Source of the DNA: Elusimicrobia bacterium CG1_02_56_21 | Lineage (GTDB): Bacteria > Elusimicrobiota > Elusimicrobia > Elusimicrobiales > UBA9959 | Reading direction: 5' to 3' | DNA length: 64,000 bases | NCBI GenBank assembly: GCA_001871115.1 | Contig: MNUR01000077.1 | Location: 4,589-68,588 of the forward strand | In this document: positions 1 through 64,000 of the stretch, piece after piece | How the letters are laid out: each line of letters opens with the position of its first letter | Position numbering within the stretch: the stretch's first letter is position 1 | The notes under the pieces: generated by a model | Told to the model about the DNA's origin: nothing | What the model saw: the letters and a program-made list of their open reading frames with translations, nothing else | The model's database searches: none | Translations under genes and position numbers: made by a program

Positions 1-759
1 GCTGAGGTCGTTAATATTAAGCACGGTCAGGTTCTCAAGCGCTGCAAGTTTGTTTATATTGAAGTCTATGGTTATGATCGAGGCGCCCAGTTCCCTGGCT
101 ATTATCACCAGCTTCATCTGGTTATCGCTGACATCTTTGATGTCGCGGTCTATAACGCGGAACGGGATATCGCGCGACTCCTGCAGGCGCGCAAGTATAT
201 CAAGGCCGCGGCGGCCCTTGGCCCTGTTGATAGGGTCATTGGATTCGGCCAGCGCGTGCAGCTCCTGCACCACGAAGCGCGGGGTTATGACCCCGCCGGT
301 GATGAAGTGGGTATCGCAGATATCCAGAACGCGCCCGTCCACGATGGCGGACAGGTCGAGAACCTTCATATTCTTCCCGCCGCGCTTGCCCATCGAAAGG
401 ATGTTCTTATCCAGGTCGTCAATTTCGGGGATCTTTTTAATGCTTATTATCATACCCAGCAGCGCCAGGGCGTAGCGGATAATAGGGTTATACCTGTCCC
501 AGATATCGTTTAAGCTGGCGTTGCCTATCTGGAAGACAGTATAGTCCAGCAGTTTAGAGAGGATGATGCCGACCACCGCTCCTATAATGCCGATGATGAG
601 CGAAAACAGGCTGACATTTTCAAAAACATACTCCACGCCTATTATTACCAGGCCTATAAGCGCGCCGAAAGCCAGCCCTTTGAGGTCTTTAGAAACGGTG
701 AACCAGGTGAGCGCCGGCGTAACTATTAGCGCGACGGTCCTGAAGATCCAGACTATCAT
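1..759 (-). CDS. PIN/TRAM-type membrane protein (YacL-like); C-terminal part runs off the left edge
   Basis: Absent from the ORF track because it has no stop in the window. Manual minus-strand translation from ATG 759-757 (AAGGAG upstream) gives MIVWIFRTVALIVTPALTWF... It has hydrophobic N-terminal helices, then a PIN-like segment KVLDLSAIVDGRVLDICDTHFITGGVITPRFVVQELHALAES. It lies directly downstream of radA, as yacL does in Bacillus. Confidence 0.7.
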   Translation of the reverse strand, partial: MIVWIFRTVALIVTPALTWFTVSKDLKGLAFGALIGLVIIGVEYVFENVSLFSLIIGIIGAVVGIILSKLLDYTVFQIGNASLNDIWDRYNPIIRYALALLGMIISIKKIPEIDDLDKNILSMGKRGGKNMKVLDLSAIVDGRVLDICDTHFITGGVITPRFVVQELHALAESNDPINRAKGRRGLDILARLQESRDIPFRVIDRDIKDVSDNQMKLVIIARELGASIITIDFNINKLAALENLTVLNINDLS

Positions 760-777
760 GATAGCTCCTTATTCTCG

Positions 778-2184
778 TTATTTCCCCGCTTTAACGGCGG
801 GGGTTAATCTTGCGAGCGCGGCGTAAAGCCCGCCCATGTCCCTGACCACCTCAAGACGGAGGTTTTTAAACCGGCCTTCGTCTTTCTTTGGCAGCCGGGG
901 CACAAAAGCTGTTTTAAAACCCAGGCGCTCGGCCTCGGCCAGGCGCCGGTCCATAAAACCCGGGCTGGACACTTGCGCCAGTATCCCCACCTCGCCCATG
1001 AACAAACAGTCGGGCTGCAGCGCGATGTCTTTTGCGGAACTTATCAGCGCCGCGCAGAAAGCCAGGTCCAGGGCCGGGTCCTTAAGCTTTATCCCGCCCT
1101 GCAGCGAAGCGAAAACGTCCATCTCGTCAAAACGCAGCCCGAGGTTCTTCTCGATGGCGGCAATAAGCATCTGGGCCCTGTTGAGGTCTATGCCGGTCAC
1201 GGTGCGGCGCGGATAGGGAAGATAAGACCTGGCCGCCAGGGCCTGGATCTCGGCGAGCATCGGCCTGGCGCCTTCGAAAGCTACGGCGAAAGCCCGCCCG
1301 GCCAGCGCTCTGTCCCGGTCCGAGTCCGCGAGCATCAGCCCCGCGTCGTCCACAGACCGCAGCCCCGTAGCGGTCATTTCAAAGATCCCGGTCTCGTCCA
1401 CAGGGCCGAAGCGGTTCTTATGCGGGCGCAGAACGCGGAAAACATTGTTCTTCTCGGCGTCAAAATAAAGCACCGTGTCCACTATATGCTCCAGAACCTT
1501 GGGCCCGGCGAGCGAACCTTCCTTGGTAACATGCCCCAGCAGGAAAAGCGGCACGCCGGCGGCTTTCACGGTTTTTAAAAGCTCGGAAGCGCATTCCCTT
1601 ATCTGTCCGACGGAACCCGGGCTGCCCGCGAAATCGGGGTGATAGACCGTCTGTATAGAGTCTATAACCAGGAAAGCCGGCATAAGGTTGCGGAACTCCT
1701 CTATGATCCGGGCCAGGTTGGTCTCGGACATCAGGTAAACGTTTTCCGGCCTCGCTCCCAGGCGCTCTGCGCGGGAACCGACCTGGGACAGGGATTCCTC
1801 CCCCGAAACATAAAGAACTTTCTTGCCGGCGTAAGCGCCGGAAGCCAGGGCGGCGCAGCTTTCAAGGGTGAGCGTGCTCTTGCCTATGCCGGGCGGGCCC
1901 GCCAGCAGAACTACCTGCCCGTTCACCAGACCGCCGCCCAGCGCGCGGTCCAGCTCCGCTATCCCTGTGGGGGCGTGCTCCGCCTTCATTGCCCGGGCTT
2001 CGGAAAGTTTTACCGGGGCTTCGGAAAAATCCGTAAGGCCGCGGGCTTTGGCGGCCGCCTTTGTGAGGACTTCCTCGGCTTCCTCCACCAGGGTGTTCCA
2101 GCCGAGGCAGCCGGGGCACTGCCCGGCCCATTTAGGAGAGGCCTGTCCGCATTGTTGGCAGCGGTAAATAGTTTTTAATTTCAT
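778..2184 (-). CDS. radA: DNA repair protein RadA/Sms
   Basis: N-terminal zinc ribbon CQQCG..CPGC, Walker A GPPGIGKST, KNRFG motif, Lon-like C-terminal domain. The track start at 2193 is TTG; ATG at 2184 gives the canonical MKLKTIYRCQQCG. Confidence 0.95.
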   Translation of the reverse strand: MKLKTIYRCQQCGQASPKWAGQCPGCLGWNTLVEEAEEVLTKAAAKARGLTDFSEAPVKLSEARAMKAEHAPTGIAELDRALGGGLVNGQVVLLAGPPGIGKSTLTLESCAALASGAYAGKKVLYVSGEESLSQVGSRAERLGARPENVYLMSETNLARIIEEFRNLMPAFLVIDSIQTVYHPDFAGSPGSVGQIRECASELLKTVKAAGVPLFLLGHVTKEGSLAGPKVLEHIVDTVLYFDAEKNNVFRVLRPHKNRFGPVDETGIFEMTATGLRSVDDAGLMLADSDRDRALAGRAFAVAFEGARPMLAEIQALAARSYLPYPRRTVTGIDLNRAQMLIAAIEKNLGLRFDEMDVFASLQGGIKLKDPALDLAFCAALISSAKDIALQPDCLFMGEVGILAQVSSPGFMDRRLAEAERLGFKTAFVPRLPKKDEGRFKNLRLEVVRDMGGLYAALARLTPAVKAGK

Positions 2185-2288
2185 AAACAGCAAGAATTAT
2201 TCAGAAACAGAGGACCGGAGGATCAGAGGATCAGCGGCGCTAAGTTCTCTATCCGGCTTCCCCCTCCAGTATCCAGTCCTCCATTCCT

Positions 2289-3584
2289 CTATTTTTTCAG
2301 CGAGCCCAGGGCGGCAAAGCCGAAAAGGTACGCTATATCCTTATCCTCAAAGACGAGCCGCGTAGTATAATTCACGCGCTTGGTTTCGGCTATGTCATTA
2401 AGCCGCACTCCGGCGGATAAATATTTATTGAACGCCACATCTACGCCCGCGTCATAACGGGGATCATTGAAATGGCGGTCTTTTATTTTGCGATTGCGCG
2501 TAAACTCCGTAGCCTCTACCAATACACTTATCCGGTCCCATTTTGAATTATGGTAAAAAGGCTTCCAGCGCAGCCCGGAGCCGCCGGAGCCGTGTATCAC
2601 CCCTGCATACAGGTCAAAAGCCCCGGCTTCCCAGCCGAGGTTGGCGTCTATGGTGTTAAGGTTCTCGTAATCCGTACCCTTTACCGAATCCCTGGTATTT
2701 ATCAGGTTAGCGCCGCCCAGGTAGTAATAGCGGCCCTCTCTGGGGTAAATTTTAATACCCAGGTTGTTTTTTGAGTCGTGGGCCAGGGGCTCGTATTTAT
2801 AATCCCACTTAATATAGGTTCGGAAACCTCCGACCCGCCCGAGGGCTTCTTTCACCGAGGCGCTGGCGTCGCGCAGATTATTAATGGCCGAACTGACATC
2901 GTTTTTCATCTTCTGATCGGAAATCAGAGCGCCGGCTACGCCTTCCCCGCTGTTCACCTTGTCCACTATCAGCTCGGTTTTCCCCATCATCGAATCCAGC
3001 CTGGCCGTAATAGAATCAAGGCGCTCCATCACCCTTTCGGCATGGGGCTGGGTGTTGGATACCAGTTCGTTCACATTGCCGGTGACTTCCCGCAGGTTGG
3101 AAAGTATCTCATTGAGGTCGCGGGCCAGCCTGCCCTCGCCGCGGATATCCCCGACCAGGGCGTCCAGGCTGTTCACCGCGCGGGACAGGGCCCGGTCGAG
3201 CGAAAGGGAATCGTCGCCTTTAACAGTATCCCCCGGCTTTATCTTTCCCGCCGCGGGCGTCCCCTGGTCCACCTGCAGGAACTTGGAACCTATCATGCTG
3301 GTAGCGCCCACAAGGAACCTGGCGTCGCGGAAGATCTTCACGCCCTCGCGGATAGCCAGCTGCACGATAACTTTATCGTCTTTAATGGCGATATTCTTGA
3401 TCTTCCCCACTTCAACTCCGGAAAGCTTGACCGTAGCCCTGTCTGGAAGGCCGGCCACGTCTTTAAATTCAGCGTAAACGGGATAATAGGACTGGAAGGA
3501 AAAGTCCCCAAGCAGGAAAACGGCGGTTCCAAAAAGTATGGAACCGACCAGTACGAACAGACCGACCTTCATCTCACCGTTCAT
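2289..3584 (-). CDS. MlaD/MCE-family protein with long C-terminal extension
   Basis: N-terminal TM anchor VGLFVLVGSILFGTAVFLLG, MCE domain (VKLSGVEVGKIKNI...), helical middle, and a Tyr/Gly-rich C-terminal part of about 170 aa. Follows the MlaE- and MlaF-like genes. Confidence 0.85.
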   Translation of the reverse strand: MNGEMKVGLFVLVGSILFGTAVFLLGDFSFQSYYPVYAEFKDVAGLPDRATVKLSGVEVGKIKNIAIKDDKVIVQLAIREGVKIFRDARFLVGATSMIGSKFLQVDQGTPAAGKIKPGDTVKGDDSLSLDRALSRAVNSLDALVGDIRGEGRLARDLNEILSNLREVTGNVNELVSNTQPHAERVMERLDSITARLDSMMGKTELIVDKVNSGEGVAGALISDQKMKNDVSSAINNLRDASASVKEALGRVGGFRTYIKWDYKYEPLAHDSKNNLGIKIYPREGRYYYLGGANLINTRDSVKGTDYENLNTIDANLGWEAGAFDLYAGVIHGSGGSGLRWKPFYHNSKWDRISVLVEATEFTRNRKIKDRHFNDPRYDAGVDVAFNKYLSAGVRLNDIAETKRVNYTTRLVFEDKDIAYLFGFAALGSLKK

Positions 3585-3677
3585 TAAGTCCTTTCTGGGC
3601 CGAACACGAATGATATCTATATACGATATCCATTATACAAACTAGGGGCCCGGCTAACCAGAGGCGGCATCCAACGG

Positions 3678-4418
3678 CTATTCCCGGGACAGGCCGGAAA
3701 TTTCCATGAATTCTTTTACAGCTTTGTTTTCGGACTGCCGGAACTCCGCAGGCGCCGCTGCCTCCACAAATTTGCCGTCCAGCAGCATAGCCACCCGGCT
3801 AGATATTTCAAGCGCGAGCTTCAGGTCATGGGTAACGACCACGGAAGTAATCCTGAGCTTCTCGCGCATGTCCGTTATGAGTTCCTTGACCATCCCGGTA
3901 GTAACTGGATCAAGACCGGTAGTGGGCTCGTCATAAAGCATGTATTTTGGCTCGGGAGCTATGGAACGGGCCAGGGAGACGCGCTTTTTCATGCCTACCG
4001 AAAGTTCGGAAGGCTTAAGGTGCTCAACGTCCTTAAGGCCGACCAGCGCCAGTTTTTCTTTAACGATGCGCGGGTACTCGCTTTTATGGATGTCGGTCAG
4101 ATATTTAAGCCCGAAGGCGACGTTCTCGAGCACGGTGAGCGAATCAAAAAGCGCGCCTTCCTGGAAGAGGTAGCCGAAGCTGCGGCGCACGCGCGCCAGG
4201 GCAAATTCGTTGGAAGTAGAGGCGATATCCTGGCCGTCCACTATTATGCTGCCGCTCTCCGGCCTAAGCAGACGGACAAGGCATTTTATAAAAGTGCTCT
4301 TGCCCATGCCCGAAGGCCCGATCACGCTGAACAGTTCCCCTTCCTTGATATCGACGGAGATATCGTTCAGGATGACCTTCTCGCCGAAAGCCTTGCTTAA
4401 ATTCTTAATTTCTATCAT
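3678..4418 (-). CDS. ABC transporter ATP-binding protein (MlaF-like)
   Basis: Walker A GPSGMGKST, ABC signature LSVGMKKRVSLAR, Walker B MLYDEPTTGLD. Its ATG overlaps the upstream permease stop (ATGA). Confidence 0.9.
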   Translation of the reverse strand: MIEIKNLSKAFGEKVILNDISVDIKEGELFSVIGPSGMGKSTFIKCLVRLLRPESGSIIVDGQDIASTSNEFALARVRRSFGYLFQEGALFDSLTVLENVAFGLKYLTDIHKSEYPRIVKEKLALVGLKDVEHLKPSELSVGMKKRVSLARSIAPEPKYMLYDEPTTGLDPVTTGMVKELITDMREKLRITSVVVTHDLKLALEISSRVAMLLDGKFVEAAAPAEFRQSENKAVKEFMEISGLSRE

Positions 4419-5203
4419 ATGCCCACCGCCACCAGCACCGCGCTCACAAAGTAATCCAGCACCATCACAAGGACCATGCTGGTGACCACGGCCTCGGTGG
4501 TGGCCTTGCCCACGCCTTCCGCACCGCCCTTGGTGTTAAGCCCTTTATAGCAGGACACCGTAGCTATCATGAAAGCGAAAACAAAGGTCTTCAGGAAACC
4601 GTGCATAAAATCGTATATCTCGAGGTAGGTGTAAATGTCGTTCATGAACACCGTGCTGGGGACGTCGAGCTTCACCATGCCGACCAGGCAGCCGCCGAAT
4701 ATGCCCAGGAAATCGGCGAACACGGTCAGGAGCGGCAGCATTATCATGAATGCAATATAGCGCGGAACCAGCAAATAGCGCGTGGGGTTGGTTCCCAGCG
4801 TATAAAGCGCGTCTATCTGCTCCGTCACCTTCATGGTTCCTATCTCGGCGGTGACCACGGCCCCGGCCCGCCCCGCCACCACAATGCAGGTAAGCACCGG
4901 ACCGAGCTCTTTGAGCATGGAGAAAGCCACCAGCGTGCCTATATAAAGCGGCTCGTTAAAAAGATTTTTGGAGGACTGGCCGGATTGCAGCGAGAGGACC
5001 ATGCCGGTAAAAAAACTCGTCAGGGCCACCACGGTCAGGGAATCTACGCCTATGGTCACGGCCTGCTTGACAGTTTCGCGGGCTTCGAACTTGGAACGGA
5101 AGAACCAAAAAAAAACCGACTTCAGCATCAGCGCCGCCGCGCCCAGGGCCTCTGCGAGGTTCATGAACTCGCGCCCGATATATTCGGTAACGGGATGTTT
5201 CAT
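4415..5203 (-). CDS. ABC transporter permease (MlaE-like)
   Basis: Multi-TM protein with an MlaE-like core (LLVPRYIAFMIMLPLLTVFADFLGIFGG). The track start at 5212 is GTG; ATG at 5203 overlaps the alr stop as ATGA. Confidence 0.9.
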   Translation of the reverse strand: MKHPVTEYIGREFMNLAEALGAAALMLKSVFFWFFRSKFEARETVKQAVTIGVDSLTVVALTSFFTGMVLSLQSGQSSKNLFNEPLYIGTLVAFSMLKELGPVLTCIVVAGRAGAVVTAEIGTMKVTEQIDALYTLGTNPTRYLLVPRYIAFMIMLPLLTVFADFLGIFGGCLVGMVKLDVPSTVFMNDIYTYLEIYDFMHGFLKTFVFAFMIATVSCYKGLNTKGGAEGVGKATTEAVVTSMVLVMVLDYFVSAVLVAVGI

Positions 5204-6321
5204 TCTATGCACACCCTCGGGACCCGGGCCGAAACCAGGGTAACTATTTCATAATTTATGGTCTCCGCAATATCGGCCAGCTCTCCGGCGGTTATCTCCT
5301 CGGAGCCCTGCCTGCCCAGCAGCACAGCTTCCGCACCGACGGCGGCGTCCTTGACGGCCGTCACGTCCACCATGGTCATGTCCATGGTGACATTGCCGAG
5401 AACGCGGCAGCGCAGCCCGCCTATAAGCACGTCGGCCTTATTGGAAAAACGGCGCAGATAGCCGTCTCCGTAACCCGCGGGAATTGTGGCTATCTTCATG
5501 GGCCGGCCGGCCCGGAAAGATTTATTGTAGCTGACATAAGCGCCTTCGCGCACATTTTTCACAAAGACCACGCTGGTCTTTATCGACATCGCGGGCTCAA
5601 AACCTTCGGCCAGGCCGTAGGCCGCTATCCCGCAGCGAACCATGCCCATCCGGCTGTCAGGGAAATTAACCGCGGCGCAGGAATTTGCCGCGTGCAGAAT
5701 AAGACCGCGCGCCCCGCGCGCTTCAAGCCCGGCGGCTGTCTCGCTGAAAATAGAAAGCTGCGCGGCGGTATACTCCGCGTCAGTGTCGGCGCTGGACAGG
5801 TGGGTGTACATCCCGGCCACGGAAACCGCCCCGGAAGCTGACAGCTCGTCGTAAATTTTAAGAACCGCCGGTTTGCGCGCGCCTATGCGACCCATCCCGG
5901 TTTCAAGTTTGATATGGCAGACCGCCTGCTTCCCCAGCTTCCGGGCGGCTTCAATAACCTGCCCGGCGGCGTCCAGGCTGGCGATAGTCACTATCAGGTC
6001 GGAGTTAATAGCCTCTACAAAGCTCTCAAAGGGATACAGGCTGCCAAGAACCAGCACCGGGCTTTTTAAACCGGAGGCCCGGAGGGCCAGTCCCTCTTCA
6101 ACCGAAGACACCCCGAAACCCCAGGCTAGTTTTTCGCGCTCGGCGAGGCGCGCGAGCCAGGTCGCCCCGTGGCCGTAGGCGTTAGCCTTGACCACAAAAA
6201 GCAGCCGCGCGGGCGCGGCTGCTTTACCGAGTTTTTTCAGGTTTTCCCTTACGGCCGACAGCCGTATTTCCGCCCGGGTCGGGCGCAGGATGCGCGGAGC
6301 GCTTTCGGTATCGGCAGGCAT
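5200..6321 (-). CDS. alr: alanine racemase
   Basis: PLP-lysine motif VVKANAYGHG; full-length alignment-quality sequence (373 aa). Confidence 0.9.
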   Translation of the reverse strand: MPADTESAPRILRPTRAEIRLSAVRENLKKLGKAAAPARLLFVVKANAYGHGATWLARLAEREKLAWGFGVSSVEEGLALRASGLKSPVLVLGSLYPFESFVEAINSDLIVTIASLDAAGQVIEAARKLGKQAVCHIKLETGMGRIGARKPAVLKIYDELSASGAVSVAGMYTHLSSADTDAEYTAAQLSIFSETAAGLEARGARGLILHAANSCAAVNFPDSRMGMVRCGIAAYGLAEGFEPAMSIKTSVVFVKNVREGAYVSYNKSFRAGRPMKIATIPAGYGDGYLRRFSNKADVLIGGLRCRVLGNVTMDMTMVDVTAVKDAAVGAEAVLLGRQGSEEITAGELADIAETINYEIVTLVSARVPRVCIE

Positions 6322-6327
6322 GCAAGC

Positions 6328-7707
6328 CTAGAACACGGCCTCTTCGGTCATCGGCTCCATCTCGGTAACGGCCGGATTTTCAAACTTGGTGTACTCGTGG
6401 AAGAAGGCCAGCGGAACGTCGCCCACGGGCCCGTTGCGCTGCTTGGCGATAATGAGGATAGCCTGGTTCTTAAGCGTAGGGTCGGTGCGGTTGTAATATT
6501 CCGGGCGGTGGATAAGCGCCACAACGTCGGCGTCCTGCTCGATGGAACCGGAATCGCGCAGGTCCGAGAGCTGCGGGCGGTTTCCTTCCCGTCCTTTGTC
6601 CTCGCTGCGGCGGTTAAGCTGGGAAAGCGCCATTACCGGAATCTCTGTACTGCGGGCCAGGTCTTTGAGAAGGCGGGAAATTTCAGAGACTTCCTGCTGG
6701 CGGCTTTCGGAACGGCCGGGGCCGCGGATAAGCTGGAGGTAGTCTATAACGATGAGGCCGAGCTTTTTATTCTCGGATTTAAGCTGCGACATCAGCTTGC
6801 GGGTACGGTTGCGTATCTCCAGGATGGTGAGCCCGGGAGAATCGTCTATATAAAGAGGGGCGCGGGAAACGTCCCCGGTAAACCGGGTAAGCTGCGGCCA
6901 GATCTCGCGGGACAGGCGGCCGTTGCGCACATTACCGAGGTTGGCGCGGGCCGCCGAGCAGATCATACGCTGCATGATGGAATACTTGTTCATTTCCAGG
7001 GAGAAGAAAGCGGTGGGGATATTCTTGCCTACGCACGCATGATAGGCCATGTTGAGGGCCATCGCCGTCTTGCCCTGGCTGGGGCGGGCGGCGAGTATTA
7101 TCAGGTCGGAATTCTGCAGGCCGCCGGTCATGTCGTCGAGCTTGGTAAAGCCGGTGGGCACGCCCGTTATGGCGTTGTTATTGGAGTAATATTTTTCTAT
7201 CCGGCCCAGAACTTCGGTGGCCAGGTCGGACGCCGAGCTGAAGCCGTGGGAGGTATTGCGCTGCGCCACGCCCAGAACCTGCTCCTCGGCGAAATCCATT
7301 ATCTTGTTCACGTCGTCCGCGCCCTCAAAAGATTTCTCGACGATGGTGGTGGAAACGCGGATAAGCTCCCTGAGCAGGGCTTTCTCTTTTACGATCTGCG
7401 CATAAGCCTGGGTATGTGCGGAGGTGGAGACTTTCTCCATCAGGTCGGACAGGTACTTCTGCCCGCCGAGTTCCTCCAGGCGGCCGTTTTTCTTAAGTTC
7501 TTCGGAAAGGGTGACTACGTCAACAGGGAGGTTGCGCGCGCGCAGGTCGAGGATGGCGTCGTAAATCTTGCTGTGCCTGTCATTATAGAAATGTTTGGAC
7601 TGGAGGATCTCGGAGACGCTCTCTATGACCTCTTTTTCAATGAGCATGGCCCCGAGTACGGCCATTTCCGCCTCGGAAGAATGTGGAGGAACCTTGCTGT
7701 AGGTCAT
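6328..7707 (-). CDS. dnaB: replicative DNA helicase DnaB
   Basis: PPHSSEAEMAVLGAML N-terminal motif, Walker A ARPSQGKTA, DYLQL Walker B region, 459 aa. Confidence 0.95.
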   Translation of the reverse strand: MTYSKVPPHSSEAEMAVLGAMLIEKEVIESVSEILQSKHFYNDRHSKIYDAILDLRARNLPVDVVTLSEELKKNGRLEELGGQKYLSDLMEKVSTSAHTQAYAQIVKEKALLRELIRVSTTIVEKSFEGADDVNKIMDFAEEQVLGVAQRNTSHGFSSASDLATEVLGRIEKYYSNNNAITGVPTGFTKLDDMTGGLQNSDLIILAARPSQGKTAMALNMAYHACVGKNIPTAFFSLEMNKYSIMQRMICSAARANLGNVRNGRLSREIWPQLTRFTGDVSRAPLYIDDSPGLTILEIRNRTRKLMSQLKSENKKLGLIVIDYLQLIRGPGRSESRQQEVSEISRLLKDLARSTEIPVMALSQLNRRSEDKGREGNRPQLSDLRDSGSIEQDADVVALIHRPEYYNRTDPTLKNQAILIIAKQRNGPVGDVPLAFFHEYTKFENPAVTEMEPMTEEAVF

Positions 7708-7789
7708 AGACTGCCCCCTTGTTTTGTGTTAAATTTAAACCCGGGCCTCGGCCTTGAGGCCTCGGCGCCGGGCTTAAAGGAGTGTTTAC

Positions 7790-8239
7790 TTACTTGCTCT
7801 GCGCAGAAACCGCGACCTTGATCTTGGCCGAGATGTCCATCTTCAGGGCGATCTCTACTTCAAAAGTTCCGACGGCCTTGATTGAGGCGGGCAGGCGGAT
7901 CATCTCTTTGTTGATCACCATGTCGGCGGCGGCCAGGTTCTTGATAATGTCGCTCTTGGCCACTGAACCGAACATTACCCCCTCCTCCGAGACGGGGCGG
8001 GAGAAAGAAAGGGTGATCGCGCCGAGGCGCTTTGCCAGGTCGTTAAGCGCGGCGTCTTCGGCGGCCACGCGCTTGGCGCGCTTGTCGGCGCTGTTCTTCC
8101 AGGCCTTCAGGGCGCCCTCGGTGGCGGTTTCCACCAGGCCGCGGGGCATAAGGAAATTACGGGCATAGCCGTCTTTAACTATCTTTATCTCGCCGGAACG
8201 GCCAAGGTTCTGAACATCTTTTTTGAGTATAACTTTCAT
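7790..8239 (-). CDS. rplI: 50S ribosomal protein L9
   Basis: [30 protein letters not shown] is a typical L9 N-terminus. Part of the conserved rpsF-ssb-rpsR-rplI-dnaB order. Confidence 0.95.
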
Positions 8240-8324
8240 TTTAAAACTCCAGTTTCTAGTGTACGTGAGCTGCCCCTGCAGCGGCCGCAGGGGCTAAGCC
8301 CTCAGCCGGCCATGCAGGCAGTGA

Positions 8325-8651
8325 TCAGCCGCTATAAGACATCAGGGACAAATTGCGGTTAACCTTAACCGCTCTCATTATCTGGCGCTGGTGCTTGGCG
8401 CAGGCGCCGGTGATGCGGCGGGAAAGTATTTTGCCGGTGTCGGTGCAGAAATTTTTCACGATCTGCGCCTGTTTGTAATCCACCATGTCGATATGTTCGG
8501 CGCAAAGCCTGCAGACCTTGCGGCGCGGGGCGAAGCGGCGGCCACCGGAGGGGCGGCGGGGAGGGCCGGACTCACGGTGCATGGGCGGCGCGCTCACGGG
8601 CCGGGGGGCGGCTGCGGGCTGTACGGCGGGGGTTGTTTCTTTATTCTCCAT
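8325..8651 (-). CDS. rpsR: 30S ribosomal protein S18 (with Pro/Arg-rich N-terminal extension)
   Basis: Core CRLC..IDMVDYKQAQIVKNFCTDTGKILSRRITGACAKHQRQIMRAVKVNRNLSLM matches S18, preceded by about 40 extra residues. Confidence 0.9.
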   Translation of the reverse strand: MENKETTPAVQPAAAPRPVSAPPMHRESGPPRRPSGGRRFAPRRKVCRLCAEHIDMVDYKQAQIVKNFCTDTGKILSRRITGACAKHQRQIMRAVKVNRNLSLMSYSG

Positions 8652-8674
8652 AAATGTTTACTCCTGCGCTAGTC

Positions 8675-9127
8675 TTAAAACGGAACTTCTTCTATACCGG
8701 ACACATCGCCTTTCGGCTCAGTATCGGCTTGGGCTTCCTCCGTTTCACGGGAGGCCGCTTCGCCGTTTTCCGCGGCAGCCGCTTCGTGGGTCAGCTGCTG
8801 CACCCTGCGGGCGGTAACTTTCATCTCTTTACGCTTCTGCCCGGTCTTATCGGTATACTCGGAAGCGGCCAGGCGCCCCTCTATTATTACAGGGCTGCCC
8901 TTCTTTAATTTTTCCTTGCAGCGCTCCGCCGCAGGGCCCCAAACGGTAACGGACACAAAAGTCGTGTCATCCTTCCATTCGCCGGTTGCAGGGTCTTTAT
9001 AGCGGCGGTTTACCGCCACCGAAAAGAAACTCATGCCCTGGCCTTTCTGGGTGAAGCGCAGTTCGGGGTCGCGCGTCAGCCTGCCGGCAATTAAAACCTG
9101 ATTCAGCTCTGGGATCCGTATGTCCAT
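8675..9127 (-). CDS. ssb: single-stranded DNA-binding protein
   Basis: OB-fold N-terminus (LNQVLIAGRLTRDPELRFT), acidic C-terminal tip EEVPF. Confidence 0.9.
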   Translation of the reverse strand: MDIRIPELNQVLIAGRLTRDPELRFTQKGQGMSFFSVAVNRRYKDPATGEWKDDTTFVSVTVWGPAAERCKEKLKKGSPVIIEGRLAASEYTDKTGQKRKEMKVTARRVQQLTHEAAAAENGEAASRETEEAQADTEPKGDVSGIEEVPF

Positions 9128-9148
9128 ATGTCACCCGCAAGGGTTTCG

Positions 9149-9454
9149 TCAGGCTTTTTTAACGGGTTCCGCTTTAGCTTTAATCATCATGGAGCGAAGG
9201 ATGGCTTCCTGCAGTCCAAGAGTATGGTTTATTCCCTTCACGCTGGAGGGCGCGGCCTTAACCTTCATATAGACGTAGAAACCGTCGCGGTTCTTACCGA
9301 CGGCGTGGGAGAACTTTTTGCGTCCCAGCCTGTCTTCGGCAAGCACTTCGCCTTTCTCGTCGAGGAGGGCCTTTTTGGCTTTCTCCACCGCTTCGCCGAC
9401 TTCTGCGTCGGTAAGCTGCGGATTAATAATCAACATTAACTCATAGGTAGTCAT
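9149..9454 (-). CDS. rpsF: 30S ribosomal protein S6
   Basis: YELMLIINPQL start typical of S6; operon context. Confidence 0.9.
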   Translation of the reverse strand: MTTYELMLIINPQLTDAEVGEAVEKAKKALLDEKGEVLAEDRLGRKKFSHAVGKNRDGFYVYMKVKAAPSSVKGINHTLGLQEAILRSMMIKAKAEPVKKA

Positions 9455-9474
9455 AGTAGATTTAGGATAGCAAA

Positions 9475-10290
9475 TTAGCGACCCCTGTTCAAGGCTTTGT
9501 CGGTGAGACGCGGGGAGTCAGGTTTTCCCGGGGCCAAGACCAGAACCTGCTCGCCGGATTCGCCGCTGAAAGGGCGCCGGGCGAAATCCCCGTAGCGGGC
9601 CAGCACCCGAAATCCGTTATACCGCACCAGGGCAAGCAGCTCCTGCGGGTAAAAACAGCGCAGATTGAGGCTCTTTTTAACGGTTTTGCCCGTTTTTTCG
9701 CTCCGGTAGTGCCAGGTAATGCGGGAAACCTGGCCGGCCTTATCATAAGAATAGGTTTCATTAACCAGGATCTTGCCTTTACCGGAGGGATCCTGGTAAT
9801 ACGCTACCGGCAGCATTTCCTCGGTATCGCGCACCAGGCAAAGCGGGTTAGGGTTAAAAACGTCGAATATAAACAGCCCGCCGGGAGCGAGATGCCTGGA
9901 GACAGAGGCAAAAAGCCCCTCTATCTCCTCAAGCCGCCCCAAATGCTGCATAGAGTGAAAAGCCATGAAAACAAGTTTGAATTTCCTTCCCAGGCTGAAT
10001 TTCCTGGCGTCCCCGCGCAAAAAACTCATCTGCAGGCCGGCTTCGGCCGCTTTCTCCCGCGCTCTCTCCAGCATAGGGACGGAAAAATCAAGGCCGGTAA
10101 TGTCCACGCCCTTCTTCTTAAGGGGGATGGCCAGGCGGCCGGTGCCGCAAGCCAGCTCCAGGACCGGGCCGCGGGCCTTTCTAGCCTCGGACAGGTAAAA
10201 TTCAAGATCGTCCTGCGAGGGCGCGTTAAAAGCGTCGTAATGCCGCCCGTCCCAGTAAATGCCTGAACCGTCAGTTCCTTTTAAAGCCAT
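9475..10290 (-). CDS. class I SAM-dependent methyltransferase
   Basis: SAM motif I VLELACGTGRLAIPL. Start moved to ATG 10290 (MALKGTDG...), because the longer track ORF would run across the divergent gene start. Confidence 0.8.
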   Translation of the reverse strand: MALKGTDGSGIYWDGRHYDAFNAPSQDDLEFYLSEARKARGPVLELACGTGRLAIPLKKKGVDITGLDFSVPMLERAREKAAEAGLQMSFLRGDARKFSLGRKFKLVFMAFHSMQHLGRLEEIEGLFASVSRHLAPGGLFIFDVFNPNPLCLVRDTEEMLPVAYYQDPSGKGKILVNETYSYDKAGQVSRITWHYRSEKTGKTVKKSLNLRCFYPQELLALVRYNGFRVLARYGDFARRPFSGESGEQVLVLAPGKPDSPRLTDKALNRGR

Positions 10291-10303
10291 AAGACATTTT
10301 ACC

Positions 10304-10332
10304 TTTTTAGACGACCGGCCACTTGCTATAAT
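10304..10332 (+). promoter_or_regulatory. candidate sigma70-type promoter giving a leaderless transcript
   Basis: TATAAT at 10327-10332. The predicted +1, seven nt downstream, coincides with the A of ATG 10339. Only a weak T-rich -35 (TTTTTA/TTTAGA) and no Shine-Dalgarno. Confidence 0.3.
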
Positions 10333-10338
10333 TGCGTG

Positions 10339-12054
10339 ATGCCAAAAGACATAAAACTCCGTGCCGCCGCGCCGGCGGGCATCCTCCTGGCGGCCTTCCT
10401 GGCTTTCGGGCTGACGCTGAAGGGCGGCTTCATGTGGGACGATCACCGCATGATAGAGCGGAACCCGGGCATTACGCTCTCAGCCGCCAACCTCGCCAAA
10501 GCTTTCAGCGGGGATCCCTTCGGGCAGGGCCTTAACTACTACCGCCCGCTGCAGACGGTCAGCAATATGGCAGACTTCGCCGTCTGGGGCTACCGGCCCT
10601 TCGGCTTCCACCTGACCAATTTTATTTTTCACGCGGCGGCCGCCATACTGTTTTTCTACCTTGCCCTGGCGCTGGGATTCGGCCGGAAAGGCGCTTTCTG
10701 GGCCTCGGTCCTGCTGGCCGCGCATCCGGCGGCCGTAGAGCAGATGCTGGTAATAGCCGGCCGGGCGGAACTGGCCTCCGGCGCCTGCATACTTGCCTCC
10801 CTGCTGCTCTTTATAAAGAGCCGGACGGCTCTTTCTTTTATTTTTTTCCTGGCCGCCGCCGGCTTTAAGGAGAACGGGATAATAATGCCGGCGCTGGCCG
10901 CGGCAGCCCTCTGGTACGCGGGCCGGGACAAAAAAGACTACCTTAAACTTCTGCCTTTCCTCGCTTTTATCCCTGTTTACCTTTTGATCCGCCATCAGGC
11001 CCTTGGCATGGGCGCATTGTCGCATGGCTGGCTGCCGGTGCTCTCAGGCTTGTTCTTTAAAGTACCCCGGGCCATCGTAGTCTATCTCAAAGAGCTCATC
11101 CTGCCTTTCGACATGCACTCCCACCGGATGCAGCCTTCTTCCGGCCTGCTACTCTACATCTCCCCGCCGGCCCTGGCAGCCGCTGTTTATTTCACGCTTA
11201 AAAAAGGAAGCCGTGTTTTCATATTCTGCGCTCTTTGGTACGCGCTGAACCTGGCGCCCAAGGTTCCGCTGCTTGCCGCCAACGACCTTATGCTGGACCA
11301 CTGGGCTTACCTGGCCAATGCGGGTTTTTTTCTTTGGGCGGCGGACTACCTGACGGGACGGAGCAAACTGCGCCTGCTGCTGCCGCTGGCGGCCTCGATA
11401 CTGATCGCGGCCTCTGCGTTCAATATTCCGCAGCGGAACACGGACCTGAAAATTTACGAGCACGCGGCCCTTAGGTCTTCATCAAAACCTATGCTCTACA
11501 ATCTGGCCAGGGAATATTATTTGTCCGGCCGGGCGGTTAAAAGCCGGGCTATCCTTGAAAGAATAATTAAAGACGCTCCCGGCAACTCGCTTTATCTTAA
11601 CGGGCTGGCGCTGGCCCGCTTTAAAACCGGCGACGCCCCGGGGGCGCTTGCGGCGCTGGAAGAGGCGCTGGAGGCGAAACCGGGAGACGCGGAAACTCTT
11701 TTTAACAGGTATACGGTCCTGGCCGGGGCCGGCAGGAAAGAAGAAGCGGCAGCCGCGATGACCGGCCTGCTCAAAGAGCGGCCCGACTATGCCCCGGGAC
11801 TGCTTGTGCTGGCGCGCTCCGCCGCAACAGCGGGCAGGATGGAAGAAGCGGCCGTTATGTACAGGAAAATATTAAAAACCAGCCCGGGGAATACGGAAGC
11901 GCTGAACGATTACGGGATCCTGCTGGCCAGGCGGGGCGACTACGCGGCCGCGGAAGAACTTTTCAGGAGCGCTCTGCGGCTTTCCCCGGGGCTGGCCGGG
12001 GCCAGGCAGAACCTGGACCGCATACAAAAGATCAAAACCGCGAAGCGACCTTGA
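10339..12054 (+). CDS. polytopic membrane protein with C-terminal TPR repeats (PMT/GT39-like architecture)
   Basis: About 9-10 TM helices with N-terminal GGFMWDDHRMIERNP, then TPR-like repeats (LARFKTGDAPGALAALEEALEAKPGDAE...). The track start at 10336 is GTG, immediately followed by ATG. Confidence 0.85.
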   Translation: MPKDIKLRAAAPAGILLAAFLAFGLTLKGGFMWDDHRMIERNPGITLSAANLAKAFSGDPFGQGLNYYRPLQTVSNMADFAVWGYRPFGFHLTNFIFHAAAAILFFYLALALGFGRKGAFWASVLLAAHPAAVEQMLVIAGRAELASGACILASLLLFIKSRTALSFIFFLAAAGFKENGIIMPALAAAALWYAGRDKKDYLKLLPFLAFIPVYLLIRHQALGMGALSHGWLPVLSGLFFKVPRAIVVYLKELILPFDMHSHRMQPSSGLLLYISPPALAAAVYFTLKKGSRVFIFCALWYALNLAPKVPLLAANDLMLDHWAYLANAGFFLWAADYLTGRSKLRLLLPLAASILIAASAFNIPQRNTDLKIYEHAALRSSSKPMLYNLAREYYLSGRAVKSRAILERIIKDAPGNSLYLNGLALARFKTGDAPGALAALEEALEAKPGDAETLFNRYTVLAGAGRKEEAAAAMTGLLKERPDYAPGLLVLARSAATAGRMEEAAVMYRKILKTSPGNTEALNDYGILLARRGDYAAAEELFRSALRLSPGLAGARQNLDRIQKIKTAKRP

Positions 12055-12496
12055 CCACTATCTTAATGACCGCCCCGGGAGCTCCGGCCGCCAGCCTGGG
12101 GGCGTGTGCGTCCTCCGGGTAAAGCACGGCAAGGCCGCCTGCCTCCAGAAGCAGCGGTGTCCAGCTTCCCCCGGGAACCGCGCCGAAACAAATGTCTTTT
12201 TCTTCGTCGTAAACTTCACTCACCGCCATCACAGGCAGCGGCGCACAGCCTATAATTTCCGCCCCGGCGGCTACGTACTGGACATCGATATATTTCCTGT
12301 GCGCCTCAAACCTGGGCTCGGGCAAAGCTATAGTTTCATAGCGCTGCACCATCGCGAACACCCGCTCGCCGTCTATCCCGTATTTGCCGTCAGGCAGGTT
12401 TTCAAGACCGGGCCGGCGCAGGAATTCCAGCGCTTTGCCCAGGGGGCCCCGGGGCGAAATCCGGAATTCCGCGTTTTCAAGATCAATAATTATCAT
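12032..12496 (-). CDS. YhcH/YjgK/YiaL (EbgC-like) family protein
   Basis: 154 aa. GKYGIDGERVFAMVQRYET..EAHRKYIDVQYVAAGAE..LYPEDAHAP is characteristic of this cupin-like family. Confidence 0.85.
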   Translation of the reverse strand: MIIIDLENAEFRISPRGPLGKALEFLRRPGLENLPDGKYGIDGERVFAMVQRYETIALPEPRFEAHRKYIDVQYVAAGAEIIGCAPLPVMAVSEVYDEEKDICFGAVPGGSWTPLLLEAGGLAVLYPEDAHAPRLAAGAPGAVIKIVVKVASRF

Positions 12497-12509
12497 AGTC
12501 GGCTCAGGA

Positions 12510-13220
12510 CTAAAAAGGCTTAACCGCTGCGGCCCGCAGACGCACGGACTCCAGCCGCTCCAGGTCCCCGATATCGCACCAGAAAGGGGAGATATCCTCG
12601 CAGCCGTTTATTTTTTCCCCCGCCGAAGCCAGGCGGAGATACACCCCGGTTATGGAGAACATTCCTGTTTCAGACATTTTGGAAAATATTACCGGGGAAA
12701 TAACCTGTATGCCGCTGAAAGCGAACGGCTTAAGCCCCGCGCCTGCGCCTTCTCCCTCCCTGCCTTTCAGACGCATCTCGCCGTCAAAGAGCAGGCGCCT
12801 CTTGGAGGGCCTCTGCCTTACCGCCAGCGTAGCCAGAGCCCCGGAGGACAGGTGCGAGGAATATAAAGCCTGCAGATCCCCCTCGGAGTAAACGTCCGAG
12901 TTGCAAGCGAAAAAAGACTCTCCGCCCTCAAAAAAAGCCGCCGCTTTTTTCAGGCCGCCGCCGGTTTCCAGCGGGCCCGGTTCCTCCCGGGAAAGAGTTA
13001 TCTTAAGCCCGAAATTATCCTTCGAAAAAAGGAACGCCTCTATCTTTTCGTGGAAGTGGTGAGTATTTACAATAAGTTCCGTGACGCCGGCCGCGGCCAG
13101 GCGGCGTATAGCTATCTCAAGCATGGGCACGCCGTTGATATCCGCCAGGGCCTTGGGGATAGTATCGGTCATGGGCCGCAGGCGGGTTCCCAGGCCGGCG
13201 GCGAAGACCATCGCCTTCAT
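12510..13220 (-). CDS. sugar-1-phosphate nucleotidyltransferase (MurU-like)
   Basis: N-terminal AAGLGTRLRPMTDTIPKAL motif. ATGA-coupled to the upstream kinase gene. Confidence 0.8.
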   Translation of the reverse strand: MKAMVFAAGLGTRLRPMTDTIPKALADINGVPMLEIAIRRLAAAGVTELIVNTHHFHEKIEAFLFSKDNFGLKITLSREEPGPLETGGGLKKAAAFFEGGESFFACNSDVYSEGDLQALYSSHLSSGALATLAVRQRPSKRRLLFDGEMRLKGREGEGAGAGLKPFAFSGIQVISPVIFSKMSETGMFSITGVYLRLASAGEKINGCEDISPFWCDIGDLERLESVRLRAAAVKPF

Positions 13221-14680
13221 TTAAGAGGGCTCCCGGGGAATTCCCTGTGCGTCAGTTCTACCCGCGCTCCGTATTTTTCTTTTATCCTGGCGGCCAGGGC
13301 CTCGGCGCAGTATACGGAGCGGTGCTGTCCGCCGGTACAGCCGAAGTTGACTATCAGCGAAGTAAAGTTGCGCGAAAGATAATTTTCCACGCTGATGCCG
13401 GTCAGGGCGAAGACATTTTCCAGGAACTTCGTTACCGCTGCCTCTTTCTTCAGGAATTCGATAACGGGTTTATCCCTGCCGGTCTGCTGCGCGTACTCGG
13501 GATAACGCCCCGGGTTGGGCAGGGCTCTGCAGTCGAAAACAAAGCCCCCGCCGTGGCCTTTTTCGTCCAGCGGCAGCCCGTTCTTGAACGAGAAACTGGT
13601 TATGCGCACGGTAAGGCCCAGCCTGGTTTTTCCGAACTGGCGCAGGTAGGACGAGGCGGCTATGCGCTTAAAGCACTGCGTAAGCTCCGGGACCTTCACC
13701 TCCAGCTGGGCGTTGCGCAGCAGCCATTCTATATTGCGCACGGCGTAAGGAACGCTGTTGAGAAAGTGGGTCTTCCGCTCGTAAAAACCGCGCAGGCCGT
13801 AAGCTCCCATCGCCTGCATTATGCGTATATAGACAAAGGCGTGGTAATGCCGCATGAAAGCGTTCAGGTTCAGTCCCGCCGTCTCTACATAAGTTTTCAT
13901 CAGAGCGGTGCGGGTTTCGGAAGGCAGGTCGGCCTTGCCGTCATAAAGCAGCGAAGCCACGTCGTAATGAGGGGCCCCGCGGCGCCCGCCCTGGTAATCT
14001 ATGAACCAGGGCTCTCCGTCGCGCAGCATTATATTGCGCGACTGGAAGTCCCGGTAAAGAAAACAATCGGCCGGGGCCTCCAGCAGGAAATCCGTAAAGC
14101 GGACAAAATCGTCTTCCAGCTTCTGCTCGTTAAAAGGGATCTTGGCCAGCTTCAGGAAGTAATACTTGAAATAATTCAGGTCCCACATTATAGACTGCCG
14201 GTCAAAGCTCGCGCGGGGATAGCAGTATTTAAGGTCCAGCCCGCGGCCGACCTGGGCCTGAAACCGCGGCAGGCATTCCAGGACTTTCTTATAGATCCCA
14301 ATGACCTGCGGAGGGATCTCTCCGCCTTTGCGCTCCGAGACCAGGTATTCGAACAGAGTGGTACTGCCGAGGTCCTCTTCAAGGTACACTCCCTGGGCCC
14401 CGTCAGCGGCGTAAATTTCCGGCACCGGCAATTTTTCGGCGCGGAAATGGCGGGAGAATTCCAGGAAAGCCCTGTTCTCCATATTGTCCGGTCCGAACGC
14501 GCCTATTACGGAACGGCCGCCGTCTTTCATCCGGAAAAGCTGCCGCGCGGAGCCGTCCGCTTTAAGCGGCTCAAAAGATTCCGGCTCAAGGCCGAAGGTC
14601 TTTTTATACAGGGCCCTGAGCGGGACTTCGGGCCGGTTTTTAACCTGCCCGGTTTCTTTCACGGTGTTTTTAAGCGGCAT
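13217..14680 (-). CDS. phosphotransferase (APH/AmgK-like sugar kinase) fused to a RapZ C-terminal domain
   Basis: The N-terminal ~340 aa are kinase-like (YRDFQSRNIML, IDYQGGRRG). The C-terminal ~130 aa match the RapZ C-domain (SFSFKNGLP, VFDCRALPNP, GCTGGQHRSVYCAE). The track start at 14689 is TTG; ATG at 14680 gives MPLKNTV. Confidence 0.85.
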   Translation of the reverse strand: MPLKNTVKETGQVKNRPEVPLRALYKKTFGLEPESFEPLKADGSARQLFRMKDGGRSVIGAFGPDNMENRAFLEFSRHFRAEKLPVPEIYAADGAQGVYLEEDLGSTTLFEYLVSERKGGEIPPQVIGIYKKVLECLPRFQAQVGRGLDLKYCYPRASFDRQSIMWDLNYFKYYFLKLAKIPFNEQKLEDDFVRFTDFLLEAPADCFLYRDFQSRNIMLRDGEPWFIDYQGGRRGAPHYDVASLLYDGKADLPSETRTALMKTYVETAGLNLNAFMRHYHAFVYIRIMQAMGAYGLRGFYERKTHFLNSVPYAVRNIEWLLRNAQLEVKVPELTQCFKRIAASSYLRQFGKTRLGLTVRITSFSFKNGLPLDEKGHGGGFVFDCRALPNPGRYPEYAQQTGRDKPVIEFLKKEAAVTKFLENVFALTGISVENYLSRNFTSLIVNFGCTGGQHRSVYCAEALAARIKEKYGARVELTHREFPGSPLK

Positions 14681-14688
14681 ATGCCTCA

Positions 14689-14719
14689 ATTATACAATGC
14701 TATGCATGTGCCGTGACAA
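14689..14719 (-). promoter_or_regulatory. candidate promoter of the kinase / MurU-like operon (near-leaderless)
   Basis: Minus strand: TTGTCA (14719-14714), 19-nt spacer, TATAAT (14694-14689), ATG at 14680. The predicted leader is about 2 nt, with no SD. The -35 lies in tandem-repeat unit 1. Confidence 0.35.
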
Positions 14720-14871
14720 GAGCTATGCTCATCGGACGGCCAATGCTATGCGTGTGCCGTGACAAGAGCTATGCTCATCGGACGGCCAATGCTGTGCAGG
14801 TGCCGTGACAAGAGCTATGCTCATCGGACGGCCAATGCTGTGCAGGTTCCGTAACAGGCGCTATGCGCGAC
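14694..14871. repeat. 46-bp tandem repeat, 3 full units plus degenerate partial units at both ends
   Basis: Units at 14708-14753, 14754-14799 and 14800-14845 (GTGCCGTGACAAGAGCTATGCTCATCGGACGGCCAATGCTRTGCRK) are almost identical. A partial unit lies at 14694-14707 and a decayed copy at 14846-14871. Confidence 0.9.
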
Positions 14872-14951
14872 ATAAGGCCGTCAGGCAGCCTGGAGAAATG
14901 AAAAAGGCCGAAGGAAGATCCTTCAGCCTTCCCCGCCTTGAGACCGCCCGA

Positions 14952-15524
14952 TCAGCGCAGCAATGGCTTAAAAGAGGACAGCACCGAGGAGTAGGCTTTT
15001 ATATTGGCCTTGGCGATGCTCATTGGGGCATAATAGCGCAGGACAAAAAAACCGTGCTTTACCGGGACTACCGCGAACTTCTCATAGATATGTATTTTTT
15101 GGGGGTGGAGGGCGCCGGCAGGCAGATACTCATAAACCTTGCGCTCAAAAACTTTGGCGTAGTATTTGCCGGCTCTCCCGGACTTCACCTTGCCGTAGAC
15201 TTTGCCGTCCAGGTTGACCTTTATGGCCGGTTTGGAGTGCAGCTGTATGAATTTTTCCGCGGTAGCGTACAGCTGGTTGCCCGGCGCGTAGTAGTGCGCA
15301 GCTATCTTTACGGCCAGCCCGCCGGTAACCGGTCCGAAGAACTCCACTCCGTAGTATTTTTTCTGCGGTTCGGAAAGGCCCAGCGCCTCGTCTTTTTTTA
15401 CCCAGCCCGGAGGAAAGATAACCGAAAAGTATTTACCCTCGGTATAAGGCTGGCCTGCCGGGGGCGCACCAAAAGCCGTAACCGCGGCCAGGCACAGAAC
15501 CGCGGACATCAGGATATTTTTCAT
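14952..15524 (-). CDS. hypothetical exported protein
   Basis: Signal peptide MKNILMSAVLCLAAVTAFGAP and ordinary composition. ATG at 15524 (the track start at 15527 is TTG). No recognisable domain. Confidence 0.7.
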   Translation of the reverse strand: MKNILMSAVLCLAAVTAFGAPPAGQPYTEGKYFSVIFPPGWVKKDEALGLSEPQKKYYGVEFFGPVTGGLAVKIAAHYYAPGNQLYATAEKFIQLHSKPAIKVNLDGKVYGKVKSGRAGKYYAKVFERKVYEYLPAGALHPQKIHIYEKFAVVPVKHGFFVLRYYAPMSIAKANIKAYSSVLSSFKPLLR

Positions 15525-15542
15525 CAAATATTACCTCTCGGT

Positions 15543-17393
15543 TTAAAGGGTCGGAACCGAACCGCCCGAGCTGACGGTTCCGTATTTCTTCCTGAAAGCC
15601 AGGGCCGAGGCGTCGTTGACCACGTTCTCCTGGTAGCTCATGGTATACCATTTGAACCGGGTGTTCATAAGTTCACGGTAATCCCGGAGATCTTTCTGCT
15701 GCTCCGCCGTCATCCCCGACGGGTTGGAGCGCTGCAGGGCCTCCAGGGTTTTCACCTGCGCCGCGTAAGTCTGCGCCATCTTGAACTCCCTGGCGGTTCC
15801 GCCTTCAAAACTGTCTATGCGCGCGTAAAGCGGGGCCTTCAGCGTGTCCAGGGCCTCCACTCCGCCCTGCATGAACTTTTCAGCGTTATCTACGTGCATA
15901 GCGTGAAAATTAGCGTAGCAGCCCGCCCCGCCGTTCTTTGAGCAGTACTCTATCATGTGCTTGGCGGATTCCGTATTAGAAAGGTTTTCCTTGGCGCGCG
16001 TGTACGGGTCGCTGCTGCCGCTGGAGAATTTTTTATAGTCGGTCCCCGCCGCTATCGCGCGCGCGGTCTGGTTCTGGTGCTCGGCCTCGTGCACCATAGT
16101 AGGGGAAATATAAAGCGCCAGCGCTTTCATTCCCGCCTTGTCCTCCATAAGCTGCGGCACGGTCTGGCCCCGCCTGGCCGCGAACTCCTCCGCGACCTCG
16201 CTGTTTATCCTGATAACCCTGGCGTCGGGATCCCAGTAGCCGAAGACCCCCGGCTCGCGGGTGAAGGCGAAATCCAGTTTATTGCTGCCAGCCTTCGCGT
16301 ACTTAGGATCGCTGTAAAAATCCACGGTGCGCTTGCCGGCTTCGGTCTGGGACATCACTTCAGCAAGGTCCCCGACCGGCTTGCCTTTTTCCATGCGTAT
16401 CAGCCGCTCACCTAAAGCTTTCTCCTGGTCTGCCGTCATCTGCACGGGCGCTATGGCCGTACCTGTCCCCGGCCCGGCCTTGGAGCCCGACCCCGTGCCC
16501 GGCCTGAGGGCTCCGGGCCTGGAAGCGGAAGCGTTATCGAAAGTATGCGCAAGGTAGTCGCCCTGACCGTCCGGATTTATAGACGCCAGCCTGTCCGAGG
16601 CGGCCGCGAGATCTTTTGCTTTTTTATCCGCGGCGGAAGGGGCCTCGGGCTTCTTGTTCCCGGCTTCTTCCCTGGCCATAGCGGCCAGGGCGTCAAGTTT
16701 GGCCCTGTAAGGAGCGTCGTCGGAGAATATCAGGTCTTCGCGCAGCACCGAGGCGAGGCCGGCTATATCCAGTTTTCCGGCAGCGCTCTTAAGGCCCGCC
16801 GCGGCGGACAATTTGTCGGTTTCTTTTCTGGCCCAGGTAGAAAGCTCCGAATAGCGGCTCATAATGCCCTGTTCGTTCCAGGCGGCCTTGTCTTTGCCGT
16901 AATCAGGGGAAGAAAGGGAAGTTGTGCGGATATTGCCCAGAGCGTCCCAGGTGCGAACCTCGCGTTTAACCTCAAAAGCGCGTTCGCTGGCGTATTTACC
17001 CACCCAGTCAAAAGTGGTCTCCGGTTTGGGCCCGAGGGCCATGTCGCAGAGGGCGCAATCCGGTTTCTCCAGAACGCGGGCAAGCGCCCTGGCGCCGTGG
17101 AAACCGTCCTGCTTAACCACTATTCTTTTCAGGTCAAGCAGAGCGTTATTATTGGCTATAAGTATGCCGGCGGCTTCAGGATCTTCATAGGAGTACCTGG
17201 CCAGCAGGACCTCCGGGGAGCCTTCGTTAAGGCCTTTTACGCACTTATCGGCCGTTTCCGGGGAAAGGATCTTTTTTCCCGGATCTATATTGGCTTCGCA
17301 CTCTTTAATAAAGGCTTTGTCCGCGGGGGACAACTGGGCAAGAGCGGGGTAAGCCGGGAAAGCCAAAAGAAAAACCAGCAATAGTTTGTTCAT
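15543..17393 (-). CDS. hypothetical exported protein with HExxH motif (putative metallopeptidase)
   Basis: Signal peptide MNKLLLVFLLAFPAYPALA; single HEAEH motif (PTMVHEAEHQNQ); 616 aa. Confidence 0.75.
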   Translation of the reverse strand: MNKLLLVFLLAFPAYPALAQLSPADKAFIKECEANIDPGKKILSPETADKCVKGLNEGSPEVLLARYSYEDPEAAGILIANNNALLDLKRIVVKQDGFHGARALARVLEKPDCALCDMALGPKPETTFDWVGKYASERAFEVKREVRTWDALGNIRTTSLSSPDYGKDKAAWNEQGIMSRYSELSTWARKETDKLSAAAGLKSAAGKLDIAGLASVLREDLIFSDDAPYRAKLDALAAMAREEAGNKKPEAPSAADKKAKDLAAASDRLASINPDGQGDYLAHTFDNASASRPGALRPGTGSGSKAGPGTGTAIAPVQMTADQEKALGERLIRMEKGKPVGDLAEVMSQTEAGKRTVDFYSDPKYAKAGSNKLDFAFTREPGVFGYWDPDARVIRINSEVAEEFAARRGQTVPQLMEDKAGMKALALYISPTMVHEAEHQNQTARAIAAGTDYKKFSSGSSDPYTRAKENLSNTESAKHMIEYCSKNGGAGCYANFHAMHVDNAEKFMQGGVEALDTLKAPLYARIDSFEGGTAREFKMAQTYAAQVKTLEALQRSNPSGMTAEQQKDLRDYRELMNTRFKWYTMSYQENVVNDASALAFRKKYGTVSSGGSVPTL

Positions 17394-17489
17394 ATATATA
17401 CCTGAAATTACCGAAAACCGATTAAATAAAGTTTAATAGTCCGGTTGACGGTTGTCAAGGGCCATGGGGGAACCCGGGAACCGCCCCTC

Positions 17490-18740
17490 TTAATTCCCCG
17501 CAGCCCCCAGTGCGTTTATCGCGGACTGCATCAGTTCGAAAAATTTGGCGTCTTCCAGGTTTTCTTTTTCATTATTCCAGGAAGCCGAGACGCAGAACCA
17601 TCCGGATTCCTTCTTTTTAAGCAGCCAGGTCATAGAAAGTACTCCCGGCTCCGAGCCGCCCTTGTAGCCGGCGTAGCTGAAGTCTTCGCGCGGGATATTG
17701 AGGCCGGGGTTCAGCGCCAGTATTTCCAGCGCCTTTTCGTCTTTCCTCCCGGCGAAATAGTTCATCAGGCGGCAGAGGTCGGAAGGAGAAGCGAACCACT
17801 CTATCTTATCTATGCCGAAAGGGCTCCGCTTTATCTTCTCCGCATCCAGGGGGACCTTCGCCAGCGAGGAAAGAAAATCATATTTCCCGGCCGCGGGCAG
17901 GTTCATATATTTCAGGGAGGCTTCCGTATCCGCCCTCAGCCTGAACATCTCGGAGGTCTTAAGAAAAGGGATCATCTGCGGCGGCTCCGAATGCCCCAGC
18001 GAAGCCAGCCCTGCCTCTATTTTTCTTCTGCCCACCGAGGAAATAAGCGCGTCGGAGGCGGTATTGTCGCTTTCCGAGATCATCATAGCGGCCAGGGTAT
18101 GCGCTGTAAGCGGAGAACCGTCAGGCCAGTTCTGAAGACGACCGCTGGGAAGGGATTTATCGGCCCCTTTGAGCCTGAAGATCTTTGTCCAGGGAACCCT
18201 CTCCCTGACCATAGTTCCCAGAACATAAAGTTTAAAAGCCGAGCCGACGGCGAAATAAGCGTTTTTATTATAAGACTCAAGGTTTTCCTTTTTTTCGCCA
18301 AGGCGCATTATCAGCAGCCCGGTCTTCCCCGGCAGCGCCGCCAGCCCCTCGCGGACGGCCTTAAGCGTAGGGTCCTTTATATAGGCCGGGCTGAAGAACA
18401 AACCGTTTATTTTACCCGTAGTCAGATCAAGAGAAAGAGCCGCCGGTACGCGGTAACCGCGCTCTGTATCAAAAAAGAAATGACCCGAAGTTGCAGAGGA
18501 ACTTACCAGCAAAGTTTGTACGACGGCCCCGTTGCTGCCGTAAATACCGGAGAGAACTCCCGTAAGTTTCTCCAGTGAAATATGCCGGAACAGGCTCTTG
18601 TCGAAGATATCCGCCACCCCGGCCGGCTTTTCAGTTATCCTCCCGGAGACCTCACGCGCCGCCCGTTCAATGCCGTCCTGTGCTCCGGACGGCAGCGCAA
18701 AAAAACCGAGCGCGCAGATTAAGTTCAAGATAATTTTCAT
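17490..18740 (-). CDS. exported serine hydrolase, class A beta-lactamase-related
   Basis: Signal peptide. SxxK (GSAFK), SDN (SESDNTASD) and KxG (YKGGSEPG) motifs in the correct order. ATG at 18740 (the track start at 18755 is TTG). Confidence 0.8.
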   Translation of the reverse strand: MKIILNLICALGFFALPSGAQDGIERAAREVSGRITEKPAGVADIFDKSLFRHISLEKLTGVLSGIYGSNGAVVQTLLVSSSATSGHFFFDTERGYRVPAALSLDLTTGKINGLFFSPAYIKDPTLKAVREGLAALPGKTGLLIMRLGEKKENLESYNKNAYFAVGSAFKLYVLGTMVRERVPWTKIFRLKGADKSLPSGRLQNWPDGSPLTAHTLAAMMISESDNTASDALISSVGRRKIEAGLASLGHSEPPQMIPFLKTSEMFRLRADTEASLKYMNLPAAGKYDFLSSLAKVPLDAEKIKRSPFGIDKIEWFASPSDLCRLMNYFAGRKDEKALEILALNPGLNIPREDFSYAGYKGGSEPGVLSMTWLLKKKESGWFCVSASWNNEKENLEDAKFFELMQSAINALGAAGN

Positions 18741-18835
18741 CTTAAAATTATACAATAGCTATACGCGCGCAAGCTCAACACGGAAAAACAGCCTCACCGG
18801 GGACCCCCAGCCCGGGAAGCCGGCCAGGAGATAAA

Positions 18836-19615
18836 ATGGACCTTATAATTAAAGAGATCAAAGACGGCATCGGAGTGCTCACCCTCAACAACCCCAAAAA
18901 GCGCAATGCCCTGAGCCTGGAACTCTGCGACGAAATAGTTGCCGCCCTGGAAGATTTTAAAAGCAAAAAAGTCCCGGTAATAATATTCCGGGCTGAAAAA
19001 AACGCCCGCGTCTGGTCCGCCGGCCACGATATAACCCAGCTCCCTAAAGTACACCACGACCCGCTCGCCTACGACAGCCCGATGGAAGTGGCCTTCCGCG
19101 CTATTCAGAGCTACCCCGGGCCCGTTATAGCAATGATACAGGGAAGCGTCTGGGGCGGCGCCACGGACCTGGCCGTCACCTGCGACCTGGCCATCGGCGA
19201 CGAAACCTCCACTTTCGCTATCACCCCGGTCAAGATGGGCCTGCCTTACAACGCCTCCGGCATCATGCACTTTATAAACAGGGTCGGCAGCAATATAGCC
19301 AGGGAAATGTTCTTCACGGCCGAGCCGGTAAAAGCCGAGCGCGCCTACCACTTCGGCATACTCAACCACCTCGTAAGCTCCCGCGAAATAGAGACTTTCA
19401 CCTTTGAGCTGGCAAAGAACATTGCGGCGAACTCGCCTCTGGCCGTCTCGGTGGTAAAGGAGCAGTTCAGGATACTTTCCGAGGCCCATCCGATAAGCCC
19501 CGAGTCTTTCGAACGCATACAGGCCCTGCGCCGCAAAGTCTACAACAGCGGCGATTACGAAGAAGGGATAAAAGCTTTTACGGAAAAGCGCAAGCCGGAA
19601 TTCAAGGGCAGGTAA
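18836..19615 (+). CDS. enoyl-CoA hydratase/isomerase (crotonase) family, methylmalonyl-CoA decarboxylase-like
   Basis: LTLNNPKKRNALS..FRAEKNARVWSAGHDITQLP, a crotonase fold; AGGAG SD upstream. Confidence 0.85.
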   Translation: MDLIIKEIKDGIGVLTLNNPKKRNALSLELCDEIVAALEDFKSKKVPVIIFRAEKNARVWSAGHDITQLPKVHHDPLAYDSPMEVAFRAIQSYPGPVIAMIQGSVWGGATDLAVTCDLAIGDETSTFAITPVKMGLPYNASGIMHFINRVGSNIAREMFFTAEPVKAERAYHFGILNHLVSSREIETFTFELAKNIAANSPLAVSVVKEQFRILSEAHPISPESFERIQALRRKVYNSGDYEEGIKAFTEKRKPEFKGR

Positions 19616-19625
19616 GCCCGCAAAT

Positions 19626-19663
19626 AAAAAAAGGACAGCGGATCTTCCGCTGTCCCTTTTTTT
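19626..19663. terminator. bidirectional intrinsic terminator
   Basis: 9-bp stem GGACAGCGG / CCGCTGTCC with a 5-nt loop, flanked by an A-run (19626-19632) and a T-run (19657-19663). Lies between convergent genes. Confidence 0.8.
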
Positions 19664-19675
19664 ACCCAGGCCGCA

Positions 19676-21133
19676 TTATTCGTCGAAGGCGTAATTAGGG
19701 GTCTGCTTTGTCACCTTAACGTCGTGAACATGGCTTTCTTTCAGGCCCGCTCCCGAGATCCGGACAAAGCGCGCTTTTTTCCTCAGCTCGGCCAGGTCCC
19801 TGCAGCCGCAATAGCCCAGACCGGAGCGCAGACCGCCGGTAAGCTGGTGCACGATGTCCGAAACAGAACCTTTATAAGGAACCTGCCCTTCTATCCCCTC
19901 AGGCACTAATTTTTCTTTTTCCACTCCGGCCTGGCCGTAGCGGTCTTTGGAACCGGCTTCCATCGCCCCCACCGAACCCATACCGCGGTAAGCTTTATAA
20001 CTGCGCCCGTGATAAAGGATAATGTCCCCGGGCGCCTCCCGGGACCCCGCCAGAAGCGTCCCCAGCATGACGCAGTCAGCTCCGGCTGCGATAGCCTTGG
20101 TTATATCGCCAGAAAATTTAATGCCGCCGTCAGCGATGACCGGAATACGGCGCGGATCAGCGGCCCTGCGGCACTCTTTTATTGCCGTAAGCTGCGGAAC
20201 TCCGACGCCGGAAATTATACGCGTGGTGCAGATAGAGCCGGGGCCTATCCCTACCTTGATCGCGTCGGCGCCGGCCTTTATCAGGTCCAGGGCGCCTTCA
20301 TAAGTGGCTACATTCCCGGCTATAACCTCTATCTTGTACCTGCTCTTTACGGCTTTAAGCGTCCTCAATACGGAAGCGGAATGCCCGTGAGCGGTATCCA
20401 GGGCTATCACGTCCACGCCCGCGGCCACCAGCTCGCCGGCGCGCTCTATCGCCGCGTCACCCGCGCCTATGGCCGCCCCCACCCTCAGGCGCCCCGCCTT
20501 ATCCTTACAGGCGTTGGGATATTGTTTCTTGTTCATTATATCCCTGGTAGTTATAAGGCCTTTGAGATGGTAGTTTCTGTCAACCAGGGGAAGTTTCTCT
20601 ATCCGGTGCTCATGCAGCAGAGCCTCCGCCCGCTCGGCCGTAGTCCCCACGGGGGCGACAAACAGCTTTTTCGTCATTACGGAAGAAACTTTCTGGTCCC
20701 GGTCCTTAACAAAACGAAGGTCCCTGTTGGTAAGCATGCCGGTCAGTTTCCCGCCGGAGATGACCACCAGTCCGGAAATATTATGCTTGCGCATCAGCTC
20801 AAGCGCGTCCCGCAGGGTCTCGCCCGGGGAAATGGTTATGGGGTTGGTTATTACGCCGCTTTCGTGCTTCTTTACCTTCGCTATTTCGGCGGCCTGCTGG
20901 CGCGCCGGCATGGCACGGTGTATTATCCCGAGCCCGCCTTCGCGGGCCATCGCTATAGCGAGACCGGACTCCGTAACCGTATCCATTGCGGCCGAGATCA
21001 GCGGGATATTCAGCGCTATTCCGGCCGTAAGGCGGGTCTGTATGCCCGTCTGCTTCGGCAGCACCGAGGATTTTGCCGGCAGTAAAAGCACATCGTCAAA
21101 GGTAAGACCTAAAGGTATATTGTCCTGAAGCAT
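19676..21133 (-). CDS. guaB: IMP dehydrogenase
   Basis: Full-length IMPDH with CBS pair; catalytic loop [11 protein letters not shown]. Confidence 0.95.
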
Positions 21134-21269
21134 AAGTTAGCGGCCTCCAGGTTAAAGTTTAACTCTTAGCGTGCCTGCGTTTCAATGGGCCGCCGGCGGA
21201 TATGGCAAAAGTCCGTAAATCATTTGTATCATATATAAACTCCAGCGCCGGCCGACACTGATATACGGC

Positions 21270-21929
21270 ATGACAGTCTCTTATAAAATATTTTTCAGAT
21301 CAATAGCGCTCTGCTTATTAGCGGTCCCGCTGGCCTCCTGCAATCTTGCCGAAAAAGACCCCGCAATTTTGCTCAACTCCGCTATCCGCAACCATGACAC
21401 GGCTAAAGTACGCCTGCTGCTTGAACAGGGCGCCCCCGTCAACCCGGCCGCTAAGCGGGTATTGACCCCGCTCATGTTCGCGGTAATGCAGGATAACGCC
21501 GAAATAACCGACCTCCTTCTGGACAAAGGCGCGCACACTACCGCCAGGAACCGTGACCAGGAAACAGCCCTTCACCTGGCGGCCAGATGGGGAAAAGAAG
21601 CGGCGCTGGAATGCCTGCTGAAAAGAGACGTAAATACCGAATGGCGGGACAAAATAGGCTGGACCCCCATCATGTGGGCCTCACTCAGGGGAAAGACCTC
21701 AGTTGTAAAAAAACTTCTGGATGCCGGCGCAAATATCCATATCAGGGATTCGGACCGCAACACCCCCCTCATACTCGCAGTATGGCGCGGGCACGGGGAC
21801 ACCGCTACCCTCCTGCTCTCTTACGGAGCCCGGCTTGAAGATCATAACCGCTTCGGCCTCGACGCAGCCGCGGTCGCACAGAAGAACGGATTTCCTGAAC
21901 TCGCAAAAAAACTCGGCGCGCTGAAGTAG
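21270..21929 (+). CDS. ankyrin-repeat lipoprotein
   Basis: Lipobox LAVPLASC, followed by about 5 ANK repeats (TPLMFAVMQDNAEITDLLLDKGA...). Confidence 0.9.
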   Translation: MTVSYKIFFRSIALCLLAVPLASCNLAEKDPAILLNSAIRNHDTAKVRLLLEQGAPVNPAAKRVLTPLMFAVMQDNAEITDLLLDKGAHTTARNRDQETALHLAARWGKEAALECLLKRDVNTEWRDKIGWTPIMWASLRGKTSVVKKLLDAGANIHIRDSDRNTPLILAVWRGHGDTATLLLSYGARLEDHNRFGLDAAAVAQKNGFPELAKKLGALK

Positions 21930-21981
21930 GCAAACCCGCTTTACTCCGGCTCCAGGTTCCTCCCCTCCCCCCCGTAAAAAC

Positions 21982-22011
21982 AAAAACCGCCGGCTGTCCG
22001 GCGGTTTTTTT
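21982..22011. terminator. bidirectional intrinsic terminator
   Basis: 8-bp stem ACCGCCGG / CCGGCGGT with loop CTGT, an A-run before and T7 after. Lies between convergent genes. Confidence 0.75.
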
Positions 22012-22054
22012 ACGCGCGCTGCCCCCTGGTCAGCGGCGCCCTTTCATACAGGTC

Positions 22055-23038
22055 TTAGAAGCCCTGCCAGAGATTTTCACTCTGCAGCGAAGAGAAAGCG
22101 GGGCCGGCAACGGACAGTCCCCTGGCCGCGCCTACAACAGGCGAAACCGCTACTGACGGCAGAAGCTCGCTGGCAGAAGCCGGCTTGTACCAGCAGAGCG
22201 GCCGGAAACCGGTAGAGAACCCGCCGGAGCGGGTGCAGGTTCCGGTAGCGGGGTTAGTGTTGCTGAGCCCGGCGGAAACCGGCTGGGTGCAGAGGGAACC
22301 CTGAAGATAGGTGTCCATGCGGCACTGGGTTCCGGGATGATTATCGTACATTGAACTTACGACAGCGGTATCCGGGGTGTCAAAGCTGGGCTCTCTTTCT
22401 TCCTGGCGCAGGGCCCTGAACAGAGCGGCTACCGACTTTCCCGCCCGGGTGTTCCTTTTGCAGATCCTGATCTCTTCAGAACCCTTAAAGGTTCCCTCAC
22501 AGGCCTTCTCAGCCAGCGCGTCCCCGGCAGCCGAGCGGGTGAACACGGCGCTGGAGGAGTCAGAAAAAATCCTCCGGAGGCATTTAAGGTTGGCGTAATA
22601 GTCCGCCTGGCCTTCATTAGAAGCCCAGGAATAACCCTTTCTGGGAGCGCCGCCCAAATGGTGGCCCATCTCATGGCAGGCCACAAGGGCGAACCCGTCC
22701 ATGGTAATCGTTTCGTGGCGGGCGAGGCCGCCGTACATATTGAGGATATAGCGGTTGCCCTGCTGCTGGGCCGAGGCGTTCACGGTCGCATTGTCCCAGA
22801 GCCGGCGTATTTCAAGAACCTTGCCCTGCGCGGCCAGGTCCTGGGCGTAAAGCTTTTCTACGGTATCGAGCACGGCATTAAACTGCTCCTGCGCTATTCC
22901 CTTGTCGTCGCTTGAACCCACGGGGATCTTAAGGTTGTTCGGGGGAAGGAACCCGTCGCAAACACCGGCGGCCGAGCCGGAAATTACGACCCCGAGTATA
23001 ATCGCCGCAACTGCCGATAACATGATATGACGTTTCAT
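22055..23038 (-). CDS. exported zinc metallopeptidase-like protein (HExxH)
   Basis: Signal peptide; motif ACHEMGHHLGG; Cys-rich C-terminal part. Confidence 0.8.
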   Translation of the reverse strand: MKRHIMLSAVAAIILGVVISGSAAGVCDGFLPPNNLKIPVGSSDDKGIAQEQFNAVLDTVEKLYAQDLAAQGKVLEIRRLWDNATVNASAQQQGNRYILNMYGGLARHETITMDGFALVACHEMGHHLGGAPRKGYSWASNEGQADYYANLKCLRRIFSDSSSAVFTRSAAGDALAEKACEGTFKGSEEIRICKRNTRAGKSVAALFRALRQEEREPSFDTPDTAVVSSMYDNHPGTQCRMDTYLQGSLCTQPVSAGLSNTNPATGTCTRSGGFSTGFRPLCWYKPASASELLPSVAVSPVVGAARGLSVAGPAFSSLQSENLWQGF

Positions 23039-23058
23039 TTAGTATCTCCGTTCTTGCT

Positions 23059-24336
23059 TTATTTTGCTGTCTCTACAAGGTACGCAACCGCTAACTTCGC
23101 AAATTTGAGAGCGTGCAGGGCATGCCCCCCGCTCTGGCTGATGGTATCGTTGGGGGTATGGATGAAAGGATTATCGTCCCCGAAGCTGGACTCGAAAGGG
23201 AAAGAAGCGGGAAAGCCGTTCTTGGTCCATGAAGCGTGGTCCGAGCAGGCATAGCCGCACTTGGTTTCCCCAAGGCGGTAGTCGGTGTAAGCGCTCACAA
23301 GGCCGCCGAGAAAGGCGTTCTGGGCCGCGTTGGTATAGTCCGTTATGAGGAAAATATCTTCGGCAGAACCGTTGAAATTGGTCATGTCGAACTGGATGGA
23401 ACCCTCTATTTCCGCTCCCTGCTTCTTAAAGGCGGCGGCGATATCCTGGGAGCCGCGCAGCCCGACCTCCTCAGCCGCATACCCCATGAACTTTATGGTC
23501 ATCGCGGGTTTGTAGCCGGAAGCGACTATTACCCGGATGGCTTCAGTAAGCGCAGCTATTCCAGACGCATTGTCGTCAGCTCCGGGGGCGGTGGAATTAT
23601 TTCCTCCGCGGGAGATAGAGTCCAGATGGCCGCCCAGCACCACTATTTTCTGAGGTTCAAAAGCCCCGCGGACAGTGAGAATAACAGATTCCTGGGCCCA
23701 GCCTTTATGCGGGTAAGCCTCTACCGAGATATCCTGCCTGCCGGCAGCGAGCTCTCTCCAGTAATCCTGCAGCCACTTTGCAGAGGCAACACCGGTCTGC
23801 GAGGTATAGTACCGGTTCTTATAGGCGGAAAGCTTTTCTATCGTACCTGAAATCGCCTTCTCGTCCACAAGCTTGAGCATGGGGACAATGCGGGCGCCCT
23901 GGTCTATTGTATAAGCGCGGGAAGCCGAGGCCGGCGCGGCAGAAAGATCTTTTTCCGCGGATTTAAAGCTTGAATGCGTGAAAAACCCGCCGCATTTGTG
24001 CAGCTTGCGGTGCATTATCCCGGAAAGGGCGGCCAGTTCCGAGCTGTTAACCTTGTAGACAGAAGTCTGCTGTGTCCGGGCCGCGGCCTTGAGCCCGGCA
24101 AAAGGGAACTCACTCCCCAGTACTTCTATGTCACCGTTATCAACGCTGATCCAGACCGGGACATCAAAATCCGGGTTCGGGCGGGCCGGGACGGCCGGGC
24201 CCCGGCTTTGGGCGGCTTCCAGGAAAGCCTGGAGGTCTATACCCCCGTCAAAATCAACTTCCGCGGCTGCGGCGGAAAAAGCTGCGCTGAAAAGAATCGC
24301 AACGGCTAAAATACCCGGAATCTTCGTGTTTTTCAT
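23059..24336 (-). CDS. M28-family aminopeptidase (bacterial leucyl aminopeptidase-like)
   Basis: Signal peptide; GGHLDS, GADDNASG and GYAAEEVGLRGS metal-ligand motifs. Confidence 0.9.
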   Translation of the reverse strand: MKNTKIPGILAVAILFSAAFSAAAAEVDFDGGIDLQAFLEAAQSRGPAVPARPNPDFDVPVWISVDNGDIEVLGSEFPFAGLKAAARTQQTSVYKVNSSELAALSGIMHRKLHKCGGFFTHSSFKSAEKDLSAAPASASRAYTIDQGARIVPMLKLVDEKAISGTIEKLSAYKNRYYTSQTGVASAKWLQDYWRELAAGRQDISVEAYPHKGWAQESVILTVRGAFEPQKIVVLGGHLDSISRGGNNSTAPGADDNASGIAALTEAIRVIVASGYKPAMTIKFMGYAAEEVGLRGSQDIAAAFKKQGAEIEGSIQFDMTNFNGSAEDIFLITDYTNAAQNAFLGGLVSAYTDYRLGETKCGYACSDHASWTKNGFPASFPFESSFGDDNPFIHTPNDTISQSGGHALHALKFAKLAVAYLVETAK

Positions 24337-24491
24337 TAGCTGTCTCCTGCTTTTTCCGCCTCGAAATTTAAAGCCCTTAATATTAAGGAAAGCGGTTGAC
24401 TATAATCAAGCCGACCGTGTATTTTATTATATAAATATTTTCAGGCCTTTGGAGCAAATTTATAAAAATATCCGCTCACGGCTGCCGCGGA

Positions 24492-24524
24492 CAAAAAAAA
24501 AGACAGCGGACCGCTCCGCTGTCT
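24492..24524 (-). terminator. intrinsic terminator downstream of guaA
   Basis: Minus strand: 9-bp stem AGACAGCGG / CCGCTGTCT followed by T9. Confidence 0.8.
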
Positions 24525-24547
24525 CTTGTTCCGCCGGTCAGTTCCGG

Positions 24548-26080
24548 CTATTCCCACTCTATAGTGGCCGGCGGCTTGGAGGTTATATCGTAGACCACGC
24601 GGTTTATACCGCGGACCTCGCTTACTATCCTTGCGGAGATCTTGTTCATCAGGTCGTGCGGCAGTTTTGACCAGTCAGCGGTCATCCCGTCCACCGAGCT
24701 GACGCAGCGCAGGGCGATAGTATACTCGTAGGAGCGCTCGTCGCCCATTACCCCGACCGATTTGACCGGCAGAAGCACGCAGAAAGCCTGCCAGATCCTG
24801 GAATACCAGCCGGCAGCCTGTATTTCCTCACGCATAAGGCGGTCAGCCTCGCGGAGTATGCTAAGCCTGGCCGGGGTAATTTCCCCCAGCACCCTTATCG
24901 CCAGGCCGGGACCGGGGAAGGGATGCTGCATCAGCACCGGCTCAGGGATCTTCAGGCTGCGGCCGAGTTCGCGGACTTCGTCCTTAAAGAAGAACCTGAG
25001 CGGCTCTATCAGACCCAGCTTCATTTTCTTCGGCAATCCGCCCACATTATGGTGGCTTTTTATTACGGCCGAGGGCCCGTTCACGGAAACCGACTCTATG
25101 ACATCCGGATAAAGAGTGCCCTGCAGCAGAAAAGCGGCGTTCCGGACCTTTTTGGCCTCTTTATCGAACACCTCTATAAAAGTATGCCCTATTATCTTCC
25201 TCTTCCTTTCGGGAGAGGTCACGCCCTTAAGACGGCCCAGGAACAGCGCGGAAGCGTCCACTATCCTTACGCTGTAGCCGAACTTGTCGTGAAAAACTTC
25301 TTTCATCCTCCGGCGGTCGCCGTGGCGCAGCAGCCCGGTATCCACAAAGATGCAGCGCAGCTTATTACCTATTGCTTTATGGGCCAGCACGGCGGCTACC
25401 GAAGAATCTACCCCGCCTGAAAGGCCGCAGATCACTGATTTATTGCCCGCAATTTTCTTTATTTCGGCCAGGCTGTCGGAAAGGAAGGAAGCCGGGGTCC
25501 AGCGCTCTTTATACCCGCAGATAAAGCGCGCGAAATTCTGCAGCATTTTGGATCCGCGCCGGGTGTGATGGACCTCGGGATGGAACTGCAGGGCGTAAAG
25601 CCCCAGCTCCGGGTTCTCCATCGCCGAAATATCGGAGCCGCCGGCGCGGGCCGTAACCCGGAAGCCTGCCGGGACCTTCTTAACTTCGTCGCCATGGCTC
25701 ATCCACACGTTCAGGGAGCCGGTTATCCCTTTAAAAAGTTTTGAGCCCTTGAGCACGCTCAGTTTGCTCAGGCCGTATTCCCGCTTGGAGGCTTTTGACA
25801 CCTGGCCGCCGTACTGCCTGGCCATCAGCTGCATCCCGTAGCAGACGCCCAGCACGGGTATGCCGAGGCTCATCACCGCGGGGTCCGGTTTGGGGGCTTT
25901 TTTATCGTATACGCTGGAAGGCCCGCCCGAGAGTATTATCCCTTTTGGCGAGCGCGAAAGGATATCCTCCGCGGTAGCGCTGAAAGGCAGGATCTCGCAA
26001 TAAACCCGCAGGCTGCGGAGCCTGCGGGCGATAAGCTGCGTGTACTGGCTGCCGAAGTCGAGAATCAGGATTTGGTTCAT
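24548..26080 (-). CDS. guaA: GMP synthase (glutamine-hydrolysing)
   Basis: GATase domain (ILILDFGSQYTQLIARR), PP-loop SGGVDSS, C-terminal dimerisation domain ending ATIEWE. ATG at 26080; the longer track ORF starts at a non-ATG codon. Confidence 0.95.
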   Translation of the reverse strand: MNQILILDFGSQYTQLIARRLRSLRVYCEILPFSATAEDILSRSPKGIILSGGPSSVYDKKAPKPDPAVMSLGIPVLGVCYGMQLMARQYGGQVSKASKREYGLSKLSVLKGSKLFKGITGSLNVWMSHGDEVKKVPAGFRVTARAGGSDISAMENPELGLYALQFHPEVHHTRRGSKMLQNFARFICGYKERWTPASFLSDSLAEIKKIAGNKSVICGLSGGVDSSVAAVLAHKAIGNKLRCIFVDTGLLRHGDRRRMKEVFHDKFGYSVRIVDASALFLGRLKGVTSPERKRKIIGHTFIEVFDKEAKKVRNAAFLLQGTLYPDVIESVSVNGPSAVIKSHHNVGGLPKKMKLGLIEPLRFFFKDEVRELGRSLKIPEPVLMQHPFPGPGLAIRVLGEITPARLSILREADRLMREEIQAAGWYSRIWQAFCVLLPVKSVGVMGDERSYEYTIALRCVSSVDGMTADWSKLPHDLMNKISARIVSEVRGINRVVYDITSKPPATIEWE

Positions 26081-26202
26081 AAATTTGATGTTTATAAGCG
26101 GAGGGCTACATGAAAATTCTAACAAATTAAGAGTCTTAAAGCCCCGGCCACAATGAAGAAAGGTTTAGATAGCGGGACCGCGGGAAGCGAAGTCGGGGGC
26201 CT

Positions 26203-26304
26203 GGCAGTGGTATTGCCCCGTTCTCCCCGGGCAGAAGGGAACCGTCGCGCGGTTCCCCCCCGAAGCGGGGCCCCCCAAGGGGTTCACGGGGCAATACCAC
26301 TGCC
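26203..26304. repeat. 102-nt hairpin with perfect 18-bp stem and nested GC-rich hairpins
   Basis: GGCAGTGGTATTGCCCCG (26203-26220) is exactly complementary to CGGGGCAATACCACTGCC (26287-26304). The 66-nt interior contains GGGAACCG-TCGCG-CGGTTCCC. Confidence 0.85.
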
Positions 26305-26404
26305 ACCCCTCCATGGAACACTTAATCTCACATGTTTCCCAGGCTTGTTCGTCTTGTTGACCAATAAAATGAAAGATGCGGGATTCAGCTAGTATTGCAG
26401 AGGC

Positions 26405-26525
26405 GGCAAGGGTATGGGTTTGGCGGGCCTTCGCGGAGGCCGAGGCTTGCGTAAGCGACGAGGCCGAGCGGTGAGCGCGGCCACGGTGTGGCCGATAGCG
26501 CGCCCGCCGGGCCCGTACCCTTGCC
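26405..26525. repeat. structured palindromic repeat element, copy A
   Basis: 14-bp closing stem GGCAAGGGTATGGG / CCCGTACCCTTGCC. Conserved core GGAGGCCGAGGCTTGCGTAAGCGACGAGGCCGAG plus hairpin GGCCAC-GGT-GTGGCC (26479-26493). Related copies lie at 40614-40730 and 40778-40989. Confidence 0.8.
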
Positions 26526-26571
26526 ATGCCCGGGCTTCGAATCTCGCAGCCCTTAAACCAACGTTATTTGT

Positions 26572-27609
26572 TTATTTGGCGAAGCGTTTTAGGAAGCCGG
26601 CGCAGAAGCGGTCCAGGGAGGCTTTCCGCAGGACGGTGCGGCGGGCGGCGGCGCCGAGTTTTTTTAAAGCTGCCGGGGAGAGCGCCTGGATACGCCTGAG
26701 GCCGAGAGCGATGGAGGCCGGCGAGAGGGTTTTATAAAAGAATCCGTTCTTCCCGTCTTTTATAAACCGCCGCATATACGGCGTGCTCTTTGTCAGCACC
26801 GGGCGGCCCAGCGCCATGGCGAGAAAAACAATGGAATTGCCGGCCGACTCGTTAAGATAGGTATCCCTGACCGGAACCGCCACGGCCCGAGATGCAGCGG
26901 CAAAAGCCCTCAGTTTATCCAGGTTTTTAGAAAGAGACAAAAACTCAACTTCGCTGGGCAGATTTTCCGGCCTGGAATCGCTGAGCACTTTAAGCGCCAG
27001 CCCCGCGCGTTTTACGCCTTCAGCCAGAGCCCCGAAGTCCCGCCCGGCGGAGCCGGCTGAAAACACGTAGTCCCCCGGCTTTTCTTTCACCGGGCTGTAA
27101 TACGCGCAGTCCGAAGCATAGCCCCGCTCCAATAACCGCGCCCCGGAAATACCCATCCCGGCCCAGAGCCGCCTGTCGTCGGCTTCCAGCATGAAGCCCG
27201 CGTCCACCGCCGAAAGAAGCTTCAGCCTGCGCGCCAGGTCGGCCGCCAGGTTCTGGCCGGGCATAGGGATAAGATGATTGGCCAGGAATATTTTCTTTTT
27301 TGCGGGAACCCCGCGCGCCAGGCGGATAAAACCGGGCGCGCAGCGGGCCCTCTTCGGAAAATCAAGGAGGAGGACGAGGCCGCGGTCGGGCCGGTGTAGC
27401 CGGTCGAGGCTGCCCGGACCTGAATATTTGAGGCGCTTGCCTCCGGGCGGCAGGGATTTCCCTATAAACCCGTAATCGGACTCGAAGTCGTGGATGATAT
27501 CAAGGCAGAGCCCTTTGATCTTCCGGACCGCGCGCACCAGAGCCAGCTCGAAATGCAGGTTCTCGGGAGACTCGTGGAAATTAGCCAGCAGGATGTTCTT
27601 CACAAGCAA
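26572..27609 (-). CDS. GT-B fold glycosyltransferase (GT1/GT4-like)
   Basis: C-terminal half has NESAGNSIVFLAMALGRPVLT..FIKDGKNGFFY, typical of GT4 donors. Start uncertain (TTG at 27609, no nearby ATG). Confidence 0.65.
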   Translation of the reverse strand: MLVKNILLANFHESPENLHFELALVRAVRKIKGLCLDIIHDFESDYGFIGKSLPPGGKRLKYSGPGSLDRLHRPDRGLVLLLDFPKRARCAPGFIRLARGVPAKKKIFLANHLIPMPGQNLAADLARRLKLLSAVDAGFMLEADDRRLWAGMGISGARLLERGYASDCAYYSPVKEKPGDYVFSAGSAGRDFGALAEGVKRAGLALKVLSDSRPENLPSEVEFLSLSKNLDKLRAFAAASRAVAVPVRDTYLNESAGNSIVFLAMALGRPVLTKSTPYMRRFIKDGKNGFFYKTLSPASIALGLRRIQALSPAALKKLGAAARRTVLRKASLDRFCAGFLKRFAK

Positions 27610-27617
27610 ATTCTAAC

Positions 27618-27646
27618 AAAAAAACACCCCGGCGCACGGCCGGGGT
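27618..27646 (-). terminator. intrinsic terminator downstream of the C11 peptidase gene
   Basis: 8-bp stem ACCCCGGC / GCCGGGGT with a 5-nt loop, followed on the minus strand by T7. Confidence 0.65.
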
Positions 27647-27665
27647 ATTTTTCAGCCTGTCTTCT

Positions 27666-29033
27666 TTATTTGGCTCCGTAGAGAAAAGTAACGAACTCGT
27701 GCCAGCCGGCGGCTTTGTCGAAGGCAAAATCCGTATATTTGCCCTCGAAGATCCCCTCCAGCTTCTCCTGCGGAACGCGGGTTTCAACGGGCGGCAGGTA
27801 GACGGAGATGCCTTTACTCTCCGCCAGGTCGCGCCCCACGCGGTTATTGCCCGAAGACTTATTATCTATCACCAGTTCCCTGTCTATATAGTCCTGCAGC
27901 GCCGCGGCTTTTTCCCTGAGAGCGCCGGCCTTCTCATGCTCTTTGAGGTTAGCTGCAGCCAGCTGAGCGAACTGGGACACATCCCCGTAAAAAGAGATGG
28001 TCATTGCCGGGTCAGAACCGCCGCCCACCGCGTCGTAGCGAATGACGCCGTTCCGCGCGGCTTTCATCGCGTCCATATCGCCTATCTCCATGGCCAGCTT
28101 CGCGAAATCAGACATCTTCAGGGCCAGGCCGTCCATCCTTGAACCCCTTATGGCCGAAAGCTGCGCGCCTTTATTGAGCGCGTCGTAAAACATCTTGAAA
28201 GCTTCCACCATCACGGTACCGGTCTCCTCAGCGCCAAAGTCCGGCCTCTGGGCCATTGCGCCCAGGAACATGTCATAAGGATAGCCCAGCCCCGGCACGG
28301 TTTCCTCGGAGCCAACGATTACCTGCGCCTCGTCCTTCACCTCAAAGGCCACCTCGGCCATGTTCATAAGGCAGGCGTCAAAGGCAAGGATATCCACTTT
28401 GCCCGCCTCTTTGAGTATAAGGCCGATCTGGGGAGTCCTGATATAATTACCGGTCTCGTCGTCAAATGAAATGCCCTTCTCTTCCTGACGCGGGTCCATC
28501 CAGCCGGAGCCGTGGTTCCAGACTATCAGCATATAGCGCTTGGCGGGGAATTTTTTCTTGGACCATTTAACAAAATCTACCGCGCGTTTATAATCGCCCA
28601 TGTCCACCGTTTTGTCTTCCTGCAGCACGCGCGAAGTGATCTTTTCCGTATCATTGTCTTTCTTTATCAGCATTCGGCGGGACCCGGTCCAGTCCCCGTC
28701 CAAATTGGTATCCCCCCCCGCCTGGCCATTCATCCGGCCCATCTCCACCACTACATTCATCCTGGAAGTGGAGCCGACTTTCTCCATCTGGTTCACATTG
28801 TAGAGCCCGGCCAGTTCCAGGTCGTTCTTGCCGTTTATAAATACCATTACCGTCCATTCTTTCAGCGAAGCCCTTTCCTCTTCCTGAGGAGCGGCCCTGG
28901 ACACAGCCGGGGCGGGCACGTCGGGGGAGCCGGAACTATAAGTTCCTCCGCCAAAATCAAGGCTCATAGAACCGGCCGCAGAAGTGAATGAGGGCATCAG
29001 CGCAACAACAGCAAAAATGAATATCTTTCTCAT
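27666..29033 (-). CDS. clostripain-related cysteine peptidase (family C11), exported
   Basis: Signal peptide MRKIFIFAVVALMPSFTSA after a GGAGG SD (the track start at 29057 is GTG). Catalytic His in VWNHGSGW and Cys in AFDACLM. Confidence 0.9.
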   Translation of the reverse strand: MRKIFIFAVVALMPSFTSAAGSMSLDFGGGTYSSGSPDVPAPAVSRAAPQEEERASLKEWTVMVFINGKNDLELAGLYNVNQMEKVGSTSRMNVVVEMGRMNGQAGGDTNLDGDWTGSRRMLIKKDNDTEKITSRVLQEDKTVDMGDYKRAVDFVKWSKKKFPAKRYMLIVWNHGSGWMDPRQEEKGISFDDETGNYIRTPQIGLILKEAGKVDILAFDACLMNMAEVAFEVKDEAQVIVGSEETVPGLGYPYDMFLGAMAQRPDFGAEETGTVMVEAFKMFYDALNKGAQLSAIRGSRMDGLALKMSDFAKLAMEIGDMDAMKAARNGVIRYDAVGGGSDPAMTISFYGDVSQFAQLAAANLKEHEKAGALREKAAALQDYIDRELVIDNKSSGNNRVGRDLAESKGISVYLPPVETRVPQEKLEGIFEGKYTDFAFDKAAGWHEFVTFLYGAK

Positions 29034-29235
29034 ATGATCCTCCGTCTTACCTGCCACAGCAATAGTATAGCAGGGTTGCTTGACATGTCAAGTCCGGCAA
29101 GGCCCAGGCCGATAAGGGCCGAAGGGCCCAGATTTCATAGGCCTAAAAGCGCCGCTAAGGGGGGCACTGTGCCCTTTGCGTAAGGGCCGCGATTGTGGCA
29201 GAATATACGTAGACAGCAAATAGAGGAGATACTGA

Positions 29236-30192
29236 ATGAACAAGGCATATAAACTGATAGCAGCAATAATATTTTCCGCTTTAGCCGGCTCCCGGGCCAT
29301 AGCCGCCGAAAGCCTGGTTCTCAGCAATGCCGGCCTCTCCCTGCCCGCCATAGAAGCCCCCCTCCCCGAAGCCCCAAAGTCCAATCAGTGGAATACGCTG
29401 AAAAAGATCACCGTCAACACCGCGCAGCCGGACATGAACGACACCCTTATCGGCATGGTGAAGCACGGTCAGGACATCGACAAGGCCGTGAAAGAGCTCA
29501 AGAAGAACGGCTTCAGGGCGAGCGCCGTGCAGGACAACCTCGGCGGCTACATGGTAATGGTGGACGTGAAAGGCCTGGACGCGGCGGACCAGGCCGTGGG
29601 CCTCGCCCGCTACTACTATATCACCGAGGTCAAAGTCGGCCGGAAAGTTCATAACCAGCTTTTTGGCCTTAACAACAAGTCCACTTTCGCCGTGAAGATG
29701 GGCACCATAAAGGGCGGGATAAACCACTCCCCAGTGGACGTGAAGCTCAACAAGCTGGACTGGACCATCACCGGCGGGATGAACCACTCCCCCGTGGACC
29801 TGAAGATAGACCACGAAGCTAAGACCATAACCGGCGGCGCGAACCTCTCCCCCGTCAGCCTCAAGTTCGACTGGAGCGCCGAAGAAGTCAGCATTTACGG
29901 CGGGGCCAACCACAGCCCCGTCAAATACACCGTGAACTGGAAGGGCGGCCTGCTCCAGGGCTACGCCAACAATTCCCCGGTCAAGCTCGAATTCAACATG
30001 GGCGAAGGCTATGCCGACCAGACCATAGTGAACGTGACGGGCTACGCGAACCACGCCCCGGTAGAACTCACCTACAATAAAGTCAACGGCCATATCGGCG
30101 GCTATATGAATTACAGCCCCGTGGACGTGAACCTGGTCAACTGCGACCTTTACGACTTCCTGCAGTACTTCTTCCTGTTCCTGAACAAATAG
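29236..30192 (+). CDS. exported repeat protein with G-G-x-N-H-S-P-V repeats
   Basis: Signal peptide and GAGGAG SD. About 7 repeats of roughly 20-25 aa centred on GG(I/M/A)NHSPV(D/S/K). No family recognised. Confidence 0.85.
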   Translation: MNKAYKLIAAIIFSALAGSRAIAAESLVLSNAGLSLPAIEAPLPEAPKSNQWNTLKKITVNTAQPDMNDTLIGMVKHGQDIDKAVKELKKNGFRASAVQDNLGGYMVMVDVKGLDAADQAVGLARYYYITEVKVGRKVHNQLFGLNNKSTFAVKMGTIKGGINHSPVDVKLNKLDWTITGGMNHSPVDLKIDHEAKTITGGANLSPVSLKFDWSAEEVSIYGGANHSPVKYTVNWKGGLLQGYANNSPVKLEFNMGEGYADQTIVNVTGYANHAPVELTYNKVNGHIGGYMNYSPVDVNLVNCDLYDFLQYFFLFLNK

Positions 30193-30210
30193 GCAGTAAA
30201 GGGAAAAAGA

Positions 30211-30237
30211 GCCCCCCGGCAGCGGGGGGCTTTTTTT
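30211..30237 (+). terminator. intrinsic terminator
   Basis: 8-bp stem GCCCCCCG / CGGGGGGC with loop GCAG, followed by T7. Confidence 0.85.
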
Positions 30238-30252
30238 ATTTTCGCATAGTAC

Positions 30253-30280
30253 GGTTATTACGGGAATTTTAATATATAAT
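30253..30280 (+). promoter_or_regulatory. candidate promoter giving a (near-)leaderless transcript
   Basis: TATAAT at 30275-30280. Predicted +1 is at 30287, and the ATG is at 30288. No SD and a weak -35. Confidence 0.3.
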
Positions 30281-30287
30281 ATAAACG

Positions 30288-31151
30288 ATGAAGCGACTGC
30301 TCCTTGCCGCGGCCCTGACCGCGCTTACCGTGATGCAGGCCCCCGCCGCCTGGTGGGCCGAAAACGATTATGTAACAGGCTCCAACGGACTCAAAAAAAA
30401 TTCCCTTACGCTCTTCAGCACCAGCTCTTCCGCCTTCACCTCCGGGCTGAATTTATCTTTCTACAAGGACAGCGCCGGCTACAGGGACAAGGTTTACTCC
30501 TTCCGGCTCCCCCTGATGTACTCAGGCCACGGCCATTTTATCTCGCTGAAGCCTTTTGTTTACCCCGTCTCCCCGCAGACCCGGTCCGGGGCCGCCGGCG
30601 GCAGGTTTTACTTTCTGACCTCTCTGGGAGAATCAGAGAGCGAGAGCTACCTCCACCTGATAGTTTCAGGAGCCTGGGCCAGGCAGAAAGCCTTTATCAC
30701 CCGGCCCGGCTCGCCGGCCGGGAGAAAGACTTTTTCCGAATCCGCGTATGAGCTCCAGCTGGAAAAGTCTTTCTTCGGACAATTCTTCATACAGGCTTCG
30801 GCGGCCGGCTTCCCAAAGGTCCCCGGCGTCCCGAATTCCAGGCTGGTGAGCCCAGTGCTGGACCAGTCCGACATGGCCCTCCTTGGGACCTTCCGCCCCC
30901 TGACCGCTGTCCCGGAATGGGCCATGACCGCGCAGATAGCCAGGAACATGAGGCCGGATTTTGAGAGCCATCTTTACGCGGGATATAGTAAAATATCTTT
31001 CAGGCAGGCTGAGCAGATAAATTCGGTAATAGCCGGGATGAAACTGGGACTCAACGACAAAAGCAGCCTTGACCTGGCGTACAACGCCAGCAGGCAGGAA
31101 GGCTCGGCCTGGAAGAACTACTACAGGATACTTTTGCAGATATTTTTTTAG
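30288..31151 (+). CDS. hypothetical exported protein, outer-membrane beta-barrel-like
   Basis: Signal peptide ending APAAW, alternating hydrophobic pattern, C-terminal aromatic residues ...LLQIFF. Confidence 0.7.
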   Translation: MKRLLLAAALTALTVMQAPAAWWAENDYVTGSNGLKKNSLTLFSTSSSAFTSGLNLSFYKDSAGYRDKVYSFRLPLMYSGHGHFISLKPFVYPVSPQTRSGAAGGRFYFLTSLGESESESYLHLIVSGAWARQKAFITRPGSPAGRKTFSESAYELQLEKSFFGQFFIQASAAGFPKVPGVPNSRLVSPVLDQSDMALLGTFRPLTAVPEWAMTAQIARNMRPDFESHLYAGYSKISFRQAEQINSVIAGMKLGLNDKSSLDLAYNASRQEGSAWKNYYRILLQIFF

Positions 31152-31163
31152 GACGGTAGATCG

Positions 31164-32729
31164 ATGATAACGCAGTCGCAGGAAAGTCTGGAAATGCTGG
31201 TGATGGTTTCCCGGCTGCTTTCCTCCAAACTAGACATTTCAGAGCTTCTCACCACCATCATGCGCCTGGCTTCGCGCGTGGTAGGGGCGGAGCGCGCCTC
31301 GCTTTACCTGCTTGACGAGGCAGCGCAGGAACTTTATTTTGACGTTGCCCTCGGACTGCCCGAAGACGTGCAGAAGATGCGCTTCAAGCTGGGCGAAGGC
31401 GTGGCCGGAACCTGCGCCAAGGAAGGCCGCTCCATCATCATAAACGACGCGGCTACCGACCCCCGTCACTCGAAGAAAGCCGATTCAAAGAGCGGCTTCA
31501 CCACGCGCTCCCTGCTGACCTGCCCGATGATAATCAAGGGCAAGGTCATCGGCGTCGTACAGGCCATAAACCGCACCGAGGGGGATTTTTCGGAAATAGA
31601 CAAGAACAGTTTTGAAGCCTTTTCCAGCCAGGCCGCGATAGCCATAGAGAACTCCCGCCTTTTCTCTTCCGTCAAGGAAGAAAAACGCAAGATGGAGATA
31701 GTTTTTAAACGCATCAAAGAAGGCGCGATACTGACCGACATCAACGGCGGGATAATACTAATAAACAGCTCCGCCAAAGTCTACCTTGAGCACGAAAAAT
31801 ATAAATTCAAGAACATCCGCGACGCCTTCCAGGACTATGAAGTAAAGCCCGGAATGGAGACCGTACTCGCCGCGGAGGAGTCCGTCTCCCGCCTGGAACT
31901 TTACAGGGAGAAGCCCAAAAGGTTCTACCTGGACGGTACGGCCATAAAGCTTTTCAAAGAAGACCGGGACGGGAACCAGATAGCCGAAGGCAAACTCTGG
32001 ATACTGACCGACGTCACCGCTCACCGCCTTGAAGAAAGGATGGCCCGCAATTTCCTCTCGCTGATCTCCCATAAATTCAAAACCCCGCTGGCCTCCATAA
32101 ACGGCTATGCGCAGATCCTCAGGGACGAGTCCCAAGCCAAAGGCCTCCCGGAACTGATACAAAAATCCTCGGGCACCATATATTCCCAGGGACAGAAGCT
32201 CAACGGCCTGGTGGAAAGCCTGCTGGATTTTGTTACCATAGACAGCCTGGATTCCTCGGCCCTGGAAAAAATAGATTTCGACGCGGCTGACTTCCTGGGG
32301 GAAATAGCAGAGGACGCCAGGGCGAGATACAAAGAAATCCCCGGCCTCGCCATAAAGATAGCGGCGCCGGAGCAGGTAACGGTTAAAGCCGACCGGAAAA
32401 TCATCGCCGCCGGCATAAAAAGCCTTATTGATAACGCGATAAAGTTTAACCCGGGCAAAGACAAACTTGTTATACTTTCGGCCCAATCCCGCAACGGCTA
32501 CTCGCTTCTTTCGGTGGGCGATAACGGCCCCGGCATACCCGGCGAAGAACTTGAAACCGTTTTTCACAAATTCTACCAGGTGGAGGCTTCGTTCACCGGC
32601 CAGGTGGAAGGGTGGGGCCTTGGCCTCGCTCTCGTAAAGAAAATAGCCGAGGTGCACTGCGGCAGGGCCTTCGCAAGGTCCCAGCTGCAGAAGGGCTCGG
32701 CTTTTACTATAGCCTTGCCGTCCAAATAG
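31164..32729 (+). CDS. GAF-domain sensor histidine kinase
   Basis: GAF domain (N-terminus), PAS-like middle, H-box SHKFKTPLASINGYAQIL, HATPase N/G boxes (DNAIKFN, GDNGPGIP, GWGLGLALV). Confidence 0.9.
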   Translation: MITQSQESLEMLVMVSRLLSSKLDISELLTTIMRLASRVVGAERASLYLLDEAAQELYFDVALGLPEDVQKMRFKLGEGVAGTCAKEGRSIIINDAATDPRHSKKADSKSGFTTRSLLTCPMIIKGKVIGVVQAINRTEGDFSEIDKNSFEAFSSQAAIAIENSRLFSSVKEEKRKMEIVFKRIKEGAILTDINGGIILINSSAKVYLEHEKYKFKNIRDAFQDYEVKPGMETVLAAEESVSRLELYREKPKRFYLDGTAIKLFKEDRDGNQIAEGKLWILTDVTAHRLEERMARNFLSLISHKFKTPLASINGYAQILRDESQAKGLPELIQKSSGTIYSQGQKLNGLVESLLDFVTIDSLDSSALEKIDFDAADFLGEIAEDARARYKEIPGLAIKIAAPEQVTVKADRKIIAAGIKSLIDNAIKFNPGKDKLVILSAQSRNGYSLLSVGDNGPGIPGEELETVFHKFYQVEASFTGQVEGWGLGLALVKKIAEVHCGRAFARSQLQKGSAFTIALPSK

Positions 32730-32750
32730 TAACACTACCCGGCAAGCGCA

Positions 32751-32787
32751 AAAGAAAGCCCCCGCTCTAAATGCGGGGGCTTTCTTT
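32751..32787. terminator. bidirectional intrinsic terminator
   Basis: Perfect 15-bp stem AAAGAAAGCCCCCGC / GCGGGGGCTTTCTTT with a 7-nt loop, between convergent genes. Confidence 0.8.
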
Positions 32788-32819
32788 TGCCGGGGGCGGA
32801 CCGCGGAGCAGGTATAGAC

Positions 32820-34547
32820 TCAGGCTTTCACAACCCTGCCGGTCCTGAGGTTTACAGAAACCCTGTCCCCTGTAGCCAGCTGCCCCAGGTTGCGCGCCTC
32901 CACTACCAGCGGGATCTTGAACTCGGCGCAGAGGGCGGCCGCATGTGAGCACATCGCCCCGCGCGAAACGACTACGGCCGAGATACGCCGCGCGTAAGAA
33001 ACAAAACTGGGCTCGAAATCCGGGGCCGCATAGATAAAGCGTTTAAGCCGGGTCTTCAGTATATCGCGGTCGAAGACCAGCGGCCCTGCCACAAAGCCGT
33101 CGGCGGGGAACAAAGGCAGGCCTTCCACCGCCCCCGGCCTGGCTTTTGAACTGAAGGCCGCGAGCGCGGCCTTACGCTCCTTGGCCATAACTTTAAGCCT
33201 GTCTTTAAGGGCCTGTTTTAAAAGTTTTTCATATCCTCCGCCCCGCAATCCCGGGATTATCCGCGCAAGGTTTTCGGCTTCTTCCCCCAGCCTCTCAAGC
33301 ATTCTCCGGGCGGAATCCGCATTCAGCCTGAGGCGCAGAAAAAGCCCCTCGCGGCGCCCGAAGCGCGGCTTCGGAACCGTGAAGGAGATCGGAAAAGAAA
33401 CAGGTCCGGATTTAAAGCGCGCCCTCTTTACAGGCCCCGCGCTTTTATCGGCCAGCCGGAAGATGAACAAAAGTTTTTCTTTAGCGGCCTCCGACAACAG
33501 ACGCCTGCAGCGCTTGTCGCCGGGCGGCGGGAAAACATCCTCTAACTCACCCCCGAAACGCACCCCCACCCAGGCCTTGCTCCTGGCCAGGCGGATCCCG
33601 CCCCCGCGAAGCATAATACAGAAATGCTCCAGACTCTCGGCCGCGGGCCTGCGCGCACCCAGATAATTAAAGGCCAGCAGGTCGGAAGTCTCGTAAAGAC
33701 TCCAGTCTTTGCCGGCAAGGCCGAGGCTGCTCATAAGGCGAGAAATTTTCAGGTAGACCCGCGGCATGTCCATAAGCCCGCCGCTGAAGTCCAGGTCGGA
33801 GACGGGCCTGGCCTGCAGGACCGTGAGCCCGCCGGCGCCGCTGATAAATTCCAGCGCTATGTTCCGGCGTTTAACCACGTCCCTCTGCGCCCGCAGCGCC
33901 GTGCTGAGGGCCTGGAACATTATTTTTTTAACGCGCGGATTATCTGCCGGGCCGCTCCATTTCTTCAGCTTGAAATCATAAAAACCGCGCCACTCCACGC
34001 GTTTTCCGGAAGTTACGCCCTCAGGGCCGAGCCTGGAAATCTCTATTACCGCCCGGCTTTCATGGTAAACAGAACACACGCCGCCGAATTCTGCGGACAG
34101 ATAAGGGTGTACCAGCACGGCCATTTCTGAAAGCTCCCCCGGGGCCTTCCCGCTGGCGCGGCCATAAGCCCTGGCGCGCGCCCCCTGCGCGGAGGCAAGG
34201 CAGGAAAGAACGGCTTTAGGCAGGAACTTTGCGTCCCTGGCCGCGAAAGAGCTGTATATACCGGAAGCGGAGGCGCCGGACCTGTCTTCCAGCCTGGCGG
34301 AACTGCGGGCGATAAGCCCCTGCCCGGGCCAGAGCGCAGCAGCTTCAGCGCGCAGCCCGGCGGCGAGGTCCGAAGACAGGAATGTTTTTTTCCGGGAAGC
34401 CCGAAAAAGCAGGCGGGCGTGTTTAACGGTAATTACGCGGCAGTCGGGGATCCTGAAACCCGCGGCGCCGAGGGCGCGCAGGCCGGCCGCTTTCCCGCCC
34501 GCTTCAGAAGCGGGGATGTCGGAAGAAAGCCGGGTTAATAATCGCAT
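32820..34547 (-). CDS. PEP/pyruvate-binding (PPDK_N-like ATP-grasp) protein with C-terminal phosphohistidine swivel domain
   Basis: N-terminal GGKAAGLRAL motif. C-terminal mobile domain VVVSRGAMCSHAAALCAEFKIPLVV with the conserved His. No PEP-utilising TIM-barrel domain. Confidence 0.85.
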   Translation of the reverse strand: MRLLTRLSSDIPASEAGGKAAGLRALGAAGFRIPDCRVITVKHARLLFRASRKKTFLSSDLAAGLRAEAAALWPGQGLIARSSARLEDRSGASASGIYSSFAARDAKFLPKAVLSCLASAQGARARAYGRASGKAPGELSEMAVLVHPYLSAEFGGVCSVYHESRAVIEISRLGPEGVTSGKRVEWRGFYDFKLKKWSGPADNPRVKKIMFQALSTALRAQRDVVKRRNIALEFISGAGGLTVLQARPVSDLDFSGGLMDMPRVYLKISRLMSSLGLAGKDWSLYETSDLLAFNYLGARRPAAESLEHFCIMLRGGGIRLARSKAWVGVRFGGELEDVFPPPGDKRCRRLLSEAAKEKLLFIFRLADKSAGPVKRARFKSGPVSFPISFTVPKPRFGRREGLFLRLRLNADSARRMLERLGEEAENLARIIPGLRGGGYEKLLKQALKDRLKVMAKERKAALAAFSSKARPGAVEGLPLFPADGFVAGPLVFDRDILKTRLKRFIYAAPDFEPSFVSYARRISAVVVSRGAMCSHAAALCAEFKIPLVVEARNLGQLATGDRVSVNLRTGRVVKA

Positions 34548-34583
34548 GTCTGGAGCGAACCGCTGCTCTTTGCGGCCCGCAGC

Positions 34584-35840
34584 CTAATCCTCGTCGTCCG
34601 GCCCCGCCAGGTCGTTATCGGCTATCAGCTCGCGGAGCTCTGCCATATCCGGATTAATAACGTAAGGCTTGCCTACTGACTGCATAGCGCTCTGTATATC
34701 TTTAAGCCCGTTGCCGGTTATCAGCAGCACAACCGATTCATTCTCCTTAACGGTGCCTTCCCTGACGGCCTTGCACAGCCCGGCATAGGTGGCGGCGGCG
34801 GCAGGTTCCGCGAAAACGTTGGAGCCCCGCGCTAAGCGGGGGATGGCTTCCAGGATCTCCGCGTCGGTAACGCTTATGGCGAAGCCCTCTGAATCGCGTA
34901 TAGCCATAACGGCCGCCAGCCCGTCGCGCGGCAGGCTGACAGAGATGCTGTCGGCGATGGTCTTACCTGAAACCGGCTGCACGTCGCCTCCGGACTCGAA
35001 GGCCCGTTTTACGGAATCCGAGCCTTCGGCCTGGACGGCGACCAGCTGCGGAAGCCGCTCTATGATCCCGAGGCGGTGGAATTCCACAAAACCTTTCCAG
35101 ATGCCGCTTATGATATTCCCGTCGCCGACCGGAACGAAGACCTTATCGGGCGTTTCCCAGTTCAGCTGCTCGCAGATCTCGAAAGCGCAGGTCTTCTTTC
35201 CCTCGCGGGTGAAGGGGTTTATCCCGGTGCTGCGGTTGTACCAGCCGTATTCAGCGCCGGCCTTCAGGCACAGTTCAAAAGCGTCGTCGTAAGTTCCCCG
35301 CACCATTATTACGGTGGCGCCGAAAACCAGCAGCTGGGCCACCTTGGGGGCCGGGGCCGTCTCAGGCACGAAAATCACGGTCTTCATATCCAGGCTGCCG
35401 GTCAGGCAGGCCAGAGAAGAAGCCGCATTGCCGGTGGAGGCCGTGGTCATCACCTTCTCTTTCAGCTCGACCGCGCGCGCCGTAACGACAGCGCTGGCCC
35501 TGTCCTTGAAAGAGGCGCTGGGGTTGCGCCCGTCATCCTTTATATACAGGTTATGCACCCCGGCTTCGGCGCCGAGCTTCTCGGCCCGGTAAAGCGGGGT
35601 CCAGCCCACCTGCACAGGCGGCACGCTCTTCATATTGGCTACCGGCAGTATGTCCAGGTAGCGCCAGATGCTGCGCTCGGGATTATCGTTTAAAACTTCG
35701 TAATTGAGGCGCTTCTTTATAAGATTGTAGTCGTAAAGCACCTGAAGATTGCCGCCGCAGGCAATACAGCTGTATTTGGTCTCGGCAAGTTTATGGTCCT
35801 TGCCGCAGCGTATGCACTGTAAAGTCTTTATTTTTTTCAT
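34584..35840 (-). CDS. threonine synthase-like fold-type II PLP enzyme with N-terminal zinc ribbon
   Basis: CIRCGK..CIACGG ribbon, PLP-lysine motif SFKDRAS, glycine loop. Confidence 0.85.
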   Translation of the reverse strand: MKKIKTLQCIRCGKDHKLAETKYSCIACGGNLQVLYDYNLIKKRLNYEVLNDNPERSIWRYLDILPVANMKSVPPVQVGWTPLYRAEKLGAEAGVHNLYIKDDGRNPSASFKDRASAVVTARAVELKEKVMTTASTGNAASSLACLTGSLDMKTVIFVPETAPAPKVAQLLVFGATVIMVRGTYDDAFELCLKAGAEYGWYNRSTGINPFTREGKKTCAFEICEQLNWETPDKVFVPVGDGNIISGIWKGFVEFHRLGIIERLPQLVAVQAEGSDSVKRAFESGGDVQPVSGKTIADSISVSLPRDGLAAVMAIRDSEGFAISVTDAEILEAIPRLARGSNVFAEPAAAATYAGLCKAVREGTVKENESVVLLITGNGLKDIQSAMQSVGKPYVINPDMAELRELIADNDLAGPDDED

Positions 35841-35921
35841 AAGTAAACAAAAAACGTTCGCGGGATCCGAGGCTCGGCCCTCCTTATAGCCAATCCTTTA
35901 ATCCTCCAGCCCTCAGATCCT

Positions 35922-37031
35922 CTACCCGGGGATCACCGTGGTCCCGGCTTTTCCCGCCAGCGTCTCCTCGAAAAGATCGGTTTTTGAAATATAAGCGACG
36001 CTGCCGCCGCCTTTTACGAACTCGATCACGGCCTTTATCTTGGGGCCCATGGAGCCGGCCGGGAAAGGCGGGGGAACCTGGTTGTAGATGGCTTCCAGTT
36101 CGGAAACCTTTATCACCCTGAGGTCGCGCTGGTCAGGCTTCTGGTAATTTATCTTTGCGCCGTCCTCACCGGTGAAAATAGTCAGGCTGACTTCAACCTC
36201 TTTGCCGCGGGCTTTGGCGCGCTTCATAAGCATGCAGCCCAGCAGAGCCGAGGCCAGGTCCTTGTCTATAACGGCCTCAACCCCGGTATACATCTTGAGG
36301 GGTTTGGAACCCTCCTTGGCGGGCTTGGAGAATTCTACGCCGTAATTGCAGACATAGGTCTCTTTGCCGTCTTTAAATTCGGGAGCCACTTCGCGCACCG
36401 GAATACCGCCGCCGCCGACCGTGACGGGGATTATCCCCTTTTCCAGCATTGCTTCTATAGCGTCTATCTCCACTATATCGGTAGGCACGGGGGAGGGAAC
36501 CACGCGGCGCCAGATCTCGGCGCCTTTCTCATCCTTCTTGTAAAGTTTCATCGCCCAGCCGTTCTCTTTCACGCGCAGGTCCGACTCCTCGCGGCTATAA
36601 GAAGGGCCTATGTACTTGGAAGGGCTTTTAAAATCGGAATCGTCCTTGTCCACGACCACCTGCGTCACTATCCCGGCCACGATATTGTCTATTCCGCGTA
36701 TATTCAGCTCATTATTGAGCTGGGCGAGCATAAAGGACATGGCTCCCTGGGTGTCGGCCACGCAGACGTCTAAAGGCAGCGGCGGCAGCGCGGGGCGGCA
36801 CATCTCTGCGCGCAGCAGCACATTGCCCACCTGGGGCCCGTTGCCGTGGGTCATAACATACAGGTCTTCGGGGTGGGCCTGGAAAATATCAGCTACCAGT
36901 TTGCCCGTATCTGCGGTGCGCTGCCACTGCATCGCTATGTCGGGGTTTATGGCCTTGCCCGTCTGAGGATCTTTCATCCCTACCGGGGAGACCTCGTTGC
37001 CGCCGAAAGCAAAAATCCTTATTTTTTTCAT
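35922..37031 (-). CDS. arcC: carbamate kinase-like protein (long form)
   Basis: FGGNEVSP..HGNGPQVGN amino-acid-kinase motifs; 369 aa; context with ygeW/ygeY. Confidence 0.8.
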   Translation of the reverse strand: MKKIRIFAFGGNEVSPVGMKDPQTGKAINPDIAMQWQRTADTGKLVADIFQAHPEDLYVMTHGNGPQVGNVLLRAEMCRPALPPLPLDVCVADTQGAMSFMLAQLNNELNIRGIDNIVAGIVTQVVVDKDDSDFKSPSKYIGPSYSREESDLRVKENGWAMKLYKKDEKGAEIWRRVVPSPVPTDIVEIDAIEAMLEKGIIPVTVGGGGIPVREVAPEFKDGKETYVCNYGVEFSKPAKEGSKPLKMYTGVEAVIDKDLASALLGCMLMKRAKARGKEVEVSLTIFTGEDGAKINYQKPDQRDLRVIKVSELEAIYNQVPPPFPAGSMGPKIKAVIEFVKGGGSVAYISKTDLFEETLAGKAGTTVIPG

Positions 37032-37100
37032 TGCTGTCGCTCCTGGGCTGAGTAGCCGTTCATTCTACCGCTGAATCCCGGCAAAACCTGGCGGCCGCGC

Positions 37101-37781
37101 CTATCTTGCCTCTATGCCGCCCGAACTCGCAAATTCTATGACCGCCCGCCTTACGGCTCCCTCGAACCTTGAGCGGTCCTCGCCATCCCTTTCCAGCCTT
37201 GAAAGCAGGCGCAGGGTTATTTCCAGCTGCACGCCCCCTGCCGAACCGCGGTTAACTATATTTTTCGCCGAAGTCCCGGGCAGGCGGGCGCAGGGGGTAA
37301 CAGCGGCGAAACCGGAGTCCTCCAGGCGCCTGGCTACCAGGGCGGCGGCGGCTTTATTGCTGCCCCCCACGCAAACCCAGCTGCCTCTGCCGGCCTGGGC
37401 GTGCAGGGAGAGGCCCAGGGCTCCGGAGGTAGAGAGACGCACCGCGTCAGGATCGTTAAAATGAGAGGAAGTCACGTGCAGCCGGCCGCTTTCCCTGCCG
37501 AGCCAGCCGTTAAAGACATACAGGTTGAAGTCCCTGCCGGCAACTCCACGGGCCAACCGGGCGGTGGCGAGCTCTATATCGCCTCCGTGAGGCGCAAAAA
37601 CCGTCACCCGGGAACCCCTGTCATAGACTTCCCTGGAATATTCCAGCCCTTCCGTGTTCGCCGCTTTGAGAGCAAGAAAGTCCGGGTAAGCGTCGCCGCT
37701 CCGGCGCACAGCGGCCATATCCGCGGTACAGGCGGCGGAAAAGAACAGGGCAAATGGCAGTAATAATTTAAAAAGTCTCAT
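37101..37781 (-). CDS. poly-gamma-glutamate hydrolase (PghP/YjqB, UPF0714) family lipoprotein
   Basis: VFAPHGGDIELATARLARGVAG..LHVTSSHFNDP matches the family core. Lipobox FFSAAC. ATG at 37781 (the track start at 37799 is TTG). Confidence 0.8.
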   Translation of the reverse strand: MRLFKLLLPFALFFSAACTADMAAVRRSGDAYPDFLALKAANTEGLEYSREVYDRGSRVTVFAPHGGDIELATARLARGVAGRDFNLYVFNGWLGRESGRLHVTSSHFNDPDAVRLSTSGALGLSLHAQAGRGSWVCVGGSNKAAAALVARRLEDSGFAAVTPCARLPGTSAKNIVNRGSAGGVQLEITLRLLSRLERDGEDRSRFEGAVRRAVIEFASSGGIEAR

Positions 37782-37942
37782 GAAAACCCGAAGTTTCAAC
37801 TTTCGGGGCTGAACACCGGGAAAGCCCCGATACTACATATAATATAAAAAACAGGGCCCTTTAAAGAACCGCCGCGGGCCCGGAGGGAAATACGGCGCTT
37901 TAAATGGCCCGGGGCGCCAAGTCCTCCCGGGCCGTTTTAGTC

Positions 37943-39139
37943 CTAAAGGACCCTTTTCTGCCCGGCTTTGTACAGCGCTTCTATAACTTTAGCGGGGTTC
38001 TTTTTAGTGCAGGCAGCCATCATAGCCGCGATAATAAAGGGCTTATAGCCGGCTTCTTTGTAGGTTCCGATGCGGTATTTCTCGAATACCGAGGCGGAAA
38101 CCTCTCCCTGCTTGCAGGACACGTCCGTTATGTCGGCAGGCAGGCAGTGCAGGTACAGGCCCTCGCCGCCCCTGGTCGCCTTCATCCTTGCCTCGTCGCA
38201 TTCCCAGCCGGTATGCTTTGCGTTCTGCGCCAGGCATTCTTTCTCGAGGTCTTTGAGGCCCGCCTGGTCCGACTTCTCCAGCAGCTGCGTGCGGCGTTCC
38301 ATAACCTTGCAGGGCGCCCAGCTTTTCGGGTAAACGATATCCGCGTCCTTAAAAGCGCTCTCCATGCTGTTGGAGACCATGAAGGAGCCACCGGACTTTT
38401 TCGCGTTCTCGCCGGCCACTTTTATGGTCTCGGGCAGCAGGTCGTAACCCTCGGGGTGGGCCAGCTCGACGTTCATGCCATAGCGGGTCATAAGGCAGAT
38501 GACGCCCTGCGGGACGGAAAGGGGTTTGCCGTAGCTGGGGGAGTAGGCCCAGGTCATGGCTATTTTCTTGCCCCTGAGCTTGTCGAAGCCGCCGAAATGG
38601 TTCTTTATGAACAGCATGTCGGACATAGACTGTGTCGGGTGGTCCAGGTCGCACTGGAGATTGACAATGGCGGGGCGCTGGTTCAGAACTCCGTTCTTGA
38701 AACCATCGTCCAGGGCCTCGGCCACTTCCTTCATATAGGCGTGTCCCTTGCCGATGAACATATCGTCGCGTATGCCTATGGCCTCGGTCAGGAAGGAGAT
38801 CATATTGGACGTTTCGCGCACGGTCTCCCCGTGGGCTATCTGCGACTTGCCCTCGTCGAGGTCCTGTACCGCCAGGCCGAGCAAATTGCAGGCGGAAGCG
38901 AAGGAAAACCTGGTCCTGGTGGAATTATCCCTGAAATTGGAGACGGCAAGACCGGTCCTGAACATATCGAGCGGGATATTCCTGGCATGCAGTTCTTTGA
39001 GCAGTTCGGCTATGATGAACACGGATTTAAGCTCGGCGTCGGATTTTTCCCAGGTCAGCAGGAAATCCTTGCCGTAAAGATCGGCGCCCAGGCCGCTAAG
39101 TTCAGTTAAAGATTTATCTATGTCGATTGGCATTTTCAT
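37943..39139 (-). CDS. ygeW: knotted carbamoyltransferase YgeW
   Basis: 398 aa. FRDNSTRTRFSF carbamoyl-phosphate motif, HCLPA motif, YgeW-type N-terminus. Confidence 0.9.
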   Translation of the reverse strand: MKMPIDIDKSLTELSGLGADLYGKDFLLTWEKSDAELKSVFIIAELLKELHARNIPLDMFRTGLAVSNFRDNSTRTRFSFASACNLLGLAVQDLDEGKSQIAHGETVRETSNMISFLTEAIGIRDDMFIGKGHAYMKEVAEALDDGFKNGVLNQRPAIVNLQCDLDHPTQSMSDMLFIKNHFGGFDKLRGKKIAMTWAYSPSYGKPLSVPQGVICLMTRYGMNVELAHPEGYDLLPETIKVAGENAKKSGGSFMVSNSMESAFKDADIVYPKSWAPCKVMERRTQLLEKSDQAGLKDLEKECLAQNAKHTGWECDEARMKATRGGEGLYLHCLPADITDVSCKQGEVSASVFEKYRIGTYKEAGYKPFIIAAMMAACTKKNPAKVIEALYKAGQKRVL

Positions 39140-39276
39140 CTCCAGGCGTTTTCTGTTAGTAGTTAACCATCATTATTCTACAAAAAAGAGCGCGTTTAAA
39201 CCTTTCCGGCGGGAGCGGGAAGAGGCTGCGCGGAGCTTTGCGGAGCCGGTCTACCGGCTATTTTAACAAGGGGATC

Positions 39277-39306
39277 AAAAAGCCCCGCGGGCCTGCCCGC
39301 GGGGCT
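39277..39306 (-). terminator. intrinsic terminator downstream of ygeY
   Basis: 12-bp complementary arms AGCCCCGCGGGC / GCCCGCGGGGCT, followed on the minus strand by TTTT. Confidence 0.7.
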
Positions 39307-39318
39307 TTAAGAGCGGTT

Positions 39319-40509
39319 TTACAGGTACTGCGCAATAGCGGCGTAAAAAGCCGCGGCCTTTACCAGGTCTTCCGCCGGCATGAACTCGTTTACGGTATGC
39401 GCGTAAACCTCGTTGCCGGGCCCGAAGCCTATGGTCGGAATGCCGAGGCGGCCGGCCGAAGCCACGCCGTTGGTAGAGAACACCCACCTGTCCACCGCGG
39501 GCGTCCTGTTCAGGGCCACTTTTCCGGCCTCGACCCCGGCTTTTACCAGCTTATGGTTCGCGGGGAGCACCCAGGTAGGGAAATATTTTTCCTGCCCCAC
39601 TTTGAGCCCTGTCCAGGCCACGGCGTCGTACTGCAGAACTTCAACCTTGGCCCTGGCTTTCTTCACCGAGGGCAGCCGCTGTATCTCCGCCACCGAGCTC
39701 TTCAGCGTCTCGCCTATGGTCAGGCGGCGGTCAAGGTAAATGGTGCATTCGTCGGGCACGGCGTTGAGGGAAGGGGTCTTGCATTCTATGCAGGTGACGG
39801 CCACGGTGCCCTTGCCTATAAATTTATCCGTTTTCAGTTTCTTGCTCAGGGCGGTTATTTCACTTACGATATCGGACATCTTGGCCACGGCGTTCTCGCC
39901 GCGTTCCGGGGCCGAGGCGTGACAGGACCGGCCCTTTGTAACGACCTTCATCTCCATCCGGCCGCGGTGGCCGCGGTAGACCTTCAGGTCGGTAGGTTCG
40001 GTTATTACCACGAAATCAGGGCGGATTTTTTCTTTATTGATAATGTGCAGCAGCGGCAGCCCGTCGCAATCCTCCTCCATGACGGAGCCCACCACCATCA
40101 GGGTGTAATCGCCCTCCAGCTTCAGGTCTTTTATTATTTTCCCGGCATAGACCATGGAGGCCATGGAAAGCTTCTGGTCGGTGGCTCCGCGGCCGTATAT
40201 CGTATCGTTCTTGTAGACGCCCGCGAAAGGGTCTATTTTCCAGGCGGTCTTATCGCCTATCCCCACGGTATCGATATGGGCGTCCATCATGATCTTTTTT
40301 TTGCCGCGGCCGATGAAGCCGATAATATTGCCCATTGCGTCTATCCTGACCTTATCGAAGCCGACTTTTATCATCTCTTTCTTTATCAGTTCGACAAGTT
40401 TCCCTTCCTGGCAGGAAAAACTGGGGGTGCGGATAATATTGCGGGCAAAAGCCACTATGTCTTTTTTGTATTTCCGGGCGGCTTTGCGGATAAGTTCGGG
40501 TTTGTTCAT
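39319..40509 (-). CDS. ygeY: YgeY-family M20 peptidase/deacylase
   Basis: 396 aa. IMMDAHIDTVG, MEEDCDG and TNGVA motifs of M20/ArgE-type hydrolases with a YgeY-like N-terminus. Strong GGAGG SD. Confidence 0.9.
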   Translation of the reverse strand: MNKPELIRKAARKYKKDIVAFARNIIRTPSFSCQEGKLVELIKKEMIKVGFDKVRIDAMGNIIGFIGRGKKKIMMDAHIDTVGIGDKTAWKIDPFAGVYKNDTIYGRGATDQKLSMASMVYAGKIIKDLKLEGDYTLMVVGSVMEEDCDGLPLLHIINKEKIRPDFVVITEPTDLKVYRGHRGRMEMKVVTKGRSCHASAPERGENAVAKMSDIVSEITALSKKLKTDKFIGKGTVAVTCIECKTPSLNAVPDECTIYLDRRLTIGETLKSSVAEIQRLPSVKKARAKVEVLQYDAVAWTGLKVGQEKYFPTWVLPANHKLVKAGVEAGKVALNRTPAVDRWVFSTNGVASAGRLGIPTIGFGPGNEVYAHTVNEFMPAEDLVKAAAFYAAIAQYL

Positions 40510-40537
40510 TATTTTCCTCCGTGGTTGGCTTATCCAT

Positions 40538-40567
40538 ATTCTATATCTATACCCCTGATGTTGTAAA
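40538..40567 (-). promoter_or_regulatory. candidate sigma70-type promoter of ygeY
   Basis: Minus strand: TTTACA (40567-40562), 18-nt spacer, TAGAAT (40543-40538), about 28 nt upstream of the ATG. Confidence 0.4.
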
Positions 40568-40613
40568 TCCGATAATGGCTCAGGGCACCGTGAGATCCTA
40601 CGCCGAAGGTTGT

Positions 40614-40730
40614 CGAGAGCATGGGTTCCTCGGGCACACGGTCGGCCACACCGTGGCCGCCGTCCCCACTCGGCCTCCGCGCTTACGCAAGCGTCGGCCT
40701 CCGTGAGGGCCCTCTGAACTCATGCTCTCG
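40614..40730. repeat. structured palindromic repeat element, copy B (inverted relative to copy A)
   Basis: 15-bp closing stem CGAGAGCATGGGTTC / GAACTCATGCTCTCG. The reverse complement aligns with copy A across the core, including CGCTTACGCAAGC and hairpin GGCCAC-ACC-GTGGCC (40644-40658). Confidence 0.8.
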
Positions 40731-40777
40731 CCACCCCTCCAGATACAAACTGACCTAAGTATAATTCCAGTTTACAA

Positions 40778-40989
40778 GGCGGAGACCGTTGGGGCAGGGT
40801 TAGCAAAAGCCCGTCGGAGGACGAGGCTTGCGTAGGCGCCGAGCCTGAGACCGGCAGGCGCGCGCACGGTGTGCGCGACGCTGTTTTTGCGTTCCGGGCC
40901 CCATGGGAAGCCCCCTGGCGGGCGAACGCGGAGTGAGGCCACGGTGTGGCCGAACGCGTTTTGCGTTCCGGCCCGCACGGTAAGCCGCC
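40778..40989. repeat. composite structured repeat element, copy C
   Basis: Closing arms GGCGGAGACCGT / ACGGTAAGCCGCC. Core GGAGGACGAGGCTTGCGTAGGCGCCGAGCC. Two hairpin modules, CGCGCAC-GGT-GTGCGCG (40861-40877) and GGCCAC-GGT-GTGGCC (40937-40951), each followed by ACGC-T-rich-GCGTTCCGGGCC. Confidence 0.7.
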
Positions 40990-40997
40990 TGCAAGCT

Positions 40998-42248
40998 TTA
41001 TTTAAGCAATGAAAGATATTTTCTGAGGGCTTCAATGAAGAAAGCGGTGTCCCGCGGGGTATTGTAGGCGAAGAAGGAGATCCTTATGGTTTCGCGGAAA
41101 CCGGAGGCGAGGCAGGCCAGGTCTGCGCAATGGCGGCCGGTGCGGACGGCTATAAAGCGGCCCTTCAGCTGCAGGTTGAGGAACTGGTTAAAATCAGGGA
41201 TTGAAAAACTCTTTTTCTCGGGGACCATAGAAATAAGCGACCCCTCGGCCAGGTCTTCACGCTCTCCCAGCACGCGCACGCCATTCATACCTTCAAGAAG
41301 ATCCAGCCCGCCCGACACCAGGCCCGAAATATGCTTTCTGATATTTTCAAATCCGCATTTTTCCAGCCGCTTAATAGTAACCGCCAGGGCGGAGGCGCCG
41401 GAGTAATTCTGAACCCCCGCTTCGAAACCCTGGTAATTTTCCAGGTACTTGACCTTGTAGCGCCCTCCCGCCACGGAGACGTCCTCTATGGTTCCGCCGC
41501 CGACCCTCCAGGGGCGCAGCTTGCCCATCAGCTCCCGCTTTACATAAAGCGCCCCGGTGCCGTAAGGCGCCCCTATCTTATGCCCTGAAAAAGCGCAGGC
41601 GTCCGCGCCGCAAAGGGCGCCGCCGCCTGCATGCGAGGGGGCGAACTGCGCGTCGTCCGCAAAAAAATATGCTCCTGCGCTGTGGGCCAGGGCCGCCGCG
41701 GAGGAGATATCCTCGCGCCCGCCGAATATATTGGAGGCGTGGGTAAAACAGACCAGGGCGGTCCTGGGTCCCAGCATTTTAGCGTAAGTTTTCATGTCCG
41801 GCTTAAGACCGCCGAGCGGGACCACCCTCAGCTTTATTTTGCCGGCGGCCGCGAGGCGCTCGAAAGGCAGGAAAACGGCGTTATGTTCCAGCGGCGAAAG
41901 TATGACCTCGCTGCGCCCGGGAGTGAAGGGGAAGGCATTGGCCAGCAAATTTACCGCGTCCGTAACTCCCGAGGTGAAAATAATCTCTGCGGGGGAGCGG
42001 GCGCCCATAAAAGAAGCCACGGCGGCGCGCGCGGAGTGGAAATTCTCTTCCATTGCCAAGGCCAGGGCGTGCACGGAGCGTTTCCCCCCGCAGCCGCCAA
42101 GCTTCAGCATATGGCGCTGCTGTTCCCGCGCTGCGCAGCGCATTTTAAGAACGGTGCAGGCGCTGTCCAGATAAACCATGCGGCGGCCCCCGAACCGCGC
42201 GCCCAGCGCGGGAAATTCCTTTTTAAGAGCGGCTATTTTTTCTTTCAT
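40998..42248 (-). CDS. class V aminotransferase / cysteine desulfurase-like (last gene of the rSAM operon)
   Basis: PLP-lysine motif FSGHKIGAPYGTGALYV; 416 aa. ATGA overlap with the upstream rSAM gene. Confidence 0.85.
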   Translation of the reverse strand: MKEKIAALKKEFPALGARFGGRRMVYLDSACTVLKMRCAAREQQRHMLKLGGCGGKRSVHALALAMEENFHSARAAVASFMGARSPAEIIFTSGVTDAVNLLANAFPFTPGRSEVILSPLEHNAVFLPFERLAAAGKIKLRVVPLGGLKPDMKTYAKMLGPRTALVCFTHASNIFGGREDISSAAALAHSAGAYFFADDAQFAPSHAGGGALCGADACAFSGHKIGAPYGTGALYVKRELMGKLRPWRVGGGTIEDVSVAGGRYKVKYLENYQGFEAGVQNYSGASALAVTIKRLEKCGFENIRKHISGLVSGGLDLLEGMNGVRVLGEREDLAEGSLISMVPEKKSFSIPDFNQFLNLQLKGRFIAVRTGRHCADLACLASGFRETIRISFFAYNTPRDTAFFIEALRKYLSLLK

Positions 42249-43087
42249 AAATTCTTATGTACGGCGATATAATCTTTCCTGGGCCCGGGGCAAAGCCTGA
42301 AGAAACGGCAGCCCCGGCAGGCAGGCACACGCTTCTTCTCCAGCAAATGCGGGCCTCTGAGCCCTTTCCTCATTTTTACCATATCAACGCTGAGCCGGTA
42401 AAATTCACCGAGGAAACAGGGCGGGATATGGTCCACCTCGCATTTTATTTTGTTCGCCCGGCACAGAGCCAGGGCCCGCTCAAGATAAGGTTTCACCGCT
42501 TTATATTCAGGCAGGAACCTGGCCCCCGCTCTGCCGGCGCCTTTTATATAGCTGAACTGGAGCCAGGCCGCCCCCTTCAGTTGTTTGGCCGCGAAAGCGG
42601 CGAAAGCGGGCAGGAGGCGGTAATTGAGGGAGCTGATAACATGGGTCAGCCGCACGGCAGCCCCGGCTTTTATAAGCCTCCTGACCCCTTCAAGCCTTTT
42701 TTCAAAACCGCCGCGGGCCCGGGTGATCTTAAAATCCAGAGCGGCCGATGAAGCGGGAAAGTTTATATTAAAATAACCGCCCGCGGCGTTCAGCGCGCGG
42801 ATTATTCTTAAAAGGTCAGCTTCGGGCATGGACGCCGCGAGCAGAGCGTTGCTCTGAAGCTCGGCTTTTCGGCCCATCTTCTTTACCCCTGCAAGGAGGA
42901 GCTGCAGGGCCGCGGCGCCGGCCAGCAGCGGCTCCCCGCCGGAGATCTGGACGGGCCCGGCCGGCATTGCGGCTATCTCTTTAAGCCAGTTTTTCAAAGA
43001 GTCGGGTTCGTCAGCGCCCTGTTCAGCCGGGTAGGAGCAGAACACGCAGCGCTGGTTACATTTGCGGAAAAGGTGTATTAAAGCCAT
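42245..43087 (-). CDS. radical SAM enzyme, short auxiliary-cluster family (paralog group 1b)
   Basis: CNQRCVFC at the N-terminus, GGEP motif, conserved IPPC plus C-terminal CRGCRFFRLC. Confidence 0.85.
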   Translation of the reverse strand: MALIHLFRKCNQRCVFCSYPAEQGADEPDSLKNWLKEIAAMPAGPVQISGGEPLLAGAAALQLLLAGVKKMGRKAELQSNALLAASMPEADLLRIIRALNAAGGYFNINFPASSAALDFKITRARGGFEKRLEGVRRLIKAGAAVRLTHVISSLNYRLLPAFAAFAAKQLKGAAWLQFSYIKGAGRAGARFLPEYKAVKPYLERALALCRANKIKCEVDHIPPCFLGEFYRLSVDMVKMRKGLRGPHLLEKKRVPACRGCRFFRLCPGPRKDYIAVHKNL

Positions 43088-44271
43088 TTTTCAATTTCTT
43101 CGTATGGTTTTGCCAGCGACCAGTAATAAGTCCCGCGCGAGAACCGGCTTTTTACCAGGCCTTTCCGGGCAAGGCGGCCGGCCGAGTTCATTACCGCGTT
43201 ACCGTCGGAGCAATCGCGGCAGAGCACGATATTTTTGGAAAGTTTAAGTGTCTCTTTGGTGGAAGCCTCTTTTCTTCCTTTCAGTATCTCTACAAGGCAG
43301 CGCTCGTTATCCGAGAGGAAGATCCTGCCGGGGGCAGGCCCTTCTTCCGGGCCGGCTCCCGCTCCGACCGGAGTAAACCCTTTCCAGCCGAATATTTTCA
43401 CATAATGCCCGTCGGCACCGCCGCATTTCTTAGCCAGTGCGCACTTCCGGCAGGGAGGACCCTTAACCTTCGCGGCTTCCGCGTTCGCGTCCAGGTCCGT
43501 ACTTTTTCCGTCCGGGTCGGTTACCACCGTATTAAACGAATCGAGCCCTATCGCCAGGGTCTCGCGCCCCTTGATAAAGCAGGGCGGGGTATTGAGAAAA
43601 AGTATCTCTCCGGGCAGGCCCGCTCCCTCCATCGTCTTTACGGCCCGGAGAAAATGAGGGGCGCATTCCGGCAGGCTCACTCCCAGTTTCTTGGCGTTGG
43701 CGGCCATAGCCCCGATATAGACCGGGTAGATGATGACGAAATTGGTTATCCCCCGCTCCAGGTAGAATTTAATTATTTCGGGGAGCCGGTTATAGTTGCG
43801 GCGATTGACCAATATATTGGTGCCCACTCTTATTTTAAGGGAGCGCAGGTTCTTAAGCCCGGCCAGCGCTTTTTTAAAAGCGCCGGGGACCCCTACCAGG
43901 GCGTCATGGGCCTTTTCATTGTCGGTTGTGAAAGAGAATTTACAGAACGTCAGGCCGGCCCTGGCCAGCTTGCCGCAGAAAGCGGCGTCGGCCAGCTTTA
44001 TCCCGTTGGTCTGCACCCGTATAAAGTCGAACCCTACCGACTTGCCGAGCCCTATCACCTTGAGAATATCCGGCCTTATCAGAGGCTCCCCGCCGGTCAG
44101 GCCCAGCCTGCCGTAGCCGGCCTTACGGGCGGCGTAGATATTGCGGGCGATAGCTTCGAACGGCGCGTTGCGGGACTTGTCAAAGTCCCCCTGCGAGCAA
44201 AAAAGGCAGCGCGCATTGCAGTTATAGTTGAGTATCAGCTCGTAACATTTTCCGGTAGCTTTTTTTGCCAT
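43078..44271 (-). CDS. radical SAM enzyme, short auxiliary-cluster family (group 1a) with about 90-aa C-terminal extension
   Basis: CNARCLFC, LTGGEPLIRPD, HDALVGVPGAFKK, TPPC plus CRKCALAKKC, then an extra domain (ERCLVEILKGRKEASTKETLKL...YYWSLA). Confidence 0.85.
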   Translation of the reverse strand: MAKKATGKCYELILNYNCNARCLFCSQGDFDKSRNAPFEAIARNIYAARKAGYGRLGLTGGEPLIRPDILKVIGLGKSVGFDFIRVQTNGIKLADAAFCGKLARAGLTFCKFSFTTDNEKAHDALVGVPGAFKKALAGLKNLRSLKIRVGTNILVNRRNYNRLPEIIKFYLERGITNFVIIYPVYIGAMAANAKKLGVSLPECAPHFLRAVKTMEGAGLPGEILFLNTPPCFIKGRETLAIGLDSFNTVVTDPDGKSTDLDANAEAAKVKGPPCRKCALAKKCGGADGHYVKIFGWKGFTPVGAGAGPEEGPAPGRIFLSDNERCLVEILKGRKEASTKETLKLSKNIVLCRDCSDGNAVMNSAGRLARKGLVKSRFSRGTYYWSLAKPYEEIEKWL

Positions 44272-44279
44272 ATAGAATA

Positions 44280-45275
44280 TTAAAGGCCGTGGATGCGCCT
44301 GAACAGCGGGCTTGAAAGCCCGGCTTTGGCCGCCGCTTTAAGCCAGAGCGAAGAGATCTTCCTGGCCCGGGCCTGGCCGGGAGGGACCGGCCCGGGCTTA
44401 GCCCTGAACCGCGCCGCGGCCCAGGGCGCGGCGGGGCACATCGACTGCGAGGAATTTATCCCGCTCCCGGCGGCCAGCCTGAAAAACTTCTGCCGGCCCT
44501 TTCCGTCCGCTGCGACGCGCAACGGCGAGATCATTGCGGCGGGCCCCGAAAGCATCTTGTCGCAGGGATAAAAAAAACCGTCGGGGGCCAGTGTAATATT
44601 CCTGCAGGGTCCCGGGCGCGCTCCTCCGGCCGCCTGCGCGATAGCTTCATACCCGTTGGCGAGTTCCCACACCCCGCGCCCTTTCCGCAGGCGCACAAGA
44701 TACTCCAGGCGCAGCTCTTTTGCAGAGGAAGCGAGCCTGGACAGAGCGGCCTTGTTCCAGGGGGCTGTTATATCCGGCGCCCAGGCCAGGCGCTCGAATC
44801 CCAGGCCGAGCAACCGGGTAATGACGGCTACGAGCTGCCCGGCTTTGTCGGGCGTTATGACCGCGCTGGCGCAGGCTTTTTTCCGCAGCCGGGGCGGCAG
44901 ATTTTTCAGGGCCTTCTTTTCTTCGCAGGCCCCGCCCAGGCTTACGGTAAGCTTTATCCCCCGGCCCAGCAGCCGCGCCGCCTCGCCTTTTTCAAGAAGC
45001 AGCCCGTTAGTGAACAGGTGTACCGGCGCGCCGGGGCCGAAAAGTTTCCTTATCCGGTCCAGCGCGCAGTACAAAAGATCCCGGCAGAGCAGCGGCTCCC
45101 CCCCGAGCACGGTAAACTTAGGGGCTTCCGGCCTGGCCGCCGCGAATGAAGCCAGGGCCGCCAGCAGGGCGCGCCGGGAGATAGTGCCGCCGGAGACGCC
45201 GGAAGCGTAGCAGTAGGAGCAGGAGAGGTTGCAGCGCCCGCTCAGGTAAATAACAAGATGGTCAGGTCTGGTCAT
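44280..45275 (-). CDS. radical SAM enzyme with twitch/SPASM-like C-terminal motif (group 3)
   Basis: CNLSCSYC, LGGEPLL, CRNITLAPDGFFYPC (Cx9-15Gx4C). Paralog of 54932-56014. Confidence 0.85.
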   Translation of the reverse strand: MTRPDHLVIYLSGRCNLSCSYCYASGVSGGTISRRALLAALASFAAARPEAPKFTVLGGEPLLCRDLLYCALDRIRKLFGPGAPVHLFTNGLLLEKGEAARLLGRGIKLTVSLGGACEEKKALKNLPPRLRKKACASAVITPDKAGQLVAVITRLLGLGFERLAWAPDITAPWNKAALSRLASSAKELRLEYLVRLRKGRGVWELANGYEAIAQAAGGARPGPCRNITLAPDGFFYPCDKMLSGPAAMISPLRVAADGKGRQKFFRLAAGSGINSSQSMCPAAPWAAARFRAKPGPVPPGQARARKISSLWLKAAAKAGLSSPLFRRIHGL

Positions 45276-46242
45276 CGCTTGATCTGTGCCGCAGGCCGCC
45301 GGGCCCGCGCTTCAGTTTCTTTACCGGCTTAAGCTCTCTGTCGCCGTAATTCTTCAGGTATTCCACCCAGATCCCCTCGCAGGCGGAATAGAGGAGGCAG
45401 CCGCGGCAGCGCGCCGTTTTCCTGCGGCCGAGCGCCGCGCGCGAACCGATAGCGTCCGTGTTTACAAAATCCGGGGCCCAGTGCTCGGTCAGGAAAAGGG
45501 TTTTCTCGTTTATCTCGCTTATCTGCTCGAGGCAGCCGGTGAAATGGCAGAGGGGGACGTACCTCGCCTTCCACTGGTCCATTCCGGAGCGCAGCCCTAT
45601 TTCCAGCGCCCGCCGCATGAAAGGCGCGGCTTTGGAGATGCGCGGGACCAGGACCTGAAAATTATTTTTAGCGCCGCCGTAATTAGGGTCTACGAAGATA
45701 TACTCTACATTCCTTATTTTATTGCGGACGTAAAAAGCGGCGAGCCGCGGCAGCGCGGACATATTCTGCTTTACCACGGTGGTGTTGCCGTTGATCCGCT
45801 TAAAGCCCAGTGCCTTAAGGTTTGCGAGCCCCTTTTTAAGCTGGCTGAAACTGCCGGAAGCCCGGGTAAGCGCGTCATGCACCCGCGCGCCGGGCCCGTG
45901 CACCGAGAAGATCAGGGAATCTATCCCGGAAGCCACTATTTTTTTAGCAGCCGCCATGTCCGCAAATACCCGGCCGTTCGTAGCGCAGGCCACCTCGGCT
46001 ATGCCCAGCTTTTTGGCGGCCTTTACCACCCGGCTGAAATCAGGGCGTATAGTGGCTTCCCCGCCTATTATCTCCAGTATATCGGCGCCTTTATTTTTAG
46101 CCTGCAGAACCTCGCGCAGAAGCTCAGCCGTGCTTTTCTCCGGCAGGCCGCGCTTGTCCGAGTCTATGCAGAAAGCGCAGTTATTGTTGCAGGCGTAGCC
46201 GGTAAATATGACTATCTTGAGTTTTTTCCCGTTCTTTTTCAT
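45262..46242 (-). CDS. radical SAM enzyme, short auxiliary-cluster family (group 1b)
   Basis: CNNNCAFC, IGGEATIRPD, VHGPGARVHDAL, VPLC plus CRGCLLYSAC...ELKPVKK. Confidence 0.85.
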   Translation of the reverse strand: MKKNGKKLKIVIFTGYACNNNCAFCIDSDKRGLPEKSTAELLREVLQAKNKGADILEIIGGEATIRPDFSRVVKAAKKLGIAEVACATNGRVFADMAAAKKIVASGIDSLIFSVHGPGARVHDALTRASGSFSQLKKGLANLKALGFKRINGNTTVVKQNMSALPRLAAFYVRNKIRNVEYIFVDPNYGGAKNNFQVLVPRISKAAPFMRRALEIGLRSGMDQWKARYVPLCHFTGCLEQISEINEKTLFLTEHWAPDFVNTDAIGSRAALGRRKTARCRGCLLYSACEGIWVEYLKNYGDRELKPVKKLKRGPGGLRHRSSDDQT

Positions 46243-47390
46243 CGGAGCATCCCGGCCAGGTTGCGGTCCAGAACCAGCGAGAGCACGGCCCCGGCGAAGA
46301 TCCAGAGCGCGAAAGGCCTGCCCCGGACAACCTCCACCTTGGGATTATGCACTTTCAAGCTGTTCAGCCAGGTCCTCAGTTCGCCCACCTGCTCCTCGCT
46401 CAGACCGTCCTTGAAACAATCGTCGAACGCACCTTCAAAAGCCGTATTATCCTTGAGCATTTTCGAGGCTTTCGCGGACAGCACCATTCCCGGCTCGAGT
46501 TCGCGGGCCGTAACGTGATACATATCTTTCTTCTCCATCAAAAATTCAAGCATGAAGCGGCCGAAGAAAAGCAGCAGGCTGAATTTGAAGAAATTACTCA
46601 AAGCCCCCGAAGCCAGCAGCCAGAGATGTTCGGGGAAGAAAAAGAAACCGCCGACAAAATACACCGCGTAGCAGCCCGCGCTGAGATAGCCCCACCGCCG
46701 GCTGCTGAACGCCCCGCCGATCTTGTCCCACAGCATGAACATGAAGAAGAACAGGATATCCGCCCTGGAAAATATTTTCCCGAGGAATCCGCGGGCCTCC
46801 AAAGCCAGGACCTGGTGGAGCAGAAAAACAAAGCCTATATTCAAAGCCAGGGCCGCTACGGCCGCTTTATTCCTGCCGGCGCTCAGCACCGCCATCCGCT
46901 TTTTCATATCAGACCAGACCTCAGCGAAGAAGTCTGAAGGGGAAGCTGAGCTGAACCCGGAAGCGATAAAGCTCCCGAGTATCCACACCGCCGCGCTCAC
47001 GAATATATTTATCAGCAGGCTTAGAAAAAGATAGTGGGGAAAATTACGGAGGTAAGGATTGGCCAGGGGGAGCGAGGCCGAAACCAGCATAAAGAACTTG
47101 GCGTCCCCGGCAGGCCAGATCTCGGAATACCAGAGCACCAGCCCGGCCAGCACGGACCAGAACAGATGAATAGCCAGCAGGAGGTAGAAATTATAATTCA
47201 TGAAGCTCTGCGCGCGCCCCGTATAGCCAAGCGCGGTATACACCAGGAAAGCGGCCAGAGAGGCGGCGAACAGCCTCATCCCGGTCTTTATAGCGGCGTT
47301 AGGGATCTTCCTGGTGGCCAGGTCGCGGCTTACGACAGAGGCCGCCCAGACGGTGAAAGCGGCGAGGAACACAAGAGATACGGTTTTCAT
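46239..47390 (-). CDS. A24 (prepilin peptidase/TadV/FlaK-like) aspartic protease domain membrane protein with extra TM helices and C-terminal soluble domain
   Basis: Both catalytic Asp motifs are present: RDLATRKIPN near the N-terminus and WPAGDAKFFML. About 9-10 TM helices, 383 aa. ATGA overlaps on both sides. Confidence 0.8.
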   Translation of the reverse strand: MKTVSLVFLAAFTVWAASVVSRDLATRKIPNAAIKTGMRLFAASLAAFLVYTALGYTGRAQSFMNYNFYLLLAIHLFWSVLAGLVLWYSEIWPAGDAKFFMLVSASLPLANPYLRNFPHYLFLSLLINIFVSAAVWILGSFIASGFSSASPSDFFAEVWSDMKKRMAVLSAGRNKAAVAALALNIGFVFLLHQVLALEARGFLGKIFSRADILFFFMFMLWDKIGGAFSSRRWGYLSAGCYAVYFVGGFFFFPEHLWLLASGALSNFFKFSLLLFFGRFMLEFLMEKKDMYHVTARELEPGMVLSAKASKMLKDNTAFEGAFDDCFKDGLSEEQVGELRTWLNSLKVHNPKVEVVRGRPFALWIFAGAVLSLVLDRNLAGMLR

Positions 47391-48280
47391 TTTTTCACCG
47401 GCTTTAATTCCGAATCCCCGAAAGCCTTATAATACTCGAGCATCAGCCCGAGGCATTTTCTCCTGAGGCGGCAGCCGCGGCAGGCCGCGGGATAGATCCT
47501 GTCTTCAGGGGGCAGGGTGATCCGGGCCAGCGGCCTGAGTTCGGGCCTGAGTTGGCAGAGCGGGAAATGGTAAAGTCTGAAATCGGAAAACTTTTTTATC
47601 AGCGGGAGCGCGGCGCCCACCACCTTAGAGGAAACCGAGAATTTAAGCCCTACGGAGCTGTGATTTTCAAGCGACATCCCTTCTATCTCGTAATGTATGG
47701 CCGTGACGGTATAGCTCCCGGTGTCGGGGAACTTCTTAAGCAGGAACTCCAGGGTTTTAGGAAAAGCCGCCAGGTTTTTCTTATGCAGGACCAGGCGTAT
47801 CTCTACCCTTACGCCCCCGGCCATGGAGAAAAGATTCTCCAGGCCGCGCACTGTCTGGCTAAAAGAGCCCCTCACCCCGGCCACGGGATCATGAACGCCA
47901 GCCGAAGGGCCGTGCACGGCTATAGCCACCGAAAACGGGGGCCTGGCCAGGCGGGCGAATTTACCGGCGAATTTCCTATCCGCGAAAAGGCGCCCGTTAG
48001 AAAGCAGCGTTATAGGAATCCCGGGCATCCGGCGGCGGAAATAAGCTACCAGCTGGAAAAAATCGGGGTGGATGGTAGGCTCCCCGCCCGTCAGGCTGAT
48101 AAACCCGGCCAGGCCGGAATTTTTAAGGTATACCTGCCCCTGGCCCTTGAGATAGCGCTCCAGCTTCTCTATCTGGCATTTAAGGCGGTACTGAGAAGAA
48201 TCCTGGCGCGCGAAAGACTCCATATTGGTGCACATGACACACTTGTTATTGCATTTATTCCAGAGGGCGATATCAGGCAT
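47387..48280 (-). CDS. radical SAM enzyme, short auxiliary-cluster family (group 1b)
   Basis: CNNKCVMC, LTGGEPTIHPD, VHGPSAGVHDPV, FPLC plus CRGCRLRRKC...ELKPVKK. Confidence 0.85.
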   Translation of the reverse strand: MPDIALWNKCNNKCVMCTNMESFARQDSSQYRLKCQIEKLERYLKGQGQVYLKNSGLAGFISLTGGEPTIHPDFFQLVAYFRRRMPGIPITLLSNGRLFADRKFAGKFARLARPPFSVAIAVHGPSAGVHDPVAGVRGSFSQTVRGLENLFSMAGGVRVEIRLVLHKKNLAAFPKTLEFLLKKFPDTGSYTVTAIHYEIEGMSLENHSSVGLKFSVSSKVVGAALPLIKKFSDFRLYHFPLCQLRPELRPLARITLPPEDRIYPAACRGCRLRRKCLGLMLEYYKAFGDSELKPVKK

Positions 48281-48283
48281 GGC

Positions 48284-49723
48284 TCAGCTTTCGCCTCCCT
48301 TTTCCAGCCAGGCTTCGATTATTTCTCTGGTCTTCTTTTTTTCAAGCAGAGAGAAAACGGCCTTGAACATCCCTTTTTGCAGCGCGCACCAGGAACCGTT
48401 CCTGATATTCCCCCACGGAGAACCCTGCACGGAGTAATTATGCACCGGGCAGACCCCGCAGAAAGGCTTAAAAGCGCAGCGCGCGCAGTAAGGCTGGTTC
48501 TCAAGGCAGGAAGCCATTGCGCAGACCCTGGCTGCCGGGGCGGTAATAAGCTCCCTGAACTTCTCTTTACGCACATTCCCCAGCCGGAAAAAATCGTCAC
48601 CGCAGGCGGCTACCATCCGGCCCTCGTCGCAGGTATAGACGTCCCCGTTGAAATTATAGGCCAGCTGCCCTATGCCCGCGCCGCAGGGCGAGCGCAGGTC
48701 GAGAAAATTGGGGTCCTCCGCGCGCAGTATCTTGCGCGCCAGCAGCGCCGCGTTGCGTTCAATGAACTTCTCTCCCCGCCCGTTGACTTTCATTATGTAG
48801 TCTAGGCAGGAGGAGTAAAAACCCAGAAAATCGTTAGGGCCATAACCGATATCGGCCCACATCCCGCCGGCATAGCCTATCGGAGAAAGCGGGCGCAGAA
48901 AAATCCCTCCCAGGCCCAGCGCCCGGTACTCGTCCACTATGCCCCGGGGATCTTTCAGCGAAAGCCTGGTAGTGGTCATAAGGGCAGAAGGCAGGGCGTC
49001 GGCCCGGCCGTCTTTGGCCGCGGCTGCGGAAAACCGTTTTAGCCAGTACACCGCTTTACAATGAGAAGAACCGCCGGACCACTTCCGGTTGGCGTCGTGC
49101 AGCCCGGCCGGACCGTCGAGAGAAGTGCAGACGGACACTTCTTCTCTGACCAAAAACCTGAATTTAGCCTCGTCCATCAGGCTCAGATTGGTAACTACCG
49201 AGAGCGCCAGGTCTTTTCCTTTCTTTAAATTTATCTTTTTAGCGTAGAGGACAGTCTCAACAAGCACCGGCCAATTAAGCAGGGCTTCCCCGCCCTGGAA
49301 CTCAATGGATATTTTTTTATTGGGGGAGGAAAAAGCCGCGTCTACGGACCTGGCGGCGGTAGCGCGGCTCATGTCGGTATTTTTTCCGCAGCCGCCTGGA
49401 GTCGCCCGGCAGTATACGCAGGCGTGGTTGCATTTCAGCGTAAGCACCAGTATATGCAGGCCCGGCCCCTCGTAAACACCGGCTGCAAGGCCCCTGGCGC
49501 GCTCCTCCGCCCCTTCGAAATCCAGCCGCGCGCGCAGCAGCCCGGCCGCCTCAAGCCTGCGGAAAAGCCCCGACTTTTTCTTGACCTTGCCTGCCCTGAA
49601 AAGCCGGAACTCCGGGCCGGTAAGCCTTAGGGCGGCCCCGAACGGGCTGCTCACTATATAGCCCGTCCCGTCGCTCTCAAAGCAGAAATCAAAAGGGGCT
49701 GAAATATTTTCCGTAGCTTTCAT
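48284..49723 (-). CDS. radical SAM/SPASM enzyme, anSME-like with about 100-aa N-terminal extension (group 2)
   Basis: CNHACVYC, FQGGEALL, full SPASM (CGAGIGQLAYNFNGDVYTC ... CARCAFKPFCGVC). Start set to ATG 49723 (MKATEN), which overlaps the upstream stop as ATGA. Confidence 0.9.
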   Translation of the reverse strand: MKATENISAPFDFCFESDGTGYIVSSPFGAALRLTGPEFRLFRAGKVKKKSGLFRRLEAAGLLRARLDFEGAEERARGLAAGVYEGPGLHILVLTLKCNHACVYCRATPGGCGKNTDMSRATAARSVDAAFSSPNKKISIEFQGGEALLNWPVLVETVLYAKKINLKKGKDLALSVVTNLSLMDEAKFRFLVREEVSVCTSLDGPAGLHDANRKWSGGSSHCKAVYWLKRFSAAAAKDGRADALPSALMTTTRLSLKDPRGIVDEYRALGLGGIFLRPLSPIGYAGGMWADIGYGPNDFLGFYSSCLDYIMKVNGRGEKFIERNAALLARKILRAEDPNFLDLRSPCGAGIGQLAYNFNGDVYTCDEGRMVAACGDDFFRLGNVRKEKFRELITAPAARVCAMASCLENQPYCARCAFKPFCGVCPVHNYSVQGSPWGNIRNGSWCALQKGMFKAVFSLLEKKKTREIIEAWLEKGGES

Positions 49724-50448
49724 TTTATTCTCCGGCCGCACAGGCTGCGGCGCCTGCGGCCCCGGGCGACTTTAAAATCATTAACCTTAAGAAATTTCTG
49801 CCCGCCTACAGCGCCCCGCCCCAGCCGGACGGGGATTATTCTGCCCGCAAAAGCCGGGCTGCCGAGAACCAGGGTCTGAAGGTCGCTTCCATCTATAGTG
49901 CGGCCTGCGTTCTTTTCGGCAATGATATAGGCCAGAAATTCTTGACCCATCTCCCGTCCCAGCCAGCGCTTGTCAACTTTCTTCACCTCTACTCCGGTAA
50001 TAAGCGCGCGCACTCCCAATTTAAGGCAGAGCCTTACCGCGTAAACAAGATCGAAGCCTATAACCGGCGCGGACAGCCCGAACCCCGCCCGGGCCGCAGC
50101 TTTCCGCCAGGCGTCTATCTTGCCCCCGCAGCGGCAGCGGGCCACTCCCGTAACCAGCGTGTCGGCCCCGCAGGCTTCGCGGGCGGCGTCCGCCATCAGC
50201 CCAACGTTCCTCGACAGCGCCTTTACCCTGAACCCGGGCCCCGTCTTTACAATAACCGCCGGGATACCCAGCAGGCGCGCATGCGCCTCTATTATCTTTG
50301 TCTTCCTGGAGTCGTTAAAATATTCTATGTGCCGGGGGCCGCCGTCAAAACCCACGAGGCAGCCTATTTCCGCCCCGGCGGCAGCCGCTTCCAGCAGGGC
50401 CAGGTGACTGTCCTTGCCCCCGCTGTAAATGACGGCGCACTTTTTCAT
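49720..50448 (-). CDS. PP-loop ATP pyrophosphatase, MJ0570/Dph6 N-terminal domain family
   Basis: N-terminus MKKCAVIYSGGKDSHLALLEA carries the SGGKDS PP-loop; 242 aa. Confidence 0.85.
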   Translation of the reverse strand: MKKCAVIYSGGKDSHLALLEAAAAGAEIGCLVGFDGGPRHIEYFNDSRKTKIIEAHARLLGIPAVIVKTGPGFRVKALSRNVGLMADAAREACGADTLVTGVARCRCGGKIDAWRKAAARAGFGLSAPVIGFDLVYAVRLCLKLGVRALITGVEVKKVDKRWLGREMGQEFLAYIIAEKNAGRTIDGSDLQTLVLGSPAFAGRIIPVRLGRGAVGGQKFLKVNDFKVARGRRRRSLCGRRIK

Positions 50449-51361
50449 TTGCGCCCCGCTTTCTTTTTTCCCGGGCAGGCTTGAACTCGCTCCAGCCGTA
50501 GAGCTCCGGGTACTCGCGCCAGGGGCCCTCGCAGACCTTGAACCATTTGCAGGAGCGGCATTCCGCGCGTTTTACCTTGCCTTCGTCGCGGCGGTAATCT
50601 CCATAGCTTTCGATATAAAGGTCCGCGTCTGAAACCGGCCCCTCGGGGATCACGCTCTCGGCCACGCATTTCTCGTAACCTTTCATAAGGCAGTACGGAA
50701 TGGCCTCCGTAAAGCAGGGGATGTCTTTACTAATGCCGCAGTCCAGAGCCCGGTGCAGATACGGGACTATGTCGGTTTTCCTGGGAGTCAGCCATTTCCG
50801 GTTCTCCCAGGCCGATCCCACCAGGTGCACAAAAGCGAACTGGAACTGGTCTACCTTGAGATAAGCCAGGAGCTTGGCCAGCTCGGGCAGGTCTTTGTAA
50901 TTGACGGAAGTGATGACCGAATTGGTCAAAACGAACATCCCGAGTTTTTTGCAGTTCAATATTCCCTGCACCACTTCTTTAAAGCTGCCTTTGGCACCTG
51001 TAAGCTTCTCGTGAATTTCCGGCCTGGAGCCGTGCATGGACGGCCCCATCTCGGTAACGCCTGCTTTTTTCAGCTCGGCGCAGTAATCGTAATAGGCGAA
51101 GCGGCGGCCGTTGGTCTGCACCTGAACGCTTTCATAACCCATCTTGCGCGCGGCGCGTACCGCAGCCGGCAGGCCGGGGTGGAGAGTTGGTTCGCCGCCG
51201 GTAAAAACCACGGCGCTGACTCCGGTTTTCCTGGCCCGGGCCAGGTCGGACTTTATCTCGGCCAGGCTTTTACGGGCCGCAAGAGAGCGCTTCGCGCCCT
51301 GGGCGCAGAAGTCGCACATATTATTGCAGTTGAAGCCTATTTTTATGTCGATGCGTTTCAT
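50345..51361 (-). CDS. radical SAM enzyme, short auxiliary-cluster family (group 1b)
   Basis: CNNMCDFC, FTGGEPTLHP, IPYC plus CRSCKWFKVC...EFKP. The 3' end overlaps the next gene by 104 nt in another frame. Confidence 0.85.
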   Translation of the reverse strand: MKRIDIKIGFNCNNMCDFCAQGAKRSLAARKSLAEIKSDLARARKTGVSAVVFTGGEPTLHPGLPAAVRAARKMGYESVQVQTNGRRFAYYDYCAELKKAGVTEMGPSMHGSRPEIHEKLTGAKGSFKEVVQGILNCKKLGMFVLTNSVITSVNYKDLPELAKLLAYLKVDQFQFAFVHLVGSAWENRKWLTPRKTDIVPYLHRALDCGISKDIPCFTEAIPYCLMKGYEKCVAESVIPEGPVSDADLYIESYGDYRRDEGKVKRAECRSCKWFKVCEGPWREYPELYGWSEFKPAREKRKRGANEKVRRHLQRGQGQSPGPAGSGCRRGGNRLPRGF

Positions 51362-53541
51362 TTTACGGCCTTCAAGCCTTTTACTGCGAATTTTTCGGAA
51401 TAACCTTTAGCCGGCCCCGGGCACTTAAGGAGGAATTTGCACTTCAGGCACAGCTTGGGTTTCAGCGCCCCGGCCGCCCCGCCCGATTCTCTTGCGTCCC
51501 CGGACGCGCTTCCCTGCAGGTAGTCGGCGGACAGCTTCCAATGCGGGTAAAGAGCGCAGAGAGGAACCCTGAGGAACTTGACAGGCAGCCCGCTGCAGGC
51601 CGCCGCTTCGGCCAGCGGGCGCAAAGCCGCATAATCAGAGACTATATTCCCGGTTCCTTCAGGGAAAGCCAGGATAATGCTGCCGGCCCCGGCTTTCACA
51701 AAACTCCCAGCCGCGCCAAGCAGCCCGGCCGGGACGGGCTTTCGTATAACCCCCACCATGCAAACGGCAAGACCGGCAGCTGAAGCGCTCCTGACCTGCG
51801 CAAGGTCAGCAGGGCGCGCGCTTTCCGCTTTGAACATAAAATTATCCGCCCCGGCCGACCTGAGCGCGGAGAAATATCCCGCGTCGCGCGGCAATGCCGA
51901 GAGCAGCGAAACTTTTTTAAAACCGGCCTTCGCGGCGCAGCGCACGGCGCCCAGCTCCAGGCTGCCGGGACCGCCCGGCCGTCCGCAGATTATCAGGGCC
52001 TCAGAGCGGCCGGAATTGGCGGCGGTTAAAAGTGCCAGAGCAATTTCCCGGGAGGTCAGTTCCGGACCGGATTGAGGCGCCCCGTAAAGAAGGCTTTCTA
52101 CCCCGCCGGCAAGGCACAGCTCGAACTCGCCCGCCGCAGTTTTATTAAAGTCCGGGGGCGCAAGAACCGCCGCCGAAGACCTGGCGGGGGAAACTTTCCC
52201 GTAGATCTCTTCCAGGCGCCTTACCACGCCGGGAGAATAAAACTCGCGGCGCAATTCGCAGGTGGCGCGCTCCCTGTCTTTCACCTGCAGGGACCTGCCG
52301 GAGACCGACAGGACTCCGGAACTCAGCAGCCTTTTTATCTTACCGGGAAAAGCGGCCCCCGGGCCTACACCAAAGCGGCGCCGGAAAGTCTGCTTATCCA
52401 CCTGTCCGCGGTGCAGCGCGTCCAGTATCACAAAATTCGCCATCTCGTCTTTTTGGCTCAGCAGGGCGCCGGCTTCCGTAGGCAGCCTGCCTGCCGAGAG
52501 TTCGGACTCATAAAGCCTCTCGTCCGGAACATTGCGGTACCTGATCCCGTTCATCGCATAGGACACGGAGCTGGGACCCAGCCCGAGTATGGAATAAGAA
52601 CCTTCTTCCCCCTGGTCGTAACTGTAGGGCCACCAGTCGCCTTTGCGCTTATACACCCAGTGACCGCAGCGCATTTTATAGCCCTTGTCGAAAAGAATAT
52701 CCATCCCGCGGCGGCGCCAGGCCCTGGCGTCTTCCAGCGCATTTCCCTCCAGGGAACCGCCTTTGCCCCCGGCAGTGGTGCGGTACTTGGGCTGGAAATC
52801 AAAAAGATAAACTCTTTCCACGTCCAGGGCGGCAGTCGTCCTGACGTCTTTGAGAAAACTTTTTTCCGTCTGACCCGGCAGGCCGGTAATAAGGTCAACC
52901 TCTACCTGCAGGATACCGGCTTTCTTCGCCTGCTTTATAACCTCTATGGTCCGAGCCGGGTCCTGACGCCTCCCGAGAGCTTTCAGCAGCAGCGGATCGA
53001 AACTCTGCACTCCTATAGCCAGCCACTCCACTCCCGCAGCTTTGAGATAAGCCAGCTTAAGCGCGTCGAGCGTATTGGGGCTGGCCTCAAAAGCTATCCT
53101 GGTCTTCGGGGTTATTTTAAAATATGCGCGCAGTATTCCGAAAAGCCTTTCCAGCTGCGGGATGGTCAGCAGGCTGGGAGTCCCCCCTCCTATGCAAAGA
53201 AACCGCAGCGGCCGCCCTTTAAAGAGCGGGCCCATTATCGCTGTTTCCTTCTCGAGGGCGTCGAGGTAGCGGTCCACGGCCCCGGGAGCCGAATGGATCT
53301 TATAGAAGCCGCAAAAACGGCACAGCGTCTCGCAGAATGGGACATGGACATAGACCACGGGCCGGCGCCCGCCGTCCGACTTAAGCGAGCGCACCCAGGC
53401 GGCCTTTGTCTTATCAGCACTGCTCAGCCGGGGCCAGGCGGCCATAGGCGGATAATTAGGCGGGGCCTCAGGCAGGGAGTCCCTGTCGACGCAGGCCAGC
53501 AGCCTTTCAAAAGATATAGTCGTCCGTTCTTTTTCCATCAT
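51358..53541 (-). CDS. HemN-like (class C) radical SAM enzyme fused to a degenerate copy of the short rSAM paralog domain
   Basis: N-terminal VHVPFCETLCRFCGFYK and IGGGTPSLL (HemN family). The C-terminal ~280 aa lack CxxxCxxC but keep VPLC plus CLKCKFLLKCPGPAKGY, as in the paralogs. 727 aa. Confidence 0.85.
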   Translation of the reverse strand: MMEKERTTISFERLLACVDRDSLPEAPPNYPPMAAWPRLSSADKTKAAWVRSLKSDGGRRPVVYVHVPFCETLCRFCGFYKIHSAPGAVDRYLDALEKETAIMGPLFKGRPLRFLCIGGGTPSLLTIPQLERLFGILRAYFKITPKTRIAFEASPNTLDALKLAYLKAAGVEWLAIGVQSFDPLLLKALGRRQDPARTIEVIKQAKKAGILQVEVDLITGLPGQTEKSFLKDVRTTAALDVERVYLFDFQPKYRTTAGGKGGSLEGNALEDARAWRRRGMDILFDKGYKMRCGHWVYKRKGDWWPYSYDQGEEGSYSILGLGPSSVSYAMNGIRYRNVPDERLYESELSAGRLPTEAGALLSQKDEMANFVILDALHRGQVDKQTFRRRFGVGPGAAFPGKIKRLLSSGVLSVSGRSLQVKDRERATCELRREFYSPGVVRRLEEIYGKVSPARSSAAVLAPPDFNKTAAGEFELCLAGGVESLLYGAPQSGPELTSREIALALLTAANSGRSEALIICGRPGGPGSLELGAVRCAAKAGFKKVSLLSALPRDAGYFSALRSAGADNFMFKAESARPADLAQVRSASAAGLAVCMVGVIRKPVPAGLLGAAGSFVKAGAGSIILAFPEGTGNIVSDYAALRPLAEAAACSGLPVKFLRVPLCALYPHWKLSADYLQGSASGDARESGGAAGALKPKLCLKCKFLLKCPGPAKGYSEKFAVKGLKAVK

Positions 53542-54932
53542 TGATATTTCTCCGCCCAGCGCTCCAGTATCTTCCTGGTCCCGGGACGGCTTAACTTCTC
53601 AAAAACTATATCGAACACGCCCATAAAGACCCGGCACCTGCCGCTGGTCATCATGTCCCCCCAAAAACTTCCCTGTGCGGCGTAATTATAGACAGGGGAG
53701 ACCCGGCAGTACGGGCTGTACGGGCAGCGCGCGCAGCGCGGCTGGGCCAGGCGCGGGAAGCAGGAGAGGATCAGTGTTTTCCCCAGCGGGGAGGAGACCA
53801 TCTCCCCGAAAGAACCGGTAACGGAGCCCAGCCTGAAAAAATCATTACCGCCTGCAGCAAGAAGCCGGGCCTCGTCCGAACCGTAAACAGAACCGTCCGG
53901 GCCGTAAGCCAGACGGTAAAGCAGGTCCAGGTTCTGGTAGCGCGGCCGCTCTCCGGTTACAATATGCTTGACGAACATAAGGGCGCCTTTCTCATAGACC
54001 TCTACCCCGGCACGGTTAAGCCTCAGCATATGGTCCAGCGCTTTGGAATAGAAGGGCAGGAACTCTTCCGGGGTAACCGCGAGGCCGCAATTCCCCGCGG
54101 CCCGGCCTATCGGTTCCAGCGGGCCCAGCTGCACGCGCGCTATGCCCCTTTTTAAAAATTCGTCCACTATCTCCCCCGGATAGGGCAGGGAATATTTGGT
54201 GACGGTACAGATAGCGTTGAGGCTTTCTATCCCGCCTTTGGCGGAGAGCTTGTTAACCAGGGCTATGGCACGCGCCGCCGCGGCGTGGCTGGAGCCTCCC
54301 AAAAGTTTACGCGCCCGGTCGTGAACGGGAGCCGGCCCGTCGAGAGAGGTGCATAAAGTTACCCCGCGGGAGGAAAGGTACGCCAGTTTTTCAGGATTAA
54401 GCCCCGCCAGGTTGGACACCATTGAAAAATGCAGGCCCCGCCCCGTCCTGGCGGCGCGGCTGCGGGCTTCCTCTATCAGGTACTTCACGACCCTGAAATT
54501 ACGCAGCGGTTCGCCGCCCTGGAATTCTATCACCAGCTCCCGCGACCCGGTCCTGAAAATAAAATCCAGGGTTTTTCCCGCCGTGGCCAGGGACATGTGC
54601 CGGCCGCCGGCGGCGGCCGAGGCGCCGCAATAAAGACAGGCGTGGTCGCAATCCCCCGTCACCGACACGATATGCACCCTGGGCCCGGCCCAGTCTTTAA
54701 GCAGGGCCGCGAAGTGGCCGGGGAGCAGCTTTTCAAAATCCAGAAGCCCGCTGAAGAAACCGCGGGCGCCCAGCGTCTCGTTCTCGGCGGCCGGCAGGGG
54801 CGCGCCCGAGGCGAAACGGGAGAGTGACGAGGCTTTTATTTCCGCGTTCCGCGAGAAATCGTTGGAAAGCAGGCAGGCCCCGCCGCGGCGGGCGAAGTTG
54901 AAATCGGAAGGCTGATTTTTCTTTGCCGCCAT
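53538..54932 (-). CDS. radical SAM enzyme, anSME-like paralog with degenerate SPASM domain (group 2)
   Basis: CDHACLYC, FQGGEPL, C-terminal CARCPYSPYC only. Start set to ATG 54932 (MAAKKNQ), overlapping the upstream stop (TGATG). The longer track ORF would overlap the upstream gene by 213 nt. Confidence 0.85.
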   Translation of the reverse strand: MAAKKNQPSDFNFARRGGACLLSNDFSRNAEIKASSLSRFASGAPLPAAENETLGARGFFSGLLDFEKLLPGHFAALLKDWAGPRVHIVSVTGDCDHACLYCGASAAAGGRHMSLATAGKTLDFIFRTGSRELVIEFQGGEPLRNFRVVKYLIEEARSRAARTGRGLHFSMVSNLAGLNPEKLAYLSSRGVTLCTSLDGPAPVHDRARKLLGGSSHAAAARAIALVNKLSAKGGIESLNAICTVTKYSLPYPGEIVDEFLKRGIARVQLGPLEPIGRAAGNCGLAVTPEEFLPFYSKALDHMLRLNRAGVEVYEKGALMFVKHIVTGERPRYQNLDLLYRLAYGPDGSVYGSDEARLLAAGGNDFFRLGSVTGSFGEMVSSPLGKTLILSCFPRLAQPRCARCPYSPYCRVSPVYNYAAQGSFWGDMMTSGRCRVFMGVFDIVFEKLSRPGTRKILERWAEKYQ

Positions 54933-56014
54933 CAGATATACCCCTTTTTGAATAATTTTATCAATTGCCTGAGATAAGCCTTCATTGCGGGTTCCGAAGC
55001 CGCGCGGGCCACTATTTCCCTGGCCGCGTCCCGGCAGACCCCGGTGCGCAGGGCATGGGCGCGGCTCCCGTCCGACAGACCGGGGAGGCGGTAATAGGAC
55101 CGCAAGCATTCCCGGCAGAGCTTCGAACCCGCTTTTGGCCTGCAAGCCAGATAGCGCCCAGCGAGGCCGCTCCCCGCGCTGCCCACCGCGGCCGCGCGGC
55201 GCTGCGCCGCCGTCTTCAGGAAAGGGTAAGGATAGAAAGACAAAGTTCCGTCCGGGAAAAGCTCGAGGTCGCGCAGGAACGGACAGAAAGAATTAGCGTA
55301 CTCTTTATCGCGGAGGAGTTCGAGCAGCGGCTCCAGGACCACGGGCTTCCCCGAAGCGGCGCGCTCCAGGGTGAACCGGGCTATCTTCCGCATTCCCCCC
55401 TCAAAAGCGGCGTAATCGGCGGCGCGCCAGGGAACCCCGTGCACGCACTCAATACCTATGTTCGCAAAACCCTGCTTCACCAGGCTCTGAAAATCTCCGT
55501 AAACCGCGGCGGCGCGGCGCGGGTGCACGCACAGGATAACGTGCAGGTTCTCTCCGAGCGCGGAAGTAAAAAGCGGGATCTTCTTTTCCACCGCGCTGTA
55601 GGAACCTTTGCCCGAAATAAATTTGCGCGACAGGTCATGGCTTCTCCCGCTGCCGGAGAAACTCACGGCGAACCTGGCGCCGCGCCCGGCCAGCCAGCCC
55701 AGTTCTTCGGGCCCGGCCAGAACCCCGTTGCTCGCGACGGAAACCGCCAACAGCTTGCCCAGTTTTTTAGCCCTGGCTATCGCCGCGGTTATTATCTTTT
55801 TAACAAGAACAAATTCCATCAGCGGCTCGCCGCCGTATATCTCGAGGGTTTTGCTCTTTCCCGGGGAACCCAGGAAGGCGTATACGGCCGCCGCCGCGTC
55901 CTTAAAAGGGATGGTCTCTGCCCTGCTTTTATCTATAAAACAATGGGTGCACCTCAGGCAGCAGCCCGAAGTCACGGCGATCTTGAATTTCAGAACTTCT
56001 TTATTGAACTTCAT
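54932..56014 (-). CDS. radical SAM enzyme with twitch/SPASM-like C-terminal part (group 3)
   Basis: GCCLRCTHC, YGGEPLM, CPFLRDLELFPDGTLSFYP. Paralog of 44280-45275. Confidence 0.85.
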   Translation of the reverse strand: MKFNKEVLKFKIAVTSGCCLRCTHCFIDKSRAETIPFKDAAAAVYAFLGSPGKSKTLEIYGGEPLMEFVLVKKIITAAIARAKKLGKLLAVSVASNGVLAGPEELGWLAGRGARFAVSFSGSGRSHDLSRKFISGKGSYSAVEKKIPLFTSALGENLHVILCVHPRRAAAVYGDFQSLVKQGFANIGIECVHGVPWRAADYAAFEGGMRKIARFTLERAASGKPVVLEPLLELLRDKEYANSFCPFLRDLELFPDGTLSFYPYPFLKTAAQRRAAAVGSAGSGLAGRYLACRPKAGSKLCRECLRSYYRLPGLSDGSRAHALRTGVCRDAAREIVARAASEPAMKAYLRQLIKLFKKGYI

Positions 56015-57021
56015 TTCTTTTTCTTAAGCAGCTTCTCCGCGCGCTTGAGCCTGTTATGGGACGGCAGAAGAGGGAAAGGCGCCGCCTCCTTTTTAACAGG
56101 CCTGAACTCTTTGCTGCCGAAAATATCGGAATACCATTTCTCGAACCCCATGCACCTGCCGTTATAGACGCAGCTGCTGCAGGACTTGTTCTTAAGGCAA
56201 AGCCTTTCTTTAAGGCCGTGTATCCTGTCTTCCCTGCCGTCAATATGAAAGAGCGGCTCGTCTGTTTTGGGAGCCGCGGGGCGCTCCCATTCGGCCATCA
56301 GGTGCGCGGCCTCGGGGATATTGCAGGGGCAGAAATTCACCAGCACAGAATCCTCTATAACGGCCCCGGAGCTCTTCAGGTACTCCAGAGCTTCCCGCAC
56401 ATAAGGCACAGCCTGCGTTACGCTGACTTTAAGCTCCCCGGCCCTTTCGGCCATCATCCCGTTATAGTGAGGGAAGATAACGTTAAAATCCTCTATGCCG
56501 AAACGGCCGCTGATAATTTCGAGAAGATTGCGCAGGGTTTTATAATTGGGCCCGGTAAGAGCGTGGTTAACAGAGATCTCGGCCCCGAGACGGGTCAGGT
56601 TTTCGAACGCCTTCATCACTTTTTTAAAAGCGCCGGGCACGCCCACAAGAGCATCGTGCAGCCCGGGGGTATGACCATGCACCGAGACCCGGAAAATATT
56701 AGCGCCCGCGTCCACAAGGGACTTCGCGTAGTCCGGGTCGGCAAGTTTCAGCCCGTTGCTCATAACCTGGACATAGGGGTAGCCCATCGAGCGCGCCAGC
56801 TTCACTATCTTCGGCAGGTCGGGGCGCATAGTTATTTCTCCGCCTATCAGGTAGGCGACCCAGCATTTTTCCATCCGGCCTTTGTACAGGGCCGCGGCCG
56901 CTTTTTCAAAGGGCATGCGCTCGGCCACCTGGTTCAGCACGGCGTCGGGGTGGTAGCAGAACCTGCACTTTGCGTTGCAGTCGTAATTGAGTATAACTTC
57001 GCAGTTCCTTGGTTTTATCAT
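56011..57021 (-). CDS. radical SAM enzyme, short auxiliary-cluster family (group 1a)
   Basis: CNAKCRFC, IGGEITMRPD, VHGHTPGLHDALVGVPGAFKK, CPC plus CSSCVYNGRC...EFRPVKK. Confidence 0.85.
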   Translation of the reverse strand: MIKPRNCEVILNYDCNAKCRFCYHPDAVLNQVAERMPFEKAAAALYKGRMEKCWVAYLIGGEITMRPDLPKIVKLARSMGYPYVQVMSNGLKLADPDYAKSLVDAGANIFRVSVHGHTPGLHDALVGVPGAFKKVMKAFENLTRLGAEISVNHALTGPNYKTLRNLLEIISGRFGIEDFNVIFPHYNGMMAERAGELKVSVTQAVPYVREALEYLKSSGAVIEDSVLVNFCPCNIPEAAHLMAEWERPAAPKTDEPLFHIDGREDRIHGLKERLCLKNKSCSSCVYNGRCMGFEKWYSDIFGSKEFRPVKKEAAPFPLLPSHNRLKRAEKLLKKKK

Positions 57022-57025
57022 TGGT

Positions 57026-58120
57026 TCAGGACCTGGAGGACCGGGGGCCGTCCCCGAACAGTGTTTTTACGCGGAAAGAAGAGGGCGCCCGCGACAGCGG
57101 TTTAAATTCCGCGCCGCCCAGAAGGGCCAGGTACTCCTTGTCGAAACCCCGGCATTTTTTATCAAGTACGCAGCGGGCGCAGTTCTTTGTCTTGGCGCTC
57201 TGGGTGTTTTTCATTTCGGCCATATTCACCGAAACCCCGTCCACCGGCATCAGCGGGTCCGCCCCCGCCGTCTCGGACTCCCAGTCCGCCAGCAAATTCA
57301 TATGTCCCGGCAGAAGGCAGGGAGTGAAATTCACAAGCATGCGGGAAAAAGCGGCTATCCCCGGCTTTTCGAGTATAGCGAGACCCTTTTTTATGTAAGG
57401 CAGCGTCAGGGATATTTTTACTTTGAGCCTGTCTTTATTAGCGGCCATTACCCCGCGGTAATGACCGTAGATGATGTTATAGTAATTCATCCCGAGTTCA
57501 TTGTAGGCGAAATCGAAAAAATCGGGAAAATGACGGTAGTTCAGGGAATTTACCACCTGGTTGGTCCCGGTCTCGCGCCCGAGCCGCCTGAGATTCTTTA
57601 CCGCCCGCACCGCGAGGTCAAAAGCGCCCGGCACGCCCACTAACTTATCATGAAGCGCGGCGGTATGCCCGTGCAGGGAGATATCGAACATATTGAAGCC
57701 GGCTCCGGCCATTTTAGCGGCGTAAGCGGGGTCAGCCAGCTTTGCGCCGTTGGTGCAGAGTTTGATGCAAGGGTAGCCCGCCTTGCGCGCGAAAGAGGCT
57801 ATTTTACCGATATCGCCCCGCAGCGTGGGCTCGCCGCCTATGATTGCGGCTATCCAGCAGCCCTGCCTGCGCCCGAGGTAAAGAGCTTTAAAAATATCCT
57901 CCAGCCTGGACTCGGGGCCGCCGGGCCCGAATGAACCGGGCTCGCTGTAGCAGAACAGGCATTTATTATTACACGCGGAATTCACCGTCACTTCGCAGAC
58001 CTTTGCTTTAAGGTTGACCGGCCAGCGTATATTGGCCAGGCGCGCCGGTATTTCGGACCTGTTAAGCCCCGGCATTTTACCCAGGGCGTATTTAATGTTT
58101 TCTTTCAAAAAAGGATTCAT
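57026..58120 (-). CDS. radical SAM enzyme, short auxiliary-cluster family (group 1a); first gene of the operon
   Basis: CNNKCLFC, IGGEPTLRGD, LHGHTAALHDKLVGVPGAF, TPC plus CARCVLDKKC...EFKPL. Confidence 0.85.
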   Translation of the reverse strand: MNPFLKENIKYALGKMPGLNRSEIPARLANIRWPVNLKAKVCEVTVNSACNNKCLFCYSEPGSFGPGGPESRLEDIFKALYLGRRQGCWIAAIIGGEPTLRGDIGKIASFARKAGYPCIKLCTNGAKLADPAYAAKMAGAGFNMFDISLHGHTAALHDKLVGVPGAFDLAVRAVKNLRRLGRETGTNQVVNSLNYRHFPDFFDFAYNELGMNYYNIIYGHYRGVMAANKDRLKVKISLTLPYIKKGLAILEKPGIAAFSRMLVNFTPCLLPGHMNLLADWESETAGADPLMPVDGVSVNMAEMKNTQSAKTKNCARCVLDKKCRGFDKEYLALLGGAEFKPLSRAPSSFRVKTLFGDGPRSSRS

Positions 58121-58274
58121 CAGTTTTTCTTATAAATTCTAAAACCGCTCCCCCGGAACGCAGCGTGGTCTCTACACTTACCTGACAATAAAAAAGCCAA
58201 GGTCGCACAGGGATGAACCCCGTTGCCCGGACAAGGCTTGTATATCAATTATTATATAATTTAAGCGTAAACAC

Positions 58275-59627
58275 ATGATGCAACTAAAAGAAACAGCCTT
58301 CGACGCCTTCCTGGCCGCTCTTAAACGCCTGGATTATACCGGCTACGCCGAGCAGTATCCCCCTTTCGGCAGCTGGGAGGATTTTACCGGGCGCCGGGAG
58401 GAAATACTGGCCGCCTGGCGGGAATCACTCGCGCGCGTTAAAGAAGCGGGACTCTTCGTCAATATCCCTTTCTGCCGCTCCAGATGCAGATTCTGCTTTC
58501 TGCCGGTCACGCCCATAGGCTCCTCCGGCCCGGCCAGAAAGCGTTCCTTTTCCCTATATCTGGAGGCCCTGGACGCTGAAGCTTCAATCTTCTCCCCGGT
58601 TTTTAAAAAAATAAAGATGTCCACGCTTTATATCGGAGGAGGAACTCCCTCCCTGATGACCCCGGCCGAGACCAGCAGTTTCTTCGCCCTTCTGCGCGCG
58701 CGCTTCGATCTCCCGCAGGGCTGCCAGACAGTACTGGAGCTTCACCCGGACGACGTGACCGCTGAAAAGCTTTCGGTTTACAAGGCCTGCGGCGTAAACC
58801 GCGTCTGTATAGGCGTACAGTCCATGGACGAAGGAGTTCTGGCCAAAAACGCCCGGCGCCAGGGCCTGGGCAGGGTGGCAAAAGCGCATGCCGCGCTGAA
58901 AGCGCACGGGATAAACGGAGTTAATATAGACCTCATCTGCGGCCTCCCCGGCCAGGAAAAAGCCAGCTTCCTGAGGGACCTCTCTGAAGTAATAGCGCTG
59001 CGTCCCGACCAGGTGCACCTGAACACTTTCATCAACACTCCCTACACTCTTCACGCCAAAGCCGGCGGCCGCTCAGGCGCCGAAGTCGCGGTGGAAGCTG
59101 TAAGGAGCGAAGGCTTCCGGCTCTTGTCCGAAGCCGGCTATCAGAAGATAGACTCGGACTCAATGGGCCTTACTCCGGGCTCGCGCAACCGCCAGTCCGC
59201 GGACCTGAGCGGGAAGCGTTCGGTACTGGGCCTCGGGCCGGGCGCGGTTTCACGCGCTTTCGGGGCGGGACGCTACATAAACCGGACCGATTGGCCGGGC
59301 TACAGAGAGCTGGTTTTAAAAGGATTTTCGCCCGCGGTAAAAGGCGTGGCCTGCGGACCGCGGGAAGAGATGATCTACTCGGCCATCACGCAGCTGACCG
59401 ATAACCTGTCTTTAAACCTGGCGGAATTCAAGCGGGTACACGGCAAAAGCTTCACCGGGGTTTTCCCCTACGAGGCCGCCGAACTGGGGCGGGCCGGGGC
59501 CGTCCTCTCAGGCCGCAGTCTTAAGCTCCCGAAGAACATGTGGGGACTTGTCCGCCGGGTTTTCTACCAGCCCGGAGTTATCTCCCGCGGCCTGGCCAAT
59601 ATCAGGTCAATGAAGCAGGGCCGGTAA
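58275..59627 (+). CDS. HemN-like (class C) radical SAM enzyme, divergent from the operon
   Basis: IPFCRSRCRFCFL, IGGGTPSLM, HemN-type C-terminal part; 450 aa. Confidence 0.85.
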   Translation: MMQLKETAFDAFLAALKRLDYTGYAEQYPPFGSWEDFTGRREEILAAWRESLARVKEAGLFVNIPFCRSRCRFCFLPVTPIGSSGPARKRSFSLYLEALDAEASIFSPVFKKIKMSTLYIGGGTPSLMTPAETSSFFALLRARFDLPQGCQTVLELHPDDVTAEKLSVYKACGVNRVCIGVQSMDEGVLAKNARRQGLGRVAKAHAALKAHGINGVNIDLICGLPGQEKASFLRDLSEVIALRPDQVHLNTFINTPYTLHAKAGGRSGAEVAVEAVRSEGFRLLSEAGYQKIDSDSMGLTPGSRNRQSADLSGKRSVLGLGPGAVSRAFGAGRYINRTDWPGYRELVLKGFSPAVKGVACGPREEMIYSAITQLTDNLSLNLAEFKRVHGKSFTGVFPYEAAELGRAGAVLSGRSLKLPKNMWGLVRRVFYQPGVISRGLANIRSMKQGR

Positions 59628-61250
59628 TATTTTTTCATTCGGGATCCTGAAGACCCCGCCGGCGCCGGCTACATACAGATATTTTTTTGTGGCGCCCAGC
59701 GCCTCCACCCTCGGCGTGACATAAAAAGAACCCAGCCTTTCCGAAGAAGCCGCGTCGTAGACAACGACATCCCCCCCCAGGTAAGACCCGGCGTACAGGT
59801 ATTTTCCATCGGCAGAGAATTCCAGTTTCCTGACATGGAAAGGCGCCCGCATGATCCCTGTTATCTTGAGGTTCTGCGCGTCCAGCTTGTAAATATCCCG
59901 GGTGAACACGGACGGCGCGTAGATGCGCCTGCCGTCGGGAGAGAGCACAATGTCCATAAAACCCTTTGAAGGGTCCGACGAGTTCACAAGCTCGAGGGTC
60001 GCCTCATCCAGCTCGAATATGCGCCGCCCGGGATGGACTCCAAGCACCTGGGTAAACCACATAAGCCTTTTAAAACCCGGCCTGGCCTCGGGATCCCTGC
60101 CATAAACTGAAATAAGCAGAGTATGCCTGCGCGGGTTCCTTTTAACCTGAAAAACAACCGCTCCCGTCTCTACCATGCCGGCCCTGGCCAGCGACAGTGT
60201 CCGCAGGAGCTTTCCGTCGGAATCGAGCGTAAAGAGCACCGGGTTCAGGTTATTGAGCACGTAGATCCTGCCGCAGGCGTTATGCACCGCGAACAGTTCC
60301 TCTACCGGCCAGCCGGCGACCGAAGCCGGCAGCGGAAGGCGTTTTACCGAGTCGGCGCCGGGAACATATTCGAGGATATAGTTCTCGTGCCAGGGCGCGA
60401 AATAAAGTTTATCCGGACACTCGGAGGAAAACCGGCGCACCTGGGTGTTTTCATGGAAAGCCCTGAACTCCGGACGGAGCAGATTTACCCAGACGAAGGT
60501 CGGAGCGGCCGCGTCCTTTCTCCCGATCGTGGCCCCCAGGGAAACAGCCGCCCAGCTGTCTCCCGGGTCTGCGTACAGATCATGGGTGAACATTACCCCT
60601 TCGGGCCAGGTCTCGCCGTTCAACCCTCTGTAGCCGTCAGAAGGAAAAATCTTTTCCAGCCCCGCCGCCGGCCCTCGCCATTCGCGCAGCGGCCCGCCCG
60701 GATAAAAGTAAAGCAGCAGGAACAGCGCTATTGTCGCGGCTCCGGGCAGCAGGACCGTAGTGGTCAGCCGAAAGGCCGCGCGCCGGAAAGTGAGCAGCCA
60801 GTAGGCCGCCGCTATGGCGGACCCGAGAAAGACCGCAGGCAAAGGGCTCGCCGCCCAGCTGATCCACAGGACGAAGTTCCATAAGCCGATAAGCGGGGAA
60901 AATATAGAAGGCTGCCCGTATACCATGAGCGGGTAGAGAAAAAAAAGCGCGCTGAGGGCCAGCAGAAAAACCATCCTGCCGGCCATGGCCAGCCAGACAC
61001 GGGGCCCCGGCCCGAGCCTGCGGGCCTCTATGAAAAGGGTAGCAGCATATTCACAAGCAAGCAGAGGCAGGGCTGCCGCAAAAGCGGCCCAGCCCGGCAG
61101 CGGCTGGAAGTACAGGAAATAACTGTGCACAGAACGTATATAGTATAATTGGGCGATAGAAACAGCGGCAGGAGACGCCAAAACCAGGGCCGTAGCCCCG
61201 AACCCCGCCGGCAGCGGGACTTTCCTGAAAATTGAAGATATTCCTTTCAT
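59607..61250 (-). CDS. polytopic membrane protein with C-terminal beta-propeller-like domain
   Basis: About 7 N-terminal TM helices over roughly 220 aa, then repeated strand motifs (RIYAPSVFTRDIYKLD, KYLYAGSYLGGDVVVYD, KYLYVAGAGGVFRI). Confidence 0.7.
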   Translation of the reverse strand: MKGISSIFRKVPLPAGFGATALVLASPAAVSIAQLYYIRSVHSYFLYFQPLPGWAAFAAALPLLACEYAATLFIEARRLGPGPRVWLAMAGRMVFLLALSALFFLYPLMVYGQPSIFSPLIGLWNFVLWISWAASPLPAVFLGSAIAAAYWLLTFRRAAFRLTTTVLLPGAATIALFLLLYFYPGGPLREWRGPAAGLEKIFPSDGYRGLNGETWPEGVMFTHDLYADPGDSWAAVSLGATIGRKDAAAPTFVWVNLLRPEFRAFHENTQVRRFSSECPDKLYFAPWHENYILEYVPGADSVKRLPLPASVAGWPVEELFAVHNACGRIYVLNNLNPVLFTLDSDGKLLRTLSLARAGMVETGAVVFQVKRNPRRHTLLISVYGRDPEARPGFKRLMWFTQVLGVHPGRRIFELDEATLELVNSSDPSKGFMDIVLSPDGRRIYAPSVFTRDIYKLDAQNLKITGIMRAPFHVRKLEFSADGKYLYAGSYLGGDVVVYDAASSERLGSFYVTPRVEALGATKKYLYVAGAGGVFRIPNEKILPALLH

Positions 61251-61253
61251 AAA

Positions 61254-61988
61254 ATGCCTGAACTCGCGGTAATTATCCCGGCTTATAATTCCAGCAAAAC
61301 CATCTCAGCCATTCTGGCGAGGCTGGCCGCAGTGAGCGCGGCCCTTCCCGAAACAGCGGTCCTTCTGGTGGATGACGGCAGCTCTGACGGAGTAGGCGCG
61401 GCCGCATTAAGCGCGGCCGAAAAACTTGGCCTCTGCCTTGAGGTACTCTCTCATGAAAAAAACCGCGGTTACGGCGCCGCCCAGAAAACCGGCTTCACCA
61501 GAGCGCTTAAGCTGGGTTGCCGCGCCGCCGTGCTCCTCCACTCGGACGGCCAGTACGCCCCCGAGGAACTGCCCTCAATGATAAAGCCACTTCTCGACGG
61601 CACGGCCGATGTCTGCGCCGGCTCGAGACTGCTTTCCGGCCGGGCCCGCGCCGAAGGGATGCCCCTGGCCAGATACCTGGCCAACCGCTGGATCACCGCC
61701 CTCGAAAACGCGGCATTCGGCCTGGATTTCGCAGAGTACCACTCGGGCTATATGGCCTACTCTTCCTCGGCGCTGCGCGCTATTAAATTCGATACCCTGA
61801 CCGACAAGTTCCATTTCGACGGGGAAATGCTGCTGTGCGCGGGAAAGCTCAGGCTGCGCGTAGCCCAGCGGCCTGTCGCCGCCCATTACGGGCCGGAATC
61901 CTCCAGCCTGGCCCCCGTTCCCTACCTGGCCGAAATAGCGGGCGTGCTCCTTCGTTATCTGAGGCGCGGCTATTTCTTCCAGCGTTAA
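61254..61988 (+). CDS. family 2 glycosyltransferase
   Basis: AVIIPAYNSSKTI, VDDGSSDG, HSDGQY (DxD-like) motifs. Confidence 0.85.
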   Translation: MPELAVIIPAYNSSKTISAILARLAAVSAALPETAVLLVDDGSSDGVGAAALSAAEKLGLCLEVLSHEKNRGYGAAQKTGFTRALKLGCRAAVLLHSDGQYAPEELPSMIKPLLDGTADVCAGSRLLSGRARAEGMPLARYLANRWITALENAAFGLDFAEYHSGYMAYSSSALRAIKFDTLTDKFHFDGEMLLCAGKLRLRVAQRPVAAHYGPESSSLAPVPYLAEIAGVLLRYLRRGYFFQR

Positions 61989-63451
61989 ACGCTCCGCTTA
62001 AAAATATTTTTCAGGGCGGCGTAACCCGCGCGCTCGGGCAGCGGGTTTAAGAATCCGGTCCGGAGCCTGAACCGCGCCAGAGGCCTGTAAGCGTTGTAGA
62101 GCGCTTTTAATATCCAGCCGCCCGAACCATAGTCGTCCATCTTCCGGTCCAGGAATTTGCTGACAAAGCAGGCGCGCTCCAGGAAATCCTTCAGCCCCGG
62201 GCTGCTTTCGTGCATATGGGAATAATCCCATTCGTATTTGCCCCACTCCTCCAGCCTCCCGGGGAAAGACGTGCCGGCCCGCTCAAGGGCGGAGAACAGC
62301 TTGGTGCCCGGATAAGGCGAGAATATATAAAACTGCGGTATCCGGAAATTCTCTCCGAGCCTGAGTATCTCGAGACCGAAAGACATCGTGGTGCGTATCT
62401 CTTCCGGGGTTTCGGCAGGCAGGCCCACTATCAGGGAGCAGAGCACGGCTATTTTCCTGTTCTTAAACCTCGCAAGCTGCTCACGGGCCAGCCGCAGGCT
62501 GCCGGATTTATTTAATATTTCGGTCCGCACCCTGTCCACACCGGATTCCACGCCGATAGCTATCCTTACGACCCCGGCCGCCTCGGCAAAATCCAGGTCC
62601 GCGTCGGACATCCTGGCCAGGGTTTCTATGTCCACCCCCTGAAGCACGCAGCCCAGCCCCATTTCTTTAAGCCCCGCAAGTATGGTCATAGCCCGGCGCT
62701 GGTCGATAAAAAAATTATCGTCGAGCAGGTAGACCAGGGAGAAATCATAGCGGGAACGCAGATCTCTCAGTTCCGCCAATACCCTCGCCGCGCTTTTAGC
62801 GCGCAGGCGGCCCAGACTGAAAACGCGGTTATAGCAGTAAGCGCACTTACAGGGGCAGCCGCGGCTGGACTGGTAAAAGAACATTCTTTTTCCGCGGTAG
62901 GTCTGCGTATATTTTTCCATGTCCACCAGGTGGTACGGCACGGGCGGCAGGGTATCCAGGTCCAGCAAGGGGCCGCGCGGGGAACTGAAAACCTTTCCTT
63001 CCTTCCTGCTCCAGACTCCGGGAATACCCGCGGTATCCGCCCCGGCGGCCAGGCGCCTCACAAGTTCGGCCAGGGCTTGTTCTCCCTCCCCCTCTACCAC
63101 GTAATCCGCCAGGTCATGAGAAACCGTCTGCTCCGGCAGCAGCGAAGCGTGTATCCCGCCCCAGACGAGCGGGGCGGCGCAAAGACTCCGCGCCAGGACC
63201 GCGGCCTCCAGCGCGTTCAATATCATCCCGCCCGTCATGGCCGTAAAACCTACGGCGACCGTGCCTTTATCTATGGCAGCGGCCAGCGCGGCGCGCCAGT
63301 CGGCTTCGGCCCGCTGGTCTACTATGCGGACTTCCAGTTCGCCGCAGATCAGCGAGGCGGCGCAAAGCAGGCCGAGCGGAGGCGTAGGGTTGTCCCGGAA
63401 CATATCCATGTCGCCGATACCCGGCTGGATCAGGACCAGGTTGCTCTTCAT
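61985..63451 (-). CDS. B12-binding-domain radical SAM enzyme (class B)
   Basis: N-terminal cobalamin-binding-like Rossmann domain (VLIQPGIG..PPLGLL..VGFTAMTG), then SSRGCPCKCAYC. Confidence 0.85.
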   Translation of the reverse strand: MKSNLVLIQPGIGDMDMFRDNPTPPLGLLCAASLICGELEVRIVDQRAEADWRAALAAAIDKGTVAVGFTAMTGGMILNALEAAVLARSLCAAPLVWGGIHASLLPEQTVSHDLADYVVEGEGEQALAELVRRLAAGADTAGIPGVWSRKEGKVFSSPRGPLLDLDTLPPVPYHLVDMEKYTQTYRGKRMFFYQSSRGCPCKCAYCYNRVFSLGRLRAKSAARVLAELRDLRSRYDFSLVYLLDDNFFIDQRRAMTILAGLKEMGLGCVLQGVDIETLARMSDADLDFAEAAGVVRIAIGVESGVDRVRTEILNKSGSLRLAREQLARFKNRKIAVLCSLIVGLPAETPEEIRTTMSFGLEILRLGENFRIPQFYIFSPYPGTKLFSALERAGTSFPGRLEEWGKYEWDYSHMHESSPGLKDFLERACFVSKFLDRKMDDYGSGGWILKALYNAYRPLARFRLRTGFLNPLPERAGYAALKNIFKRSV

Positions 63452-64000
63452 GAGCCGCTCCCGGAAACAGTAAAGTCTTTAAGCACCAGTGAGTCGGAGA
63501 GTTCGGCCCCGGCCGGCACGCTGCCGCCTTTAAAAACTACGCAATTTTTAAGGCGCGCCCCGGCCCCGACCAAAGCGCCGTCTGCCGCCACCGAATTTAC
63601 CAGCTGGGCGCCCTCTCCGAGCGCGGCAAAAGGGTGGGAGAAACCGGGCAGGCCCCGTTCGGCCAGCCAGGCGAGATTGGCCGCCAGGATATCCCGCGGA
63701 TAGGTAATATTTACGTCAAGCCTTAGGGTTTCCATCGCTTTAACCAGGCCTCCTCCCGCTATCAGGTTCTGTATAGCGTCGGTCAGTTCTATTTCCCCGC
63801 GCAGTGCCGAAGGGCGGGTAGACTTCAGGGCCGGCATAAAGCGCGGGCCGAAAAAATATATTCCGCACGGTTTCACCATGCTGAGGGCGCGCGCGGGTTT
63901 TTCTATTATCCTGAGCACCCGGCCGTCCGGCGCCTGCTCTATCGTGCACTCCTTTAGAATGTCAGCTTCTTCGCTTACCGTGCGCACCGAGAGCACGGCG
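63448..64000 (-). CDS. sugar-phosphate nucleotidyltransferase with C-terminal left-handed beta-helix; N-terminus beyond the right edge
   Basis: IIEKP..GIYFF..GEIELTDAIQ motifs and hexapeptide-like C-terminus. ATGA-coupled to the B12 rSAM gene. Open to the window edge. Confidence 0.8.
   Translation of the reverse strand, partial: AVLSVRTVSEEADILKECTIEQAPDGRVLRIIEKPARALSMVKPCGIYFFGPRFMPALKSTRPSALRGEIELTDAIQNLIAGGGLVKAMETLRLDVNITYPRDILAANLAWLAERGLPGFSHPFAALGEGAQLVNSVAADGALVGAGARLKNCVVFKGGSVPAGAELSDSLVLKDFTVSGSGS

Follow-up and report, generated by a model that had tools for sequence, protein, structure and literature searches.

What does a bacterium make with twelve radical SAM (rSAM) enzymes encoded together on a single strand? 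The window, that is, the whole 64,000-nucleotide stretch of DNA analysed here (Elusimicrobia bacterium CG1_02_56_21, contig MNUR01000077.1), contains such an array, which the first-pass annotation had read as a 17.1-kb operon for a multi-step radical maturation pathway. It is best read as a line of many enzymes that mature an exported (HGS)n peptide. Judged from its sequence relationships, the operon probably belongs to a His-Xaa-Ser (Hxs, "type 4") system in expanded form, one that modifies a small exported ribosomal peptide.

Structure of the operon

Fifteen consecutive minus-strand genes, g1 to g15, run from position 58120 to 40998. The ORF listing and junction analysis agree with the coupling first described, with no gap larger than 8 nt: there are seven ATGA start/stop overlaps (56011, 53538, 51358, 49720, 47387, 46239, and 42245), one TGATG (54932), overlaps of 10, 14, and 104 nt, and gaps of 3, 4, and 8 nt. 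Start and stop overlap in 11 of the 14 junctions, and ATG was the start codon chosen for every gene. The longest overlap, between g6 and g7, belongs to the 242-aa reading of g7, the only one that keeps its SGGKDS PP-loop (residues 9–14).

All 12 products with a CxxxCxxC motif pass the PF04055 gathering score, and the four architectures proposed for them hold and can be named: short HxsC-like (seven), HxsB-like SPASM (two), PapB-like (two), and a HemN-like fusion (one). Of the other three genes, g7 encodes a Dph6-type PP-loop ATPase, g10 an A24-like membrane protein, and g15 a SufS-like desulfurase (Table 1).

Table 1. Genes of the operon and of the adjoining part of the window
Gene	Coordinates	Strand	Product	Length (aa)	Supporting matches
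g1	57026..58120	-	HxsC-like rSAM, CNNKCLFC	364	PF04055 68.3 bits; best NCBIfam matches HxsC4 108.9 and HxsC 88.1 bits, neither reaching cutoff
g2	56011..57021	-	HxsC-like rSAM	336	PF04055; HxsC4 94.7, HxsC 77.4 bits
g3	54932..56014	-	PapB-like short rSAM/SPASM-type peptide maturase	360	PF04055; PapB 89 bits
g4	53538..54932	-	HxsB-like rSAM	464	TIGR03978 311.9 bits, below cutoff of 370
g5	51358..53541	-	HemN-like (class C) rSAM fusion	727	PF04055 and HemN_C
g6	50345..51361	-	HxsC-like rSAM	338	PF04055 98 bits; HxsC4 141.8 bits, below cutoff
g7	49720..50448	-	Dph6/MJ0570-type PP-loop ATP pyrophosphatase	242	PF01902 (Diphthami_syn_2) 50.4 vs 23.2 bits
g8	48284..49723	-	HxsB, rSAM/SPASM maturase of His-Xaa-Ser system	479	TIGR03978 441.8 bits, cutoff 370
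g9	47387..48280	-	Nearest paralog to canonical HxsC	297	TIGR03977 154 bits, cutoff 267.9
g10	46239..47390	-	Polytopic membrane protein, system marker	383	A24 prepilin-peptidase-type Asp motifs
g11	45262..46242	-	HxsC-like rSAM	326	PF04055; HxsC4 134 bits
g12	44280..45275	-	PapB-like short rSAM	331	PF04055, Fer4_12; PapB 54 bits
g13	43078..44271	-	HxsC-like rSAM	397	PF04055; HxsC 94.9 bits
g14	42245..43087	-	Divergent HxsC-like rSAM	280	PF04055; HxsC 70.6 bits
g15	40998..42248	-	Group II (SufS/CsdA-like) cysteine desulfurase, last gene	416	PF00266 243 bits
	58275..59627	+ (divergent)	13th rSAM, HemN-like	450	PF04055; STM4012, HemZ families
	59607..61250	-	Protein with a YVTN-type beta-propeller segment	547	Weak PF02239 match
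	61254..61988	+	GT2 glycosyltransferase	244	PF00535 75 bits
	61985..63451	-	14th rSAM, B12-binding (class B)	488	PF02310 and PF04055
	63448..64000 (cut by window end)	-	Sugar-1-phosphate nucleotidyltransferase		NCBIfam RmlA/GlmU-type matches

Functional annotation of the enzymes

Profile searches assign the set to a named system, His-Xaa-Ser, and it is not an orphan pathway: g8, which also matches SPASM (PF13186), exceeds the HxsB cutoff, and HxsC or HxsC4 are the best NCBIfam families for g9 and its six paralogs. These HxsC-like enzymes score well under both cutoffs; g1, g2, g6, and g11 match HxsC4 best, and the cutoff of that family is reached by no protein here or in any related locus tested (best 208 vs 500 bits). 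The alignment of g9 to TIGR03977 spans the full profile, g9 lies directly downstream of g8, and its ortholog adjoins the g10 family in nearly every locus. The position of g11 right after g10 is likewise conserved, and g6 has syntenic orthologs across many loci (500–570 bits). Among the others, g1 and g2 are 38% identical, g1 ends in a CxxCx5CxG...FG..EFKP motif, and g13 carries a C-terminal extension of ~100 aa whose similarity to an ArsR-type wHTH is non-significant.

The second HxsB-like protein, g4, has a reduced SPASM cysteine set and is 36–37% identical to g8 and to an HxsB encoded upstream of the operon. After PapB, its best NCBIfam match, g3 matches many RiPP maturase families. The family matches of g5 are STM4012, HutW, and HemN; its C-terminal domain is a degenerate HxsC-like one that keeps CxxCx5CxG and has no second CxxxCxxC.

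The PP-loop and desulfurase calls both stand, with PF01902 and PF00266 passed. PDB matches for g7 are 3RJZ and 2D13 (E about 1e-10), and g15 has SGHK and RTGRHCA motifs and 253.6 bits to TIGR01979, below cutoff. The A24 protease-like call for g10 is the weakest item and is best treated as a putative, family-level assignment. The motifs stand: D22, WPAGDAKF, and GRPFALWIF are invariant in the family, and 9 of 25 members match PF01478 (best E = 4.4e-6). The window copy itself matched no Pfam or NCBIfam model, a PDB profile search was negative, and the AF2 model (pLDDT 81.6) gave no significant fold match in the PDB with Foldseek.

Extent of the cluster and the HxS peptide

An operon of 17.1 kb is not the whole unit. 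Downstream of g15, a 490-nt gap precedes unrelated ygeY/ygeW genes; in the other direction the cluster continues past 58120 with the rSAM gene at 58275–59627, the genes of 59607–64000, and ~10 kb outside the window. On longer contigs of the same organism it amounts to ~38 kb with 17 rSAM genes, and 40998–58120 is its enzyme-rich downstream part. Two such contigs, L002 and L003 (the B12 rSAM was found by exact product look-up, and g1–g4 scores equal those of the window copies), carry window genes and reach the HxS peptide.

The 13th rSAM is 32% identical to g5 and also accompanies the cluster in L008, L039, L040, L042, and L047; the B12-binding rSAM has NCBIfam matches of P-/C-methyltransferase type. 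Residues 430–530 of the 59607..61250 product match PDB 6RTD (E = 3e-8) and 1L0Q, and the nucleotidyltransferase is 313 aa when uncut (L002–L004).

The cluster of this organism begins ~10 kb beyond the window edge, where the gene order is up237 (a secreted protein of 248 aa), HxsD-like, HxsB, HxsD-like, Cys355 (a Cys-rich membrane-anchored protein of 355 aa), and the HxsA4 precursor. Then follow an rSAM, two B12-rSAMs, an amine-oxidase-like flavoprotein, sugar-activating/glycosyltransferase genes, the HemN-like rSAM, and g1–g15. No HxsA, HxsD, Cys355, or up237 gene lies inside the 64-kb window. The 106-aa precursor passes the NF038313 cutoff (71.3 vs 55 bits). Its leader, FLNSEEGKMLD, is conserved, and a hydrophobic, Sec-like stretch closes with ASA|Q; the peptide carries 13 HxS triplets, most of them HGS, and has ARGGWC at its C-terminus. 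The upstream HxsB, the third of the cluster, scores 494 bits, and the two HxsD-like proteins fall just under their cutoffs (TIGR03976 E = 1e-8 to 3e-11; PF27806). Since the peptide gene is ~11 kb from the operon, with two opposite-strand genes in between, the two are not one transcript here.

Conservation of the locus

Members of the g10 family are present in 127 GTDB species genomes; the 78 loci that were fetched all come from Elusimicrobia. Gene order, a check set beforehand, is kept in these 78 species loci and is no chance juxtaposition; it holds in dozens of species down to 36–50% marker protein identity. Syntenic orthologs of the window paralogs score 350–700 bits, against 30–250 bits between paralogs, and every enzyme is a paralog of old origin, conserved in its own right.

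In three one-strand arrays (L008, L039, and L094), HxsB-HxsD-Cys355-HxsA4 lies directly upstream of the g1/g3/g4/g6/g8–g15 orthologs, and an Omnitrophota MAG (L091) has the same core. A further locus, L092, whose peptide NCBI labels Actinobacteria, has the HxsD-HxsB-357 aa-HxsA4-rSAM part; this contig, only 8.7 kb long, yielded no relative of g10 or up237. The HxS peptides of the system have 76–160 aa and 8–30 mostly HGS triplets, and NCBI already annotates peptides of this kind as HxsA4 in MAGs of Elusimicrobiales and Omnitrophota.

Link to nitrogenase-like genes

Kinship with the Elusimicrobia loci that combine nitrogenase paralogs and rSAM genes had been suspected, and it is real. In 13 of the 78 loci, the g10 family, HxsB, HxsC-like rSAMs, and HxS peptide are interleaved with NifH and NifD/K-like genes (PF00142, PF00148), as in L068 (HxsD-HxsB-HxsA4-rSAM-NflH-NflD-NflK-rSAM-rSAM-g10-rSAM); another, L081, belongs to GWA2_69_24, a genome that Meheust et al. 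2020 mention by name. Because these genes sit inside homologous loci, the Group VI nitrogenase paralog and rSAM suite of that study is the same system. No NifH, NifD, or NifK gene was found in the window, as first noted, in this organism's cluster as far as assembled, or upstream of up237 in the close relative L094. Meheust et al. proposed synthesis of a tetrapyrrole-type cofactor for the Group VI neighbourhoods; the nitrogenase-like genes of Elusimicrobia may act on a peptide instead. Neither the multi-rSAM cluster nor its nitrogenase-like link turned up in the literature searched.

Proposed pathway and alternatives

The first-pass idea of a multi-step radical maturation pathway is retained as a conserved, dedicated line. 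Rather than a free cofactor or a lipid, it most likely acts on a ribosomal peptide with His-Xaa-Ser repeats, of the HxsA4 type, a reading supported by g8 above the HxsB cutoff, the HxsC-like paralogs, the upstream HxsB, HxsA4, and the HxsD-like proteins. HxsD-like proteins would present the peptide to three HxsB-type SPASM, seven or eight HxsC-type, and three PapB-type enzymes, whose 5'-deoxyadenosyl radical chemistry would cross-link His, Ser, or adjoining residues of the repeats or change them in some other way. These steps are probably non-redundant, given that each paralog is old and individually conserved. The HemN-like and B12 rSAMs could add one-carbon units, the PP-loop ATPase could adenylate carboxylates for amidation or ring closure, and SufS could provide the sulfur of the many Fe-S clusters or of the product itself. 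The A24-like g10 would remove a leader at the membrane during export, and the line of related lineages would also include a nitrogenase-like reductase driven by ATP (NflHDK). The product would be a His-rich peptide, heavily modified and located in the periplasm or at the surface, with possible roles in metal or redox binding or in envelope or phage-related functions; up237 may be a second substrate.

A split function is possible but unlikely: the conserved g9–g15 half, with its HxsC-like enzyme, A24-like protein, three rSAMs, and SufS, would modify and process up237, and only the variable g1–g8 would serve the peptide. Part of the operon may indeed serve up237, because minimal loci of the L010 type (up237-HxsD-HxsB-HxsD-g9-g10-g11-g13-g14-SufS) have this half and no adjacent peptide. 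Moreover, the cluster always begins with up237, which occurs as 2–3 tandem copies in L037, L038, and L049 and has C-terminal Cys residues and an invariant, aromatic-rich mature N-terminus after Gly (SETLTLTTYYPAPYGGY) that an A24-type enzyme could cleave. However, that same half holds an HxsB above cutoff and HxsD-like proteins, which point to an HxS-type substrate, and the minimal genome encodes HxsA4 12 kb off, in a second module beyond ygeY/ygeW with another HxsB. The up237 protein is also without an HxS motif, and its poor structure model (pLDDT 65) gave no informative match.

A second alternative concerns biological role, not enzymology. The matured peptide might sit in the periplasm and block phage DNA entry, as in canonical HXS, where the effector depends on its HxS repeats and on being exported (PMC13128918); homology to HXS, the export-type leader, a hypervariable up237 middle, and rapid turnover of the rSAM complement (e.g., L031), as an arms race predicts, would fit. 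We think anti-phage defence quite unlikely, given apparently vertical inheritance across the phylum in a fixed chromosomal context (ygeY/ygeW, SufS) rather than mobile islands, no peptidoglycan-binding domain, only generic viperin-type rSAM similarity in PADLOC, and 12–17 rSAM enzymes, a cost far above HXS's two.

It is improbable that the product is a small-molecule cofactor, tetrapyrrole-derived or other, built by rSAMs acting like NirJ, AhbC/D, HemN, or BchE. The HemN-like and B12-rSAM genes, weak secondary NCBIfam matches to AhbC/D, NirJ, and MoaA, and a TP_methylase gene in module 2 of L090 speak for it, as does tetrapyrrole reduction by the NflHDK relatives DPOR, COR, and CfbCD (bioRxiv 10.1101/765248, PMC13474568). 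Yet the NirJ/Ahb matches reflect generic rSAM-core similarity (40–70 bits vs cutoffs of 500–650), the best and only above-cutoff assignments are the peptide-maturase families HxsB and HxsA4, a conserved leader-bearing precursor and HxsD partners are co-operonic in the one-strand arrays of relatives, and no tetrapyrrole biosynthesis genes were among the cluster genes examined. A chance pile-up of independent, functionally unrelated rSAM genes, favoured by nothing beyond their general abundance in anaerobes, is extremely improbable in view of the overlapping junctions and the gene order kept by dozens of divergent species, and is contradicted by the synteny analysis.

Comparison with known systems

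One of the nearest known systems is canonical HXS, which has four genes, two of them rSAM (HxsABCD families TIGR03976–03979; Haft & Basu 2011). In E. coli, the HxS-repeat protein HxsA is matured by HxsB/HxsC/HxsD, with +8 Da on SHRSS, N-terminal processing, and export (PMC13128918; Li et al. 2026). Both share an HxsB-type rSAM/SPASM (here above the family cutoff) directly upstream of an HxsC-type rSAM, HxsD-like small proteins, and a tandem His-Xaa-Ser substrate with an N-terminal export/processing region. Here, however, there are 12–17 rSAM genes, the HxsC-like and HxsD-like proteins fall below family cutoffs, and the substrate is a 76–160-aa peptide without a peptidoglycan-binding domain. 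The A24-like membrane protein, PP-loop ATPase, SufS, HemN-like and B12 rSAMs, glycosylation genes, up237, and Cys-rich protein are extra, and the stable chromosomal context in Elusimicrobia and Omnitrophota differs from HXS in Pseudomonadota.

The NCBIfam type 4 Hxs models (NF038313 HxsA4, NF038332 HxsC4, and NF038315 HxsD-like) are annotation models only; the precursor passes the HxsA4 cutoff, whereas that of HxsC4 is unreached. The loci of Meheust et al. 2020 and of a Chem Rev 2026 review share phylum, habitat, g10-family protein, HxsC-like rSAMs, HxsB, and HxS peptide, but have the nitrogenase-like genes that this organism's cluster, as far as assembled, lacks; the peptide, HxsB, and HxsD content went unremarked in the 2020 paper.

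Proteusins/polytheonamides, ranthipeptides/PapB, triceptides, and sactipeptides are alike in their leader-bearing ribosomal precursors, SPASM/twitch rSAM maturases, B12-rSAM C-methyltransferase-type genes, and a dedicated protease candidate; no window protein reaches the cutoffs of the proteusin, ranthipeptide/PapB, triceptide, or sactipeptide families. Those pathways use one to a few, often iterative rSAMs, whereas here a single low-complexity repeat peptide goes with at least a dozen paralogs, each distinct and separately conserved.

Operon structure and gene calls

The locus is genuine; its conservation is strong and its size unusual. The ORF listing and junction analysis bear out 15 consecutive minus-strand genes, here called g1 to g15 in order of transcription, all of which start with ATG and which are joined by seven ATGA overlaps, one TGATG junction, further overlaps of 10, 14 and 104 nt, or gaps of 3, 4 and 8 nt, in a window of ~57% G+C. 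Twelve of the products are radical SAM (rSAM) proteins, each with an N-terminal CxxxCxxC motif and a score above the Pfam Radical_SAM gathering score; g7 is a PP-loop ATPase (Diphthami_syn_2), and g15 is a class V cysteine desulfurase with its PLP-lysine and active-site-cysteine motifs. With the coupling and the domain content confirmed, the description of the operon in the first-pass annotation proved accurate.

Scans of the flanks added little: no clear promoter was seen upstream of g1, terminator-like sites at the operon boundaries were not enriched relative to shuffled sequences, and Rfam and tRNA scans of the whole window found no RNA genes. Downstream of g15 lies a G+C-rich non-coding gap of ~490 nt, with repeated GC-rich segments and hairpins (e.g., CGCGCGCACGGTGTGCGCG) and no Rfam match; past it, ygeY, ygeW and a carbamate kinase form an unrelated unit.

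Read as 242 aa, with a 104-nt overlap with g6, g7 carries the SGGKDS PP-loop at residues 9–14. A public metagenome call of 211 aa starts downstream of this motif; only the longer reading keeps the ATP-pyrophosphatase motif intact. The product scores 50.4 bits against PF01902 (threshold 23.2), matches 3RJZ and 2D13 in the PDB, and is not the Dph6 equivalog (TIGR03679, 60.6 vs 197 bits). The desulfurase g15 matches PF00266 with 243 bits and holds the SGHK and RTGRHCA motifs; against the SufS subfamily model it reaches 253.6 bits, short of the 475-bit cutoff.

The A24 protease call for g10 draws its support from the protein's family. In an alignment of 25 sequences reaching down to 38% identity, D22 in DLATRKIPN and the motif WPAGDAKF (G94-D95-A96-K97) are invariant, with GRPFALWIF at the C-terminus; from family knowledge, we take D22 and GDAK to be the active site of an A24 (GxGD aspartyl) protease. 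Nine of the 25 relatives match PF01478 (best E = 4.4e-6), as do two database homologs, and the window protein itself matches no Pfam or NCBIfam model. Its AF2 model (pLDDT 81.6) had no PDB match with E < 0.4 in Foldseek (FlaK, 3S0X, came at rank 36 with E = 4.8), and a profile search of PDB sequences found nothing. The putative A24 assignment thus derives from motifs and weak family-level Pfam matches, and is the least secure item of the operon description.

Enzymes of the HxsB and HxsC types

Profile searches place the core of the operon near the His-Xaa-Ser (Hxs) peptide maturation system. The product of g8 is an HxsB, an rSAM/SPASM maturase (TIGR03978, 441.8 bits; curated cutoff 370); its paralog g4 stays under that cutoff with 311.9 bits, and a third HxsB, upstream of the window's genes on a longer contig of the same organism (L002), exceeds it with 494 bits. 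Directly downstream of g8, g9 has HxsC as its best family, with 154 bits over the whole TIGR03977 profile (cutoff 267.9), and the other six HxsC-like paralogs score 70–95 bits. The best NCBIfam matches of these six (g1, g2, g6, g11, g13 and g14) are HxsC4 or HxsC, and all miss the HxsC4 cutoff of 500 bits (NF038332), the best scores being 141.8 in the window (g6) and 207.7 in the related loci (L091, from an Omnitrophota MAG). To judge from these scores, the HxsC-like enzymes are homologous to HxsC, yet outside the TIGR03977 equivalog.

All seven short HxsC-like enzymes share the C-terminal motif CxxCx5CxG...Y...FG..E(F/L)KP at pairwise identities of only 20–38%. A degenerate copy of the HxsC-type C-terminal domain is fused to the HemN-like enzyme g5; g3 and g12 are similar to short SPASM/twitch peptide maturases of the PapB type. 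The C-terminal ~100 aa of g13 are an extra domain absent from the other HxsC-like paralogs; a PDB search returned only weak, non-significant similarity to ArsR-type winged helices; binding of a peptide or of DNA is a possible role of this extension.

The cluster beyond the operon

The window matches, in reverse complement, a 73.8-kb contig from a groundwater metagenome, and its g10 has 100% identity to a protein of Elusimicrobia bacterium CG1_02_56_21; a look-up of the window protein at 23059-24336 gave no exact match. The gene cluster extends upstream of g1 and past the window end on two longer contigs of this organism, L002 and L003, which bring the whole to ~38 kb and 17 rSAM genes.

Features of the operon, the wider cluster and related loci
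Feature	Sequence	Position	Remark
Operon g1–g15	window	58120 to 40998, minus strand
ATGA overlaps	window	56011, 53538, 51358, 49720, 47387, 46239, 42245
TGATG junction	window	54932
g7	window	49720-50448	242-aa reading
g13 C-terminal extension	window	43078-43380
Gap after g15	window	40510-40997	non-coding
Hairpin in gap	window	40859-40877
ygeY/ygeW, carbamate kinase	window	35922-40509	carbamate kinase just beyond ygeY/ygeW
HemN-like rSAM	window	58275-59627	divergent, upstream of g1
Beta-propeller protein, GT2 glycosyltransferase, B12-rSAM, sugar nucleotidyltransferase	window		upstream of g1; last gene cut by window end
up237, HxsD-like, HxsB, HxsD-like, Cys355, 106-aa ORF	L002/L003		transcription order toward window; up237 248 aa, secreted; Cys355 a Cys-rich 355-aa membrane-anchored protein
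PapB-like rSAM, second B12-rSAM, amine-oxidase-like flavoprotein	L002/L003		after the 106-aa ORF
106-aa ORF (HxsA4)	L002	3985-4305
up237	L093	first ~1 kb, reverse strand
up237	L002	1-654
up237	L010	6001-6714
Barnase-type ribonuclease	L009/L010	3669-4636	with barstar
Barnase-type ribonuclease	L094	5016-5953	with barstar
Barnase-type ribonuclease	L011	348-971	alone, directly upstream of g10 homolog
ygeY-ygeW	L090	3844-6266	between two Hxs modules

The two HxsD-like proteins lie ~8–10 kb past the window end and score 35.3 and 43.6 bits against TIGR03976 (cutoff 50; E = 1e-8 and 3e-11), with precomputed PF27806 matches. Among the ORFs of the window itself, searches found no homologs of HxsD, Cys355, up237 or the precursor HxsA4.

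This organism's cluster is covered by four independent assemblies (L002–L004 and L093), all of which break off either within the cluster or within ~0.2–4 kb of the up237 5' end, and an exact-match metagenome scan gave one further contig, ending ~215 nt upstream of up237. The left boundary is therefore read only in L094, a relative with a barnase/barstar pair and housekeeping genes upstream of up237. A barnase-type ribonuclease gene occurs just upstream of the cluster at three loci, two of which include the barstar partner.

The HxsA4 precursor and up237

The 106-aa ORF reads MKNKKQSAGKNIKLFLNSEEGKMLDADIVKAGLALGILGAAMVDQASAQTIHQNYFTTNAHVSHQSHGSHGSHGSHGSHSSHGSHGSHASHSSHGSHGSHARGGWC and has 13 His-Xaa-Ser triplets; it passes the NCBIfam cutoff for the His-Xaa-Ser repeat protein HxsA4 (NF038313, 71.3 vs 55 bits), and no domain other than leader and repeats is present. 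A six-frame regex search of the window found no such repeats. HxsA4 peptides from 24 loci share the leader FL(N/S/T)SEEGK(M/I)L, followed by a 13-residue hydrophobic stretch and an AxA/AQ-type site, 8–30 HGS/HAS/HSS triplets, and a C-terminal motif, which is ARGGWC or, among distant lineages, GS(W/Y)/GQW.

The first gene product of the cluster, up237, is a candidate for a second substrate or for a partner protein. This secreted protein of 213–290 aa is found in Elusimicrobia only. Its N-terminal motif SETLTLTTYYPAPYGGY..LLTT is invariant and preceded by Gly, its middle is hypervariable, and its C-terminal cysteines C185, C198 and CC244-245 are invariant; two to three tandem copies occur in three loci (L037, L038 and L049). 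It is assigned to no family; its AF2 model is poor (pLDDT 65, pTM 0.34), and a Foldseek search with that model brought up no usable match.

Conservation and gene order

A set of 5.8 billion proteins contains 153 relatives of the g10 family, every named one from Elusimicrobia, and the family is present in 127 GTDB species genomes; all 78 loci fetched are from Elusimicrobia. Window proteins were used as queries to map these 78 loci, and the gene order, which had been suggested for a neighborhood check across genomes, is conserved. In its canonical form it runs up237 - HxsD - HxsB - HxsD - [Cys355 - HxsA4] - [variable rSAMs g1-g8, +/- PP-loop gene], and then g9 - g10 - g11 - [g12] - g13 - g14 - SufS - ygeY. 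The peptide and orthologs of g1, g3, g4, g6 and g8–g15 form a single same-strand array in five loci (L008, L039, L041, L053 and L094), and three others (L012, L013 and L015) reproduce the window's order almost exactly. On this comparative evidence, the answer to whether the operon is tied to the HxsA4 peptide is yes.

Syntenic orthologs of each window paralog score 350–700 bits, against 30–250 bits between paralogs, which indicates that the duplications are old and that the copies are individually maintained. In minimal loci (e.g., RIFOXYA12_FULL_51_18, L010), up237-HxsD-HxsB-HxsD is joined directly to g9-g10-g11-g13-g14-SufS, and the L010 genome has a second module just beyond ygeY/ygeW, with an HxsB-like protein, a TP_methylase, a Cys355-like protein, a 76-aa HxsA4 and further rSAMs. 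From this arrangement the system looks two-modular, with module 2 inserted into module 1 in the lineage of the window. The same core, including a g10 relative (E = 4e-9), is present in an Omnitrophota MAG, and a second, shorter contig, whose peptide is labelled Actinobacteria by NCBI, carries the HxsD-HxsB-357 aa-HxsA4-rSAM part.

In L031, a close relative whose g10 is 76% identical, five B12-binding rSAM genes replace the g1–g6 region, which marks the stretch from the peptide to g7/g8 as a hot spot of rSAM gene turnover. At the other end, at least 23 loci have ygeY, for an M20 hydrolase, and ygeW, for a knotted carbamoyltransferase, after SufS; the association may reflect a functional link or synteny that has been conserved.

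Nitrogenase-like genes in related loci

Nitrogenase-like genes within the window were rejected as a candidate, domain searches having found none; NifH, NifD and NifK were likewise absent from L002–L004 and from the sequence upstream of up237 in L094. The relation suspected in the first-pass annotation, to the rSAM suites beside Group VI nitrogenase paralogs, is nevertheless substantiated by 13 homologous loci of other species, in which NifH (PF00142) and NifD/K-like (PF00148) genes are embedded among the same genes, often as a NifH-NifD fusion of 740–860 aa. One strand of L068 reads HxsD-HxsB-HxsA4-rSAM-NflH-NflD-NflK-rSAM-rSAM-g10-rSAM. The fusion stands immediately upstream of up237 in L061, directly after g10 in L077, and after the g10-rSAM pair in L069, L084, L088 and probably L075, where overlapping ORFs mask the g10 ORF in the map. 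L081, with two HxsB genes, an HxsA4 peptide and a g10 relative, is GWA2_69_24, one of the genomes named by Meheust et al. (bioRxiv 10.1101/765248).

That paper reads the Group VI rSAM neighborhoods, from their context, as synthesis of a tetrapyrrole-type cofactor, and a July 2026 review files the group under 'unknown cofactor synthesis', with a tetrapyrrole proposed (PMC13474568); neither mentions Hxs components. A different reading, which we advance tentatively and consider rather unlikely, is that the Elusimicrobia nitrogenase-like NflHDK belong to an expanded Hxs system, their substrate being the (HGS)n peptide, once modified by the rSAM enzymes, or heterocycles formed from its His/Ser triplets. 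The window would then hold the NFL-free form of the same line, in which more than 12 distinct radical enzymes would make a product of a new class, a heavily cross-linked peptide or cofactor-like polymer derived from His. If true, NflHDK would be the first case of a reductase of the nitrogenase family at work in the maturation of ribosomal peptides. For a locus homologous to the Group VI neighborhoods, the tetrapyrrole guess would give way to a specific alternative, testable by co-expression of peptide and enzymes, and the function of Group VI nitrogenase-like enzymes would become experimentally approachable.

Proposed mechanism and comparison with known systems

In the canonical HXS system of Escherichia coli, the HxS-repeat protein HxsA is matured by HxsB and HxsC, the latter bound by HxsD; it gains +8 Da on an SHRSS motif, is processed at its N-terminus, and is then exported and blocks phage DNA entry (PMC13128918). 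The Elusimicrobia locus is, by sequence, homologous to this system and is predicted by analogy to work likewise. The following scheme has E. coli HXS as its only experimental anchor and otherwise draws on family knowledge. HxsD-like proteins would bring HxsA4 to the enzymes of the HxsB, HxsC and PapB types, whose radical chemistry would cross-link the repeats or alter them in other ways. HemN-like and B12 enzymes might add carbon, the PP-loop ATPase might activate a carboxylate, and SufS would supply sulfur, destined either for the product or for the numerous Fe-S clusters. Ser residues would perhaps be decorated by the glycosylation genes, and the A24-like membrane protein would remove the leader on export. 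PADLOC matched no defense-system model and returned generic viperin-type rSAM similarity only.

Full-text literature searches with Hxs terms gave the 2026 HXS defense paper and incidental mentions, and in the literature searched we came across no account of the multi-rSAM assembly or of its nitrogenase-like link. The peptide type itself is known to curators, since NCBI models already name HxsA4 and HxsC4. With 12 rSAM genes in the operon and 17 in the cluster, this is among the largest known concentrations of such genes, and it comes with a testable substrate, the small His-Xaa-Ser repeat peptide. If a dozen individually conserved HxsC/HxsB paralogs do act on one three-residue repeat, they would offer a wealth of new radical peptide chemistry.

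Compared with known Hxs systems, the cluster has an HxsB and, outside the window, an HxsA4 precursor that pass their family cutoffs, while its HxsC and HxsC4 relatives fall short, as do, narrowly, its HxsD-like proteins. The four-gene HXS layout and the peptidoglycan-binding effector are absent, and the genes are instead arranged as up237-D-B-D-Cys355-A4-...-B-C-.... The Hxs family, whose function in phage defense was only recently assigned, is thereby extended to a far more elaborate, phylum-wide system.

What the first reader, a model, noticed from the sequence alone, without database searches (positions are those of the whole stretch)
42245..58120. Seven-fold expanded rSAM paralog family sharing four extra Cys and a C-terminal Y..G..E(F/L)KP tail
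**Members.** The products of 57026-58120, 56011-57021 and 43078-44271 form group 1a. The products of 50345-51361, 47387-48280, 45262-46242 and 42245-43087 form group 1b. All are 280-397 aa and align along their length: CNxxCxFC, (I/T)GGEPT(I/L)xPD, (V/L)HG....HD...G..G.F.

**Extra cysteines.** All seven, plus the C-terminal half of the 727-aa HemN fusion, keep a P-x-C motif (IPPC, TPPC, VPLC, FPLC, IPYC, CPC, TPC, VPLC) about 60-90 residues before a CxxCx5C motif. Examples are CRGCLLYSAC, CRGCRLRRKC, CRSCKWFKVC, CSSCVYNGRC, CARCVLDKKC, CRKCALAKKC, CRGCRFFRLC and CLKCKFLLKC. Four conserved Cys fit one auxiliary 4Fe-4S cluster of twitch type.

**Tail.** Most members then have x-G-x4-Y-x4-G-x2-E-(F/L)-(K/R)-P.

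**Inference.** Seven tandemly used paralogs in one operon suggest iterative, site-specific chemistry on one substrate.
Basis: partly seen in the sequence, partly recalled or inferred. Interest (0 to 1): 0.65.

Follow-up and report, generated by a model that had tools for sequence, protein, structure and literature searches.

The report
Expanded HxsC-type radical SAM maturase set
The seven look-alike radical SAM enzymes are real, ancient paralogs of HxsC, the maturase of the His-Xaa-Ser (HXS) system. They sit in a roughly 32-kb, 17-radical-SAM locus of a groundwater Elusimicrobia bacterium, and the likely substrate, a His-Gly-Ser repeat protein, is encoded just outside the window.

Summary
**Observation.** It is confirmed. 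Seven minus-strand genes between 42245 and 58120 encode homologous radical SAM (rSAM) proteins. All have CxxxCxxC, GGE(P), one upstream PxC cysteine, CxxCx5C-G and a Y..G..E(F/L)(K/R)P tail. An eighth, degenerate copy of the four-Cys module ends the 727-aa HemN-like fusion.

**Family.** These are features of HxsC, the rSAM maturase of the HXS system, and annotated proteobacterial HxsC share them. All seven score below the curated HxsC and HxsC4 cut-offs and lack the canonical N-terminal domain.

**Missing parts.** A 99.94 % identical contig continues past the window's right end. It carries two HxsD-like genes, a third HxsB and an HxsA4 precursor with 13 HxS triplets.

**Recurrence.**
- The paralogs are 18-38 % identical to each other, and most have 1:1 orthologs across Elusimicrobia.
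- Loci with 4-8 copies recur in CPR bacteria, Omnitrophota and DPANN archaea.
- Single polypeptides with 2-5 fused modules exist.

**Reading.** This is most likely a multi-enzyme maturation line acting on one exported repeat protein. Assigning one paralog per repeat is unlikely, because repeat number varies while the paralog set stays fixed.

**Limits.** The "twitch" label fits the predicted topology but is unproven. The chemistry is unknown.

**Verdict.** New variant of a known kind.

The parts
57026..58120 (-). HxsC-like rSAM paralog 'A364' (364 aa). First gene of the minus-strand operon. It has a ~40-aa N-terminal extension.
   Evidence: Pfam Radical_SAM 1.2e-18. NCBIfam HxsC4 108.9 bits (cut-off 500) and HxsC 88.1 bits (cut-off 267.9). 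Cysteines: C50/C54/C57 plus C268, C314, C317, C323.
56011..57021 (-). HxsC-like rSAM paralog 'B336' (336 aa).
   Evidence: HxsC4 94.7 bits, HxsC 77.4 bits. 38 % identical to A364. Auxiliary Cys at 233, 281, 284 and 290.
54932..56014 (-). Short rSAM enzyme (360 aa), best matched by the PapB model. Not a member of the paralog family.
   Evidence: NCBIfam PapB 89.1 bits, below the 340 cut-off. No hit to the HxsC-like HMM at E <= 1e-10. Ortholog in L007 at 36 % identity.
53538..54932 (-). Second HxsB-like rSAM enzyme (464 aa from the ATG at 54932). The 535-aa TTG ORF is an over-call.
   Evidence: TIGR03978 HxsB 311.3 bits, below the 370 cut-off. Called as 464 aa on public contigs.
51358..53541 (-). 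727-aa fusion. An N-terminal HemN-like rSAM domain with HemN_C is followed by a degenerate HxsC-like domain. The degenerate domain has lost CxxxCxxC but keeps the four-Cys module (last ~80 aa, about 51358-51600).
   Evidence: Pfam Radical_SAM 2.1e-25 and HemN_C 4.4e-6. HxsC-like HMM matches residues 650-727 at 24.7 bits in the whole protein, and at 26.8 bits when the C-terminal half is scored alone. Cys at positions 195, 231, 234 and 240 of the C-terminal 260 aa.
50345..51361 (-). HxsC-like rSAM paralog 'D338'. This is the most widely conserved orthogroup. Its real length is probably ~305 aa.
   Evidence: HxsC4 141.8 bits and HxsC 95.2 bits. More than 120 ortholog clusters at >=56 % identity, mostly Elusimicrobia where named. 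Orthologs in many phyla. AF2 model with pLDDT 95. 1-nt deletion relative to L001.
49720..50448 (-). PP-loop ATPase of the diphthine-ammonia ligase (Dph6) type, 242 aa.
   Evidence: Pfam Diphthami_syn_2 2.7e-13. TIGR03679 60.6 bits, below the cut-off. Ortholog in L007.
48284..49741 (-). HxsB: rSAM/SPASM maturase of the His-Xaa-Ser system.
   Evidence: TIGR03978 441.8 bits, above the 370 cut-off. SPASM domain present. 34-40 % identical to annotated plasmid HxsB.
47387..48280 (-). HxsC-like rSAM paralog 'E297'. It is the closest to canonical HxsC and lies directly downstream of HxsB, as in canonical systems.
   Evidence: TIGR03977 HxsC 154 bits over model positions 32-288 of 292, cut-off 267.9. 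Groups with annotated HxsC in the NJ tree.
46239..47390 (-). Polytopic membrane protein (383 aa). Probably a divergent type IV leader peptidase (A24) homolog, and a candidate HxsA4 leader peptidase.
   Evidence: The window protein itself has no Pfam hit. 10 of 30 orthologs hit Peptidase_A24, best E 4.4e-6. D23 and G95-D96 are invariant. Some orthologs are named prepilin peptidase by NCBI. Conserved in the locus core. Foldseek against PDB found nothing.
45262..46242 (-). HxsC-like rSAM paralog 'F326'.
   Evidence: HxsC4 134.4 bits and HxsC 86.1 bits. Orthologs at 54-76 % identity in Elusimicrobia, and at 45-50 % in a few loci of other phyla.
44280..45275 (-). Short rSAM enzyme (331 aa), best matched by the PapB model. 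Not a family member.
   Evidence: PapB 54.3 bits. No hit to the HxsC-like HMM at E <= 1e-10.
43078..44271 (-). HxsC-like rSAM paralog 'C397', with a conserved ~90-aa C-terminal extension (43078-43359) that looks like a winged helix.
   Evidence: HxsC 94.9 bits and HxsC4 87.1 bits. Orthologs of 388-397 aa keep the extension. Only sub-significant hits for the extension: S10_plectin at E 0.15.
42245..43087 (-). HxsC-like rSAM paralog 'G280'. It is the most divergent and lacks the E(F/L)KP tail.
   Evidence: HxsC 70.6 bits. Orthologs at 56-73 % identity in close Elusimicrobia. Cys at 224, 257, 260 and 266.
40998..42248 (-). SufS/CsdA-like cysteine desulfurase. Last gene of the operon.
   Evidence: Aminotran_5 6.2e-72. 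TIGR01979 253.6 bits, below the cut-off. Conserved at the end of the locus in L008.
58275..59627 (+). Divergently transcribed HemN-like rSAM enzyme (450 aa).
   Evidence: Radical_SAM 1.3e-18. HemN-family hits, all below their cut-offs.
61985..63451 (-). B12-binding rSAM enzyme (488 aa). Part of the upstream half of the locus.
   Evidence: B12-binding 3.7e-12 and Radical_SAM 5.4e-16. Continuation of the locus shown.

Best explanation
**What it is.** The seven proteins are HxsC-type radical SAM enzymes. They belong to an expanded variant of the His-Xaa-Ser (HXS) protein-maturation system, associated with an HxsA4-type precursor. The host is an Elusimicrobia bacterium from groundwater.

**Each enzyme.**
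- It binds SAM at the CxxxCxxC cluster.
- It carries one C-terminal auxiliary [4Fe-4S] cluster. The ligands are the PxC cysteine and CxxCx5C. A beta-hairpin and a helix lie between them.

**Partners.**
- Three HxsB-type SPASM enzymes and two HxsD-like small proteins.
- Three short rSAM enzymes best matched by PapB.
- Two HemN-like and two B12-dependent rSAM enzymes.
- A Dph6-like PP-loop ATPase and a SufS-like desulfurase.

**Proposed action (inferred).**
1. The enzymes modify one ribosomal substrate in the cytoplasm. The substrate is the 106-aa HxsA4 protein: a basic N-terminus, an invariant SEEGK motif, a transmembrane helix, 13 H-(G/S/A)-S triplets and an ARGGWC end.
2. The different paralogs most likely perform different chemical steps, or act on different residue types, rather than on different repeat positions.
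3. The embedded A24-like membrane peptidase is the likely leader-processing enzyme.

**What is shown and what is inferred.**
- Shown: homology, Cys conservation, locus content, recurrence and fusions.
- Inferred: the substrate assignment, the division of labour, the cluster type and the biological role.
For: **Family identity.**
- HxsC or HxsC4 is the top NCBIfam hit for all seven.
- Annotated HxsC from Acidiphilium and Paraburkholderia plasmids share the same four Cys, the Gly and the (K/R)P tail.

**Locus context.**
- An HxsB above its cut-off (441.8 bits) lies directly upstream of the most HxsC-like paralog.
- A contig with 7 mismatches in 12,016 nt continues upstream of the window. It carries HxsD, HxsB (494 bits), a second HxsD-like gene, a Cys-rich secreted protein and HxsA4. 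HxsA4 scores 71.3 bits on NF038313, above the 55-bit cut-off.
- HxS-repeat precursors occur in 27 of 94 fetched loci, and most share one leader. They come from Elusimicrobia, CPR, Omnitrophota, Myxococcota and DPANN.

**Functional coupling.**
- Conserved 1:1 orthologs and gene order across Elusimicrobia loci.
- Loci with 4-8 paralogs in many phyla.
- Fused polyproteins with 2-5 HxsC-like modules.

**Auxiliary cluster.**
- The four Cys are 97-100 % conserved in 231 sequences.
- The AF2 model (pLDDT 95) has the order C224, hairpin 243-250, helix 253-261, C268/C271/C277.
- Mutating the second cluster of E. coli HxsC impairs function (PMC13128918).

**Peptidase.**
Against: - All seven proteins are below the curated HxsC and HxsC4 cut-offs (best 154 against 267.9, and 141.8 against 500).
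- They lack the ~90-130-aa N-terminal domain of canonical HxsC.
- HxsA4 and HxsD are not in the window itself, and no HxS repeat occurs in any frame of it.
- 67 of the 94 fetched loci show no HxS-repeat ORF within +/-10 kb.
- Some related loci instead carry NifH-like genes next to the D338 ortholog.
- The locus also holds HemN-like and B12 rSAM genes and an amine-oxidase-like gene. These would suit small-molecule chemistry.
- No biochemical data exist for any member of this variant.
- The chemistry of canonical HxsC is itself unresolved (+8 Da, PMC13128918).
Confidence: 0.6

Rival explanations
1. **Small-molecule cofactor pathway.** The rSAM suite, including the HxsC-like paralogs, tailors a tetrapyrrole or another small molecule into a new cofactor. 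This was proposed for the rSAM-rich loci next to group VI nitrogenase-like genes in Elusimicrobia. The HxS protein would be a bystander or a carrier.
For: - Meheust et al. (10.1101/765248) describe up to 13 rSAM genes beside NifH/D/K paralogs in Elusimicrobia, with HemN_C and B12 fusions.
- NifH-like genes lie next to, or a few kb from, D338 orthologs in L042 (GWA2_56_46), L026 and L069.
- The locus holds HemN-like rSAM genes, B12 rSAM genes and a gene with weak protoporphyrinogen-oxidase-like hits.
Against: - No NifH P-loop occurs in any frame of the window, and none was found in the fetched loci that extend it.
- HxsB, HxsD and HxsA4, which are the signature of a protein-maturation system, are in the same locus.
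- Canonical HxsB/C/D act on a protein (PMC13128918).
- Precursors with a conserved leader travel with the paralogs across domains of life.
Confidence: 0.15
2. **Separate substrates.** The paralogs do not converge on one substrate. Each serves a different protein, or they are redundant variants kept for robustness. Candidate substrates are the Cys-rich 355-aa secreted protein, the CCKL-ending protein upstream of HxsD, or unlinked targets.
For: - Paralogs are only 18-38 % identical, so their specificities probably differ.
- Other conserved non-enzymatic proteins sit in the locus, namely a 345-361-aa Cys-rich protein and a 248-275-aa protein.
- Many loci with a D338 ortholog have only one family member.
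Against: - Fusion of 2-5 modules into one polypeptide and conserved gene order indicate joint function.
- Only one recognisable precursor-type gene with leader and repeat architecture lies in the locus.
Confidence: 0.15
3. **Scaffold subunits.** Several of the seven are catalytically inert scaffolds or chaperones of a hetero-oligomeric complex in which only one or two enzymes are active. This resembles the degenerate eighth module.
For: - The 727-aa fusion shows that a module can lose its rSAM cluster yet keep the four-Cys module.
- G280 is very divergent and has lost the tail.
Against: - All seven keep CxxxCxxC and the GGE SAM motif.
- Across 231 family members the three rSAM Cys are 100 % conserved.
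Confidence: 0.1

Closest known systems
HxsC (TIGR03977), radical SAM maturase of the His-Xaa-Ser (HXS) system. Defined by Haft & Basu 2011 (from my own knowledge) and shown to be an anti-phage system in E. coli (PMC13128918).
   Same: - rSAM core, upstream PxC, CxxCx5C-G and a (K/R)P tail.
- Lies next to HxsB.
- The locus also encodes HxsD-like proteins and a His-Xaa-Ser repeat protein.
   Different: - Scores are 70-154 bits against a cut-off of 267.9.
- There is no N-terminal ~90-130-aa domain.
- There are seven paralogs plus a degenerate module instead of one gene.
- The locus is ~32 kb with 17 rSAM genes instead of four genes.
- The hosts are Elusimicrobia, CPR and DPANN, whereas 99.7 % of described HXS systems are in Pseudomonadota.
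- The precursor has 13 or more HGS-type repeats and a conserved SEEGK leader.
HxsC4 / HxsA4 (NCBIfam NF038332 and NF038313), curated 'rare' type-4 variants of the HXS components. No publication on them turned up in two literature searches on HXS terms.
   Same: - HxsC4 is the best NCBIfam hit for A364, B336, D338 and F326.
- The neighbouring precursor passes the HxsA4 cut-off, 71.3 against 55.
- NCBI already names some Elusimicrobiales and Omnitrophota relatives HxsA4.
   Different: - The window proteins reach only 62-142 bits against the HxsC4 cut-off of 500, so none is an HxsC4 by the curated rule.
- The sources read here do not mention a multi-paralog architecture.
The 'extensive suite of radical SAM proteins' next to group VI nitrogenase-like (Nfl) genes in groundwater Elusimicrobia (Meheust et al. 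2020, 10.1101/765248; reviewed in PMC13474568).
   Same: - Same phylum and habitat.
- The same kind of rSAM-dense locus, with up to 13 copies and with HemN_C and B12 fusions.
- D338 orthologs lie beside NifH-like genes in L042 (GWA2_56_46), L026 and L069.
   Different: - The window and its extension hold no Nif-like gene.
- In the passages read, that paper did not identify the rSAM genes as HxsB- or HxsC-like and did not report an HxS-repeat precursor. It proposed a tetrapyrrole substrate.
Twitch- and SPASM-domain rSAM enzymes with solved structures (BlsE 7vob, SkfB 6efn, GDGT-MAS 7tol, SuiB 5v1t, anSME 4k36, MoaA 1tv7, BtrN 4m7s).
   Same: - These are the best Foldseek and HMM matches for the core.
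- The predicted order of elements resembles an abridged SPASM (= twitch) module: Cys, beta-hairpin, helix, then CxxCx5C. The comparison with SPASM and twitch rests on my own knowledge of those structures.
   Different: - There are only four Cys, enough for one cluster, and the fourth Cys of the SPASM CX2CX5CX3C motif is missing.
- The C-terminal module alone finds nothing in PDB sequences.
- The best structural alignments cover mainly the barrel, 202-238 columns.

Membership tests
HxsC (TIGR03977, equivalog) | Whole-protein score at or above the curated cut-off (267.9 bits). | tested here: not met
   The scores are 154 (E297), 95.2, 94.9, 88.1, 86.1, 77.4 and 70.6 bits.
HxsC (TIGR03977, equivalog) | rSAM CxxxCxxC plus a C-terminal second cluster motif (upstream Cys and CxxCx5C), as in annotated HxsC. 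| tested here: met
   These columns are invariant in the alignment with two annotated HxsC. They are 97-100 % conserved in 231 relatives.
HxsC (TIGR03977, equivalog) | Genomic pairing with HxsB, and presence of HxsD and an HxS-repeat HxsA in the locus. | tested here: met
   HxsB (441.8 bits, above 370) lies directly upstream of E297. HxsD-like genes score 35-44 bits, below the 50-bit cut-off. HxsA4 scores 71.3 bits, above 55. Both are on the 99.94 % identical contig just beyond the window, not inside the window.
HxsC (TIGR03977, equivalog) | The N-terminal ~90-130-aa domain that precedes the rSAM core in canonical HxsC. | tested here: not met
   The window paralogs start 10-18 residues before CxxxCxxC (50 in A364). 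The annotated HxsC have ~95-130 extra residues.
HxsC4 (NF038332, exception model) | Score at or above 500 bits. | tested here: not met
   The best score is 141.8 bits, for D338.
Twitch-domain radical SAM enzymes | A single auxiliary Fe-S cluster in an abridged SPASM fold (beta-hairpin plus helix) after the partial TIM barrel. | tested here: inconclusive
   The AF2 secondary structure places a hairpin (243-250) and a helix (253-261) between C224 and C268/C271/C277. Twitch enzymes BlsE and SkfB are top Foldseek hits, but over 202-223 columns only. The C-terminal module profile finds no PDB sequence.
SPASM-domain radical SAM enzymes | Seven or eight Cys for two auxiliary clusters, including CX2CX5CX3C. 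| tested here: not met
   Only four conserved extra Cys are present, and the fourth Cys of the motif is replaced (C-x-G-P/F). No Pfam SPASM hit for any of the seven.
Canonical four-gene HXS anti-phage system (PMC13128918) | [quoted passage not shown] | tested here: not met
   The locus spans ~32 kb with 17 rSAM genes. HxsA4 is 106 aa with 13 HxS triplets, and its only Pfam match is a weak Collagen-repeat hit at E 0.04. An anti-phage role cannot be tested with these tools.

The most novel reading that the evidence does not exclude
The multi-HxsC loci of Elusimicrobia, CPR bacteria, Omnitrophota and DPANN archaea are assembly lines. In them, up to 17 radical SAM enzymes, sometimes fused into 2-5-module polyproteins, convert a ribosomal (His-Gly-Ser)n repeat protein into a heavily cross-linked or derivatised product. 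Possible products are a peptide-derived metallocofactor, a metal-binding polymer or an envelope polymer.

The 'novel cofactor' postulated for the group VI nitrogenase-like systems would then be peptide-derived rather than tetrapyrrole-derived.

The presence of a Dph6-like PP-loop enzyme hints at multi-step histidine modification analogous to diphthamide synthesis.
Probability: 0.2. Interest if true: 0.85.

Novelty: new variant of a known kind. Interest (0 to 1): 0.62.

Why it matters
- **A natural dissection of HxsC chemistry.** HXS was shown only in 2026 to be an anti-phage system, and the chemistry of HxsB and HxsC is still unknown (a +8 Da change). This variant splits HxsC-type chemistry over seven conserved paralogs and adds about ten further rSAM enzymes. 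The substrate is a simple 13-repeat sequence that should be easy to follow by mass spectrometry.
- **Wider distribution.** It extends the HXS machinery from Pseudomonadota to Elusimicrobia, CPR, Omnitrophota and DPANN archaea.
- **Rare architecture.** Multi-module rSAM polyproteins are unusual among radical SAM enzymes, to my knowledge.
- **A testable alternative.** It offers a peptide-substrate alternative to the published tetrapyrrole hypothesis for the rSAM-rich loci beside group VI nitrogenase-like genes.

Tried and rejected
- **HxS repeats, HxsD motif and NifH P-loop in the window.** A six-frame search found none. The precursor turned up only after fetching the contig beyond the window.
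- **Locus search with alignment A1.** It was repeated with A2.
- **C-terminal four-Cys module against PDB sequences.** Zero hits at E <= 10. Homology of CxxCx5C to the SPASM motif could therefore not be shown by sequence. Only anSME aligned across that region, and only in the full-length profile search.
- **Foldseek of the membrane-protein model.** No match better than E 0.49. The A24 assignment rests on Pfam hits of orthologs only.
- **C-terminal extension of C397.** Pfam and PDB searches gave only sub-significant winged-helix hints.
- **PADLOC.** Only generic rSAM similarity to pVip, and no defence-system assignment.
- **Rfam.** No family in the window.
- **Promoter and terminator scan.** Uninformative. 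Terminator-like sites are at the level expected from shuffles.
- **One paralog per repeat position.** Rejected, because repeat number varies from 7 to 18 among loci with 5-7 family members each.
- **Recent tandem duplication.** Rejected, because of 1:1 orthologs across genomes and 18-38 % identity between paralogs.

Full report
**1. What is in the window**

The region 40998-58120 is one tightly packed minus-strand operon of 15 genes. Most junctions overlap or are separated by only a few bases.

- Twelve of the 15 gene products carry a CxxxCxxC radical SAM (rSAM) motif.
- Two more rSAM genes lie just upstream, at 58275-59627 (+) and 61985-63451 (-).
- Identical or near-identical proteins occur on groundwater metagenome contigs. 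Where a source names the close homologs, they come almost only from Elusimicrobia genomes assembled from metagenomes (MAGs).

**2. Check of the observation**

The alignment also includes the C-terminal 260 residues of the 727-aa protein. It has invariant columns for one upstream Cys (the PxC), the three Cys of CxxCx5C, the following Gly and a Tyr.

I built an HMM from this family and searched 94 related loci. Among 231 full-length members:

| Feature | Conservation |
|---|---|
| Four extra Cys | 97-100 % |
| Pro of PxC | 93 % |
| Gly after the third Cys | 98 % |
| Tyr | 93 % |
| Tail Gly / Glu / Pro | 85 / 79 / 77 % |

Five points need correcting:

- The PxC-to-CxxC spacing is 25-48 residues, not 60-90.
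- The 280-aa member has no tail.
- In the 727-aa fusion only the last ~80 residues are significantly similar (26.8 bits), and the rSAM triad is lost.
- Group 1b is not a clade.
- The 338-aa ORF is lengthened by a 1-nt deletion relative to a near-identical contig. Orthologs are ~300-306 aa.

**3. What the family is**

For all seven, the best NCBIfam models are HxsC (TIGR03977) or HxsC4 (NF038332). HxsC is the His-Xaa-Ser system radical SAM maturase. All scores are below the curated cut-offs: 70-154 bits against 267.9, and 62-142 bits against 500.

- The gene at 48284-49741 is a bona fide HxsB (441.8 bits, cut-off 370).
- It lies directly upstream of the 297-aa paralog, the most HxsC-like of the seven. 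This reproduces the canonical HxsB-HxsC order.
- A second HxsB-like gene lies at 53538-54932 (311 bits).

I fetched annotated HxsC genes from an Acidiphilium plasmid and a Paraburkholderia plasmid. They share exactly the same four Cys, the Gly and a (K/R)P tail. The window paralogs lack the ~90-130-residue N-terminal domain of canonical HxsC.

**4. The missing parts lie just outside the window**

No His-Xaa-Ser repeat, HxsD motif or NifH P-loop occurs in any frame of the window. A contig that differs from the window at 7 of 12,016 overlapping positions continues 9.4 kb beyond the right end. Its genes, in order, are:

1. HxsD-like protein (155 aa).
2. HxsB (486 aa, 494 bits).
3. A second HxsD-like protein (106 aa).
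4. A Cys-rich secreted protein (355 aa).
5. A 106-aa protein that passes the curated HxsA4 model (71.3 bits, cut-off 55).
6. A further rSAM enzyme (389 aa), best matched by the PapB model.
7. A B12-dependent rSAM enzyme (706 aa).
8. An amine-oxidase-like protein.
9. A nucleotidyl transferase, whose C-terminal end is window 63448-63996.

The HxsA4 protein has a basic N-terminus, an SEEGK motif and a hydrophobic helix. It then has 13 H-(G/S/A)-S triplets and ends in ARGGWC.

From the first HxsD-like gene to the SufS-like gene, the whole locus is about 32 kb and holds 17 rSAM genes.

**5. Recurrence and age**

Each window paralog has its own ortholog, in conserved order, in other Elusimicrobia.

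- Five of the seven (C397, D338, E297, F326, G280) have orthologs at roughly 40-80 % identity (31 % for G280 in L007) in at least eight loci.
- The paralogs themselves are only 18-38 % identical to one another.
- The expansion is therefore ancient and maintained, not a recent tandem duplication.

A scan of one genome per species found relatives of the D338 orthogroup across many lineages:

- Elusimicrobia.
- CPR bacteria (Falkow-, Sacchari-, Moran- and Parcubacteria).
- Omnitrophota.
- Myxococcota.
- A Planctomycetales MAG.
- DPANN archaea.

Loci with 4-8 family members within 20 kb recur in most of these groups. Most Polyangiaceae loci have one.

HxS-repeat ORFs occur in 27 of 94 loci. Twenty-three precursors share the leader (F/Y)LxSEEGK(M/I/L)-TM, even in archaea.

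A profile search of 1.84 billion representative proteins found 4,161 clusters at E <= 1e-30. The top hits are single polypeptides with 2-5 HxsC-like modules, for example P0244 (1,318 aa) and P0241 (1,054 aa). Each module keeps its own CxxCx5CxG and tail. Such fusions are classical evidence that the paralogs act together. They also show that the tail is part of the fold rather than a free C-terminal docking peptide.

**6. The auxiliary cluster**

An AlphaFold2 model of the D338 paralog is confident (pLDDT 95, pTM 0.91). It places C224, then a beta-hairpin (243-250), then a helix (253-261), then C268/C271/C277. From my knowledge of the published structures, this order of elements resembles an abridged SPASM (twitch) module.

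- The best Foldseek matches include the twitch enzymes BlsE and SkfB, GDGT-MAS, viperins and SuiB.
- Most of those alignments cover only the barrel.
- The C-terminal module alone finds nothing among PDB sequences.

Independent support for a functional second cluster comes from E. coli HxsC. There, C342A/C345A lowers HxsA processing and abolishes defence (PMC13128918).

My reading: one auxiliary [4Fe-4S] cluster is very likely. 'Twitch type' is plausible but unproven.

**7. Other parts that bear on mechanism**

- **383-aa membrane protein (46239-47390).** It sits in the conserved core of the locus. The window protein has no Pfam hit, but 10 of 30 orthologs match Peptidase_A24, and D23 and G95-D96 are invariant. 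It is a candidate leader peptidase for HxsA4, perhaps cutting at the invariant EEG|K. This is inference, and the fold search gave nothing.
- **Dph6-like PP-loop ATPase (49720-50448).** It belongs to the family of the enzyme that amidates diphthine, a modified histidine. This is suggestive, given a His-repeat substrate.
- **SufS-like desulfurase (40998-42248).** It ends the operon and could feed Fe-S assembly or sulfur insertion.

**8. How it most likely works**

- *Shown:* an HXS-type locus with one HxsA4 precursor, three HxsB, two HxsD-like proteins, seven HxsC-like enzymes plus one degenerate module, and further rSAM, ATPase, desulfurase and peptidase genes.
- *Inferred:* the cytoplasmic rSAM enzymes modify the His/Ser repeat region of HxsA4 before leader processing and export.

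The paralogs probably carry out different steps, or act on different residue types, rather than on different repeat positions. Repeat number varies from 7 to 18 among Elusimicrobia loci that each carry 5-7 family members.

**9. Rivals**

- **Small-molecule pathway.** Meheust et al. [quoted passage not shown] That suite includes this family: NifH-like genes lie next to or near D338 orthologs in L042 (GWA2_56_46), L026 and L069. The window and its extension have no Nif-like gene, and they do have the precursor, HxsB and HxsD. I therefore rank a small-molecule pathway lower (0.15), but it is not excluded.
- **Separate substrates (0.15) and inert scaffold subunits (0.1).** These are discussed in the rival entries.

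**10. Comparison with what is known, and novelty**

The described HXS system is a four-gene anti-phage module. 99.7 % of known examples are in Pseudomonadota, and more than 99.8 % have four proteins.

NCBIfam curators have models named HxsA4 and HxsC4. NCBI already labels some Elusimicrobiales and Omnitrophota proteins HxsA4. Two literature searches on HXS terms found no paper describing any of the following:

- the multi-paralog architecture;
- the fusions;
- the spread into CPR and DPANN;
- the link to the Nfl-associated rSAM suite.

I therefore class the finding as a new variant of a known kind, with interest 0.62. The chemistry and the biological role remain open.

Noticed in passing
window ~50479 (within 50345-51361, minus strand); compare L001:7780-7960 with L002:7780-7960: A 1-nt deletion in a C run, relative to a near-identical contig, shifts the frame just after the EFKP tail. 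The ORF grows from 305 to 338 aa and overlaps the next gene by ~100 nt. This is either a strain polymorphism or an assembly error.
   Followed up: yes
window 46239-47390 (-): A 383-aa polytopic membrane protein sits in the conserved core of the locus. It looks like a divergent type IV prepilin (A24) peptidase: 10 of 30 orthologs hit PF01478, and D23 and GD95-96 are invariant. It is a possible leader peptidase for the HxsA4 precursor. Foldseek found no PDB match.
   Followed up: partly
window 43078-43359 (-), C-terminal ~90 aa of the 397-aa paralog: An extension conserved in orthologs resembles a winged helix-turn-helix (for example ...RLARKGLVKSRFSRGTYYWSL...). It could be a leader-recognition element. 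Only sub-significant hits were found (S10_plectin, E 0.15).
   Followed up: partly
L010:3985-4305 (equivalent to about 5.1-5.5 kb beyond the window's right end, minus strand); also L007:2279-2629 and 20 other loci: HxsA4-type precursors share one leader across bacteria and DPANN archaea. The order is: a basic N-terminus, (F/Y)LxSEEGK(M/I/L), a transmembrane helix, often H(T/S)NYF, then 3-37 HxS triplets. They usually end in GGWC, GSY or GSW.
   Followed up: partly
proteins P0241, P0244, P0245; also L043:12893 and L031:9965 ORFs: Single polypeptides carry 2-5 tandem HxsC-like rSAM modules. In P0244 an N-terminal rSAM module with its own CxxxCxxC, outside the family, precedes them. Each family module has its own CxxCx5CxG and E(F/I)xP boundary.
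   Followed up: partly
L042:2561-4786, L026:16687-19209, L069:9133-9951: NifH-like P-loop genes lie next to or near orthologs of the 338-aa paralog. L042 is Elusimicrobia GWA2_56_46 and L069 is a Myxococcales MAG. This links the family to the published group VI nitrogenase-like loci. A fourth locus, L049, was flagged, but no tagged ORF appeared.
   Followed up: partly
window 49720-50448 (-): A PP-loop ATPase of the diphthine-ammonia ligase (Dph6) family lies inside a locus whose likely substrate is a histidine-repeat protein. It may hint at diphthamide-like multi-step His modification.
   Followed up: no
window 32820-40509 (-): Downstream of the operon is a run of minus-strand genes: M20 peptidase, an aspartate/ornithine carbamoyltransferase-like protein, a gamma-PGA-hydrolase-like protein, a weakly amino-acid-kinase-like protein, a PLP-dependent (PALP) enzyme and a PEP-utilising enzyme. 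The first three also follow the operon on other contigs. Whether they belong to the system is unknown.
   Followed up: no
window 40510-40997: A 488-bp intergenic gap follows the SufS-like gene. It has repeated CGGAACGCAAAA-type motifs and GC-rich inverted repeats. No Rfam family matches it.
   Followed up: partly
window 59607-61250 (-) and L010:1-654, L010:2907-3974: Three conserved proteins of unknown function lie in the extended locus. One is a 547-aa protein with weak beta-propeller hits in its C-terminal part. One is a 355-aa Cys-rich secreted protein with relatives in L007 and L008. One is a protein ending in ...MCCKL upstream of HxsD.
   Followed up: no

Follow-up and report, generated by a model that had tools for sequence, protein, structure and literature searches.

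An A24-like membrane protein embedded in an expanded His-Xaa-Ser gene cluster of Elusimicrobiota

Examination of the window, the 64,000-nucleotide stretch of Elusimicrobia bacterium CG1_02_56_21 analyzed here, revealed a polytopic membrane protein that is an integral, fixed part of a giant radical SAM (rSAM) His-Xaa-Ser (HXS) peptide-maturation cluster in Elusimicrobiota. Judged by sequence, the protein is probably a real but remote relative of the A24 (GxGD-type) aspartyl membrane peptidases, very divergent and enlarged. It is not a pilus enzyme; instead, it is dedicated to the expanded HXS system of free-living Elusimicrobiota. With a confidence a little short of even, we propose that it removes the conserved leader of the HxsA precursor at the inner membrane face.

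The gene and its operon

The A24-like gene is a member of a 15-gene operon that comprises 12 rSAM genes and the genes for a Dph6-like PP-loop protein, the A24-like protein and a cysteine desulfurase (Table 1). The initial annotation had described a 383-aa polytopic protein carrying both A24 aspartate signatures in the canonical order and ATGA-coupled to rSAM genes on either side, and both parts of this description are borne out. RDLATRKIPN occupies residues 22-31 and contains D23, while WPAGDAKFFML occupies residues 92-102 and contains D96. The overlap aaaaATGAaaacc at 47387-47390 forms the junction with the upstream rSAM gene, and the overlap ctccgATGAaaaag at 46239-46242 forms the junction with the downstream one. 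The HxsC-like upstream neighbor is kept in most related loci, the 326-aa downstream neighbor is also kept across them, and the A24-like gene lies between same-strand rSAM genes in ~79 of the 81 related loci, as expected for a conserved operon member rather than a stray pilus gene.

Table 1. Positions in the window of the A24-like gene, its parts and its operon neighbors. TM, transmembrane; AF2, AlphaFold2.
Feature	Positions	Strand	Basis
A24-like polytopic membrane protein (P0001)	46239..47390	minus	ORF and translation, 383 aa
A24 (PF01478) core, residues 11-135, TM1-TM5	46986..47360	minus	PF01478 match
Asp23 codon, first putative catalytic Asp, D-x5-I-P-N	47322..47324	minus	Invariant in 105/105; hhalign with PilD
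Asp96 codon, second putative catalytic Asp, W-P-A-G-D-A-K (GxGD-type)	47103..47105	minus	Invariant; hhalign against PilD GGGDIK
Soluble domain, residues 286-358, predicted cytoplasmic	46317..46535	minus	AF2, conservation, loop K/R counts
Last TM helix PFALWIFAGAVLSLVL	46269..46316	minus	F360 and G367 invariant; weak hhalign match to PilD
HxsC-like radical SAM gene, 297 aa, upstream, ATGA-coupled	47387..48280	minus	TIGR03977, 154 bits (under the cut-off of 268)
HxsB paralog 2 (rSAM/SPASM)	48284..49741	minus	TIGR03978, 441.8 bits (over the cut-off of 370)
Radical SAM gene, 326 aa, downstream, ATGA-coupled	45262..46242	minus	PF04055; HxsC4/HxsC-like, below their cut-offs
15-gene operon	40998..58120	minus	Profile scans

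Remote homology to A24 peptidases and predicted architecture

When PF01478 (Peptidase_A24) alone was searched against the protein's own genome, the A24-like protein scored 22.6 bits (E 2.4e-4), which falls below the family cut-off of 26.5 bits, with a match spanning model positions 2-102 of 104. Scanned against the whole Pfam and NCBIfam libraries, the protein had no match. The A24 homology is instead supported by transitivity through the relatives. PF01478 was matched by 12 of 32 close orthologs and, in a whole-library scan, by 29 of 70 diverse relatives at E<=0.01 (best 7.5e-9). Every match spanned the full model and fell in one and the same N-terminal region, and no other family recurred among the 70; two relatives carry precomputed PF01478 matches. 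The HMM search suggested in the initial annotation therefore falls short for the protein itself and succeeds for some of its relatives. A word-index search returned 153 homologs of 383-385 aa, and representative hits numbered 361. The subfamily is missed by the Pfam and NCBIfam cut-offs, and its members are mostly annotated as "hypothetical protein".

Conservation within the family centers on the two signatures. All 105 relatives, which go down to ~22% identity, retain D23 and D96 as well as W87, W92 and K98; G95 is kept in 102 of them, N31 is invariant or nearly so, and F360 and G367 in the last TM helix are invariant across relatives. Since the first glycine of GxGD is a proline in 80 of the 105 relatives, the motif reads P-A-G-D, not G-x-G-D. 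Such retention of the two aspartates, together with G95, K98 and N31, over these distances would be expected if an active site were under selection. The earlier proposal of a divergent A24-type protein that retains both catalytic aspartates, for which loss of these residues in orthologs would have been fatal, thus agrees with both the conservation and the PF01478 matches of the relatives.

Direct comparisons gave weaker signals. When the family was aligned by hhalign with 27 PilD sequences of the phylum, the core matched weakly (E 0.11) with both aspartates in register, and the last helix matched PFGPFLxxG, again weakly (E 0.017); the same comparison with one single PilD gave a meaningless result. 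A profile of 32 orthologs had no match among PDB sequences, and a Foldseek search of the PDB with the full model returned nothing significant (FlaK, 3s0x, ranked 45th with E 5.5). The family HMM did not find PilD among all ORFs of the genome, and an HMM built solely from the PilD sequences of this phylum did not find the A24-like protein.

The AF2 model (mean pLDDT 83) contains ~10 TM helices, in agreement with a polytopic protein. Residues 151-170 form an amphipathic helix, residues ~286-358 a soluble segment of beta-alpha-alpha-beta order, and residues 361-374 the final TM helix. The predicted layout is an N-terminal five-helix A24 core, followed by five extra helices and a ~73-aa cytoplasmic domain, and then the last helix. 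The additional helices and the soluble segment ahead of a final helix had been anticipated in the initial annotation, which put the segment at about 90 aa, longer than in the model. The soluble domain carries a conserved LxPGM...FxDxFxDGLTxEQ motif and, searched alone against the PDB with Foldseek, had no fold match at E<2. Loops rich in Lys and Arg occur at 24-33, 146-176 and 226-233, and by these loop charges D23, D96 and the soluble domain would all face the cytoplasm.

The expanded HXS system and a candidate substrate

The operon belongs to an expanded HXS system, a context that had been missed earlier. HxsB, HxsD and an HxsA4-type precursor are encoded ~5 kb past the right edge of the window on the same contig. 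With TIGR03978 (cut-off 370), HxsB scored 493.4 bits outside the window (contig C31), in addition to the paralog listed in Table 1. The HxsA4 precursor, a 106-aa ORF with 13 HxS repeats, scored 71.4 bits with NF038313 (cut-off 55). The HxsD-like protein reached 43.6 bits with TIGR03976, under the 50-bit cut-off, and the orthologous gene in locus L006 carries PF27806 HxsD. Neither an HxsC over its cut-off (the best HxsC-like protein scored 154 bits, with a TIGR03977 cut-off of 267.9) nor the four-gene D-B-C-A layout is present.

At L006, a single operon reads HxsB-HxsD-CysRich-HxsA-6 rSAM-A24L-4 rSAM-desulfurase. The HxsA precursor gene lies directly upstream of the A24-like gene in L100 and also in L117, whose divergent A24-like relative is 469 aa long, while here the two genes are ~22 kb apart with sugar-related genes between them. 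HxsB is found within 10 kb of the A24-like gene in 62 of the 81 related loci. Among 121 genomes sampled from the phylum, 8 encode the A24-like protein and 9 have HxsB over cut-off, including all 8 of the former (Fisher p 1e-11, uncorrected for phylogeny).

PADLOC 2.0, which is without an HXS model, returned only generic rSAM matches to pVip. A link to the nitrogenase-paralog/rSAM clusters of Elusimicrobia (bioRxiv 10.1101/765248) was rejected, as Pfam detected no nif-like gene among the ten genes at 24548-37799. Elsewhere in the phylum, one genome (G111) has a canonical HXS locus without the A24-like gene, and its HxsA precursor is truncated by the contig end.

The earlier idea of leader removal from a membrane-targeted rSAM substrate can now be tied to a concrete candidate, the HxsA4-type precursor, whose gene lies just beyond the window. 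Precursors of this type begin with a K-rich N-terminus and the leader FLxSEEGKxLxxDxxK. A hydrophobic stretch of 12-13 residues (LGIxG) and an (A/L)xAQ motif come next, followed by 10-30 HxS repeats and, at the end, the RGGWC tail. F15, S18, E19, E20, L35, G36 and G39 are invariant in the leader region, only one ORF in the genome contains the FLxSEEGK motif, and K-x-(G/A) precedes the hydrophobic run. The precursor does not conform to a class III signal, having a leader of 30-45 aa, a hydrophobic run of 12-13 residues and no Glu at +5. Moreover, the conserved (A/L)-x-A↓Q resembles a signal peptidase I site, so processing without the A24-like protein is possible.

Proposed role, alternatives and known systems

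For leader removal, we infer the following substrate, topology, cleavage site and sequence of steps. The HxsA4-type precursor would supply the leader, the hydrophobic segment, the (A/L)xAQ motif, the HxS repeats and the RGGWC tail. It would be modified in the cytoplasm by the many rSAM enzymes, after which its hydrophobic segment would insert into the membrane. The A24-like enzyme, with both aspartates on the cytoplasmic side, would then cleave the leader near K-x-(G/A), much as prepilin peptidases act on prepilins, and its cytoplasmic domain might dock the leader or an rSAM partner. Somewhat more tentatively, the protein may be the first GxGD aspartyl intramembrane protease dedicated to an rSAM-modified peptide, cutting the HxsA leader and coupling modification to export. 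A literature search found no publication describing the A24-like HXS protein. To our knowledge, A24 proteases have so far been tied to type IV filaments; if the proposal is true, they would extend to peptide maturation and form a new catalytic class among RiPP-type leader proteases, and the A24-like protein would stand in for the enzyme of the "non-canonical N-terminal processing" in canonical HXS. With its dedicated putative protease and intact two-Asp site, the expanded system of Elusimicrobiota offers a candidate enzyme class, and its precursor leader and protease form a pair that can be tested.

It is barely credible that the gene encodes an ordinary second prepilin peptidase for type IV pili or a Tad-like system that came to lie in the operon by accident. 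NCBI records do name two orthologs "prepilin peptidase", and the genome has six pilin-like genes. However, it also has a canonical PilD (61 bits) on contig C24, directly downstream of a KKG↓FTLIEL pilin; the A24-like gene therefore does not serve pili, and a pil locus without its own peptidase, a case that the initial annotation had raised against its own idea, does not apply. The genome-wide search for class III signal peptides proposed there found six classical pilin motifs, all on other contigs and none on the contig of the A24-like gene, and no Flp motif in the genome, consistent with the claim that no pilin lies near the gene. In addition, a canonical A24 occurs in 120 of the 121 phylum genomes and the A24-like protein in only 8, all 8 of which have HxsB over cut-off, and the position between rSAM genes is kept in nearly all related loci. 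A housekeeping pilin peptidase was thus rejected on the grounds of the PilD and pilin elsewhere and the co-occurrence with HXS. There is also a slim chance that the A24 resemblance reflects coincidence or convergence in an unrelated polytopic membrane protein, as the score under the Pfam cut-off and the empty reciprocal and structural searches might suggest. This would leave unexplained that so many relatives match PF01478 against the whole library with no other family recurring, that these matches span the whole model at one N-terminal place, and that both Asp motifs align in register.

Other explanations accept the A24 fold and differ on what it does. Proteolysis could be absent or secondary if the fold was repurposed as a membrane scaffold, exporter or anchor, with the 10-TM protein serving as a membrane tether for the precursor or the rSAM enzymes, or aiding translocation of modified HxsA. 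The five extra TM helices and the conserved cytoplasmic domain of no matched fold would be superfluous to A24 catalysis, the precursor itself offers a plausible site for signal peptidase I, and Li et al. suggest that Hxs proteins are dedicated chaperones or translocators in HxsA export (PMC13128918). We nevertheless regard such a role as unlikely, given the (near-)invariance of both aspartates, G95, K98 and N31 at low identity and the lack of any transporter-like family in the library-wide scans of the protein and its relatives. Still less likely is an active protease with another substrate of the cluster, either an rSAM protein or the ~355-aa Cys-rich protein with an N-terminal membrane anchor whose gene lies between HxsD and HxsA. 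The Cys-rich protein, found in 21 of the 81 loci, begins with MKK(G/S/W/A)+ and then 18-20 hydrophobic residues, and this short basic leader with a long hydrophobic run is nearer the class III shape than HxsA. Its standing as a class III substrate is weakened by the variable residue before the run (W, G, S, Y, A or T), with no conserved G/A at -1. HxsB and the rSAM genes are also detected in many more loci than the Cys-rich protein, and it is HxsA, not the Cys-rich gene, that adjoins the peptidase gene in L117 and L100.

Compared with the TadV/CpaA, FlaK and PibD-type peptidases (MEROPS A24B; PF01478), the A24-like protein is likewise a polytopic membrane protein with both aspartates predicted to be cytoplasmic and a whole-model A24 Pfam match. 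We take the motif shapes of TadV and FlaK to be the same as well, with the first Asp in D-x5-I-P-N after TM1 and the second in x-G-D-x-K at a helix start. The A24-like protein is longer, as had been noted (383 aa against ~150-230 aa), with five more TM helices and the ~73-aa cytoplasmic domain; it has P-A-G-D in place of G-x-G-D and scores under the Pfam cut-off; and its gene lies among rSAM genes without nearby pilin, Flp, archaellin or secretion-ATPase genes. With PilD (A24A; the genome's own copy is on C24), it shares the two-Asp core and a last helix, PFA-WI--G, that is weakly like PFGPFL--G, but it lacks the N-terminal Cys-rich methyltransferase region.

Canonical HXS (HxsD-HxsB-HxsC-HxsA, TIGR03976-03979) is an antiphage system that blocks phage DNA entry, in which HxsA undergoes a non-canonical N-terminal cleavage, beyond simple signal-peptide removal, by a protease that is unassigned (Li et al., Nat Commun 2026, PMC13128918). 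The expanded system has in common with it an HxsB above cut-off, an HxsD-like protein and a His-Xaa-Ser precursor, and the precursors of both bear an N-terminal export-type signal and need N-terminal processing. In contrast to the canonical system, it comprises >20 genes. At least 12 of these are rSAM genes; HxsB is represented by two or three paralogs, and there are seven HxsC-like paralogs, none of which reaches the HxsC cut-off. A cysteine desulfurase, a PP-loop protein and the putative membrane peptidase are further additions. Its precursor is ~100 aa long with 10-30 repeats and has no peptidoglycan-binding domain. The expanded system is found in Elusimicrobiota, whereas canonical HXS is found in Pseudomonadota. 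Canonical four-gene systems function without an A24-like protease, which counts against leader removal by the A24-like protein.

Another parallel is offered by the membrane-bound proteases of RiPP pathways. EpeP, TglG and TmoG are M50 metalloproteases that act as leader or tail proteases, and the review that describes them lists neither an aspartyl nor an A24 enzyme among those that remove leaders (PMC10885120). Like the putative A24-like protease, they are membrane-embedded proteases inside rSAM peptide-modification clusters; they are zinc M50 enzymes, while the A24-like protein is of the aspartyl GxGD type, and it may likewise couple cleavage to export.

Homology and architecture of the A24-like protein

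Translation bore out the 383-residue product with both aspartate motifs described in the initial annotation, as well as its ATGA coupling to radical SAM (rSAM) genes on both sides, with a 4-nt overlap at each of the two junctions. The protein gave no match in library-wide Pfam or NCBIfam scans. When the Peptidase A24 profile PF01478 alone was searched against the whole genome, two matches were returned, a PilD-type gene (canonical prepilin peptidase) on contig C24 (61.3 bits) and the A24-like protein (E 2.4e-4, model positions 2-102 of 104), the latter at 22.6 bits, below the cut-off of 26.5. For the protein itself, the A24 assignment made earlier thus falls short of the cut-off; the relatives provide stronger evidence of homology. 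PF01478 matched 12 of 32 close orthologs and, in an all-Pfam scan of 70 relatives reaching down to ~22% identity, 29 at E<=0.01 (best 7.5e-9), with no other recurrent family; the matches covered the whole model every time and lay in the same N-terminal 140 residues.

In a 105-sequence alignment of relatives, the putative catalytic pair D23 and D96 proved invariant, together with W87, W92 and K98, and N31, G95 and N128 were nearly so. When the family was aligned with 27 PilD sequences of the phylum using hhalign, both aspartates were in register in a weak match (E 0.11), and the last helix, PFALWIFAG, was paired weakly with PilD PFGPFLxxG (E 0.017). The protein was missed by a PilD-only HMM, and PilD by the A24-like family HMM; a profile search of PDB sequences with the family gave no match, and Foldseek of the model no significant one. 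Very probably the protein is remotely homologous to A24 and has its two-aspartate site intact, and a chance resemblance is very unlikely. By the shape of its motifs, it probably stands closer to the TadV/FlaK type than to PilD.

An AlphaFold2 model from an alignment of the 32 orthologs (mean pLDDT 83.3, pTM 0.80) has ~10 membrane helices. In it, an amphipathic helix spans 151-170, residues ~286-358 fold into a small soluble beta-alpha-alpha-beta unit, and a final membrane helix follows at 361-374. The soluble segment noted before the last helix is thus present in the model, but at ~73 rather than ~90 residues. Loop charges suggest that D23, D96 and the soluble domain are on the cytoplasmic side. 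Orthologs from two related genomes (G114:C3:52611-53774 and G060:C20:103331-104482) are each read across a single in-frame stop, TAG in the first and TGA in the second, and the G114 frame is open over 800 aa; sequencing error, loss of the gene's function or its fusion to the adjoining gene could each account for this.

The His-Xaa-Ser setting

Features of the A24-like gene, its surroundings and loci compared with it
Feature	Location	Strand	Remarks
A24-like ORF, 383 aa	46239-47390	minus	ORF translation
RDLATRKIPN	residues 22-31
WPAGDAKFFML	residues 92-102
Operon	40998-58120		12 rSAM genes, Dph6-like PP-loop protein, cysteine desulfurase, A24-like gene
HxsB	48284-49741		NCBIfam 441.8 bits, cut-off 370
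Third, degenerate HxsB-like rSAM gene	53538-55145	minus	TIGR03978 311.6 bits, from model position 78
Intervening genes	58275-64000, on into L004 (C31 beyond the window) to ~L004 8336
HXS head block	C31 73735-76907 (L004 11736-14908)	minus	canonical-looking; outside window
HxsB, 486 aa	head block, upstream of precursor	minus	493 bits
HxsD-like, 106 aa	head block, upstream of precursor	minus	43.6 bits, cut-off 50
Cys-rich membrane-anchored protein, 355 aa	head block, upstream of precursor	minus
HxsA4-type precursor, 106 aa	head block	minus	13 HxS repeats, RGGWC tail
Classical type IV pilin (KKG|FTLIEL) and canonical 261-aa PilD	C24 ~4913-6333 (L001 579-1977)		pilin directly upstream of PilD
Other five pilin-like ORFs	C27, C71, C87, C96, C110
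Longer A24-like relative	L117 8001-9410		TP_methylase-domain protein follows; ABC exporter on other strand
HxsD-HxsB-HxsC locus	L118 (G111:C123) 153-6534		compact, low-GC-looking; no A24-like protein

The A24-like gene lies in a His-Xaa-Ser (HXS) context, which the initial annotation overlooked. The short rSAM paralogs of its operon are HxsC- and HxsC4-like, every one below the NCBIfam cut-off, and the degenerate HxsB-like gene, itself below the TIGR03978 cut-off of 370 bits, gives the cluster its third HxsB-type gene. A genome-wide HXS repeat scan found one clear precursor (MKKKKQSAGKNIKLFLNSEEGKMLDADIVKAGLALGILGAAMVDQASAQTVHQNYFTTNAHVSHQSHGSHG...HARGGWC), on the same contig (C31) ~5 kb past the window's right edge, which scored 71.4 bits against HxsA4 (NF038313, cut-off 55); an rSAM/SPASM gene and a B12-rSAM gene come after its block. 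Between this block and the operon are sugar-related and B12-rSAM genes: two encoding B12-binding rSAM proteins, an amine-oxidase/UDP-galactopyranose-mutase-like flavoprotein, a sugar-1-phosphate nucleotidylyltransferase, a plus-strand GT2 glycosyltransferase and a protein matching the cytochrome D1 heme domain weakly and below cut-off. These genes, which could have been inserted or could add a glycosylation branch, are missing from the compact L006 locus, where the ortholog (49% identical) is part of a single operon, HxsB-HxsD-CysRich-HxsA-six rSAM-A24-like-four rSAM-desulfurase. A pair of long, oppositely oriented ORFs overlaps at window 37904-39139; that on the minus strand is a real aspartate/ornithine carbamoyltransferase gene, and that on the plus strand had no family match.

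Among 185,579 species genomes, a pattern scan picked up 146 relatives; the top 80 all came from Elusimicrobiota MAGs. Same-strand rSAM genes flank the A24-like gene in nearly all of 81 loci, most commonly in the order HxsB2 > HxsC-like > A24-like > rSAM326; the 10 kb around the gene include HxsB at 62 loci and HxsD at 41, and contig ends truncate many of these loci. HxS-repeat precursors were seen in 22 of the 81, in addition to the source genome's own contig. In L100, the gene directly preceding the A24-like gene is that of the precursor; in L117, a precursor likewise sits directly upstream of a divergent 469-aa relative, which is adjoined by HxsD and B12-rSAM genes. The longer architecture of this relative recurs in ~27 other representatives of 440-555 aa (including P0182 and P0207); what it has in common with our protein is limited to the N-terminal A24-like core (query residues ~5-140) and a second stretch. 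In the phylum sample, all eight genomes with the A24-like protein have HxsB over cut-off on the same contig, and one further genome, G111, has HxsB without it (Fisher p 1e-11, kinship ignored, with six of the eight from one family). The G111 locus, which is adjoined by a serine-recombinase-like gene and has its HxsA cut off at the contig end, is probably of the canonical mobile HXS type.

Candidate substrates and proposed role

A genome-wide search for class III signals, as suggested earlier, found six ORFs that resemble classical pilins and carry KKG|FTLIEL signals, and no Flp-like motif. The initial annotation had considered that the gene might serve a pil locus without its own peptidase; the pilin on C24 has a canonical PilD beside it. 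Since, moreover, canonical A24 is over cut-off in 120 of 121 genomes of the phylum sample, and the A24-like protein is found in only eight, we rejected the latter as a pilus enzyme, and a housekeeping pilin peptidase is an exceedingly improbable identity for it.

Comparison of 15 precursors revealed a K-rich start, an invariant F-L-x-S-E-E, a common K30, a short hydrophobic L-G-I-x-G segment of 12-13 residues, (A/L)-x-A-Q, H-x-N, and 10-30 HxS repeats, usually with an RGGWC tail; the leader motif occurs in only one ORF of the source genome. K-x-(G/A) with hydrophobic residues after it is reminiscent of an A24 cleavage context. The N-terminus nevertheless differs from a canonical class III signal, and signal peptidase I could plausibly cut at A-x-A|Q. 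For canonical HxsA, maturation depends on rSAM, N-terminal cleavage is other than simple signal-peptide removal, the site of action is the periplasm, and the protease was left unnamed (Li et al., PMC13128918).

We tentatively propose, at somewhat less than an even chance, that the A24-like enzyme would act at the membrane to take the cytoplasmic leader off the modified HxsA precursor, and that the cytoplasmic domain of the enzyme would be the docking site. It is unlikely to be instead a repurposed scaffold or exporter, and action on another substrate is less likely still; the Cys-rich protein, with its short basic N-terminus and long hydrophobic run, would suit the last reading, but the residue before the run is variable.

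Among the RiPP leader proteases listed in a 2023 review are membrane-bound M50 enzymes but no aspartyl or A24 enzyme (PMC10885120), and our full-text literature search found no paper tying prepilin peptidases to HXS or rSAM peptide systems. We regard the A24-like proteins as a subfamily of A24 whose architecture is new and whose functional setting, likewise new, is conserved.
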